In this document: positions 1 to 32,000 of the stretch, one piece after another
How positions within the stretch are numbered: the stretch's first letter is position 1
How the letters are laid out: each line of letters starts with the position of its first letter
Source of the DNA: Candidatus Saccharimonas sp.
GTDB taxonomy: Bacteria; Patescibacteriota; Saccharimonadia; Saccharimonadales; Saccharimonadaceae
Reading direction: 5' to 3'
Length of the DNA stretch: 32,000 nt
NCBI GenBank assembly: GCA_015256915.3
Contig: CP076101.2
Coordinates: 60,001 to 92,000 of the forward strand
Notes under the pieces: model-generated
The model's input: only the letters and a program-made list of their open reading frames with translations
What the model was told of the DNA's origin: nothing
Databases searched by the model: none
Position numbers and translations under genes: made by a program

Positions 1-417
1 ACAGGCGATCCTGAAGGTGAGATTTCGAAATGTGAGAATTTTGAAATTCCAACTTTTGAACATATTGAAAAAGAAATTAAAACTAACTTTTTAGGCAAAA
101 TTGAACAAACTCCACCAGCTTTTAGTGCAATCAAAATTGATGGTAAGCGTGCTTATGATTTGGCGCGAAAGGGCGAGGATTTTGAAATTCCTAAACGCAC
201 GGTTAAAGTTTTTAATTTCGAAATTTTAAGTTATGATTTTCCAAAACTAAAAGTTCGCACACATGTTTCAAGTGGAACTTACATTCGTTCGCTGGCAGAA
301 GATTTAGGTAAGAATTTGGGTTGTGGTGCGTTTTGTTCGCAACTTCGGCGCACAAAAATTGCTGATTTCAACATTTCGAAAGCTAAAAAGCTTGAAGATT
401 TTGGAATTTTAGATTAG
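1..417 (+). CDS. truB: tRNA pseudouridine(55) synthase TruB, C-terminal part (5' end upstream of window)
   Basis: Frame 1 is open from base 1 to TAG 415-417. The translation contains QTPPAFSAIKIDGKRAYDLARKGE and SSGTYIRSLAEDLG, typical TruB core motifs. The track ORF 160-417 is only the part after an internal Met. Confidence 0.85.
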   Translation, partial: TGDPEGEISKCENFEIPTFEHIEKEIKTNFLGKIEQTPPAFSAIKIDGKRAYDLARKGEDFEIPKRTVKVFNFEILSYDFPKLKVRTHVSSGTYIRSLAEDLGKNLGCGAFCSQLRRTKIADFNISKAKKLEDFGILD

Positions 418-441
418 TTTTTTGCTTATCCTGCCAAAAAA

Positions 442-450
442 TGATATAAT
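442..450 (+). promoter_or_regulatory. extended -10 promoter TGATATAAT, 7 nt upstream of the orn ATG (leaderless)
   Basis: TGnTATAAT match. No SD fits between it and ATG 458. Confidence 0.6.
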
Positions 451-457
451 TTAAATA

Positions 458-1006
458 ATGAAAAACGCAAAAATTCTTTGGATTGATTTAGAAATGACTG
501 GTCTTGAACCTAAAAAAGACCGAATTTTAGAAGTTGCCGCGATTGCAACAGATTGGGATTTTAATGAAATTGCCACTTTCGAAAGTGCCGTAAAAGTTGA
601 AAATGAAATTCTCGAAAGCCGAATGGTTGGCGATTTTTGGGATACTTTTAGCGAAACGCGCGATGCTTTAAAAATGCAAAATTCTCATGCTACTAAAAAT
701 TCACAAGAAGTTGAAGCGGACTTAATTAAATTTGTAGAAGAAAACTTTGCTGAAGAAATTTTGAAAGCCGAGAAAATTCTTTTGGGTGGAAATTCAATTC
801 ACCAAGATCGCCGATTTATTCGTGCAGAATGGAAAAGACTTGAAAAAATGTTGCATTATCGAATGCTGGATGTTTCGGCGTGGAAAGTTGTGATGAGTGC
901 TAAATTTAAACGTGTTTTTGCTAAGCCTGAAAATCACCGTGCGTTAGATGATATTCGTGGCTCGATTGAAGAATTGAAATTTTATTTAAAAAAGGTGAAA
1001 AAGTAA
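458..1006 (+). CDS. orn: oligoribonuclease (DEDDh 3'-5' exoribonuclease)
   Basis: Motifs WIDLEMTGL, GNSIHQDRRF and HRALDDIRGSIEEL. Length of about 180 aa is typical of Orn. Confidence 0.85.
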   Translation: MKNAKILWIDLEMTGLEPKKDRILEVAAIATDWDFNEIATFESAVKVENEILESRMVGDFWDTFSETRDALKMQNSHATKNSQEVEADLIKFVEENFAEEILKAEKILLGGNSIHQDRRFIRAEWKRLEKMLHYRMLDVSAWKVVMSAKFKRVFAKPENHRALDDIRGSIEELKFYLKKVKK

Positions 1007-1431
1007 TGGATCAGAGTGAAATTAAAGATTTTTTGCTGAATTTTGATGCGGCAGAAGTTCGGAAAGATGAAGAAAATAAACTTGAAATTTTCGAAGTTAA
1101 TTTTGATAAATTAGAAAAAATTTGGCAAGAAAAAATGGCTGGCGATCTTGGCGATTTTGAACGTGAAACTGGTGAAAAGATTCTTTCGAAAATTACAGAA
1201 GGTGAAGAGCCGAAAGCAATTTTTGCAATCATTCACGATGGTTCAAAACCTTTAAAAGTTGAAATGAAAACAGGCACGCAGCTTGCTAGGATTTTACGTG
1301 AAAAAGAAAGTGTAGTACCTTCGAAGTTGATGAGTGAGCGTGAGTGGAATTTGATTATTGGCCAAGGACAAGTTTCGGCTGAAGAATTGCGAGATTTGCT
1401 TCGCTTGAGTTATCGCTTGGTTTGCGAGTAA
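1006..1431 (+). CDS. hypothetical acidic protein, start overlaps the orn stop (TAATG)
   Basis: 141-aa ORF with SD-like AAGGTG upstream. No family recognised. Confidence 0.5.
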   Translation: MDQSEIKDFLLNFDAAEVRKDEENKLEIFEVNFDKLEKIWQEKMAGDLGDFERETGEKILSKITEGEEPKAIFAIIHDGSKPLKVEMKTGTQLARILREKESVVPSKLMSEREWNLIIGQGQVSAEELRDLLRLSYRLVCE

Positions 1432-1467
1432 AATGTATTTTGTAGTTTATCTTTTAGATAGGAATAG

Positions 1468-1490
1468 CCTTGCAAAAAGCGGGGTTTTTC
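1468..1490 (+). terminator. weak rho-independent terminator
   Basis: CCTTGC-aaaaa-GCGGGG stem (two G-U pairs) followed by TTTTT. Confidence 0.4.
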
Positions 1491-1511
1491 TTTGCGAAAA
1501 AAACTTTTTTG

Positions 1512-1520
1512 TGATATAAT
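1512..1520 (+). promoter_or_regulatory. extended -10 promoter TGATATAAT
   Basis: Lies inside the 5' extension of track ORF 1492-2499, 10 nt upstream of ATG 1531. Confidence 0.6.
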
Positions 1521-1530
1521 CATAAGTAAT

Positions 1531-2499
1531 ATGAAACCGAATGAAGATTGGAATCAGGGCGGCCAAAATCAAAATTTTGGTACACCAAATAATTATCCTC
1601 AAAATCCTTATCCGCCACAACAAAATTACGGTGGTTTTTCGAATAATTTTGCTCAAAATGGTCAATTCCCAAGCAATCAATTCCCGAATGAACAATTTTC
1701 GAATGGACAAAATCCACAGCAACAATTTGGCGGCCAAAATCAAAATTTTGGCGCACAACAGAATTTTCCGCAATATCCAAATAATTACCAAAATCAACAA
1801 CAATTTCCAGCTCCGCCGAATCAAACTGTTCAAAATCTGCAAGCTGCTCCAAATTTAATGCCAGATCAAAATTATTCGCAAGATACTACAACTGAGAACC
1901 CTTACACAGTTGAGTATCTCAATAAGATTGCACCTAAAAAAGCCGCTCCGTTTTGGACTAAGGGCAAAATTTTAGGTACTTCAGTGTTATTGATCTCGTT
2001 ATTTTTCTCAATTTTTATTATTGTAACTAGCAATAAAGGCGACGATAATACTCAGGCAGTAGTTCGTGCTTATTATAATATTTCGAAATTAAAGGAAACT
2101 GCAAAATCTTTTCAAAATAAGATTAAAAGTTCAGACTTAGCGGCCGTGAACGCAGGAATTAACACTTCACTTACTTCGAATGAACAGGATTTGAAAGAAT
2201 TTATGAAGAGCCGAAAGATCGAAGTTCCTCGTGGAGATTCAAAAAAGAATTCGCAAGCGATAAAACAAACTGATGCGATTTTTGATAAGTTTATTGCGAC
2301 GCTAGATGACGCTTTCTTGAACGCTACGATTGATGAAGTTTATTCCCGTGAAATGGCATATCAGTTAATTCGTGTAAAAGATTTAATTACACGACGTAAA
2401 AAAGCTTCGCCTTCTTCGCAAAGATCAGTGTATGAAAAAATTGAAAAAAATCTTGCAGAATCTTCAAAACAGCTTGAAAATTACCACAAAGCAAAATAA
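1531..2499 (+). CDS. membrane protein with Q/N/P/G/F-rich low-complexity N-terminus, one TM helix and a C-terminal domain of unknown function
   Basis: Start moved to ATG 1531 because the promoter sits inside the longer ORF. TM segment ILGTSVLLISLFFSIFIIVT. No family recognised. Confidence 0.6.
   Translation: MKPNEDWNQGGQNQNFGTPNNYPQNPYPPQQNYGGFSNNFAQNGQFPSNQFPNEQFSNGQNPQQQFGGQNQNFGAQQNFPQYPNNYQNQQQFPAPPNQTVQNLQAAPNLMPDQNYSQDTTTENPYTVEYLNKIAPKKAAPFWTKGKILGTSVLLISLFFSIFIIVTSNKGDDNTQAVVRAYYNISKLKETAKSFQNKIKSSDLAAVNAGINTSLTSNEQDLKEFMKSRKIEVPRGDSKKNSQAIKQTDAIFDKFIATLDDAFLNATIDEVYSREMAYQLIRVKDLITRRKKASPSSQRSVYEKIEKNLAESSKQLENYHKAK
1558..1751 (+). repeat. perfect 23-nt direct repeat GGCGGCCAAAATCAAAATTTTGG (1558-1580 and 1729-1751)
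   Basis: Read directly. Copies are 171 nt (57 codons) apart, in frame, each encoding GGQNQNFG. Confidence 0.9.
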
Positions 2500-2510
2500 T
2501 TTCCTGAAAC

Positions 2511-2547
2511 GCAGCCCAATTTTTTAATTGATGAGGGCTGCTTTTTA
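2511..2547 (+). terminator. rho-independent terminator
   Basis: GCAGCCC (2511-2517) pairs with GGGCTGC (2535-2541), followed by TTTTT. Confidence 0.75.
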
Positions 2548-2556
2548 TGTTAAAAT
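2548..2556 (+). promoter_or_regulatory. extended -10 promoter TGTTAAAAT, 6 nt upstream of the dnaG ATG (leaderless)
   Basis: Sequence match. No SD possible. Confidence 0.6.
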
Positions 2557-2562
2557 ATAGAC

Positions 2563-4299
2563 ATGAATGATGCCAGAGACGAAATTAAAGCAAGAATAAG
2601 CATTGAAGATTTGGCTGGCGAATATCTTGAGCTCAAGCGAACTGGGCGTAATTTTAAAGCACTTAGCCCCTGGACAAATGAACGAACTCCAAGTTTTATA
2701 ATTAGCCCCGATAAACAAATTTGGCACGATTTTTCATCTGGAAAAGGCGGTGACATCTTTGGTTTTATTATGGAAGTTGAAGGAATGAATTTCCGCGAGG
2801 CCTTGGAATTTCTGGCACGAAAAGCTGGCGTTGAAATTGAAACTTTTGATTCGAAGCGTTCAAGAGAAATTTCTGAAAAAAAAGAACGACTTCGAAAAAT
2901 TTTGCAAATTAGTGCAAATTTTTATCAGCATATGTTGGTTCGTAATAAAGAAGCTTTGAATTATGTTTTTAAAAATCGCAAACTTTCGAAAGAAATTGTG
3001 CAAGAGTTCAAAATTGGTTTTGCTCCAAATACTCAAAAAATGCTCACGAATTTTTTGCTAAAAAAAGGTTTTGCGATGAGCGATATTCGTGATGCTGGGT
3101 TGTTAAACCGATTTGGCGGCGATATTTTTCGAAATCGAATGGTGATTGCTTTGCAGGATTCTGGTGGGTCGCCAGTTGGTTTTACCGGTCGAATTATTAA
3201 AGATGAGCCAAATGCGCCAAAATATTTAAACACGCCTCAAACTTTGCTTTATGATAAATCCTCAAACATTTTTGGCCTTTCGCAAGCAAAAAATGAAATT
3301 CGAAAAGCTGGTTTTGTGGTTGTGGTTGAAGGAAATATGGATGTAATTTCGAGCCATCAAGCTGGTGTGAAAAATGTGGTTGCAACAGCTGGTACGGCAA
3401 TGACAGTTCATCATTTGAAGGCTCTTGGTAGGTTTTCGAATGATGTTCGCCTTTGCTTCGATAGTGATCAGGCTGGAATTAGCGCTACCGAGCGAGCGAT
3501 TTCATTGGGCCAGCAAGCTGGCGTGGAACTTTCGATTATTACCTTAAACCAATCGGCGGGTGAAGCTAAAGACCCAGATGAATTAATTCAAAAAGATTTG
3601 GAACTTTGGAAGGATTCAATTTCGAAACCACAACCAGCGATAGAATGGATTTTTGACCAATATGAAAAACGGCTAAATATTGCAACCGCCGTAGGGAAAA
3701 AGGAGTTTTCCACAATAGCACTAAAACTTGTGGAAAACTTAAATGACCCTGTGGAAAAAGATTTTTATATTGAACAAATTTCGAAAAGAATTGGCATTTC
3801 GAAAACAACATTACTCGGAAAATTTGACGAAAAGCCCAGGCCGGTTAAGCCGAAAAGGCGAATAAAAATTGAAAAAACTGATGAGAAGTTTGTTGATGAG
3901 TACATTTATGAAGATGATTTGCTAGCTCTTGCGATTAAAGAACAGAAGCTCGCCGAAATGTTGAGTGAGTTGCAAGATAATATTTTGCACGATAAACAGC
4001 GAAATCAAATTCTGCAAATTTTGAAATCAAATAATCTCGATCTCTTGAAAAACTTCGATGATTATGTTAAAATACTTCTATTAAAGGCTGACGAACGACT
4101 CGGAAATATAAAAGGCAGTGCCACCGACGAAATGAAGCGTTTGATTCATAAAATTAAAACCCAAAATTTACAAGAACGAAAAATAAATCTTCAAGAGCAA
4201 CTCGAAGAGGCTGAAATTCAAGGTGATGAAAATTTGAAAATGAAGATTTTGATAGAAATTATGCAATTAAATAAGGAGCTGAATAGTGGTAAAAGGTAA
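2563..4299 (+). CDS. dnaG: DNA primase DnaG
   Basis: N-terminal zinc-ribbon-like segment [28 protein letters not shown]-polymerase core GFTGR...[29 protein letters not shown]. Classical dnaG-rpoD linkage. Confidence 0.9.
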
Positions 4300-5299
4300 G
4301 AGTAAAAAAGAACTACCAGAAGAAATTCTAAATGAAGACGGCATTGTGGATGCAACTCTTTCGCTTGATGATTTCGAACCAGATTTTGATGACCTTGCGG
4401 TTGAAGATGAAGAAGACATCACTGAAGAAGATTTATTGAACGGTGCTTATAACGATGATATAACAGATGATAGCGTTCGAATGTATCTTCGTGAAATTGG
4501 TAAGATTCCGCTCCTTTCACTCGAAAAAGAGACCGAGCTTGCTGAAAAAGCAATGCAGGGCGATCAACGTGCAAAAGATAAAATGGCTGAAGCAAATATG
4601 CGTTTGGTTGTTTCAATTGCGAAAAGATATTCTGGCCGTGGTTTGGAGCTACTTGACTTAATTCAAGAAGGGAACACGGGGCTTCTTCGTGCGGTCGATA
4701 AATTCGACCCAAGTAAAGGTTTTAAATTCTCAACTTATGCAACTTGGTGGATTCGGCAGGCAATTACACGCGCAATTGCCGACCAAGCTCGGACTATTCG
4801 AATTCCTGTTCATATGGTTGAAACGATTAATAAACTTATGCGAACTTCTCGCCGATTAACGCAAGAGCTAAATCGTGAGCCAACCAACCAAGAACTCGCT
4901 AAAGAAATGGATATGGATGTTGAAAAAATTGAATACATCCAAAAAATTAAGCAAGATATTACTTCTTTAGATGCTGGAATTGGTCGTGATGGCGAGGAAG
5001 GCGAAGAATCAACACTTGGTGATTTTATCGAAGATGAAGATACTGCTAGCCCAGAAGAATCCGCAACGGTTCAACTTTTGAAAGAACAAGTTCGTGAAAT
5101 TCTTTCAACGCTTTCTGATCGTGAGCGGAAAATTCTTGAAATGCGTTTTGGTTTAAATGGTACAAAAAGTCATACGCTTGAAGAAGTTGGTCTTGAATTC
5201 GCAGTGACTCGCGAGCGGATTCGCCAGATTGAAGCTAAAGCTTTAATGAAGCTTAAAAAGCATAAAGATTCGAAAAAGCTTCATGAATATTTGGACTAA
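4286..5299 (+). CDS. rpoD: primary-type sigma-70 factor
   Basis: GTG start with AAGGAG 7 nt upstream, overlapping the dnaG end. Region 2 [27 protein letters not shown]. Region 4.2 [24 protein letters not shown]. Confidence 0.9.
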
Positions 5300-5320
5300 A
5301 CATGGTGGGGAAAGGTTAAG

Positions 5321-5965
5321 ATGAAAGAAAAAATTATACGAATTGCACCAATTTTATTGATTATTGCGATTGCAATTCTTTCAATTATTACAGTTGTAAC
5401 AATTGTTAATGCATTTATGAATGGTGGAAATGGCTCAGATCAAGCCCAACAGGCAAACAATGAAACTTCGAAAGAAGATAATTCGCCTTCAAGTAAAGAA
5501 TTGTTAAGTGCTGACCAGAATCGCAGCGTTAAAATGGTGGTCCGTGGGCCTATTGTTGCACAAGAGAATTTTCGTTCTTACACGGTTGAGGTTTCACCAA
5601 AATTTCGAAAACTCACAACTTACAAAGGTTATCTTGGTGAAGTAATTAAAGAGGTTAAGCTTGATAATAATGCCGAATCTTATACGCAATTCGTAAATGC
5701 TTTAAATAAAGCGAATATGATGAAAGGAACTCCTTTTAGCGGTGAGGCAGATGATTTAGCTGGCGTTTGTGCTACTGGCCATCTTTATGATTTCTCGATG
5801 CTAAAAGATGATAAAACTGAAAAACACCTCTGGACTTCAACTTGCTCAGGCTCAAAAGGTTCACTTATTGCAAATACAAGACAATTGCAAAATTTGTTCA
5901 TTGCGCAAGTTCCTGGACATGAGCAAATAGTTCGCGATCTTGGGATAAATGAAATTAAACGCTAA
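5321..5965 (+). CDS. hypothetical N-terminally membrane-anchored protein
   Basis: 214-aa ORF with TM helix IAPILLIIAIAILSIITVVTIV. No family recognised. Confidence 0.55.
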   Translation: MKEKIIRIAPILLIIAIAILSIITVVTIVNAFMNGGNGSDQAQQANNETSKEDNSPSSKELLSADQNRSVKMVVRGPIVAQENFRSYTVEVSPKFRKLTTYKGYLGEVIKEVKLDNNAESYTQFVNALNKANMMKGTPFSGEADDLAGVCATGHLYDFSMLKDDKTEKHLWTSTCSGSKGSLIANTRQLQNLFIAQVPGHEQIVRDLGINEIKR

Positions 5966-6383
5966 AGTTTTGATTTTTGATTGCTTCGGGGTGCTGGTTT
6001 CTCGCCAGCCTTCTTCGGAGCATCTTTTTGAGTATATTTGGCAAAAGGATCAAAATTTGTTGAATTTTATTCGAAAAAATAAAGTTAAAGGTTCAAAAAT
6101 TGGCGTTTTATCTAATGTCGCACAATATCAATTTAATCAGCTTTTTTCGAAAGAGGAGCAGAAGGAGCTCTTTGATTTCTTGGTGCTCTCAGGTGGGGTT
6201 GGTTTTTCGAAGCCTTCAAAAGAGATTTTTGAAATTGCAATTGATAAAAGTGAGGCTTGTTTAAATGAAATTTATTTTTTTGATGATTCTTGGCAAAATG
6301 TTGAAGCTGCTAAGAAACTTGGAATAAACGCATTTTTATATCAAAATTGGAATGAATTTTCGAAAGAATTTAAGGAGGAATAA
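5949..6383 (+). CDS. small HAD-superfamily hydrolase-like protein
   Basis: Motif I-like LIFDCFGVL, motif II VLSN, Lys motif SKPSKEIF, motif IV FFDDS. Confidence 0.55.
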   Translation: MKLNAKVLIFDCFGVLVSRQPSSEHLFEYIWQKDQNLLNFIRKNKVKGSKIGVLSNVAQYQFNQLFSKEEQKELFDFLVLSGGVGFSKPSKEIFEIAIDKSEACLNEIYFFDDSWQNVEAAKKLGINAFLYQNWNEFSKEFKEE

Positions 6384-7264
6384 TGCCAGAATTACCAGAA
6401 GTTGAAACAGTTGTAAGAGGCTTGAATCGACTAATTTTAAAAAAGAAAATTGCGAAAGTTAAACACGATTGGCCTAAAAGTTTTCCGAATGCTGAAAGAG
6501 ATGTTCAGGATTTTATGATTGGTGCTGAAATTTCGAATGTTCGCCGCAGTGGAAAAGCTATAATTATTGAACTAGAGAATGGTTGGTCGCTTGTAACGCA
6601 CCTTCGAATGACAGGGCAAATGGTTTATCGTGGCGAAGAAAACTGGGGCGCAGGTCATCCAAATGAGGATTTTTTGAATGATCTTCCAAATAAATCAACA
6701 AGAGTTGAGATTGATTTTGAAGATGAAACTAAATTATTTTTTAATGACCAGCGAAAATTTGGCTATATGAAATTATTACCAATACCAGAAATTGAAAATT
6801 TGCCATTTTTTCAAAAGCTTGGTCCTGAACCTCTTGAAGATAATTTTACGGTTGAAATTTTAAAAAATCGTCTTTCGAAAAAACAAAATAGTATGATAAA
6901 GCCTGCGATTTTGGAGCAGAGTGTTATTGCTGGTGTTGGAAATATTTATGCTGATGAGGCCTTGTGGCGAGCAAAAATTCACCCTGAAACTAGAGTTAAA
7001 GATTTTTCGAACGAAGATTTTGTGAATTTGCATGAGTCGATTCGTTTTGTGATGAATGAATCAATTAAAAGAGGTGGCTCAACCGACCGAAATTATGTCA
7101 ATGCAGATGGCTCGCGCGGAAATTATTTAAATTATGCCGCCGTTTATCATAAAGATGGCGAGCCTTGTAAGCGCTGTGGAACAGAAATCTCAAAAATTCG
7201 TGTTGGTGGTAGAGGAACACATTTTTGCACAAATTGCCAAAAAATTAAAGGTAATGAAAACTGA
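6383..7264 (+). CDS. mutM: formamidopyrimidine-DNA glycosylase
   Basis: N-terminal MPELPEVE, H2TH region, C-terminal zinc finger CKRCGTEISKIRVGGRGTHFCTNCQ. Confidence 0.9.
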   Translation: MPELPEVETVVRGLNRLILKKKIAKVKHDWPKSFPNAERDVQDFMIGAEISNVRRSGKAIIIELENGWSLVTHLRMTGQMVYRGEENWGAGHPNEDFLNDLPNKSTRVEIDFEDETKLFFNDQRKFGYMKLLPIPEIENLPFFQKLGPEPLEDNFTVEILKNRLSKKQNSMIKPAILEQSVIAGVGNIYADEALWRAKIHPETRVKDFSNEDFVNLHESIRFVMNESIKRGGSTDRNYVNADGSRGNYLNYAAVYHKDGEPCKRCGTEISKIRVGGRGTHFCTNCQKIKGNEN

Positions 7265-8226
7265 TGATTGGTGGAAAAACAACAATTCTATATGGTGATA
7301 ACTCTTATGAACGCACTGCTCAACTCGCTAAAATGAAGATTGATGCTGAAAAATCTGGTTTTGAAATTCAGAAAAGTAACTCCGATGAGCTTTCGAAGAG
7401 TGATTTTGTAAATTTAATTTGTGGCGTTAGCTTGTTATCTGAAAAACGTTTTGTTTATATCCGAAATTTAAGCGAAAATTCAGAAATTTGGCAGAATTTA
7501 GCTGAAATTTTACCAAGAATTTCAACCGATGTTCATCTTTGCTTGGTTGAAGATAAAATTGATAAGCGATCGGTTGTTTATAAGGCCATTTCAAAAATTG
7601 TTGAATTATATGAATTTAAGAATTTAACCGCAAGAGATTCGAAAAATTTGGCAGAGTTTGCACGACTTTTTGCAAAAAAACAAGGTTTGTCGCTTGATAA
7701 TAAAACGGCGAATTTTTTGATTTCTTGGGTTGGTATTGATGAATGGCGAATACGTGATGCAATCGAAAAAATAGCGTTAATTGGTGAGGCTAGTGAACAA
7801 AATATTCGTGAATTTGTTCCGCAGAATATTGAGAGTAACGCATTTGCAATTATTGAAATGATGTTTTTGGGCGATATTTTGAAGTTGCAAGAAGAGTTTT
7901 CGAAATTAAAAATTACAGATAGCGAAGATGGAGCTTTTCGCTTTTTAGGAATGATTTCAACACAAATTTTTAATTTAGTAGCCTTAAAAATCGGTAAAAA
8001 TATTGGGAAAACTACGGCAGAAATTGCTAAAGAAATCGGTGCGAATACTTGGGCTTTAGGAAAAATGGAGAATTTTGTACAAAATCTGAGCGAAAGCCAA
8101 CTTGCTGAGATTGTTTCAAAATTTGCGCAGGTAGATGAAATTATTAAAACTGAAAGTGTTGATCCTTGGAATTTAGTTGAGTCAACAATTCTTGAAATTG
8201 CTAGCAAATTAAAGAGCCAAAAATAG
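7264..8226 (+). CDS. holA: DNA polymerase III delta subunit-like
   Basis: 320 aa. N-terminal LYGDNSYE...LSEKRFVYIRNL pattern typical of HolA. Weaker recognition than the other genes. Confidence 0.55.
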   Translation: MIGGKTTILYGDNSYERTAQLAKMKIDAEKSGFEIQKSNSDELSKSDFVNLICGVSLLSEKRFVYIRNLSENSEIWQNLAEILPRISTDVHLCLVEDKIDKRSVVYKAISKIVELYEFKNLTARDSKNLAEFARLFAKKQGLSLDNKTANFLISWVGIDEWRIRDAIEKIALIGEASEQNIREFVPQNIESNAFAIIEMMFLGDILKLQEEFSKLKITDSEDGAFRFLGMISTQIFNLVALKIGKNIGKTTAEIAKEIGANTWALGKMENFVQNLSESQLAEIVSKFAQVDEIIKTESVDPWNLVESTILEIASKLKSQK

Positions 8227-8246
8227 TTTTCGAAAAAACATTTTTA

Positions 8247-8255
8247 TGATATAAT
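8247..8255 (+). promoter_or_regulatory. extended -10 promoter TGATATAAT upstream of ftsK
   Basis: Sequence match. ATG 8267 lies 11 nt downstream. Confidence 0.55.
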
Positions 8256-8266
8256 ATAAATTGATT

Positions 8267-10516
8267 ATGGCTAAAAAACAAGTAAAATCAACAAAAGGTA
8301 AATCTAAAAAAGTTTCAGCTCCAAAACAAAGTGTTTTGCCGGCTGGTTTTTGGGCACAGGTTGGTGCAGTTATTTTGATTGCTTTTTCGCTTTTTCTTGT
8401 TTTAAGCTGGTTTGGCGCTGGTGGTTCAGCATTGGTTGCAATTCATAAAGCACTTCTTGGGCTTATGGGCTGGGCAACTTTCTTTTTGCCAGCAGTTCTA
8501 ATTTTTATTGCTGTTGAAATCTTTCGTGACGAGCAAAATAGATTTCCAATTTTAAACACTTTTGGGTTAATTCTAATTTTAATTTGGCTAAGTGGATTTT
8601 TTGGTCTATTTAAAACTTCAGCTGGTGTTCATTATGGAGGTTGGAGCGGAGAAGTTTCGAATAAAATTATGCTAGCAATGGTTAATTCAATGGTGGCAGC
8701 AATTATTTATCTTTTGTTAATTTCAATTACGCTTCTTTCGATTTTACGAGTTTCACCAATCGTTGTTATTAAAAAGATTGGCGAAATGCTTAAAACTAGC
8801 GATTTTGCAAATGAATCTAAAAATGCCAAAGTTTTTGAAAAAGCTAAAGAATCGATGTTGCTGAAAAAAGTTAATGATTCTGCTGAAGAAAAACCAGAAA
8901 TTAAGCTAAATGCTGGCGTTGCAGTATTAGATAAAAAATCGCAAGAAAAAGATGAACCAAAAGAGAAAAAAGGTTTGATGCGAATTTCAAAGAAGCTGGA
9001 AAAGGTTTCGAAAGGAGAAAATACTGGGCATATTTTTGATGATTCAAAATGGAAAGCACCAGATTTTAGTTTGCTTGAGCAATCACAAGCTCCTGCTGAT
9101 GCTGGTGATGTTGAGCAAAATGCACGCACAATTAAGAATACTTTGAGTGAATTTAATATTGAAGTTGAAATGGAAGCCGCAAATATTGGTCCAAGAGTAA
9201 CTCAATATACTTTAGTTCCGCAAAGTGGCGTTAAGTTAAGCAGAATTGAAAATCTTAGTGATAATATCGCTCTAAATTTGGCAGCTGAAGCGATTCGTGT
9301 TGAAGCTCCGATTCCAGGAAAGCGTGCAGTTGGTATTGAAATTCCAAATTTGAAGTCGGCCGATGTGCGGCTTTACAGTGTTTTAGATTCGAAGGAGTGG
9401 AAAAACTCACACGACCCACTAACTTTCGCAATAGGTAAAGATATATCTGGTCATCCTGTTGTTGGAAATTTGGCAAAAATGCCACATCTTTTGATTGCTG
9501 GTCAAACTGGTTCAGGAAAATCTGTAATGATGAATGCACTTTTAACGAGTTTGCTTTATCGCCATTCACCAAGCGAATTGAAGTTAATTATGGTTGATCC
9601 AAAAGTTGTAGAAATGACCGCGTATGAAGATATTCCACACCTTTTAACACCAATTATTAATGATTCCGAAAAAGCGCTCTCAGCTCTTCGCTGGGCAGTG
9701 AATGAAATGGAGCGGCGCTATCGTGTTTTAGCTGATGAAAAAATTAAAGAAATTAAGAGCTATAATAAGCATGTAATTTCGAAAAACGAAAAAATCAAGA
9801 AGAATACACCAGAAGGGGAAGAGCCAAAACTTCTTGAGCCTTTGCCGTATATCGTAATTGTGGTTGATGAGCTTGCTGACTTAATGATGGCGGCTTCAAA
9901 AGATGTTGAAGCTATGATTGTGCGAATTGCTCAAAAAGCACGCGCAGTTGGAATTCATCTTGTTCTTGCAACTCAAAAACCAGTTGTTAGCGTTGTGACG
10001 GGCTTGATTAAAGGTAATGTTCCGAGTCGAATTGCTTTTAAGGTTGCGGCAAATGGTGATTCTCGAACAATTCTTGATCGTGGTGGTGCTGAAAAACTCC
10101 TTGGTTATGGTGATATGCTTTTCTATATGAATGGAGCTTCTAATTTGAAGCGTGTTCAGGGAGCTTGGGTAACCGATGAGGAGGTCTTGCGGGTAACTAA
10201 TTTTATCCGTTCGCAAGGTCCGCCGCAATATAATGATGAAGTTATTTCGCAACCAGTTCAGACGCCAAGCTCAATGGGTGGTCTTGTGATGAATGGCGGT
10301 AGCTCTTCTGTTGATGAAACTTTCGAAACGGCTGTAAAAATTGTAATTGAAGCACGAAAAGCTTCAACTAGCTATTTGCAACGTAGGCTTGGAATTGGTT
10401 ATAGTCGTGCTGCAAAATTAATCGATGATATGGAAGATAAAGGAATTGTTGGTCCGCCAAACGGTTCAAAGCCTCGCGAGGTTTTAGTTTCGAGCTATGA
10501 AGAAATCGGTGAATAA
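8267..10516 (+). CDS. ftsK: DNA translocase FtsK/SpoIIIE
   Basis: N-terminal TM helices, Walker A GQTGSGKS, Walker B IVVVDELADLM, C-terminal gamma wHTH SYLQRRLGIGYSRAAKLIDDME. ATG 8267 is preferred over TTG 8261, which sits only 5 nt after the -10. Confidence 0.9.
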   Translation: MAKKQVKSTKGKSKKVSAPKQSVLPAGFWAQVGAVILIAFSLFLVLSWFGAGGSALVAIHKALLGLMGWATFFLPAVLIFIAVEIFRDEQNRFPILNTFGLILILIWLSGFFGLFKTSAGVHYGGWSGEVSNKIMLAMVNSMVAAIIYLLLISITLLSILRVSPIVVIKKIGEMLKTSDFANESKNAKVFEKAKESMLLKKVNDSAEEKPEIKLNAGVAVLDKKSQEKDEPKEKKGLMRISKKLEKVSKGENTGHIFDDSKWKAPDFSLLEQSQAPADAGDVEQNARTIKNTLSEFNIEVEMEAANIGPRVTQYTLVPQSGVKLSRIENLSDNIALNLAAEAIRVEAPIPGKRAVGIEIPNLKSADVRLYSVLDSKEWKNSHDPLTFAIGKDISGHPVVGNLAKMPHLLIAGQTGSGKSVMMNALLTSLLYRHSPSELKLIMVDPKVVEMTAYEDIPHLLTPIINDSEKALSALRWAVNEMERRYRVLADEKIKEIKSYNKHVISKNEKIKKNTPEGEEPKLLEPLPYIVIVVDELADLMMAASKDVEAMIVRIAQKARAVGIHLVLATQKPVVSVVTGLIKGNVPSRIAFKVAANGDSRTILDRGGAEKLLGYGDMLFYMNGASNLKRVQGAWVTDEEVLRVTNFIRSQGPPQYNDEVISQPVQTPSSMGGLVMNGGSSSVDETFETAVKIVIEARKASTSYLQRRLGIGYSRAAKLIDDMEDKGIVGPPNGSKPREVLVSSYEEIGE

Positions 10517-10537
10517 TTTGCCGATTTTTTTATTTTC
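10504..10537 (+). terminator. rho-independent terminator (ftsK stop codon in the loop)
   Basis: AAATCGG (10504-10510) pairs with CCGATTT (10522-10528), followed by a T-run. Confidence 0.7.
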
Positions 10538-10606
10538 TAATAATATTTTGATAGACTCTTAAAGTTAAATAAATATTGGAGTTTTATTGATTTTTTTCTC
10601 TAAAGA

Positions 10607-10615
10607 TGATATAAT
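10607..10615 (+). promoter_or_regulatory. extended -10 promoter TGATATAAT for the rpsF operon (about 55-nt leader)
   Basis: Sequence match. A true SD, AAAGGAG, precedes ATG 10674. Confidence 0.6.
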
Positions 10616-10673
10616 TTAAAAGAATATTAGCTCAGCTTATTTGAAAGGATAGGCTTTAACCAAAGGAGTAAAA

Positions 10674-10985
10674 ATGAAGGATTACGAACTTACAGTTCTT
10701 GTTCATCCAGACTTCGAAAGTGATCTTGAAAAAGTGCTTGATAAGGTTCGAAGTTTGATTACTGCTAACGGCGGTGAAATTGCAAAAGAAGACAACTGGG
10801 GTAAGAAAAAACTTGCTTACGCTATTAAAGGTCAGGATTTTGCAATTTATGCTGCAATGGATGTTAAACTTCCAGCTGCTGCACCCCTAAAAATCAGTAA
10901 TACTTTGAACATTACCGACGAAGTTTTGCGATATTTGCTTGTTAAAGCAGAAGCACGACCAGTTGTAGAATCAGAAGAAAAATAA
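10674..10985 (+). CDS. rpsF: 30S ribosomal protein S6
   Basis: MKDYELTVLVHPD...WGKKKLAYAI pattern. rpsF-ssb-rpsR synteny. Confidence 0.9.
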   Translation: MKDYELTVLVHPDFESDLEKVLDKVRSLITANGGEIAKEDNWGKKKLAYAIKGQDFAIYAAMDVKLPAAAPLKISNTLNITDEVLRYLLVKAEARPVVESEEK

Positions 10986-11010
10986 TTTAAGAATAGGATA
11001 GAAGATAGTT

Positions 11011-11442
11011 ATGGCTTTTAACAAAGTAATTTTGATGGGAAACTTAACTGCAGACCCAGAACTTCGAACAACTCCAAACGGCCAAAATCTTGCAAGTTTC
11101 ACTCTTGCTATTAACCGAACTTGGAATAGTACTAACGGTGAGCGCCAAGAAGAAACCAGCTTCATTAACTGTACTGCTTGGGGTAAAACTGGCGAAACGA
11201 TTTCGAAATATGTATCGAAAGGTCGCCAACTACTTGTGAGCGGTCGTTTGCAGCAACGAACTTGGCAAGATAAAGATACTGGCAAAAATCGAAGTGCGAT
11301 TGATGTTGTGGTTGAAGAATTTAGCTTTGTGAGTGATGGAAATCGCAGTGGAAGCGCGCCTTCAGTACAAAAAAATGAAGAGCCAACTATCAGCGATGAC
11401 TTTTCGGACGAGCCAATCGACCTATCCGATATTCCATTCTAA
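11011..11442 (+). CDS. ssb: single-stranded DNA-binding protein
   Basis: OB-fold N-terminus NKVILMGNLTADPELR. Acidic C-terminal tip DLSDIPF. Confidence 0.9.
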   Translation: MAFNKVILMGNLTADPELRTTPNGQNLASFTLAINRTWNSTNGERQEETSFINCTAWGKTGETISKYVSKGRQLLVSGRLQQRTWQDKDTGKNRSAIDVVVEEFSFVSDGNRSGSAPSVQKNEEPTISDDFSDEPIDLSDIPF

Positions 11443-11459
11443 TTTAATTAAGGAGTAAA

Positions 11460-11660
11460 ATGGCTAAACGATTTAAACGAGAAATCCCAGCGTATTTTGA
11501 TTACCGAGATGTTAAAACTTTGCAAAAATTTGTTAACATTTATGGTCAAATTGAGCCAGCTACAAAAACTGGTTTGAGCGCTAAACAACAACGACAATTG
11601 ACAGTTGCTATCAAACGAGCTCGTCATTTGGCGTTGCTAGCATTCGTAACAAATGCTTAA
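11460..11660 (+). CDS. rpsR: 30S ribosomal protein S18
   Basis: [14 protein letters not shown]...[30 protein letters not shown] upstream. Confidence 0.9.
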
Positions 11661-11670
11661 TTGATTTTTG

Positions 11671-11712
11671 AATCTTCCTTGCTCAAAACCGGGTAGGGAA
11701 GATTTATTTTTT
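11671..11712 (+). terminator. rho-independent terminator
   Basis: AATCTTCC (11671-11678) pairs with GGAAGATT (11697-11704), followed by a T-run. Confidence 0.75.
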
Positions 11713-11732
11713 AAAATAATTTAAGGAGGAAA

Positions 11733-12293
11733 ATGTATCAGCCAACTGATTTAAAAAAAGGTGTAGTTTTTCAGCTTGATGGTCAGCCATATCGAGTGGT
11801 TGAATATAACCAAAAAGTTGTTGGTCGCGGTGGAAGCATTGTAAGTTTAAAAATTAAGAACCTTATTACAGGAGCTTTATTACCAAAAACTTTTAAGGGC
11901 CAAGATAAAGTTGAACCGGCAGAGGTTTCGAATAAAAAAGTTCAATATCTCTATAATGACGGTAAAGATTTTCATTTTATGGATCCAGAGACTTTTGAAC
12001 AATTTCAGCTTTCGAAGGAAATTATTGATGAAGCTGCTGGATATTTAAAAGAAGCAGAAGAATTGAATTTGCAATTTTTTGATGGTAAGGTTATCAATGT
12101 TGAGTTACCAAAAAATGTTTGGTTGAAAGTTGTTTATACTGAAAATGTGGTAAAGGGTGATACAACTTCAAGCGTTTTGAAAGATGCTGAACTTGAAACT
12201 GGAATTACAGTTAAAGTACCTGCCTTTATTAAGGAAAATGATGTTATTTCTGTCGATACTTCAACTGGTGAATATCGAGAACGCCAAAAATAA
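11733..12293 (+). CDS. efp: elongation factor P
   Basis: 186 aa. N-terminal LKKGVVFQLDGQPYRVVEY...GRGG loop. SD AAGGAGG upstream. Confidence 0.9.
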   Translation: MYQPTDLKKGVVFQLDGQPYRVVEYNQKVVGRGGSIVSLKIKNLITGALLPKTFKGQDKVEPAEVSNKKVQYLYNDGKDFHFMDPETFEQFQLSKEIIDEAAGYLKEAEELNLQFFDGKVINVELPKNVWLKVVYTENVVKGDTTSSVLKDAELETGITVKVPAFIKENDVISVDTSTGEYRERQK

Positions 12294-12310
12294 TTAATGT
12301 TATTATTAAG

Positions 12311-12348
12311 AAATAAGCTGAGATTTTAATAATCAGCTTATTTTTATT
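12311..12348 (+). terminator. rho-independent terminator
   Basis: AAATAAGCTGA pairs with TCAGCTTATTT (9-11 bp), followed by a T-run. Confidence 0.8.
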
Positions 12349-12397
12349 GTATAAAAAAATTGAACAATAAGCCTGTATATATTTTTAAGATGAAATG

Positions 12398-12406
12398 TGG
12401 TATAAT
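12398..12406 (+). promoter_or_regulatory. extended -10 promoter TGGTATAAT, 7 nt upstream of GTG 12414
   Basis: Lies inside the 5' extension of track ORF 12360-13136. Confidence 0.55.
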
Positions 12407-12413
12407 ATACAAT

Positions 12414-13136
12414 GTGAAAACTAGACTAGACATTTTATTAACTCAAAAAAAGATAGTTGATAGCCGTTCTCAGGCTGAGAGCTATATTAAACTGGGTAAA
12501 GTTTTTGTTGATGGCATAAAAAGGACTAAGCCTGGATTTTTTACTAATATTGATTCGGAGATAAAGCTTCTTCAAGAGGTTCAATATGTTTCAAGAGCAG
12601 GTCTCAAGCTTGAAAGTGTTGCAAAAATAATGAAAATCAATTTTAAAGATAAAGTTGTCTTAGATGTTGGTTCAAGTACTGGTGGATTTACGGATTACTC
12701 ATTGAGAAATGGTGCAAAAAAAGTTATTGCTATCGATGTTGGTACAAACCAGCTTCATCCAAAGTTAAGATTGAATAAAAAAGTTGAACTTCATGAAAAA
12801 ACAGATATAAGAGATTTTAACACGAGTCAAAAAATTGATTTAGTTGTTATTGATGTTAGTTTTATATCTATAAAAGAAATTTTGCCAAGTGTTACAAAAT
12901 TATCTAATAACGATACACTAATAATTGCAATGGTTAAGCCGCAATTTGAAGCAGGTAGAAATGGAACTACTAACGGCATCGTTAAAAATAATTCATATCG
13001 AAGAAGAATACTTCAAGAATTCGAAAATTGGTGTCGTATAAATAATTTATACATAAAAGATAAACGAGATAGTGGAGTAAAAGGCTCTAAAGGTAATCAA
13101 GAGAGATTTTATATTCTGAAAGTATTGAATAAATAA
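12414..13136 (+). CDS. tlyA: TlyA-family rRNA 2'-O-methyltransferase (hemolysin A-like)
   Basis: S4-like N-terminus KTRLDILLTQKKIVDSRSQAESYIKLGKVFVDG. SAM motif VLDVGSSTGGFTD. The start choice (GTG 12414) is inference from the promoter position and family N-termini. Confidence 0.75.
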   Translation: MKTRLDILLTQKKIVDSRSQAESYIKLGKVFVDGIKRTKPGFFTNIDSEIKLLQEVQYVSRAGLKLESVAKIMKINFKDKVVLDVGSSTGGFTDYSLRNGAKKVIAIDVGTNQLHPKLRLNKKVELHEKTDIRDFNTSQKIDLVVIDVSFISIKEILPSVTKLSNNDTLIIAMVKPQFEAGRNGTTNGIVKNNSYRRRILQEFENWCRINNLYIKDKRDSGVKGSKGNQERFYILKVLNK

Positions 13137-13148
13137 TTTATACAAAAT

Positions 13149-13180
13149 AAAAAACCACAAAACGTTGTATGTGGTTTTTT
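13149..13180. terminator. bidirectional terminator between convergent tlyA and ychF
   Basis: AAAAAACCACA pairs with TGTGGTTTTTT, giving A/T runs on both sides. Confidence 0.75.
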
Positions 13181-13186
13181 ATTATC

Positions 13187-14263
13187 TTAAACGTTAAACC
13201 TAAATTCAACAACATCATTTGGTGACATAATATATTCTTTGCCTTCAGTTCGAATTTTTCCACGATTCTTTGCTTCAAGCTCACTTCCAGCTTCAATTAA
13301 ATCGTTAAAGTCGATAACTTGTGCAGCAATAAAACCTCTTTCGAAATCTGTATGAATTACTCCTGCAGCTTGTGGGGCTGTCCATCCTTTCTTGATCGTC
13401 CAGGCATGAACTTCTTTTGGCCCTGCTGTCATATAACTTTGTAGCCCAAGTGTGTCATAGGCAGCATGAACCATCTGATTTAAGCCAGTTTCTTGAACTC
13501 CGTAGCTTTCGAGTAAATCTTTTGAATCTTCCTCACTTAAACCTTTTAGCTCTTCCTCTAACTTAGCGCATACAAATATTGACTTTGCAGGAAGAACTAT
13601 TTTTGAAAGTTCTTCTTTTTTAGCTCCATCGGTTAAAGTATTTTCATCAACATTGAATGCATAAATTACGGGTTTTGCGGTTAGTAAATGTAAATCTTGG
13701 ATTGCTTCGTAATCTAAATCTTCTATTGAAGAGAGAAGAACTCCGGCCTGAAGTTGTTCAACTAATTTGTTCAAGTATTCAGCTTGTTTTCGAAGAGCTG
13801 GTTTTGCCTTTGCTTCTTTTTGGAGTTTGGGCAAGCGGTTTTCGATAGTTTGAATATCTGCTAAAATTAACTCAGTATTAATAACCTCAATGTCATTTTT
13901 TGGATTGACTTCGTTCGAAACATGAACAATATCATTGTTCACGAAAGCTCGAACAATATGAACAATTGCGTCACATTGGCGAATATTTGCGAGAAATTTA
14001 TTACCTAAACCTTCACCTTTCGAAGCTCCTGAAACTAGCCCGGCAATATCAACAAAAGTTACTGTTGCTGGAATAATTTTTTGTGATCCGTAAATTTCAG
14101 CTAATTTATTTAAGCGTGAATCTGGTACTGGCACAATTCCAGTATTTGGCTCAATTGTTGCAAAAGGGTAATTTGCTGCTAAAATATCATTATTAGTTAG
14201 TGCGTTAAATAGTGTTGATTTGCCGACATTTGGTAGTCCAACAATTCCAATTGATAAACTCAT
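13187..14263 (-). CDS. ychF: ribosome-binding ATPase YchF (Obg-like GTPase family)
   Basis: G1 [19 protein letters not shown]-terminal TGS-like end. 358 aa. Confidence 0.9.
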
Positions 14264-14287
14264 AAAATCTCCTTTTAGTATCTTTTT

Positions 14288-14296
14288 ATTTTAACA
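14288..14296 (-). promoter_or_regulatory. extended -10 promoter TGTTAAAAT for ychF (leader with SD AAAGGAG)
   Basis: The reverse complement of 14288-14296 is TGTTAAAAT. Divergent from the pilM promoter. Confidence 0.55.
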
Positions 14297-14347
14297 TAAA
14301 AGTTTGTAAAATAAAAATAAAAAAGCTTGATTTTTCAATTACGTTTA

Positions 14348-14356
14348 TGTTAAAAT
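14348..14356 (+). promoter_or_regulatory. extended -10 promoter TGTTAAAAT, 6 nt upstream of the pilM ATG (leaderless)
   Basis: Nearly identical in sequence to the dnaG promoter cassette. Confidence 0.6.
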
Positions 14357-14362
14357 ATAGGC

Positions 14363-15412
14363 ATGATTAATATTAAAGGTGTGGGCGATTTCTTCTCGTT
14401 AGATATTGGAACAAATGCGATTCGTGCTGTCCAGCTTTCGAAAGCTGGAGAGAATTCTTGGAATTTGGTTGGCCTCGGTTATACACCAGTCGACCCTCAA
14501 TTGGTTTTGAGTAATTCGGATGAAAGCCGTCGTCGTTTGGGGGAAATTATCTCAACAATGATCGGACAGAGCGATATTAAAACAAAAAATGTAGCGATTA
14601 GTCTTACGTCCCAGAAGACATTCACGACAATTTTCGAAGTACCAAAACAGGATATGAGAGAATTACAAAAAAACATAAAATATCAAGTTGATCAGTATAT
14701 TCCAATGGCGGTTGATGACGCTCAAGTCGACTGGGCTCTTCTTGGAGAATCTCCTTCTAACCCTGATTCATTGGAGATTTTACTTGCAAGTACAGCTAAA
14801 ACTTATAGTGAAGAAAAGATGGAATTTATTGAAGGTCTAGGCTTGAATGTAGTTGCGAGCGAACCTGATTCTTTAGCAATGACTCGTGCTTTATTTATGC
14901 CTAACCAATCCGATCAGGCTCAGCTAATTATTGATATGGGTGAGCTTTCTACTGATTTATCTATTGTATATCAAGGTGTTCCAAGGCTTGTTCGTACAAT
15001 TCCTACTGGAATATCAAGCTTGGTGAAATCTGCTACTCAAAATTTGAATATTAAAGAAGATCAAGCTCGACAATTTATTATGAAATTCGGCTTAGCCCAA
15101 GATAAACTAGAGGGTCAGGTTTTTAGAGCTATCGAAATGACTCTTGAGAATTTCGTTCAAGAAATTGCTAAATCAATAAAATTTTTAGGAACAAAATACC
15201 AAAATGCTCAAGTTGGGGTAATTTCACTTTCAGGATTTTCTGGAATTATTCCACAAATGCCAGAATATGTTTCTTCGAAAACTGGAATTCAGTCTTATTC
15301 CGCAAATCCTTTCCAAAATATTAATGTTCCTGCGAAATATCAGCAGCAGATTGCAGGTGTTGGAAATGAATTTGCGGTCGCTGTCGGTTTAGCTGAAAGG
15401 AGTAACAAATAA
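14363..15412 (+). CDS. pilM: type IV pilus assembly protein PilM (actin-like ATPase fold)
   Basis: N-terminal FSLDIGTNAIRAVQL. About 350 aa. Directly followed by pilN. Confidence 0.8.
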   Translation: MINIKGVGDFFSLDIGTNAIRAVQLSKAGENSWNLVGLGYTPVDPQLVLSNSDESRRRLGEIISTMIGQSDIKTKNVAISLTSQKTFTTIFEVPKQDMRELQKNIKYQVDQYIPMAVDDAQVDWALLGESPSNPDSLEILLASTAKTYSEEKMEFIEGLGLNVVASEPDSLAMTRALFMPNQSDQAQLIIDMGELSTDLSIVYQGVPRLVRTIPTGISSLVKSATQNLNIKEDQARQFIMKFGLAQDKLEGQVFRAIEMTLENFVQEIAKSIKFLGTKYQNAQVGVISLSGFSGIIPQMPEYVSSKTGIQSYSANPFQNINVPAKYQQQIAGVGNEFAVAVGLAERSNK

Positions 15413-16179
15413 TGATTGAAATTAACCTTTTGCCAGATGTTAAACGCGATCTTATTAAAGCTCAGCAACTTCGAAATATAGTTACTTTCGTATCTATAAT
15501 TATTGGTGGTGTGATGCTTGCTGGAGTGGTTTTATTGTTCTTAACAACTCAAGGTCAGCAATTTGTTATGGGCTTAAAAACCAATGATATCTCAAACAAA
15601 TTTGCTGAGATGCAAAAAATTAAAGATGGGGAAACAGCGGCTACTCTTCGAAATCAGCTTAATGCAATTCAAAAAATTAGAAATGCTTCGCCAGATACCT
15701 CACGATTGATCGGAACAATTCTACCGGCAATTCAGACTACCGGTGAAAACGCTGTTCAGTTTTCTTCAGTGAATTACGACCCTGAAACTCGAATCGTTTC
15801 AATTGAAGGTCAAGCAAGTAATGGTTTTCCAGCCCTTGAAGCTTTTATTAAAACAATTAAATATTCACAAATTATCTATGATGGTGAAGGCTCTCAATGT
15901 AAGGCTAGTGAAGTCGAAAAAGATGCTAATATCTGTATGCTTGCTGATGAAGGGTCAGTTGTTCGAAATGAAAGTTCGCTTGGAGCTAATGAACAAGGCC
16001 AAAATGTTTTGCGTTTCACTGTTAGCTTTAAATTGAACGAAGCAGCTTTGAAATTTTCTTCGAAAAACTTTGCGGTAAAAGCTCTTGGTCGAAAGAATGT
16101 AACAGACTCAACTATTCAGGTTCCTGCTGGAATTTTTACTCAAAATTCAAAAAAAGATTCTGAAAAGGAGAATAAATAA
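15412..16179 (+). CDS. pilN: PilN-like pilus assembly protein
   Basis: N-terminal MIEINLLPD signature, then one TM helix. TAATG coupling to pilM. Confidence 0.65.
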   Translation: MIEINLLPDVKRDLIKAQQLRNIVTFVSIIIGGVMLAGVVLLFLTTQGQQFVMGLKTNDISNKFAEMQKIKDGETAATLRNQLNAIQKIRNASPDTSRLIGTILPAIQTTGENAVQFSSVNYDPETRIVSIEGQASNGFPALEAFIKTIKYSQIIYDGEGSQCKASEVEKDANICMLADEGSVVRNESSLGANEQGQNVLRFTVSFKLNEAALKFSSKNFAVKALGRKNVTDSTIQVPAGIFTQNSKKDSEKENK

Positions 16180-17045
16180 TGGGTGAAAATAAAGAAGTAG
16201 CTTTTTTGAAGCGAAATGCCATTAATAAGGCTAACCAAACAATGTTTTTGGCGGTTGCGGGCGCTGCTTTAATTGCTGGCGCATCTGTTGTTGGAATGAT
16301 TTATCTTTTTAGGATTTTTACATTTAATTCTAAAGTTCTTGGTGAACAAGATAAAAGTATTTCAACAATTCAAAAAAATATCCAAAATATTGAAGATTTA
16401 AAGAGTAAGTTAAGTTCATTAGAAACCGATCCGAATCTTAATGAGCGAAAATTGAAATCTAATGCCGAAGATGGTGGTTTGCGCGTTATTGCTGATGCCT
16501 TGCCTGATAGCGAGAATGCTGCCGCTCTTGCAGCTAGCCTTGAAAAGAATATTTTTTCTGAAGGCGTAACTCTTGATTCTTTTAGTATTGACTCTGCTGA
16601 TTCTGCAAACAAAAGTCTTTCAGGTTCAAGCTCAGCGTCAAATTCTTCTAGTTCATCAGTAACTAGCGGTGTTCAAGATTCAAATAAAATTCCAGAAGGT
16701 GTGAAAGATATTCAATTTTCAGCAACAATTTCTGCAGGTTTTCAGGGTGAAGGCTCAAATTCAGCGCGAGTCGCTAAATCTCAAGATGAAGCACTTAATA
16801 ATCTAATTAATACTGTTCGAAAGATGGAAAGATCAATTCGATCAATAAATATTACGAGTTTTAAATTCGAGCGTTCACTTAACCGATTTAGTCTTAACTT
16901 TTCTGCGAAATCCTACTATTATCCTAAATATACAATGAAGCTTGAAAGTAAGAAAGTTAAAGCAGACGAAACTGCAAAGCCAGCAACTTCTACAACTGGA
17001 ACTGGTAAAACTCAAAACTCAAGCACTACGGGAGGATCGAAATAA
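16179..17045 (+). CDS. PilO-like bitopic membrane protein with Ser-rich linker (assignment by position and topology only)
   Basis: N-terminal TM, predicted coiled-coil segment, SGSSSASNSSSSS linker. Sits between pilN and pilB. Confidence 0.4.
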   Translation: MGENKEVAFLKRNAINKANQTMFLAVAGAALIAGASVVGMIYLFRIFTFNSKVLGEQDKSISTIQKNIQNIEDLKSKLSSLETDPNLNERKLKSNAEDGGLRVIADALPDSENAAALAASLEKNIFSEGVTLDSFSIDSADSANKSLSGSSSASNSSSSSVTSGVQDSNKIPEGVKDIQFSATISAGFQGEGSNSARVAKSQDEALNNLINTVRKMERSIRSINITSFKFERSLNRFSLNFSAKSYYYPKYTMKLESKKVKADETAKPATSTTGTGKTQNSSTTGGSK

Positions 17046-17263
17046 TGAAAAAAACTGATATTGCGATGATTGTTTTGATTGCGGGCTTTAGCGTTTTGAT
17101 TTCATATTTAGTTATTAACTCTTTGGCTCAGGGTGGATTTTCTGAGCAAACTTATGATGTTAAAATTACTGAACCAATTTCGAACGAATATGTAAAACCA
17201 AGTAGTGAAATTTTTAATAAGGATGCTATCAATCCAACGGTTCAAGTTAATATTGGACAATAA
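17045..17263 (+). CDS. small single-TM protein in the pilus operon
   Basis: 72-aa ORF. SD GGGAGG upstream. TM IAMIVLIAGFSVLISYLVI. Confidence 0.45.
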   Translation: MKKTDIAMIVLIAGFSVLISYLVINSLAQGGFSEQTYDVKITEPISNEYVKPSSEIFNKDAINPTVQVNIGQ

Positions 17264-17290
17264 ATATTAAATAATTCAAAAAGGAATGTA

Positions 17291-19060
17291 ATGACATTAT
17301 TAACCAATGATATTCAGGATAGACTTGCGAAAATCCTTGTTGAAGAGGGTCTTATTCAAGAATCAAAAATTGAGTTGGCTATAAAAGAGGCTGGTTTAAA
17401 TAATCAGTCTCTAATGTCGTATATGATTGAGCATAAGTTTCTTGATAATGAAATTCTTATTCACGCAACAGCTCATGTTTCGGGGATTCCCTATGTTAAT
17501 CTTGAAAATACTACCATTCCGCAAGAGACTCTTGATTTAATTTCAGTTGATATTGCTGAACGAAATATGGCGGTTCCAATTGCTGAAGTTCAGGGGCGAA
17601 TTGCTGTTGCAATGCTTGATGCAACAAACATTCAAGCTGTTGATTATCTTTCTAGTCTAATTCAGCGCCCTCTAAAAGTATTTATGGCGAGCCAAAAATC
17701 AATTAGGCATATTTTAGACCAATATAAAACTGATCTTTCCGGTGTTGATGCTCTGGCTGAAAATGTTGATGCGCAAACTCAGGCGGAAGCAGAATCGAAA
17801 CGGCAGGTTCAAACAATTGTGCAGGACTCACCGATTTCGAAAGCTTTGAATACAATTTTAGAATATGCTGTTCGCGCAAAAGCATCCGATATCCATATTG
17901 AACCACTTGAAAAATCTTTGAAAATTCGCTGTCGAATAGATGGTGTTCTTCGAGAAATTATGAATTTGCCAAAGAGTATTGAGCCGGCTTTAATTTCACG
18001 TATTAAGATTCTCTCAAGCTTAAAGATCGATGAGCACCGCGTACCGCAAGATGGTCAGTTTGCTGTTGCTGTTGGAGATAAAGAAGTTGACCTTCGTATC
18101 GCTATTTCGCCAGTTGTTTGGGGTGAGCAAGTCGTGATTCGTTTGCTTGATAAAACGGGTAATTCTTTTAATCTTGAAGAAATGGGATACGCCGGGCGAG
18201 CTCTTCGAACAATTCGAAAGGGAATTGCTGCTCCAAATGGAATGGTTTTAACATCTGGTCCAACTGGTTCTGGTAAATCAACATCGCTTTACGCATTGAT
18301 TAAAGAGATTAAAGATGATTCGGTGAATATTATTACTCTCGAAGACCCTGTTGAATATAAGATGGATGGCGTAAATCAGATTCAAGTTAATGCTGAGGTT
18401 GGATTAACTTTTGCAGCGGGATTGCGTTCTATTTTGCGTCTTGACCCTGATATTGTGATGGTTGGAGAAATTCGTGATGGTGAAACAGCCAACCTCGCCG
18501 TTCAGGCCGCATTAACTGGACACTTAGTATTTTCAACACTTCACACCAACTCTGCTGCCGGAATTTTGCCTCGCTTGATTGATATGGGGATTGAACCTTT
18601 CTTGATCGCTTCAACAGTGAATACAATTATTGGTCAGCGTCTTGTTCGAAGGGTTGCGGCCAAGCGAAATACTTATCAATCTTCACCACTTGAAACGCAA
18701 AGTATTATCGATACTGTAGGTCATTTGCTGCCAAAAACACCAGATGAAGTAGAAAGAGTTTCAGCTGACTTAGGCTATAAAAATCTACCTCTTGCAAACC
18801 AGAAGTCTTACACTCTTGTGAAAGGTCGTGATACACCGCAAACGCCAGGAGGATACAAAGGGCGTGCAGGTTTGTATGAAGTTATGGAGGTAACCGAAGA
18901 AATTCAACAGCTTATCATTAAGCATGCAACTTCACACGAGGTTCAGAAGGTAGCAATGGCGCAAGGAATGATTACAATGCGTCAAGATGGATATCTTAAA
19001 GCTTTAACAGGAATTACAACATTAGAAGAAGTTAATAGGGTTGCGTCTGATAGCGCATAA
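17291..19060 (+). CDS. pilB: type IV pilus assembly ATPase PilB (GspE family)
   Basis: GspE N-terminal domain, Walker A GPTGSGKST, His box GHLVFSTLHTN. Confidence 0.9.
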   Translation: MTLLTNDIQDRLAKILVEEGLIQESKIELAIKEAGLNNQSLMSYMIEHKFLDNEILIHATAHVSGIPYVNLENTTIPQETLDLISVDIAERNMAVPIAEVQGRIAVAMLDATNIQAVDYLSSLIQRPLKVFMASQKSIRHILDQYKTDLSGVDALAENVDAQTQAEAESKRQVQTIVQDSPISKALNTILEYAVRAKASDIHIEPLEKSLKIRCRIDGVLREIMNLPKSIEPALISRIKILSSLKIDEHRVPQDGQFAVAVGDKEVDLRIAISPVVWGEQVVIRLLDKTGNSFNLEEMGYAGRALRTIRKGIAAPNGMVLTSGPTGSGKSTSLYALIKEIKDDSVNIITLEDPVEYKMDGVNQIQVNAEVGLTFAAGLRSILRLDPDIVMVGEIRDGETANLAVQAALTGHLVFSTLHTNSAAGILPRLIDMGIEPFLIASTVNTIIGQRLVRRVAAKRNTYQSSPLETQSIIDTVGHLLPKTPDEVERVSADLGYKNLPLANQKSYTLVKGRDTPQTPGGYKGRAGLYEVMEVTEEIQQLIIKHATSHEVQKVAMAQGMITMRQDGYLKALTGITTLEEVNRVASDSA

Positions 19061-19072
19061 AACGGGAGGAAT

Positions 19073-20140
19073 ATGAATCAAAATCTAAGAATAGAAATTT
19101 TACTTGAAGAAATCGTTCGAAAAAATGCAAGCGATCTTCATCTGCAAGTTGGTTTGCCGCCGATGATGCGGCTTGATGGCGTTTTGGCGCCATTCCCAGG
19201 ATACAATCCATTGAATGCCGAAGAAGTTGAGCATCTTGTTTTTGCAATCCTTGATGATGATCAGCAAAAAATTCTAATTAAAGATAAAGAATTCGACTTC
19301 TCATTTGCCTTTGGTGATTTGGGCCGTTTTCGTGTTAATGCTTTTCATGAACGCGGTAATTTAGCAGCTTCACTTCGTTTAATTCCAAATCAAATCAAAA
19401 CTATTACTGAGCTTGGAATGCCGCCAGTAATTCAGTCTTTTGCCGATTTTCCGCGTGGTTTAGTTTTAGTTACGGGGCCAACTGGTTCAGGAAAATCTAC
19501 AACTCTTGCCGCTTTGATTGATAAAATTAACAGCGAAAAAGCTCAGCATATCATTACAATTGAAGATCCAATTGAGTTTACGCATAAATCAAAACGCTCA
19601 GCGATTGTTCAGCGAGAGGTTCATTATGACACCTACTCATTTTCTGCGGCTCTTCGAAGTTCGCTTCGTCAAGATCCAGATGTTGTTTTAATTGGTGAGA
19701 TGCGTGATCTTGAAACAATCTCGGCTGCAATTACAATTGCTGAAACTGGGCACTTAGTGTTTGCAACGCTTCACACAAACTCTGCAGCGCAATCAATCGA
19801 CCGTATGATTGATGTTTTTCCGCCACACCAACAACCTCAAGTTCGTTCGCAACTTGCTAATATTCTGCAAGGAATTTGTGCTCAACGACTTATTCCTGCA
19901 ATTGGCGGTGGGCGAGTTGTTGCAGCCGAAGTTATGGTTGCCAACCCTGCAATTCGAAATATTATTCGTGAAGGAAAAACTCATCAGCTTGATACTGTTA
20001 TTCAAACTGGATCCGACCAAGGGATGCAGACAATGGACAGAACGCTTGTTAAATTAGTACAATCTGGTGTGGTAACTTATGACGATGCACGCGAATTTGC
20101 GGTTGATTTAGTTGAATTTGAAAGGTTGATGAGAGGCTAA
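19073..20140 (+). CDS. pilT: twitching-motility retraction ATPase PilT
   Basis: 355 aa. ASDLHLQVG, Walker A GPTGSGKSTT, GHLVFATLHTNSA, AIRNIIREGK. Confidence 0.9.
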   Translation: MNQNLRIEILLEEIVRKNASDLHLQVGLPPMMRLDGVLAPFPGYNPLNAEEVEHLVFAILDDDQQKILIKDKEFDFSFAFGDLGRFRVNAFHERGNLAASLRLIPNQIKTITELGMPPVIQSFADFPRGLVLVTGPTGSGKSTTLAALIDKINSEKAQHIITIEDPIEFTHKSKRSAIVQREVHYDTYSFSAALRSSLRQDPDVVLIGEMRDLETISAAITIAETGHLVFATLHTNSAAQSIDRMIDVFPPHQQPQVRSQLANILQGICAQRLIPAIGGGRVVAAEVMVANPAIRNIIREGKTHQLDTVIQTGSDQGMQTMDRTLVKLVQSGVVTYDDAREFAVDLVEFERLMRG

Positions 20141-20141
20141 T

Positions 20142-21347
20142 ATGAAAAAATTTTCTTATAAAGTAAAAGATCGTGTTACTGGTAAAATCATTAAAGGCGA
20201 AATTTCAGCAGATAGTCAGCGTGCGGCTGGAAAAGCTCTTATTGATCAAGGCTATATTTTGCAAGATGATATTTATGAAGTCGGCCAAGAAAACGCTTTG
20301 GCGAGGTTTATGAACCGAATCACAACTAAGGATAAAATCGTCTTCACTCGTCAGTTCGCTACTTTGATTGGTGCAGGTTTACCTCTTGCGCAGGCTCTTC
20401 GAACAGTTTCTGAGCAAACTGAAAATAAAAAAATGCGTTCAGTTGTTGATGATATTTTAGCTTCAGTTGAAAGTGGCTCAATCTTGAAAGATGCTTTTTC
20501 GAAATTTCCAGATGTTTTTGATAAAGTTTATCTTGCTTTGATTGCTGCTGGTGAAATGTCGGGAACACTTGATGAATCGCTTCGCCGTGTTGCAACTCAG
20601 CAGGAAAAAGACGCGGCAATGATGAGTAAGATTCGTGGAGCTTTAACTTACCCAGTAATTGTGCTTGTGGTTATTGGTCTCGTGATGACGTTTATGATGG
20701 TGCAGGTTGTTCCTCAAGTTAAACAGCTCTATAAAGATATGCACCAAGAATTGCCATTTGCAACACAAATTCTTATTGGAATATCAGACTTTATAATCAA
20801 CTTTTGGTGGCTTGTTTTGGTCGGAATAGGTGTTGCTGGTTATTTCTTCCGCCAATATCTTAAGACAGGGTCAGGGATTAAATTTGCGGCAAACTTCAAG
20901 CTTAACGTGCCACTTTTTAGCCCGCTATTTCGAAAGCTTTATATGGCGCGATTTGCAAGAACTGGTCAGCTTTTGCTTTCAACTGGTGTGGCACTACTTG
21001 ATATGCTCAATATTTGTGGTGATGCAATGAATAATATTATTGTGAAAAAAAGTATTGATGAAGCCGGAAAACTCGTTCAAAGCGGTAAAAGTCTTTCAGA
21101 ATCTTTAAAGGGTAAAGATTATATTTTGGATATGGTGCCACAAATGATTAACATTGGTGAGCAATCTGGTAAAATTGATGAAATGCTTGGCAAAACCGCA
21201 CAGGTTTATGAAGATGAACTTGATGAGCAAATTAAAGCTATTTCAACCTTGATTGAGCCAATCTTGATGGTTGTGATGGCATTGATGGCGGGTGGCTTGA
21301 TTGGTGCAATTTTATTCCCAATTTACTCGCTAGTTACAAAAGTCTAA
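20142..21347 (+). CDS. pilC: pilus platform protein PilC (T2SS-F family)
   Basis: 401 aa. Duplicated GspF-type domain, three TM helices. Confidence 0.9.
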   Translation: MKKFSYKVKDRVTGKIIKGEISADSQRAAGKALIDQGYILQDDIYEVGQENALARFMNRITTKDKIVFTRQFATLIGAGLPLAQALRTVSEQTENKKMRSVVDDILASVESGSILKDAFSKFPDVFDKVYLALIAAGEMSGTLDESLRRVATQQEKDAAMMSKIRGALTYPVIVLVVIGLVMTFMMVQVVPQVKQLYKDMHQELPFATQILIGISDFIINFWWLVLVGIGVAGYFFRQYLKTGSGIKFAANFKLNVPLFSPLFRKLYMARFARTGQLLLSTGVALLDMLNICGDAMNNIIVKKSIDEAGKLVQSGKSLSESLKGKDYILDMVPQMINIGEQSGKIDEMLGKTAQVYEDELDEQIKAISTLIEPILMVVMALMAGGLIGAILFPIYSLVTKV

Positions 21348-21367
21348 TTTTTCGAAAGGAAGAGAGA

Positions 21368-22270
21368 GTGGAGAATTTTCTATTAAGTTTAATTTGTGGT
21401 GTAATCGGTGCCGTTTTGGGTAGTTTTTCGGTTGCCCAAGTTTGGCGAGTGCGCGCAAAACAACTTCAAGAAGAGAGAGAGTCTGGTAAAAAAGTTGATT
21501 CTACTGAATGGAAAAAACTCCGCTCTTTGGTTTCGGTTAAAACAAAAAAAGACCGCTCGCATTGTTTGAACTGTAATTATCAACTAAAATGGTTTGATTT
21601 AATTCCGATTATCTCTTGGCTTTCACTTGGCGGAAAATGTCGTAAATGCTGTTCAAGAATCGGCTCGCTTGAATTTTTCTCTGAAATTTTAATGTTTGCA
21701 CTTTTTGTAATTATTTTCTTGATTTTTAACCCAATTTCGAATGGCACAGTTTTAGTTTTGCCAGCAATTAGACTTTTCATTTTATTAATTTCTCTGGTTC
21801 CGCTTGCAATTATGCTTATTTATGATGCTAAGTGGTCACTTTTACCAACCAAACTTCTATATATTTTCAATATTTTAGCATTTATTTATTGGGCAACTGG
21901 ATTTTTGACGGTTTCTGGTGGATTTAATTTGAGATCCATTTTTTACTTAGTAATTTCAATGATGTTCTTCCCGTTGATCTATTTTGTACTTGCAAAAATT
22001 TCGAAAGAGCAATGGGTTGGTGGTGGTGACTGGATTTTGGCGGTTGGCTTGATTTTTCTTTTACCAAATCACCCAGTCTTTGCGATTTTTCTACTTTTCC
22101 TTTCAAATGTTGTGGGCTTGGTTTTTGCAGTTTTTCAATCTATCTTGCATTTTCGAAAAGTTAAACGTGGAACACAAATTCCATTTGGCCCAGCAATGAT
22201 TTTAGCAGCTTTAATTTTGTTAGCTTTTCAACAGCAAATTTTGGTATTTTTTGTCAATTTAATAATGTAA
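21368..22270 (+). CDS. pilD: prepilin peptidase (A24 family)
   Basis: GTG start with SD GGAAGAG. N-terminal CLNCNYQL...CRKCCSRI. Asp motifs IYDAKW and GGGDWIL. Confidence 0.9.
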   Translation: MENFLLSLICGVIGAVLGSFSVAQVWRVRAKQLQEERESGKKVDSTEWKKLRSLVSVKTKKDRSHCLNCNYQLKWFDLIPIISWLSLGGKCRKCCSRIGSLEFFSEILMFALFVIIFLIFNPISNGTVLVLPAIRLFILLISLVPLAIMLIYDAKWSLLPTKLLYIFNILAFIYWATGFLTVSGGFNLRSIFYLVISMMFFPLIYFVLAKISKEQWVGGGDWILAVGLIFLLPNHPVFAIFLLFLSNVVGLVFAVFQSILHFRKVKRGTQIPFGPAMILAALILLAFQQQILVFFVNLIM

Positions 22271-22284
22271 AAATAAAAAGCTTA

Positions 22285-22293
22285 TGGTATAAT
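22285..22293 (+). promoter_or_regulatory. extended -10 promoter TGGTATAAT, 10 nt upstream of ATG 22304
   Basis: Sequence match. The AGGAG at 22294-22298 would only be transcribed by read-through from pilD. Confidence 0.5.
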
Positions 22294-22303
22294 AGGAGAA
22301 AAT

Positions 22304-23371
22304 ATGGAAAACTTTATGATGAAAAAAGCTTTTACAATTATTGAAGTAATACTTGTTTTGGGTATCTCTGGCTTGATGTTGGCGACTATGCTTGTTGGAT
22401 GGAATGCCAGTATTGAAAAACAGCGCTATAATGATTCGGTGAATACTTTTAAGTCAGATATTCAAGGTGTGTTTTCGGATGTAGAAAATCAAACTAACGA
22501 TAAGGGTTCTACAAAAATTAAATGTGACACGTCTGGCGCAAATATAAGTATTTTAAAAGATAATAGCGGCAATTTAACGGGGTCAAGCAATTGTGTTATA
22601 CTTGGAAAGTATATTTCTTTATATAATGGAAATGTTATTCCTGGGAATGAAAATGCAACTCTTGGACAAGAGCGATTTAGGGTTTTTGATGTTATAGGAA
22701 AAGATATAGATATATCAAAGGATTGTCGGGCAATAGATGAGAATGGCAAATTTCATGGTGATTTAAGAGAATGTAGAAACAGCATAGAGGCTTTACGTGC
22801 AACAAAGTTTGTTCTTGATGGTGGTAAGAATAGTGTAAAAGGCCCAAAGGATATAGAGTTGCAATGGCGCGGAACATATAAAAATGTTACAGATAATAGG
22901 ATAACTAGTGCTAGTGGGATACGGGCATTCAGCTATAAAAGTGCAGTTACCTCAATAACGAGTGGCGATAGTAAGTGGCATGGTTTAGATACGATCACTG
23001 GTGTTTTAATATTAAGGTCTCCTATTGATAATTCAATAATTTCTTTCGGTACTTCAGCAATGATAGAACATGGCTCTCTTGATAATGATGGCCTTATAGC
23101 CGCTTTTAGAGATATAAATGTGAATAGTGATTTTGTTATTAAAAATGGAAAAACAGTTAATGTTTGCGTTCGACCTTCTAACGACGGAGTACAGTGGTAT
23201 GCTGGCGGTTTCAATTTCTTCGGCGATAGAAATAAAGTTGTAAAAATTGGACCTTCGGCTTCTGCCGTTGAAATCGCGCCTCTTGACGGTCCTAAGGGCT
23301 CTTCTTGTGGAGGCGATAGAAAGGGTGATGCAAGATTTGGTGATGTAATAATTGATGGAAAGAATTTATAA
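22304..23371 (+). CDS. large pilin-like protein (class III signal peptide KKA/FTIIEV)
   Basis: N-terminus MENFMMKKAFTIIEVILVLGISGLMLATM carries the conserved Glu at +5. 355 aa. Confidence 0.7.
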   Translation: MENFMMKKAFTIIEVILVLGISGLMLATMLVGWNASIEKQRYNDSVNTFKSDIQGVFSDVENQTNDKGSTKIKCDTSGANISILKDNSGNLTGSSNCVILGKYISLYNGNVIPGNENATLGQERFRVFDVIGKDIDISKDCRAIDENGKFHGDLRECRNSIEALRATKFVLDGGKNSVKGPKDIELQWRGTYKNVTDNRITSASGIRAFSYKSAVTSITSGDSKWHGLDTITGVLILRSPIDNSIISFGTSAMIEHGSLDNDGLIAAFRDINVNSDFVIKNGKTVNVCVRPSNDGVQWYAGGFNFFGDRNKVVKIGPSASAVEIAPLDGPKGSSCGGDRKGDARFGDVIIDGKNL

Positions 23372-23982
23372 TGAAATTTCGAAAAGGTGATACATTAATT
23401 GAAGTGCTTCTTGCTATTGCTGTTTTTGCAACTGTAATGATGATTGGGTTGACCGCAATGAATAATGGAATGTCGCGTGCACTAGCAAGTTTGCAGCTTA
23501 CTATGGCGCGAAATGCTATGGATACTCAAGCGGAAGCTTTGCGTTTTGCTAATGCGGCGTTTATTTCTGAATATCGTGCAGATAGTTCAGAAGTTTCAAG
23601 TCCTGCGGCAGAATTATGGAAAAATAGCTTAACGAAAGACGCTCAAGGCTCAGCAACCCCGCTTGGGGAGTGTAGTCGAGGTTCAAGTGCTTTTGTTATC
23701 TCAACAAGAGATATGGTGACGAATCGTGGTTATCATAATGAAAAAATAGTTAATGCAATAACTTATCCACGAATTGCTTATGGTGATGATAAAGATAATA
23801 ATGCGAACTGGCTACGTGATGATCTTCCTTATAGAAGTGCGCAAGGTATTTGGGTTGAGAAAGTCCATGCTCCAAATACGAAATATTATGATTTTCATAT
23901 TCGTGCATGTTGGTCTGCGCCAGGAACTAACGTAAAAACAACTCTTGGAACGATTGTGAGGTTATATGACCCAAGGAGCTAA
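23371..23982 (+). CDS. pilin-like protein (RKG/DTLIEV)
   Basis: N-terminus MKFRKGDTLIEVLLAIAVFATVMM with Glu at +5 after Gly. Confidence 0.6.
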   Translation: MKFRKGDTLIEVLLAIAVFATVMMIGLTAMNNGMSRALASLQLTMARNAMDTQAEALRFANAAFISEYRADSSEVSSPAAELWKNSLTKDAQGSATPLGECSRGSSAFVISTRDMVTNRGYHNEKIVNAITYPRIAYGDDKDNNANWLRDDLPYRSAQGIWVEKVHAPNTKYYDFHIRACWSAPGTNVKTTLGTIVRLYDPRS

Positions 23983-24640
23983 AAAAGGTTTTACGATTAT
24001 GGAATTAATGCTAGCAATGGGCGTGATTGCATTTTTGCTCGTTGGTGTTGCTGGCTTAATTATTCAAATGACGAATACAATTACTCGTGGTACAACTTAT
24101 AAAGATTTAAACACTGCTGCTCGTACAATTAATACAGATTTTACTAAGACTTTTAATTCTTCGCCAATGCTTGATGATTGGAATGGCGGTGTTGATGGTA
24201 AATTTTATAAATCTACTGGTGCGGCTGGCGCATTTTGTACTGGAACCGTGAGCTACTTGTGGAATATAGGAGATGGAAGACGGATAGTTTTCGATGATAT
24301 TAGTGCCGTTAAATTAGTAAAAGTTCGCGATACTGCTAGATCTTATTGCGCTGATGGTGCCGAAAATACAATTTGGCGAAGGGTGCCTCGTGACAACAAT
24401 GTTACAGAAATCCTAACTGGCGGTGAAATTGATCTTCGACTACACGGAATTAATTTTTCAACCTCGCCTAATTTAAAAAATAGTGCATCAAACCAAATGA
24501 TCGTTAATATTTCTTATATTTTAGGAACACCGAACAACGGTGATATAGATGTAAGCACGTATAATTGTGAAGGGAATATTAAAAGTAATTATTGTGCAGT
24601 TAATAGATTCGATTTAACTGTTCGAACTCTTGGCAGATAA
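23966..24640 (+). CDS. pilin-like protein (canonical KKG/FTIMEL)
   Basis: N-terminus MTQGAKKGFTIMELMLAMGVIAFLL. Confidence 0.75.
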   Translation: MTQGAKKGFTIMELMLAMGVIAFLLVGVAGLIIQMTNTITRGTTYKDLNTAARTINTDFTKTFNSSPMLDDWNGGVDGKFYKSTGAAGAFCTGTVSYLWNIGDGRRIVFDDISAVKLVKVRDTARSYCADGAENTIWRRVPRDNNVTEILTGGEIDLRLHGINFSTSPNLKNSASNQMIVNISYILGTPNNGDIDVSTYNCEGNIKSNYCAVNRFDLTVRTLGR

Positions 24641-24668
24641 AAAGTGGCTTTCGAAAGCCACTTTTATT
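24640..24668. terminator. bidirectional terminator, perfect palindrome AAAAGTGGCTT-TCGA-AAGCCACTTTT
   Basis: 11-bp arms with A/T runs on both sides. Lies between the convergent pilin gene and the recombinase gene. Confidence 0.85.
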
Positions 24669-25581
24669 CTGTTTCGCTGTGAAATTTCTCGTGAATTTCT
24701 TTTAAATGTTGGTCAGTGATATGTGTATAGATTTGTGTTGTTGCAATACTGGCGTGGCCAAGCATTCCTTGCACTGAGCGCAAATCCGCACCATTTACGA
24801 GTAAATCTGTTGCAAAAGAATGTCGCATTGTGTGGGGTGAAACGTGTTTTGTAATTCCGGCAAGTTTTGCGTATTTTTCAACCATTCTTTGCACCGAACG
24901 TGGTGTAATTCGCCGATAATTTCCATCAGTTGAAGGTTTCTTGTATCGCCGCGAATAATTTAAAAATAATGGTTGCAAGTTGTCATTTCGAGCGTCTAAA
25001 TAATTTTCGATATGCTCTGCGGCTTTTTTCGAAATAAAAATTGGTCGGTCTTTGTTTCCTTTTCCGCGAACGGTAAATTCACGCCGCTTTGTATTAATGC
25101 TTCCACGGTTTAAATTTACAAGCTCAGAAACACGCAAACCGCTTGAAAAGAGTAATTCCACAATTGCGCGGTCTCGTAAATCACTTTCGGTTTCATTTGG
25201 AATCTCAGCAATTAAACGCTCGATTTCTTCATAATGCAAAAAATTAACTTGTGGCTTTACAATTTTTGGTAGCTCAATTTTTGAAGGTTCCAAGCTTTTA
25301 ATGTCGCGCCGAGCAAGATAAGTTAAAAATCTTCGAAGGGCAATTAAGTGATAAGCTTGTGTAGCTCGCCCTAAATCTTTGCCGAATTCATTTTCGTAAC
25401 GATTAAGCCATAAACGATATTTTCGAACTAATTCTGAGGTAATTTCTTTTGCTGGAATATCGCCCGCAAATTCAACAAATCGCTCCAAATAAAGTCGATA
25501 ATTCTCGGCCGTCTTTTTCGAACGACCGCCTTCAACTTCAAGCGATTCAATAAAATCTTCAATTCCTTCGGAAATATACAT
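24664..25581 (-). CDS. XerC/XerD-family tyrosine recombinase
   Basis: SAM-like N-domain. C-terminal HTMRHSFATDLL...LGHASIATTQIYTH (R-H-R-Y catalytic pattern). Confidence 0.85.
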   Translation of the reverse strand: MYISEGIEDFIESLEVEGGRSKKTAENYRLYLERFVEFAGDIPAKEITSELVRKYRLWLNRYENEFGKDLGRATQAYHLIALRRFLTYLARRDIKSLEPSKIELPKIVKPQVNFLHYEEIERLIAEIPNETESDLRDRAIVELLFSSGLRVSELVNLNRGSINTKRREFTVRGKGNKDRPIFISKKAAEHIENYLDARNDNLQPLFLNYSRRYKKPSTDGNYRRITPRSVQRMVEKYAKLAGITKHVSPHTMRHSFATDLLVNGADLRSVQGMLGHASIATTQIYTHITDQHLKEIHEKFHSETE

Positions 25582-25587
25582 AATCTT

Positions 25588-25596
25588 ATTATAGCA
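25588..25596 (-). promoter_or_regulatory. extended -10 promoter TGCTATAAT, 6 nt upstream of the recombinase ATG (leaderless)
   Basis: The reverse complement of 25588-25596 is TGCTATAAT. Confidence 0.55.
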
Positions 25597-25611
25597 TTTT
25601 TTTATGAAAAA

Positions 25612-25620
25612 TAGTATAAT
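25612..25620 (+). promoter_or_regulatory. -10 promoter element (TAGTATAAT) for ndk, with an SD-containing leader
   Basis: TATAAT at 25615-25620. AAGGAG at 25638-25643. Confidence 0.5.
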
Positions 25621-25647
25621 TTATAAAGAAGTCTAATAAGGAGTTTT

Positions 25648-26157
25648 ATGTCGAAAGAATTAGTTCAGCGAACATTAATTTTATTTAAACCAGACGCTGT
25701 TCAACGTGGAATTGTGGGAGAAATTTTAACGCGTTTCGAAAGGGTTGGTTTGAAAATAATCGGCACAAAAATGATTTTCCCAAGCAAAGAACATTATCAT
25801 AAGCACTATGAAGGAATTGGTAAAATGGTCACACGGCGCGGTGAAAAAGCTTTTGACATGGCGTTGGAATTTATGACTCAAGGGCCTGTAATTGCAATGG
25901 TTTTTGAAGGCGTGGAGGCGGTTGAATTGGTGCGAAAACTTGTTGGTGGAACTGAACCAAAAACGGCGCTTCCTGGTACGATTCGCGGTGATTATTCGCA
26001 CATGAGTTTTGGCTATGCAGATGAGCATAATGTTGGGATTCCGAATCTAATTCATGCTTCAGGTAGCATTGAAGAAGCAAAGCAAGAAATTTCACACTGG
26101 TTTTCAGATTTTGAAATTTATAACTATACTTCACCTCGCGAAAAATTTACGCGTTAA
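25648..26157 (+). CDS. ndk: nucleoside diphosphate kinase
   Basis: RTLILFKPDAVQRGIVGEILTRFE. Active-site His context NLIHAS. Confidence 0.9.
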   Translation: MSKELVQRTLILFKPDAVQRGIVGEILTRFERVGLKIIGTKMIFPSKEHYHKHYEGIGKMVTRRGEKAFDMALEFMTQGPVIAMVFEGVEAVELVRKLVGGTEPKTALPGTIRGDYSHMSFGYADEHNVGIPNLIHASGSIEEAKQEISHWFSDFEIYNYTSPREKFTR

Positions 26158-26181
26158 AATCTCGCTATTTTTTTAAAAATC

Positions 26182-26190
26182 TGGTAAAAT
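26182..26190 (+). promoter_or_regulatory. extended -10 promoter TGGTAAAAT upstream of tRNA-Arg
   Basis: Sequence match, 10 nt before the tRNA 5' end. Confidence 0.55.
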
Positions 26191-26200
26191 AGAGTAGTGA

Positions 26201-26277
26201 GCCTCGGTAGCTCAATTGGATAGAGCAGTTCCGTCCTAAGGAAAAGGTTATAGGTTCGATTCCTATCCGGGGTACCA
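26201..26277 (+). tRNA. tRNA-Arg (anticodon CCU), CCA encoded
   Basis: Hand-folded cloverleaf: acceptor GCCTCGG/CCGGGGT, D arm GCTC..GAGC, anticodon loop gTCCTaa, T arm ATAGG-TTCGATT-CCTAT. Confidence 0.85.
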
Positions 26278-26289
26278 CTAAATTTATTT

Positions 26290-26805
26290 ATGAAAGAACA
26301 AATTTTTAAAGGTCAAAGAGAAGGCGAAGAATTTCTCTTTATGTTTCGAAAGCATATCATTGCAATGCGAAAGGGTTTTTACCTTTTTTTGGGCGTTTTT
26401 GCGATTTCTTGTTTGCCAACATTTTTTATGCTAACATCAGATAGTCTAATGGATGCGCTCTGGATTGCTTTTGGTGGATTTATTGTTGGTTTAATTTTAT
26501 TTTTTTATCAATTCATGCTTTGGTATTATTCTCTTTATATTGTTTCGAATGAGCGGATTCGCCAGATTACACAAAAAGGCTTTTTTGGGCGAAAAATGAT
26601 GGACTTACCGCTTTCGAAAATTCAAAGTGTTAATTTTGAAATCCCAGGTTTTTTTGGTGAAATTTTCCATTTTGGAACAATCAATATTTTTACAATTGTG
26701 GGTGATTTAGAAATTAAAAATGTTGAACATCCAGAAGAGATTTATAATAAAATTCAAGATGCGATTTCGAAAGTTGAAATGGAGGGAGAAAATGAAGAAT
26801 ATTAG
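26290..26805 (+). CDS. membrane protein with bacterial PH (bPH_2/DUF304-like) domain
   Basis: Two TM helices, then YSLYIVSNERIRQITQKGFFGRKMMDLPLSKIQSVNFE, which resembles the YdbS/YdbT bPH domain. Confidence 0.5.
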   Translation: MKEQIFKGQREGEEFLFMFRKHIIAMRKGFYLFLGVFAISCLPTFFMLTSDSLMDALWIAFGGFIVGLILFFYQFMLWYYSLYIVSNERIRQITQKGFFGRKMMDLPLSKIQSVNFEIPGFFGEIFHFGTINIFTIVGDLEIKNVEHPEEIYNKIQDAISKVEMEGENEEY

Positions 26806-27841
26806 AGAGAAAGCTAAAAAAATTAGAGATAAGGTTTCAAAAAAACCTGAATCTCACGAAAGCCAGATTGCAAAAATTACAAATACGACACTTGAAGAAC
26901 AGCGTCGTGAGATTTTAAATAAGGGTAAAAAATTTAAATATCCTGTGCAGTATAGCAAAAATCGTTTAGTGATTAACGCCTTAATTATTGCTGGTGTAAT
27001 ACTGATTACGGGTGCGAGCTTGCTTTGGTATCAGCTTTATCAAGCTCAAAATACCAGTGAGTTTGTTTATCGTTTTACGACTATATTTCCATTTCCAGTT
27101 GCAAAAGTTGATGGTGAGAAAGCACTTTATAGTGATTATTTAATGGAATATCGGGCAAATATGCAAATTGCAAATGCCAAAAAAGATGAAATTGAAGGAG
27201 CGAATAATATAAGCGCACTTTCAACTCTAAATAAATCAAAAGCAATGAAAAATGCAATCGCAAATGCTTATGCCCAAAAGAAGGCTCGTGAACTTGGAAT
27301 TTCAGTTTCAGATAAAGAAATTAGCGAAGCTTTTGATGCACAGCGAAAAATACAAAATACCGAGCTTACTGAAAGCGCTTTATATAAGATTGCGGCTGAT
27401 AATTATAGTCTTTCGCCAAGTGAATATCGCCGAATGTTCATTGAGTTGCCACTACTTCGCCGAAAAGTGACTGCACAAATTGACAAAACGGCTGAAAGCC
27501 TTAAAAATGATGTTTCAAAATATTTAAGTGAAAATGCAAATAATTTTTCGAAGGCTGTTGAACATTTTGGCGATAAAATTGAATACGCAAAACCCGGAAA
27601 AGTTCGAAAAACTAACATTGATGGTGGTCGTTCTAAAATTGCGGCAGGATTAAAAGTTGGTGAAGTTTCGGAACCATTTATTTCAAACTCGGGTGATGGC
27701 TATTACATAGTTAAATTGATTGAAAAAACTGATAATGAAGTTAGTTATGAATCGATAAAAATTAAATTTACCGAGTTTAATAAACAACTTGAGCAGCTCG
27801 AAAAAGACGGTAAGATTCAAAAATATATTAAAGTTGACTAA
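26792..27841 (+). CDS. membrane-anchored SurA-N/PpiC (parvulin)-like chaperone candidate
   Basis: Start moved to ATG 26792 (SD GGAGGGAG). One TM. C-terminal GEVSEPFISNSGDGYYIVKLIEK resembles a parvulin-type segment. Weak recognition. Confidence 0.45.
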   Translation: MKNIREKAKKIRDKVSKKPESHESQIAKITNTTLEEQRREILNKGKKFKYPVQYSKNRLVINALIIAGVILITGASLLWYQLYQAQNTSEFVYRFTTIFPFPVAKVDGEKALYSDYLMEYRANMQIANAKKDEIEGANNISALSTLNKSKAMKNAIANAYAQKKARELGISVSDKEISEAFDAQRKIQNTELTESALYKIAADNYSLSPSEYRRMFIELPLLRRKVTAQIDKTAESLKNDVSKYLSENANNFSKAVEHFGDKIEYAKPGKVRKTNIDGGRSKIAAGLKVGEVSEPFISNSGDGYYIVKLIEKTDNEVSYESIKIKFTEFNKQLEQLEKDGKIQKYIKVD

Positions 27842-27848
27842 ATAAATT

Positions 27849-27877
27849 GCACAGCAAAAGTTGTGCTTTTTATTTTT
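27849..27877 (+). terminator. rho-independent terminator
   Basis: GCACAGC-aaaa-GTTGTGC (one G-U pair) followed by TTTTTATTTTT. Confidence 0.65.
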
Positions 27878-27890
27878 GTCTTAATAGGTT

Positions 27891-27921
27891 AAATAAAATA
27901 AAAAATCGCCCGAAAGCGATT
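27891..27921 (-). terminator. terminator for the - strand tRNA-Asp
   Basis: On the - strand, AATCGC-tttcgg-GCGATT followed by TTTTTTATTTTATTT. Confidence 0.6.
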
Positions 27922-27936
27922 CTTTAAAGTCTAAAT

Positions 27937-28014
27937 TTGGCGCGCCCGACCGGATTCGAACCGGCGATCTCCTCCGTGACAGGGAGGCGTACTAGGCCAA
28001 CTATACCACGAGCG
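27937..28014 (-). tRNA. tRNA-Asp (anticodon GUC), CCA encoded
   Basis: The reverse complement folds as acceptor GCGCTCG/CGGGCGC, anticodon stem CCTCC/GGAGG with loop cTGTCac, T arm GCCGG-TTCGAAT-CCGGT. Confidence 0.85.
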
Positions 28015-28032
28015 CATCAGTAGACTAATACA

Positions 28033-28041
28033 ATTTTATCA
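28033..28041 (-). promoter_or_regulatory. extended -10 promoter TGATAAAAT upstream of tRNA-Asp
   Basis: The reverse complement of 28033-28041 matches, 18 nt before the tRNA 5' end. Confidence 0.45.
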
Positions 28042-28093
28042 GACTCCCAGCAAAAAATCAAGCACTTTTTTGGTTTATTTTTCAAAAAGTTTG

Positions 28094-28102
28094 TGGTATA
28101 AT
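28094..28102 (+). promoter_or_regulatory. extended -10 promoter TGGTATAAT upstream of tRNA-Thr
   Basis: Sequence match, 10 nt before the tRNA 5' end. Confidence 0.55.
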
Positions 28103-28112
28103 TTAAGTATGT

Positions 28113-28188
28113 GCCGATGTAGCTCAGTTGGTAGAGCAACGCACTCGTAACGCGTAGGTCAGCAGTTCAATCCTGCTCATCGGCTCCA
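28113..28188 (+). tRNA. tRNA-Thr (anticodon CGU), CCA encoded
   Basis: Acceptor GCCGATG/CATCGGC, D arm GCTC..GAGC, anticodon loop cTCGTaa (A31-C39 mismatch), T arm AGCAG-TTCAATC-CTGCT. Confidence 0.85.
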
Positions 28189-28200
28189 ATTTATTTTTTT

Positions 28201-28572
28201 ATGAAAACAATAGTTAATTTATTTAAACCAATTCTAAAAGACCGTAAAATGTTAATTTTGATGGCTTCTGTATTCATGTCTGGAATTATTTTCTTTATTT
28301 TTATGATTTTGAATACAAAATCATATGACTATCTTTTGAACGTGCGTTATACAGTTTTTGGAGCTAGTGAGTTTTATAAAGATTCCTGGACTTATCGTGT
28401 TGTTTTGGCTATTTTTGGTCTAATTATTTCATTTATTCATAATATTATTATCGCAAAAATTTATAACATTTCTGGTAGGCGTGCGGCTGCAGTTTTTGCA
28501 ATTTTTAGTATTATTCTTGTTCTGGTTGGTATAATAATTATAGGCACTTCAATTCGTGAGATTCCAAACTAA
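28201..28572 (+). CDS. small polytopic membrane protein (3-4 TM), coupled to the downstream glycosyltransferase
   Basis: 123-aa hydrophobic ORF. TAATG overlap with the next gene. Confidence 0.5.
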   Translation: MKTIVNLFKPILKDRKMLILMASVFMSGIIFFIFMILNTKSYDYLLNVRYTVFGASEFYKDSWTYRVVLAIFGLIISFIHNIIIAKIYNISGRRAAAVFAIFSIILVLVGIIIIGTSIREIPN

Positions 28573-30260
28573 TGAGCAAGAAAGTTGATATTGAAATTCC
28601 ACTTGGAAAGCGAACTTTTAAATATCGCTTTTTCGAAATTCTGCCAGCTTTTTTGAGTTTTGGTGCAATTATTTTAATGTTTATACTTTCGGCTTTTTCT
28701 CCTTTTTTGGCATCTCTTTATCTTTTAACGATTATCACAACTCTTCTTGTTAAGGCAATTGGAATTGCCTATCGAATGATAACGGGTCATCTTCAGATTG
28801 AAAAAGCTCAAAAAGTTGATTGGAATAAACGTCTAAATGAGCTTGAGAATGCTGAAAAATCTTTAGATATTCTCAAAAATCAGAGAAATAATGAATATGA
28901 GTTTAAAAACCATCTTCAGAATTTGAATGATATTATAGAAAATCCAGCTAGCTTTCCAAAGTCATCAAAGGTGAAAAATGCGGTAATTATTGCAGCTTAT
29001 AATGAGCCTTATGAAGTGATTCAGCCAACTATTCAATCTGTTTTGGCTTCAAATTATGATGCAAAAAACTTGCTAATTTTTTTGGCATATGAAGAGCGGG
29101 GCGGTGAAGAAATTGAAAAAACTGCAATTAGGCTTAAAAAAGAATTTTCGAAAAGCTTTGGTGTTTTTGAAATTGTGAAACACCCAAAAAATCTACCAAA
29201 TGAAGTTGTTGGGAAGGGTGGAAATATTACTTTTGCTGGGCGAGCGCTTCAAAAATATTGTGAAAACAATAAAATTCATTTCGAAAATGTACTCGTTACA
29301 ACGCTTGATAGCGATAATAAGCCGCATAAGGAATATTTTGCTTGCGCAACTTATAGTTTTATTGTTCATGAAGACCGTAAAAGACTTTCGTATCAGCCAG
29401 TTTCGTTATTTTTGAATAATATTTGGGATGTTCCAGCTCCAATGCGTGTGGTCGCAACTGGCAACTCATTCTGGAATATCGTTTCAACAATGCGGCCGCA
29501 TCTTTTACGAAATTTTGCTTCACACTCACAACCTCTTGATGCTTTAGTTGAAATGGATTTTTGGTCAACTCGCACAATCGTTGAAGATGGTCATCAATTT
29601 TGGAGAAGTTATTTTCATTTTGGTAGCGACTATTATGTGGTGCCGATTCGTGTACCAATTTACCAAGATGCGGTTCTAAGTGAAACTTTACCAAAAACGC
29701 TCAAGGCACAGTTTATTCAGCTTCGTCGCTGGATGTACGGAGCAAGCGATATACCATATGTTGCTAATTTATACTTTTCGAAAACTCGCAATGTGCCAAT
29801 TGTTGATGGCTTAATGAAACTTATTCGCTTGATCGATGGTCATGTAACAGCTGTTTTTCAATCACCAATGGCTGCCTTTGGCGGTTGGGTACCACTGATT
29901 GTTTATGCTGCTTCTTCTCGTAGCGTGATTGTGCATCAATTACCAAATGTGATTAGTACACTTCAGCAAGTTGCAACTGTGGGGATTTTTATCACAATCT
30001 TGATTAGCTTAAAAATGCTACCGCCACGCCCAGAACGCTATAGAAAACGCCGTTCTTTATGGATGGTTGCGCAGTGGGTTTATATGCCTGTAACTTCAAT
30101 ATGTTATAACGCAGCAGCAGCAGCATATTCACAAACTCGTTTAGCATTCGGTAAATATCTTGATAAATTTGATGTTACTGAAAAAGGGCGAATTGAAGAT
30201 GTTGAACGTGCGAAGGCTGAAAGAGCTAAAAGACGAGCTTTAAAGAAGCAAAAAAAATAA
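28572..30260 (+). CDS. integral-membrane family-2 glycosyltransferase, processive synthase type (cellulose/chitin/PNAG-synthase-like)
   Basis: Motifs IIAAYNEPYEV, TTLDSDN, VEDGHQFW and QLRRW (QxxRW), flanked by N- and C-terminal TM helices. Confidence 0.75.
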   Translation: MSKKVDIEIPLGKRTFKYRFFEILPAFLSFGAIILMFILSAFSPFLASLYLLTIITTLLVKAIGIAYRMITGHLQIEKAQKVDWNKRLNELENAEKSLDILKNQRNNEYEFKNHLQNLNDIIENPASFPKSSKVKNAVIIAAYNEPYEVIQPTIQSVLASNYDAKNLLIFLAYEERGGEEIEKTAIRLKKEFSKSFGVFEIVKHPKNLPNEVVGKGGNITFAGRALQKYCENNKIHFENVLVTTLDSDNKPHKEYFACATYSFIVHEDRKRLSYQPVSLFLNNIWDVPAPMRVVATGNSFWNIVSTMRPHLLRNFASHSQPLDALVEMDFWSTRTIVEDGHQFWRSYFHFGSDYYVVPIRVPIYQDAVLSETLPKTLKAQFIQLRRWMYGASDIPYVANLYFSKTRNVPIVDGLMKLIRLIDGHVTAVFQSPMAAFGGWVPLIVYAASSRSVIVHQLPNVISTLQQVATVGIFITILISLKMLPPRPERYRKRRSLWMVAQWVYMPVTSICYNAAAAAYSQTRLAFGKYLDKFDVTEKGRIEDVERAKAERAKRRALKKQKK

Positions 30261-30261
30261 G

Positions 30262-30288
30262 TACTCTGAAAAGGGTATTTTATTTTTT
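30262..30288 (+). terminator. rho-independent terminator after the GT2 gene
   Basis: TACTCT-gaaa-AGGGTA (one G-U pair, GNRA-type loop) followed by TTTTATTTTTT. Confidence 0.6.
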
Positions 30289-30479
30289 GGCTTAATATTC
30301 ATGAAATTTAAAAGCGGCCAATTTGACCGCCTGATGTAGGAGCATTTGTAAGATTTTCTTAAACCTTACCAAAAAATCGTTTGTCGTTTGGGTGACAAAA
30401 GGGAATGTGCCAATATGAATGTAACAGAGGATTACTAGAAAAACTTTCATTTTTTATAGTTTTTTATTTGCCCAAACCT

Positions 30480-30519
30480 GATTAGACTTTTTCCGAAGTC
30501 TAATCTCGTTTTTTATTTT
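30480..30519 (+). terminator. strong rho-independent terminator with no ORF upstream of it
   Basis: GATTAGACTT (30480-30489) pairs with AAGTCTAATC (30496-30505), 10 bp, followed by TCGTTTTTTATTTT. Confidence 0.75.
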
Positions 30520-30588
30520 ACAGCGTTTTATTTAAAAAAGCAAGCATAATTACGATATTGAGTGTCTTTTTTTTGAAAGTTAAAAATT

Positions 30589-30665
30589 TTGTTCGCTTTT
30601 TAATAAAATTGAGTTTTTGAAAATAAAACATTTCACACGAAAGTCAAACTCAAAAAAGCGAACAA
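30589..30665. repeat. imperfect inverted repeat
   Basis: TTGTTCGCTTTTT..TGAGTTT (30589-30617) against AAACTCAAAAAAGCGAACAA (30646-30665). Read directly. Confidence 0.7.
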
Positions 30666-30840
30666 CCCAAAATAAATATCTCACCAAATGAATAAAAATT
30701 TTCGAAAGCTAAAAACCAGCTTGTGGAAAAGCTTTGATGGAATGTGTAAAACTAAAAACACCATAACGCTATATGTAGTTAAGAAAAAAAGAACAAAAGT
30801 TGTAAAATCTATTGAGTTTTTTGCAAAGAAGTTGGTTTTT

Positions 30841-30849
30841 TGATATAAT
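30841..30849 (+). promoter_or_regulatory. extended -10 promoter TGATATAAT, about 210 nt upstream of the methyltransferase start
   Basis: Same consensus as the other promoters in the window. Confidence 0.55.
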
Positions 30850-30853
30850 GATA

Positions 30854-31059
30854 GTGTTCTAAAATATTATAAATATAAAGCAGACTTTCGAAAAAGTTAT
30901 TTTTTGCGTATTTGAGCCTTAGATAGGGCACTCTACGCGAATCATATTTTGTTGGCTCAATTGGGTCTGCTATAAATATTTTAGAACACTTCGCAAGGAG
31001 TGTCCTATTTTATTTATAGTAAAAATGAAAATCCTTTTTCGAAAAAGAAAGGATTTTTC
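30854..31059 (+). promoter_or_regulatory. long structured 5' leader or cis-regulatory RNA candidate
   Basis: 15-bp perfect helix 30854-30868/30975-30989, extended by 30880-30885/30965-30970. Inner helix 30912-30918/30954-30960. Interleaved helix 30923-30941/30990-31008. Hairpin 31028-31037/31048-31057 covers the SD-like AAAGGA. Confidence 0.5.
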
Positions 31060-32000
31060 GTGGCGAATAAAAATCTCACACGAGCAAAAAAGGTCAAAAA
31101 TGATGAATTTTATACACAATACGATGATATTGAGAAGGAGTGTGAAAGGTATCGTGACCAATTTTATGGCAAAATAATTTACTGTAATTGCGACGACCCT
31201 GAAAATAGTAATTTCTTCTTATATTTTGCGAATAATTTTAAGTTTTTTGGCTTAAAGAAACTTATAACCACTCATTATGATTCTGAAAGGCCAACTTATA
31301 AACTGGAACTAACAGAAGAAATGATTGAAGACGGCGCCGTAACTGCTGAATGTGCCAAGAAAACTCTGCTCAAGGGTAACGGAGATTTTCGCAATCAAGA
31401 GAGTATTAAATTATTAAAAGAAGCCGATATAATCATAACTAATCCACCGTTTTCACTTTTTAGAGAATATATCGCTCAATTGATTAAGTATGGAAAGCAA
31501 TTTTTAATTATGGGAAATAATAACTCAATCACCTATAAAGAGATTTTTAAATTAATAAAAGAAAACAAAATTTGGCTTGGTTATGATGTTAATAAAACTA
31601 TGGAGTTTGCTTTAAGTGATAGTTATGAGAAATGGAGTCGTATAGAAAATGGTGTAAAGTATGGAAAAGTTCCTGCAATATCTTGGTTTACGAATCTTGA
31701 AACAGATAAACGCCATCAGGAGTTGATTTTATATAAAAAATATACCGCTGAAGAATTTCCGAAATATGATAATTATGACGCAATTGAAGTTTCGAAAGTT
31801 GTTGATATTCCGCAAGATTATGACGGTGTTATGGGTGTACCAATTACTTTTCTTGATAAATTCAATCCAGATCAATTTGAATTAATAGGCTCTAATCGTT
31901 GGGTTGGTCAAGACGAAGACGGAGTGTATGGTAGAAGTTCGTATTTGAATGGAAAAGAAACTTTTAAAAGGCTATTTATAAAGAATAAGAAAGTGAGTAA
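31060..32000 (+). CDS. N6-adenine DNA methyltransferase, EcoRI-methylase-like family (3' end beyond window)
   Basis: Hand translation is open from GTG 31060 to the window end (313 codons, no stop). N-terminal RAKKVKNDEFYTQYDDIEKE and YCNCDDPENSNFF. Catalytic DIIITNPPF (motif IV). VMGVPITFLDKFNPDQFEL. Absent from the ORF track because it has no in-window stop. Confidence 0.75.
   Translation, partial: MANKNLTRAKKVKNDEFYTQYDDIEKECERYRDQFYGKIIYCNCDDPENSNFFLYFANNFKFFGLKKLITTHYDSERPTYKLELTEEMIEDGAVTAECAKKTLLKGNGDFRNQESIKLLKEADIIITNPPFSLFREYIAQLIKYGKQFLIMGNNNSITYKEIFKLIKENKIWLGYDVNKTMEFALSDSYEKWSRIENGVKYGKVPAISWFTNLETDKRHQELILYKKYTAEEFPKYDNYDAIEVSKVVDIPQDYDGVMGVPITFLDKFNPDQFELIGSNRWVGQDEDGVYGRSSYLNGKETFKRLFIKNKKVS

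Follow-up and report, generated by a model that had tools for sequence, protein, structure and literature searches.

TTCGAA, a highly iterated palindrome specific to the Saccharibacteria clade G6

The palindrome TTCGAA, whose preferred form is TTTCGAAA, is highly iterated in a single lineage, the Saccharibacteria clade G6 (Ca. Nanogingivalaceae) of the human mouth, and its closest known parallel is the unexplained cyanobacterial palindrome HIP1. The window, i.e. the whole 32,000-nt stretch of G6 DNA analysed here, contains exactly 101 copies of TTCGAA and 44 of TTTCGAAA, compared with 10.7 and 1.1 expected from its base composition (A.326, T.315, G.204, C.154). The observed/expected ratios (O/E) of 9.5 and 40 bear out the initial annotation, which had put the counts at about 100 and 44 and the expectations at about 10 and 1. 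No other 6-mer of the window is as over-represented as TTCGAA, and no other 8-mer as TTTCGAAA. The positions previously quoted for individual copies (22-30, 217-222, 4796-4804, 24650, 30887 and 31038) are all right; the copies at 24, 217 and 375 lie within the 3′ end of truB, which extends past the window edge.

The excess belongs to the complete palindrome, as had been proposed, since AA follows TTCG in 101 of 232 cases, compared with 145 of 931 for CG without a preceding TT. The side counts behind that proposal held for TTCGAB (20, near the earlier 19) but not for VTCGAA (26 rather than about 16). Beyond the core, the sequence logo has T at -1 in 64% and A at +1 in 62% of the copies, which makes T-TTCGAA-A the preferred extended form, and it has no conserved flank past plus or minus 1; without a longer flank, the copies are not a repeat element. 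Clade-wide, T and A flank the core in 60% and 58% of coding copies, respectively, and in 75% of non-coding copies.

Expected TTCGAA counts from analytic Markov models were 22, 37 and 50 at orders 1, 2 and 3, respectively; from order 4 upwards the value (89) is uninformative because it is made from the word's own 5-mers. Inside genes, 90 copies were observed, compared with 22.1 under a pooled synonymous shuffle, 27.6 under a per-gene synonymous shuffle, 18.0 under codon permutation and 33.0 under a dinucleotide-preserving third-position shuffle (z = 11-18 across these four codon-aware nulls), and the 35 in-gene copies of TTTCGAAA compare with 2.4-9.6. The excess therefore survives the Markov models up to order 3 and all the codon-preserving nulls, the two kinds of control that the initial annotation had suggested. 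Its statement that the word occurs in all three codon phases is also correct: 11 copies read TTC-GAA, 31 xTT CGA Axx and 47 xxT TCG AAx, with 12 outside called genes, and the density in non-coding DNA (3.0 per kb) matches that in coding DNA (3.2 per kb).

Codon choice depends on whether the word can be completed. TCG encodes the serine of xxT_Ser_AAx in 47 of 77 cases, compared with 13% of serines without a following AA; CGA encodes the arginine of xTT_Arg_Axx in 32 of 38 cases, compared with 15% if the next codon has no initial A. Synonymously accessible contexts are filled to 49% in the window and to 3-7% in relatives, and amino-acid contexts that permit TTCGAA are 30-40% commoner. At 22 of 51 sites the amino acids are the same as in the closest unenriched relative and one to four nucleotides have changed, the recoded sites including AGY to TCG serine switches. 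TTCGAA was thus put into genes by context-dependent synonymous recoding together with some amino-acid replacements, and non-coding DNA received it at the same density.

The excess is confined to one clade. Strains of the same species have O/E values of 7.8-9.5 and five more species-level lineages, at ~68-80% nucleotide identity, have values of 4.2-12.9, so that at least six species-level lineages of G6 are enriched 4-13-fold, with agreement among independent assemblies from many samples. In ~150 other Saccharibacteria loci the median O/E is near 1. An equal frequency of the motif in unrelated genomes of the same composition had been named as grounds for abandoning the claim; the excess stands, as O/E is ~1 in 13 Saccharibacteria loci whose GC is under 0.40 and in 42 whose GC is under 0.43.

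The force behind this pattern is still at work. At 80% identity, TTCGAA sites are conserved in 55% of cases, compared with 28% for average hexamers. Within the species, 12 of 63 sites (19%) are polymorphic compared with 51% of other NNCGNN hexamers (P = 6e-7), and loss variants are fewer than expected (11 observed, 38.5 expected) while TTCGAA-creating variants are ~4-fold in excess (18 observed, 4.9 expected). Outgroup polarisation gave 17 gains and 13 losses, where the neutral ratio is ~0.13, and the sister species shows the same direction, more weakly. The low polymorphism and the excess of creating variants indicate that selection or biased conversion continues to operate: a present-day directional force bears on the DNA word itself, with losses purged and gains favoured. 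Taken with the codon-aware nulls and the recoding, the polymorphism strongly supports the earlier view that the excess goes beyond codon preference and reflects a DNA-level force.

Table 1. Location of the palindrome and of other elements in the window.
Feature	Coordinates	Strand	Remarks
TTCGAA palindrome, dispersed	1..32000		101 copies, 44 of them full TTTCGAAA; mean spacing 318 bp
Type IV pilus cluster	14363..24640	+	PilM, two unassigned ORFs in PilN/PilO position, PilB, PilT, PilC, PilD, pilin-like genes
26-bp perfect palindrome AAAAGTGGCTTTCGAAAGCCACTTTT	24640..24665		centre = TTCGAA; RNA fold -20.7 kcal/mol, z = -5.9
tRNA-Asp gene	27938..28015	-	T-loop (GGTTCGAACC) gives TTCGAA at 27955
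Hairpin, apex inside TTCGAA	31025..31061	+	-12.1 kcal/mol, z = -2.9
Predicted N6-adenine DNA methyltransferase gene, EcoRI-family (PF13651)	31061..32000	+	PADLOC MTase_II, E = 7e-113

Several copies coincide with other elements (Table 1). The palindrome AAAAGTGGCTTTCGAAAGCCACTTTT lies between the pilin gene and xerC/D, which converge on it, and is an intrinsic terminator for both directions; the copy in the tRNA-Asp gene is due to tRNA structure and lies outside the phenomenon. The 3′ arm of the hairpin near the window end spans the AAAGGA ribosome-binding site of the methyltransferase gene; as this hairpin is only partly kept upstream of orthologous genes, a regulatory role is speculative. 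The lowest TTCGAA density in the window is found in the pilin-like genes, with no site in the 1068 bp of hyp355 and 1.5-1.6 sites per kb in the pilin genes.

The methyltransferase gene at the 3′ edge, which the initial annotation had overlooked, has a GTG start, encodes an NPPF catalytic motif and runs for 314 aa, its final codons and stop lying just past the window end. In strains reaching further, it is followed 5 bp downstream by a gene for a 364-aa DUF262+HNH protein that is scored over its full length as a Type II restriction enzyme (PADLOC REase_II, E = 2e-142). The initial idea of a solitary methyltransferase thus does not hold, since the only methyltransferase found has a nuclease partner. 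The pair is syntenic in every enriched lineage whose locus was reached, holds 4-8 TTCGAA sites and is under strong purifying selection (dN/dS 0.05-0.16, similar to the 0.04-0.07 of ThrRS). The methyltransferase is a candidate reader or writer of TTCGAA. One lineage, in which the two genes are broken up, ranks last in both O/E (4.2) and saturation (17%), a difference that is statistically insecure (sites retained 6/37 vs 8/30).

Other observations count against the methyltransferase. Where a restriction nuclease that seems functional accompanies the methyltransferase, the site would normally be expected to be avoided, not enriched. The C-terminal half of the methyltransferase, where recognition presumably resides, has a mosaic make-up with unrelated segments in different enriched lineages, differing even between L177 and L179, two strains of one species, and yet the same TTCGAA excess is found in all of them; the genealogies of both genes conflict with that of ThrRS, which points to allelic replacement. 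In another genome, where a homologous pair lies on a mobile island, O/E is 1.0, and the co-distribution of operon and motif amounts to a single phylogenetic event.

Among known systems, HIP1 (GCGATCGC) and the "alternate HIPs" resemble TTCGAA in being short hyper-abundant palindromes found in all frames and in intergenic DNA; HIP1 is likewise lineage-restricted, conserved beyond background, spread by nucleotide substitution rather than transposition, and accompanied by a DNA methyltransferase gene (PMC4390886, PMC5861425). Unlike HIP1, TTCGAA is A+T-rich with a CpG core, its host is a CPR/Patescibacteria episymbiont with a genome of ~0.66 Mb, its modification, if any, would be m6A rather than m5C, and its sole candidate methyltransferase is no orphan but has a nuclease partner. 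Its over-representation (9.5-fold for the 6-mer, 40-fold for the 8-mer) compares with 15-300-fold for HIP1, and its density of 3 per kb is above that of HIP1. The Neisseria DUS and Pasteurellaceae USS share with TTCGAA a density of the order of one per kb, occurrence in related species and in genes in all frames, and a copy within a terminator hairpin, and the gain-biased turnover of TTCGAA fits molecular drive; TTCGAA differs in being a perfect palindrome of 6-8 bp, and pilus genes are found outside the enriched clade as well.

The RA(m6A)TTY system of Campylobacter (CtsM/M.CjeNI) also has a very abundant 6-bp palindrome (28,482 motif instances were tabulated in one C. coli genome) that carries m6A and is needed for uptake of self-DNA. 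However, CtsM is an orphan whose motif owes its abundance largely to an A+T-rich genome, whereas TTCGAA has a CpG and is enriched far past composition, the G6 methyltransferase has a nuclease partner, and m6A at TTCGAA in G6 is putative. Type II systems reading TTCGAA (BstBI/AsuII isoschizomers; M.SspP37I) combine the same word, documented m6A and a methyltransferase-nuclease pair, but their hosts normally avoid the site, which is ~9-fold enriched in G6, and the G6 enzymes are unmatched to them in family or specificity. Dcm/Vsr very-short-patch repair of E. coli shapes the frequency of CCWGG, modestly and with depleted deamination products. It illustrates how repair-driven bias can raise a methylated palindrome and guard its central base pair from transitions, but TTCGAA is in far greater excess, its equivalent words show no depletion, and it is gained through changes at each of its six positions.

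The sequence confirms none of the four mechanisms initially proposed (uptake, methyltransferase, nucleoid, repair), which had been put forward only as possibilities. It is unlikely that TTCGAA is an uptake signal of the DUS/USS kind, whereby a pilus or competence protein would bind TTTCGAAA on incoming double-stranded DNA, methylation being unneeded, and uptake bias with homologous recombination would spread the word through the population by molecular drive. The density of ~3 per kb in all frames and non-coding DNA, the sharing among related species, the low density in fast-evolving pilin-like genes and the copy forming a terminator palindrome are consistent with such a signal, as are the excess of gains and deficit of losses that drive predicts. 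Spacing is also evener than random in this species (CV 0.68-0.79, P <=0.01 in two of three stretches), but the other enriched species have no even spacing. A word of 6-8 bp would discriminate only ~10-fold. Known uptake sequences are 9-12 bp long, asymmetric and not palindromic, and no receptor was identified; to our knowledge, no uptake bias or receptor has been described for Saccharibacteria. The full type IV pilus set with its PilT motor had been cited in favour of uptake, but the same genes occur in the ~150 unenriched loci of related Saccharibacteria, so their presence does not discriminate between the hypotheses.

Rather improbable, too, is a neutral by-product of sequence-biased repair, in which a functionless word would accumulate by VSP-like T:G correction in TTYGAA or by a methyl-directed mismatch-repair ratchet, as in Elhai's published model for cyanobacterial HIP palindromes; the nicking could come from the methyltransferase-nuclease pair. 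Of the polymorphic alternates, about half are TTTGAA or TTCAAA, the two products of CpG transition, from which 12 creating variants arose against 2.9 expected, and CpG transitions, ~2-fold hypermutable elsewhere in the species, are rare within TTCGAA. However, TTTGAA (49) and TTCAAA (34) are not depleted relative to composition (O/E 2.0-2.25) and just mildly low under a second-order Markov model, and outer-position gains are also in excess (6 vs ~0.6 expected), which disfavours the simple form confined to the central CpG. Many sites also required two to four coordinated nucleotide changes, including switches of serine codon family, and between-species conservation is twice the background, a pattern that Xu et al. 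took for HIP1 as selection over replenishment. No Vsr-like or MutH-like gene was found in the ~50 kb examined. Selection of TTCGAA density for compaction or segregation, through a dimeric clade-specific nucleoid-associated or chromosome-organising protein, appears very doubtful: a palindrome with a preferred 8-bp form longer than its core, uniformly dense in coding and non-coding DNA and under purifying selection, suits a dimeric binder, and a structural function has been suggested for HIP1, but nothing in the data specifically favours this and no candidate protein was identified. Virtually no credence is left for an artefact of composition, codon or dipeptide usage or a dispersed repeat family. 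Although Markov expectation climbs from 10.7 (order 0) to 50 (order 3) and CGA and TCG are frequent codons, their high usage is limited to the motif context, and this reading is refuted by the codon-aware nulls, the equal non-coding density, the equal-GC relatives, the missing flanks and the independent assemblies.

As a whole reading we tentatively favour, at somewhat less than even chances, a HIP-like and probably methylation-linked "self" mark. TTCGAA would be the recognition site of a resident palindrome-reading enzyme, the candidates being the EcoRI-family methyltransferase and its DUF262/HNH partner. Methylation of adenine at TTCGAA is documented in other organisms, and all highly iterated palindromes of cyanobacteria are accompanied by a methyltransferase capable of modifying them (PMC4390886). 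Uptake of DNA in Campylobacter jejuni needs methylated RAATTY; the specificity of its enzyme, first reported as GAATTC and then established as RAATTY, has an AATT core unlike TTCGAA, which counts against the G6 candidate. Methyltransferases reading GAATTC or RAATTY presumably belong to the EcoRI family, like that of the window. In G6, an N6-adenine methyltransferase would mark TTCGA-m6A and so create a dense "self" tag, which may serve DNA uptake with recombination or strand-directed repair. With either use, each added TTCGAA would be slightly advantageous or preferentially transmitted.

An exact count of the window gave 101 copies of TTCGAA and 44 of the octamer TTTCGAAA, in which the hexamer is flanked by T and A, in agreement with the hand counts of about 100 and about 44 in the initial annotation. 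Based on the composition of the window (A.326, T.315, G.204, C.154), 10.7 and 1.1 copies are predicted, which corresponds to observed/expected ratios (O/E) of 9.5 and 40, and the two words rank first among the over-represented hexamers and octamers, respectively. Analytic Markov models predict 22 (order 1), 37 (order 2) and 50 (order 3) copies of TTCGAA; orders of 4 and above are uninformative, as they derive the expectation from 5-mers of the motif itself. The two halves of the motif are coupled, with AA following TTCG in 101 of 232 cases and following CG without a preceding TT in 145 of 931. Beyond the core, information in the window is limited to the adjacent T (64%) and A (62%), which rules out a dispersed repeat element, and an origin of the copies from MITEs was rejected because the flanks are not conserved. 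The T/A preference holds across the clade, at 60%/58% within genes and at 75% in non-coding DNA, which makes TTTCGAAA the preferred unit.

That codon preference alone is insufficient to account for the excess, as first proposed from the sequence by eye, is borne out by four codon-aware null models for the 31 called genes (Pfam annotation), whose coding sequence carries 90 copies of TTCGAA. The expected number is 22.1 for a pooled synonymous shuffle, 27.6 for a per-gene synonymous shuffle, 18.0 for a codon permutation and 33.0 for a dinucleotide-preserving third-position shuffle (z = 11-18). Likewise confirmed was the use of all three codon phases (11, 31 and 47 copies) and of intergenic DNA, with densities of 3.2 per kb for coding and 3.0 per kb for non-coding sequence. 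Other palindromes are far behind on the per-gene null. TTGCAA, the second over-represented palindrome, has 50 copies in the window (4.7 times the number predicted from composition; z = 5.8 on the synonymous shuffle), and its excess is confined to the window's species, with an O/E of 1.36 in other lineages of the same clade. AAGCTT (z = 4.1) lies about 2-fold above the codon-aware null in the window.

It is the motif that produces the apparent preference for CGA and TCG, and not the reverse. Serine is encoded by TCG in 47 of the 77 positions where the preceding codon ends in T and the following codon starts with AA, and in only 13% where AA does not follow. Similarly, arginine is encoded by CGA in 32 of 38 xTT_Arg_Axx contexts but in 15% where the following codon starts with a base other than A, and phenylalanine by TTC in 11 of 23 cases before GAA compared with 67 of 405 elsewhere. 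In the window, 49% of the amino-acid contexts able to encode TTCGAA synonymously are filled, compared with 35% in other species of the clade (range 17%-55%) and 3-7% in relatives. The permissive contexts (Phe-Glu, [FILV]-Arg-[A-starting codon] and x-Ser-[Lys/Asn]) are themselves 30-40% commoner per kb in the clade, and protein sequences have therefore shifted too. When the closest unenriched relative was compared, 51 sites were codon-alignable, and 22 of these lie on identical amino acids with 1-4 nucleotides different, for example through AGT to TCG serine switches or AGG/CGT to CGA changes. A single-nucleotide bias therefore cannot be the maker of these sites.

The comparison set consisted of loci centred on PilB, drawn from GTDB genomes and from JGI/ENA metagenomes, all of them Saccharibacteria. 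Contigs from many human samples match the window at 94.8-99.99% identity, and the window belongs to clade G6 (HMT-870; Ca. Nanogingivalaceae) of the human mouth, an uncultivated clade (PMC8354532) in which strain JB001 has a genome of 662 kb with 36.4% GC. The O/E of TTCGAA is 7.8-9.5 in strains of the same species (9.27 for 49.8 kb pooled) and 4.2-12.9 in five further species-level lineages at ~68-80% nucleotide identity, and the other clade members pooled give 7.98. At least six lineages are enriched at the species level. The median O/E of ~150 other Saccharibacteria loci is near 1, and an O/E of 0.6 was obtained for the nearest relative identified beyond the clade, with a PilB that is 82% identical. 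Equal frequency in unrelated genomes of the same composition, which the initial annotation had named as evidence against its claim, was not seen: unenriched relatives lie at an O/E of ~1, with 0.97 for the 42 related loci of GC <0.43 (682 kb) pooled. A moderate excess was seen at a few distant Saccharibacteria loci outside G6 (L079, 4.2; L143 and L142, 3.3 and 2.6; L119, 3.2), which may be general CpG richness, the O/E of CG being 1.43 at L079, or independent, weaker versions. A search of IMG/VR for phage or mobile DNA with pairs of TTTCGAAA gave chance-level matches only, and neither the methyltransferase nor the nuclease discussed below had a homologue there.

The force behind the motif is acting now. 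Of the 62 sites compared with a sister species (80% identity), 34 are kept (55%), against 28% for average hexamers, and 28 and 26 sites are specific to one or the other lineage. Within the window's species (~15 strains), polymorphism affects 12 of the 63 motif sites (19%), compared with 36.5% of hexamers overall and 51% of the remaining CpG-centred hexamers (P = 6e-7). Given context-matched per-base polymorphism rates, variants that destroy the motif number 11 against 38.5 expected, and those that create it 18 against 4.9 expected, with the outer positions in excess too (6 of the 18 are non-central, against ~0.6 expected). Outgroup-polarised changes comprise ~17 gains and 13 losses, where the neutral ratio is ~0.13. 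A second species shows the same direction but more weakly, with 16-22% of motif sites polymorphic compared with 34% of CpG hexamers, and 29 of 56 sites are private to L181, the lineage with an O/E of 12.9. These results on conservation, polymorphism, gain and loss indicate that the motif is in dynamic equilibrium through selection or a transmission or repair bias, and is not a fossil; a DNA-level, lineage-specific and currently active directional force bears on a palindrome of 6-8 bp.

In the strain alignment, which covers 7.3-32 kb of the window, CpG transitions are polymorphic ~2.2-fold more often than other C/G positions (15% compared with 6-7%), and the CpG within TTCGAA is rarely polymorphic. 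The CpG-transition excess may reflect modification of cytosine or a mutational process specific to CpG.

The initial annotation gave the window no methyltransferase gene. One is present, paired with a nuclease gene, and the ORF listing misses it because it extends past the window's 3' end. Its NPPF motif marks the product as a putative N6-adenine enzyme. In longer contigs, the gene for a 364-aa DUF262+HNH protein follows 5 bp after it (the pair occupies 12489-14530 of L174). PADLOC assigned the two proteins to MTase_II (7e-113) and REase_II (2e-142, full length), the adjacent genes forming a Type II arrangement. PDB sequence searches for the specificity of the pair returned generic HNH matches only, and a family-level name for it was not found in NCBIfam. 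The other features of the window are collected with the methyltransferase gene in the table below.

Features of the window and their positions
Feature	Position	Strand	Description
Segment compared with L085:1-700	7264-8226		RecT gene and small ORF in one strain, holA in others
Palindrome	24640-24665		26 bp, perfect, UUCG-type loop, built around TTCGAA; overlaps stop codons of two convergent genes
bPH gene	26290-26805		
SurA-like ORF	26720-27841		as mechanically listed; overlaps bPH gene by 86 bp
Non-coding stretch	30261-31060		800 bp
Hairpin and T-run	~30969-31020		-20.3 kcal/mol, z = -4.9
Methyltransferase gene	31061-32000, continuing past window end	+	EcoRI family (PF13651), 314 aa, GTG start, NPPF motif

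The 26-bp palindrome is a textbook bidirectional terminator. Rfam recognized three tRNAs only in the window and gave no match for the non-coding stretch, which is unusually long for a compact genome; its hairpin with T-run is conserved in other G6 species, and the stretch may hold an unannotated small RNA or a gene remnant. The difference at L085, next to ftsK, points to an insertion or rearrangement particular to that strain, with a phage or mobile element as its origin. In gene calls of sister contigs, the SurA-like ORF starts ~70 bp later, at ~26792 of the window, and the true overlap with the bPH gene is therefore small. Autoregulation of the methyltransferase gene through an upstream TTCGAA hairpin is doubtful, since that hairpin is only partly conserved.

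The operon has the same neighbours, a glycosyltransferase gene and thrS, in all enriched lineages in which the interval was reached. For the nearest unenriched outgroup, the PilB-centred loci stop short of this interval, and all matches in a search for ThrRS homologues were at ≥93% identity. The operon interval holds 4-8 TTCGAA sites, and dN/dS is 0.05-0.16 for the operon, with dS saturated, which is similar to the 0.04-0.07 of ThrRS. Both genes are fragmented into pseudogenes in one lineage (L182/L183 10001-12083; GCA_030530825.1, JAUMUF010000001.1, and an independent assembly), which ranks lowest both in O/E (4.2) and in saturation (17%). Site retention is also lowest there, at 16% compared with 27% in another lineage, a difference that is not significant and is confounded by phylogeny.

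Proof of a link between the methyltransferase and the motif is lacking. In its C-terminal half, the enzyme is a mosaic of unrelated segments among the enriched lineages, even between two strains of one species (L177 and L179), with at least three central and at least three terminal segment types (L174, L177, L179, L181 and L184). In addition, the methyltransferase and nuclease genealogies conflict with that of ThrRS, the most divergent pair being found in the closest sister species, which suggests that alleles have been replaced at a fixed locus. On a recombinase-bearing island of an unrelated genome, a homologous pair coexists with a TTCGAA O/E of 1.0, and the co-occurrence of operon and motif amounts to one phylogenetic event. 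The same module of two genes is frequent on plasmids from many phyla. Site avoidance on 11 plasmids with homologous pairs was no guide to the specificity of the enzymes: two have zero or two TCGA sites, a scarcity that says nothing specific because these two shun every 4-bp palindrome (TGCA, CATG, GCGC and CTAG are all 0).

Also counting against the link, the site of a working restriction enzyme would normally be expected to be avoided. The adjacent methyltransferase and endonuclease genes of G6 resemble Type II restriction-modification (RM) systems, but hosts of those systems normally avoid the target, whereas TTCGAA is enriched 9-fold and is thus unlike an ordinary restriction target. The pooled clade loci do show strong, clade-specific avoidance of GTAC (O/E 0.24), ACGT (0.25), CTAG (0.36), CCGG (0.46) and TACGTA (0 observed, 16.9 expected). 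Non-palindromic words (GACA, ACAGTC and GAGACA) are avoided in the clade as well. The avoided words are probably footprints of other restriction systems.

We tentatively favour the reading of TTCGAA as a methylation-linked 'self' mark, the reader of which we infer, because every cyanobacterial highly iterated palindrome (HIP) is accompanied by a methyltransferase capable of modifying it, because TTCGAA with m6A is a methylation motif documented elsewhere, because the conserved operon tracks the trait, and because uptake of self DNA in Campylobacter requires a palindromic hexamer in its methylated form, one with very high genomic abundance. The resident methyltransferase and nuclease would be a candidate reader of the methylated mark. 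It is unlikely, in our judgement, that they are a domesticated RM-like pair (m6A methyltransferase and DUF262/HNH nuclease) serving as a G6 housekeeping system that reads methylated TTCGAA; such a pair could give a MutH-like, strand-directed signal for repair or recombination. Alternatively, on the same reading, methylated TTCGAA could be a self-recognition mark when DNA is taken up through the pilus. In either case, about half of the permissive codon contexts of a 0.66-Mb genome would have been rewritten by selection for site density.

An uptake signal that is independent of methylation is a rather doubtful explanation. The DNA uptake sequences DUS and USS occur about once per kb and are shared by related species, and here the density is 3.2 per kb in at least six lineages; however, they are asymmetric and 9-12 bp long, whereas the G6 word is a perfect palindrome with its information within 6-8 bp, and TTCGAA is therefore not a canonical DUS/USS. 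A simple version of very-short-patch repair as the source of the excess is disfavoured: TTTGAA (49 copies) and TTCAAA (34) are at ~0.7-0.8 of expectation under a second-order Markov model but are not depleted against composition (O/E 2.25 and 2.0), gains fall at all positions and not at the central ones only, and many sites needed several coordinated changes. A repair bias is among the forces that could hold the motif in equilibrium, and we regard a neutral repair ratchet as quite improbable. Even spacing of TTCGAA would favour a coverage-type function; it is significant in the window's species only, without significance in other enriched species, so that regular spacing is not taken as a clade property. 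A nucleoid-protein site is very improbable.

The closest analogue is HIP1 (GCGATCGC) of a cyanobacterial lineage, together with the alternate HIPs of cyanobacteria, which like the G6 motif are hyper-abundant, occur in all frames and between genes, and are conserved beyond background. The G6 motif is an analogue of HIP1 and not HIP1 itself: the word is TTCGAA, the phylum is Saccharibacteria and the likely type of modification differs. HIPs have a methyltransferase able to modify the word; in G6, the clade-wide N6-adenine methyltransferase gene is a candidate for this role. The Campylobacter type is likewise an abundant palindromic hexamer, but CtsM, its m6A methyltransferase, is an orphan, whereas the G6 methyltransferase with its NPPF motif has an adjoining nuclease gene.

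The literature searched on clade G6 and on methylation in Saccharibacteria does not mention a TTCGAA excess. To our knowledge, hyper-abundant short palindromes are rare. HIP1, the classic case, is unexplained after 30 years. Clade G6 provides an independent example in a very small, recombining, human-associated genome, with the advantages of a sharp phylogenetic on/off boundary, lineages of varied enrichment strength, including one with decayed candidate enzymes, and public nanopore reads for three complete G6 genomes, JB001 (CP072208; reads SRX10387815), JB002 (CP076101) and JB003 (CP076102). The link between methylation and motif is therefore directly testable. The finding also means that a reduced genome can have its choice of synonymous codons, and even its dipeptide content, imposed by a force on a DNA word. 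This is relevant to models of codon usage, to binning and k-mer taxonomy of Saccharibacteria and to the design of DNA for their genetic manipulation. If the pair is indeed a domesticated system reading methylated TTCGAA, no functional 'genome watermark' would have been described before it from the Candidate Phyla Radiation, and the motif would be a HIP-like system of independent origin.

Follow-up and report, generated by a model that had tools for sequence, protein, structure and literature searches.

In this study, the leader of a restriction-modification operon was investigated in a 32,000-nt stretch of Candidatus Saccharimonas sp. DNA (contig CP076101.2, positions 60,001 to 92,000), which is referred to as the window throughout, and we consider it somewhat probable that this leader is a self-contained, multi-helix transcription attenuator combined with a translational block. 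Judged from its sequence, the leader appears to be organized as a three-tier transcription attenuator, behind which a further hairpin would occlude the ribosome-binding site (RBS). The region 30854-31070 folds with a minimum free energy (MFE) of -62.9 kcal/mol, compared with -39.2 +/- 4.2 kcal/mol in 200 dinucleotide shuffles, none of which folded as well (z = -5.6), and the structure is not due to chance. An original prediction, made from the letters of the window, had described interleaved helices in front of the methyltransferase gene, and all the helices that it named were found in the sequence at the positions given below.

Operon and promoter

The methyltransferase gene begins with a GTG at 31060 on the + strand and continues past the end of the window at 32000. 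Its complete product of 314 aa belongs to the EcoRI family of N6-adenine methyltransferases (PF13651, E = 1.7e-116) and is 49.6% identical to M.EcoRI, and both the GTG and the N-terminus MANKNL... are kept in all of its orthologues. A nuclease gene with DUF262 (GmrSD_N) and HNH domains, whose protein matches PF03235 and PF01844, begins 3 nt after it, so that the neighbourhood comprises a glycosyltransferase gene, the methyltransferase gene (M), the nuclease gene (R, DUF262-HNH) and thrS. There is no controller (C) gene or other helix-turn-helix ORF in the cassette, and the small helix-turn-helix gene with C-boxes beside R or M that marks C-protein-controlled restriction-modification was not found; nor is there a reverse transcriptase gene among the neighbours, as a retron msr-msd RNA would have. 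No gene was called between the glycosyltransferase and M in any orthologous contig. The sole ORF in this interval (30688-30843, 51 aa) has no Pfam match and is not conserved, and it was rejected as a leader peptide or controller together with a 50-aa ORF at 31025-31177, which is not conserved either. A leaderless 5' mini-ORF (GTG TTC TAA in the window; ATG TCT CAA AAA TAA in the related locus L007), which would fit a ribosome-sensed attenuator, was dropped because the other four leaders have no start codon there.

A consensus scan revealed a strong promoter at 30821..30849 on the + strand, consisting of a -35 element TTGCAA (30821-26), a 17-nt spacer and an extended -10 element TGATATAAT (30841-49) that includes TATAAT and a TG extension, with 10 of 12 consensus matches besides the TG. 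The -10 element ends 210 nt before GTG 31060, which bears out the unusually distant promoter that had been predicted, and a leader of about 205 nt lies between the promoter and the methyltransferase start. Promoters in the window had also been said to lie usually near start codons, and five listed genes agree with this, their extended -10 elements ending 5-7 nt 5' of the start codon (458, 2563, 8261, 14363 and, on the - strand, 25581); the long leader is therefore unusual here. Since the -10 element ends at 30849, the transcript is expected to start at about 30854-30856, which is at the foot of the first helix, P1, as had been proposed. In all five of the other orthologous leaders an extended -10 (TGnTAAAAT or TAGAAT) stands at an equal distance 5' of P1. 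A transcript start close to 31060 is disfavored, as the one good promoter is some 205 nt upstream and the vicinity of 31060 has no conserved second promoter. The candidate of a second promoter between the U-rich tract and the Shine-Dalgarno (SD) element was rejected, no conserved element being found there, and an antisense promoter on the - strand (AGGACA-17-TAAAAT, 31006-30978) was rejected on its spacing of 17, 17 and 21 nt in the window, L007 and L169, respectively. As a side observation, most genes in the window are leaderless.

Helices and competing folds

All elements of the leader described here lie on the + strand. P1 is perfect over 16 bp (30853-30868 / 30975-30990), slightly longer than the predicted pairing of 30854-30868 with 30975-30989, and is continued by P1b (GCAGAC / GTCTGC, 30880-30885 / 30965-30970). 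A TATA/TATA extension between them (30874-77 / 30971-74) is the only listed helix without a counterpart in relatives. Reading the sequence further, a small variable hairpin, Pa (ACUUU-CGAA-AAAGU, 30884..30897), was noticed, in place of which relatives have a GCG-U6-CGC hairpin, Pa being conserved neither in sequence nor in form. The helix P2 (UUGAGCC / GGCUCAA, 30912-18 / 30954-60) encloses in its loop the segment B (AUAGGGCACUC UAC GCGAA, 30923..30941), whose partner is either the segment B' (30990-31008) or the 5' strand of a local hairpin, Px. The helix B:B' (30923-41 / 30990-31008), which crosses P1, was found with the 16 bp that had been predicted, in which a 3-nt internal loop separates 11 bp from 5 bp and one pair is G·U; its duplex energy is -27.9 kcal/mol.

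Two elements had been overlooked in the original prediction, namely Px and a hairpin T with its U-rich tract. Px appears in the RNAfold MFE structure with an outer strand pair (UUUGCGUA 30903-10 / UACGCGAA 30934-41) and an inner strand pair (GCCUU 30916-20 / AGGGC 30925-29); it sequesters segment B and overlaps the 5' strand of P2. Its local fold is -13.6 kcal/mol in the window and -13.5 to -23.1 kcal/mol over all six leaders known from this lineage, in four of which RNAfold chooses it, and its support lies in this presence in six leaders rather than in clean compensatory pairs. Hairpin T (ACACUUC-GCAA-GGAGUGU, 30986-31003; stem 30986-92 / 30997-31003, loop 30993-96) was found by a terminator scan and has a local fold of -10.4 kcal/mol. 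It has the last 4 nt of the P1 3' strand (ACAC, 30986-89) in common with P1, and its 3' half belongs to B'. Directly 3' of T and B' comes the U-rich tract CCUAUUUUAUUUAUAG (31004..31019), and T is thus followed by CCUAUUUUAUUUAU, giving the hairpin plus U-rich tract of an intrinsic-terminator attenuator; the TATTTTA in this part is invariant in the six-way alignment. The T stem is short (7 bp) and the U-tract is interrupted (UAUUUUAUUUAU), and T may be a weak terminator or none at all.

Just 5' of GTG 31060 stands hairpin 2 (AAAAUCCUUU / AAAGGAUUUU, 31028..31057), the final hairpin of the prediction, whose strands AAAATCCTTT / AAAGGATTTT (31028-37 / 31048-57) bury the SD element AAAGGA (31048-53). 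This hairpin fits a translation block better than a terminator, and 30986-31003 with its U-tract seems the better terminator candidate.

Taken together, the helices form a chain of exclusions, in which P2 excludes Px, Px excludes B:B', B:B' excludes T, and T precedes the U-rich tract. This follows from shared strands: GGAGUGU takes part in both B:B' and T, segment B in both Px and B:B', and one P2 strand in Px. The crossing helix had been predicted to be either a pseudoknot or a mutually exclusive alternative, and it was observed that B:B' indeed competes with both the terminator-like hairpin and the local hairpin, so that the layout is that of a classical attenuator: a conserved helix excludes the terminator, a further helix excludes that helix, and the leader lies between the gene and an upstream promoter that would set the predicted transcript start. 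When the three states were folded under constraint, their energies came to -45.3, -43.9 and -42.2 kcal/mol, a spread of about 3 kcal/mol. Moreover, Px plus T (-22 to -33 kcal/mol) approximately balances the B:B' duplex (-25 to -31 kcal/mol) in each of the six leaders.

Conservation among orthologous leaders

Five further distinct orthologous leaders were found in Saccharibacteria-type contigs, with methyltransferases 71-92% identical, and all six share one gene order of glycosyltransferase, leader, M, R and thrS. With the exception of the TATA/TATA extension, all helices are kept in these leaders in spite of different sequences, and the covariation that the original prediction had asked for was abundant. 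In hand-registered helices 99.1% of cells were paired compared with 74.3% in shuffles, and 27 of 37 pairs had changed on both sides, values that none of 500 shuffles reached, though the hand-chosen registers with G·U allowed favor structure. When the partner was slid out of register, pairing fell to 30-47%. In an automatic model alignment, paired cells amounted to 94.9% against 67.8%, both sides had changed in 20 of 28 pairs, and again none of 500 shuffles was as good; this covariation sample consists of six distinct sequences from one lineage and one genomic position.

Considering the individual helices across the six leaders, P1 has 8 of its 10 basal pairs different on both sides with 100% of cells paired, P1b has 6 of 6 pairs changed on both sides, and P2 has 5 of 6, with its G·U pairs on the + strand. 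For B:B', 11 core and 4 extension pairs were compared, of which 8 had changed on both sides, and its wobbles amount to 11 G·U on the + strand and no A·C. A hairpin occupies the T position in 6/6 leaders with differing sequences (-8.8 to -13.2 kcal/mol; 5 of 6 pairs changed on both sides), and either an anti-SD:SD hairpin or a helix burying the start codon is present in all six. The conserved helices together contain 16 G·U and not a single A·C, and the MFE of the + strand is better than that of the - strand by 7-21 kcal/mol in 6/6 leaders. By contrast with the paired segments, no unpaired nucleotides are conserved in the junctions or loops of the six leaders, which vary there in sequence and length, and the central part of the structure differs in both sequence and form.

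A covariance model built from a single sequence (R1) recovered five of the six leaders at E <= 0.001 (66.5-kb search) and L167 at E = 0.075 (439-kb search), and among 173 loci it matched nothing beyond the six lineage members. The leader is also present in nine independent metagenomic contigs, in the same orientation and with 99-100% identity. The original prediction had recognized no known class, and this agrees with Rfam 15, in which the leader matches no catalogued RNA family. At gathering score only three tRNAs pass in the window, and only tRNAs pass at 15 related or analogous loci; a sensitive scan of 30400-31300 at E <= 10 gave a best match of 24 bits against a cutoff of 49, with all E >= 0.33, which is chance level.

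Similar architecture in distant cassettes

The same architecture was observed 5' of distant M-R cassettes in Bacteroidales, Lentisphaerae/Kiritimatiellae and Gracilibacteria. Among 144 distant EcoRI-family methyltransferase loci, 13 have a helix of at least 9 bp abutting a T-run, with its partner 30-75 nt upstream, an arrangement that occurs in 0.1% of shuffles. The matching loci have P1 at the putative transcript start, T overlapping the end of P1, an overlap of 2-7 nt in relatives, and covariation of their own, and T5-T7 runs after B' are equivalent to the U-tract of the window. All 25 leaders with z < -4 stand in M-then-R cassettes, and no structured leader was seen at the reverse-order cassette (R then M, L172) or at viral methyltransferase relatives (L176-L184). 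The SD or start codon is covered by a hairpin in every lineage examined, and in the distant cassettes this hairpin adjoins the ATG. The phyla have no nucleotide core in common, with no k-mer shared by 30 structured leaders except T-runs and subgroup-specific motifs, which argues against a metabolite aptamer. Since R1 finds lineage members only, the cross-phylum similarity is one of architecture rather than of demonstrated homology. Gracilibacteria and some Bacteroidales cassettes have no local T, and there the long-range B:B' itself abuts the T-run, which would fit a switch of the opposite polarity; the ON/OFF assignment proposed for the window is therefore provisional.

Proposed mechanism

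In the proposed attenuator, the transcript would begin at the foot of the long composite stem P1-P1b. In the OFF fold {P1, P1b, Px, T}, segment B would be locked in Px, and B' together with the end of P1 would make T before the U-tract, so that most polymerases would stop about 45 nt before the gene. In the ON fold {P1, P1b, P2, B:B'}, segment B, exposed in the P2 loop, would capture B' and block T, and the polymerase would read into the methyltransferase and nuclease genes. The read-through RNA would retain hairpin 2, which hides the RBS, and translation would be damped as well. As a pseudoknot, a B:B' of 16-19 bp would require threading or melting of P1/P2, and the ON fold may therefore be only partly formed. 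The two folds are nearly isoenergetic, so that, speculatively, a modest input could tip the balance. A small metabolite is a less likely input than a protein, the kinetics of transcription or the state of the 5' end, because there is no conserved unpaired core; as a further speculation, the protein might be a product of the cassette itself. Where the original prediction had spoken of a riboswitch or attenuator, the attenuator layout is supported, and the sensing of a metabolite such as SAM or SAH has no support.

A close likeness exists with three-tier attenuators such as the PyrR-controlled pyr leaders of Bacillus subtilis, which also have a chain of exclusive helices ending in a hairpin and U-tract, an upstream-most hairpin (here Px) that decides whether the antiterminator (here B:B') forms, and competing energies in balance. 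Unlike the pyr leaders, this leader has no PyrR-type binding consensus or Rfam match, has a fourth competitor in P2 and a long closing stem from the first nucleotides, and belongs to a restriction-modification operon, and its antiterminator would cross the closing stem as a pseudoknot. Another, tentative likeness is with antitermination of the pyrG type, where the first part of the transcript base-pairs with the 5' strand of the terminator, as the ACAC overlap (30986-89) might suggest; here, however, there is no 5' homopolymer for reiterative transcription, the overlap is short, and T mainly competes with B:B'.

Alternative explanations

A different view of the same helices is that the leader is a constitutive structural element without any switch, which we regard as unlikely. 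The 5' stem from +1 would then protect the mRNA from 5'-end-dependent decay, a weak terminator and the RBS hairpin would fix low expression of a potentially lethal nuclease operon, and the alternative pairings would be incidental results of repeated sequence. Low and steady expression is what restriction-modification operons need, and it agrees with this view that the predicted transcript start lies exactly at the P1 foot in every lineage, that RBS or ATG hairpins are universal, and that neither an effector nor a conserved binding core was found. What it leaves unexplained is that four mutually exclusive helices are each kept by compensatory change (for Px, the support being presence in the leaders), and that B to B' complementarity recurs across phyla far above chance. 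The competing sets are also balanced in energy in 6/6 leaders, and conservation of this kind is hard to account for with one fold.

It is also conceivable, with a rather low probability, that the region is a stand-alone small RNA gene of about 155 nt (30854 to ~31015), ending at T or at B:B' plus the U-tract. Such an RNA would have a role of its own, for example binding and restraining the nuclease or methyltransferase like an RNA antitoxin, and the operon would be expressed by leak-through. A promoter, a compact fold and a helix plus U-tract are all present, B:B' as a tertiary pairing (-27.9 kcal/mol) could lock the RNA once terminated, and the element never occurs apart from the M-R cassette. 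Type III toxin-antitoxin loci have a comparable order, in which an RNA is followed by a terminator and a toxin gene. Against this, there is no conserved second promoter between the U-tract and the SD element, and the methyltransferase therefore depends on read-through; the RNA also lacks repeat units, and it lacks the sequence conservation across phyla that a conserved protein partner (45-57% identical) might require, and the alternative helices resemble an expression platform.

A new class of metabolite riboswitch, for example for SAM or SAH, with P1/P2 and the pseudoknot as aptamer and T as expression platform, seems very improbable. A pseudoknot from loop to 3' tail competing with a terminator, together with a P1 closing stem, is present here and occurs in several riboswitch classes, and the downstream gene product uses SAM. 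In the fluoride, ZTP and preQ1 riboswitches, a loop-to-tail pairing likewise crosses a P1-type stem, the tail is shared with the terminator hairpin, and the element acts in cis, 5' of the regulated gene. Their crossing helices are of 4-8 bp, however, whereas B:B' with its 16-19 bp is far longer than riboswitch pseudoknots. This leader also has no Rfam match and no conserved ligand-pocket nucleotides: within the lineage the unpaired nucleotides of junctions and loops are not conserved, the central part varies in sequence and form, and no k-mer is common to the phyla beyond T-runs and motifs of one subgroup. No match to any SAM or SAH class was obtained in Rfam, which to our knowledge contains all known classes of both.

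Finally, a DNA-level element, such as protein operators, the recombination sites of an invertible or mobile element, or an Frpo-like single-strand promoter hairpin, is highly improbable. In its favor, four copies of AGTGTYCTA alternate in orientation, 30970-90 with 30999-31019 looks like a 21-8-21 recombinase core site, and tRNA genes and an integrase-family gene lie 2.7-6 kb upstream. Against it, the repeats change in a compensatory way among relatives (methyltransferases 71-92% identical) instead of being conserved, all 16 wobbles are G·T on the coding strand with no A·C, and the fold of the - strand is worse by 7-21 kcal/mol. The promoter is also situated outside the repeats, the helices are followed by a T-run, and nine independent contigs show one orientation at a locus that is syntenic and not mobile within the lineage. 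An inverton or invertible promoter was rejected on the absence of inverted variants in the nine contigs and the position of the promoter, and AGTGTYCTA as a protein or methyltransferase recognition site was rejected as its copies covary as helices and are not conserved with near-identical enzymes. The TTCGAA/TCGA in the leader, considered as a methylation site, was set aside as uninformative because hairpin loops between the genes of this genome often contain TTTCGAAA palindromes. Hairpin promoters do precede methyltransferase genes on plasmid leading regions (PMC11541004), and the Frpo-type single-strand promoters are, like this leader, long imperfect hairpins upstream of genes dealing with restriction, including methyltransferases (PMC11541004, PMC7736820). 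Here, in contrast, a canonical duplex promoter stands upstream of the stem, the template strand folds worse with the wobbles on the coding strand, the locus is chromosomal and syntenic, and a U-tract and an RBS hairpin follow.

Implications

A restriction-modification system becomes toxic when its nuclease outpaces its methyltransferase, and the known control of type II systems includes C proteins with their C-boxes, methyltransferases acting as repressors at their own promoters and, in the EcoRI system, antisense RNAs. The leader studied here would serve the same task of keeping methyltransferase and nuclease at safe levels, with the difference that a folded leader in cis is proposed instead of a transcription factor or antisense RNA; compared with the EcoRI system, the gene order is M then R and a DUF262-HNH nuclease replaces R.EcoRI. 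We found no literature report of such a leader for a restriction-modification operon. A bolder reading, which we hold only tentatively and do not expect to prevail, is that this is an undescribed cross-phylum RNA switch travelling with a mobile M + DUF262-HNH cassette, where it would set read-through, replace the role of controller proteins, and sense a cassette product or the state of the host.

If true, this would be the first known cis-acting RNA attenuator governing a restriction-modification system, and the switch would be present in Saccharibacteria, Gracilibacteria, Bacteroidales and Lentisphaerae/Kiritimatiellae. Having a size of about 200 nt and no conserved sequence requirement, it would also be a compact, portable part for RNA engineering. 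A leader that alone decides read-through would represent a new control principle for restriction-modification systems, and it would be among the few regulatory RNAs described in Patescibacteria (CPR).

Locus and gene neighbourhood

The leader is located in an 800-nt non-coding gap between a glycosyltransferase gene (28572-30260) and GTG 31060, the start of a gene for a 314-aa EcoRI-family N6-adenine methyltransferase (PF13651, E = 1.7e-116) that shares 49.6% identity with M.EcoRI from E. coli plasmids. On full contigs, a nuclease gene (DUF262/GmrSD_N plus HNH, 364 aa) starts 3 nt past the methyltransferase gene, and thrS comes next. Compared with the EcoRI system, the methyltransferase is related, but the partner nuclease comes from another family. 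The EcoRI site GAATTC occurs 9 times in the whole window against 17 +/- 4 expected from shuffles, none of which had fewer than 9; such a mild depletion would be compatible with a methyltransferase of putative GAATTC-type specificity.

About 600 nt of further AT-rich non-coding sequence (30260-30850) was noticed upstream of the leader promoter. In it, a terminator (30480-30505) with a T-run follows the glycosyltransferase gene; the region also includes an inverted repeat of 13 nt with perfect arms (30589-30601/30653-30665) and an unconserved 51-aa ORF (30688-30843) with no match in Pfam. In relatives, three spaced copies of GTGG(A/T)AAAA lie just 5' of the leader promoter, and the stretch bearing them is better conserved than the leader helices. 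A tyrosine-recombinase gene of the phage-integrase family (24664-25581, minus strand) and three tRNA genes, Arg-CCT (26201-26277), Asp-GTC (27938-28015, minus strand) and Thr-CGT (28113-28188), are found 2.7-6 kb 5' of the restriction-modification cassette. Their order is unchanged in relatives whose contig reaches that far (L007, one of the related methyltransferase loci, which carry L-numbers here), so there is no sign of a recent insertion.

Promoter, leader length and fold stability

The leader promoter, TTGCAA-17-TGATATAAT, ends at 30849, so the RNA would be expected to start at the foot of helix P1. The unusual length in the original prediction was borne out, as the leader spans 205 nt whereas the extended -10 boxes of several other genes in the window stand 5-7 nt from the start codon. 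An extended -10 (TGnTATAAT or TGTTAAAAT) at that distance precedes the genes at 458, 2563, 8261, 14363 and 25581 (minus strand), which are therefore probably translated from leaderless mRNAs, and this makes a 205-nt leader exceptional in the genome. Classic AGGAG-type ribosome-binding sites were noticed at the genes at 10674, 11733, 22304 and 25648. The leader region has a minimum free energy (MFE) of -62.9 kcal/mol against -39.2 +/- 4.2 in shuffles (z = -5.6). Since none of the six orthologous leaders compared shares a conserved promoter between the U-tract and the Shine-Dalgarno (SD) element, the methyltransferase relies on read-through.

A two-codon mini-ORF, GUG UUC UAA (30854-30862), leaderless if the RNA starts at G30854, is probably a coincidence: L007 has AUG UCU CAA AAA UAA at this position, and none of the remaining four leaders has a start codon at that point.

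Conservation and covariation

With the glycosyltransferase protein as query, the same locus was recovered on many metagenomic contigs, with an identical leader. Methyltransferase searches yielded 160 loci in GTDB genomes and JGI metagenomes, with more added from the closest protein clusters, and five further distinct leaders could be aligned (L169, L007/L170, L089, L171 and L167/L168). In these loci the methyltransferase shares 71-92% identity with that of the window, the gene order is common to them wherever the contig is long enough (all except the short L089), and one carries a Saccharibacteria label. Across the six leaders, P1 occurs as GUGUUCUAAA, GUACUAAAAU, GUCUCAAAAA, GUCAUAAAUU (two leaders) and GCUUUACAAA, each with a perfect partner; P1b, P2, and B:B' with its extension likewise differ in sequence and retain pairing. 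In hand-registered helix segments with constant linkers, 99.1% of cells were paired against 74.3% in shuffles, and 27 of the 37 pairs had changed on both sides; sliding the 3' partners reduced pairing to 30-47%. An automatic covariance-model alignment of five sequences gave 94.9% against 67.8%, with both sides changed in 20 of 28 pairs, and in either test 0 of 500 shuffles reached the observed value. These counts come from six distinct sequences of a single lineage, the main one with hand-chosen registers. The helices of the original prediction, apart from its TATA/TATA extension, are thus retained by paired changes in orthologous leaders.

Competing helices and proposed attenuation

All helices of that prediction were recovered at its coordinates. 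P1 (30853-68/30975-90) is a perfect 16-bp helix, while the second helix said to cross it, B:B' (30923-41/30990-31008), does so with 11 bp and 5 bp separated by a 3-nt internal loop; the final hairpin (hairpin 2, 31028-37/31048-57) indeed buries the SD. Two further hairpins were found. Hairpin T, picked out by a terminator scan, joins ACACUUC (30986-92) over a GCAA loop to GGAGUGU (30997-31003), directly followed by CCUAUUUUAUUUAU; its 5' half draws on the final four bases of the P1 3' strand and the start of B', and its 3' half the rest of B'. It exists in all six leaders in different sequences (-8.8 to -13.2 kcal/mol), and the TATTTTA tract behind it is invariant in the alignment. Hairpin Px pairs UUUGCGUA (30903-10) with UACGCGAA (30934-41) and GCCUU (30916-20) with AGGGC (30925-29), thereby locking segment B locally and taking up the P2 5' strand. 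It was also found in all six leaders (-13.5 to -23.1 kcal/mol), and RNAfold chose it over P2 in four. In every leader the SD or start codon is covered, either by an anti-SD:SD hairpin or by a helix burying the start codon.

Because these helices share strands, P2, Px, B:B' and T form an exclusion chain. One fold combines P1, P1b, Px and T and is fully nested; the other combines P1, P1b, P2 and B:B' as a pseudoknot, or with P1 open and B:B' as a hairpin. Constrained folding places the competing states within about 3 kcal/mol, and in each leader the B:B' duplex energy is roughly balanced by Px plus T. From this succession of mutually exclusive, covariation-supported helices near the promoter, a hairpin with U-tract and an occluded ribosome-binding site, we infer that the leader is a transcription attenuator. 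The fold with Px and T would lead to termination, that with P2 and B:B' to read-through, and hairpin 2 would damp translation of the read-through RNA. The loop-to-tail helix of 16-19 bp needs P1/P2 to open before it can form fully, so the ON fold may be only partly formed, and the polarity of the switch could be reversed in some lineages. Speculatively, the switch might respond to a protein, for which the methyltransferase and the nuclease are possible candidates, to the kinetics of transcription or to the condition of the 5' end.

Among the rival readings, a constitutive leader would stabilise and damp without switching, and a stand-alone small RNA is another candidate. The original prediction had seen a layout resembling a riboswitch or attenuator: the exclusive helices and T with its U-tract favour the latter, whereas a new riboswitch lacks the expected conserved core, and a metabolite aptamer is argued against by the absence of a conserved unpaired core, the variable middle region and the very long crossing helix. 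A DNA-level element is disfavoured, as the repeated sequences are unconserved, keep one fixed orientation on nine contigs and do not include the promoter, and the wobble pairs are strand-asymmetric (all 16 are G·U on the plus strand, with zero A·C). Together with plus-strand folding that is better by 7-21 kcal/mol in all six leaders, this asymmetry points to an RNA structure read from the plus strand rather than duplex-DNA repeats.

Distant cassettes with the same layout

Strong folding (z -5 to -12) was also seen in the 200 nt 5' of many EcoRI-family methyltransferases that are only distantly related (45-55% identity), in Victivallales, Lentisphaerae, Kiritimatiellae, Bacteroidales, Gracilibacteria and Chloroflexi. 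Every one of the 25 leaders with z < -4 belongs to a cassette with a DUF262-HNH gene after the methyltransferase. Thirteen of the 144 loci have a helix, 9 bp or longer, that adjoins a T-run lying 25-130 nt ahead of the start codon and whose partner is 30-75 nt upstream, against 0.1% in shuffles. These leaders show a long stem opening just past a promoter-like sequence, B held in an apical hairpin, frequently a local T hairpin overlapping the end of the long stem with its 5' half, and a hairpin covering the ribosome-binding site or ATG; in some lineages lacking a local T, B:B' itself precedes the T-run. Helices covary within subgroups, as in the variable part of P1 in the L056/L059/L074/L079/L030 group (UUGGG/CCCAA, AGCAG/CUGCU, AAGAGAA/UUCUCUU and UAACGAA/UUCGUUA). 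No sequence core common to the distant subgroups was found, and the covariance model from this lineage did not reach them; we therefore claim a shared architecture and leave homology unproven. Leaders of this kind are absent from viral methyltransferase relatives and from L172 (590-2620), a reverse-order cassette (DUF262-HNH, then a 71% identical methyltransferase) in a different neighbourhood.

Several lineages display features of their own. Four Bacteroidales loci (L040, L066, L036 and L072) carry a near-identical 9-bp inverted repeat, GATTGATAG...CTATCAATC, roughly 10-45 nt ahead of the methyltransferase ATG and stopping 1-7 nt short of it, and several Bacteroidales cassettes have the palindrome ATAGC(N3-4)GCTAT at the putative promoter; the high conservation of these repeats suggests a protein operator besides an RNA hairpin. 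Gracilibacteria L047 and L010, with no local T hairpin and a 14-bp B:B', harbor a third copy of the long-stem 5' strand (GUUUGCUUACAAC) after the T-run, about 45 nt before the ATG, so that the 3' strand can pair with either the 5' end of the transcript or the downstream copy. L092 (3690-3992; methyltransferase 62% identical) has a short leader with a TTGACA/TATAAT promoter, a simple terminator hairpin ACGGAC...GUCCGU with U6, and the promoter-spacer sequence AACGGATAAATATGA repeated after the terminator; this is a simpler form of the layout in which a putative terminator sits between promoter and methyltransferase gene.

Relation to known systems

In its workings the layout resembles three-tier attenuators of the PyrR-leader type, and it has loop-to-tail competition in common with pseudoknot riboswitches. 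The original prediction recognised no known class, and an Rfam 15 scan of the window and related loci gave no match to the leader, which falls outside every Rfam family. In a non-exhaustive text search of the literature, we found no folded cis-leader controlling a restriction-modification operon. What would be new here is the biological setting of the inferred attenuator, together with its unusual closing stem and its chain of four helices.
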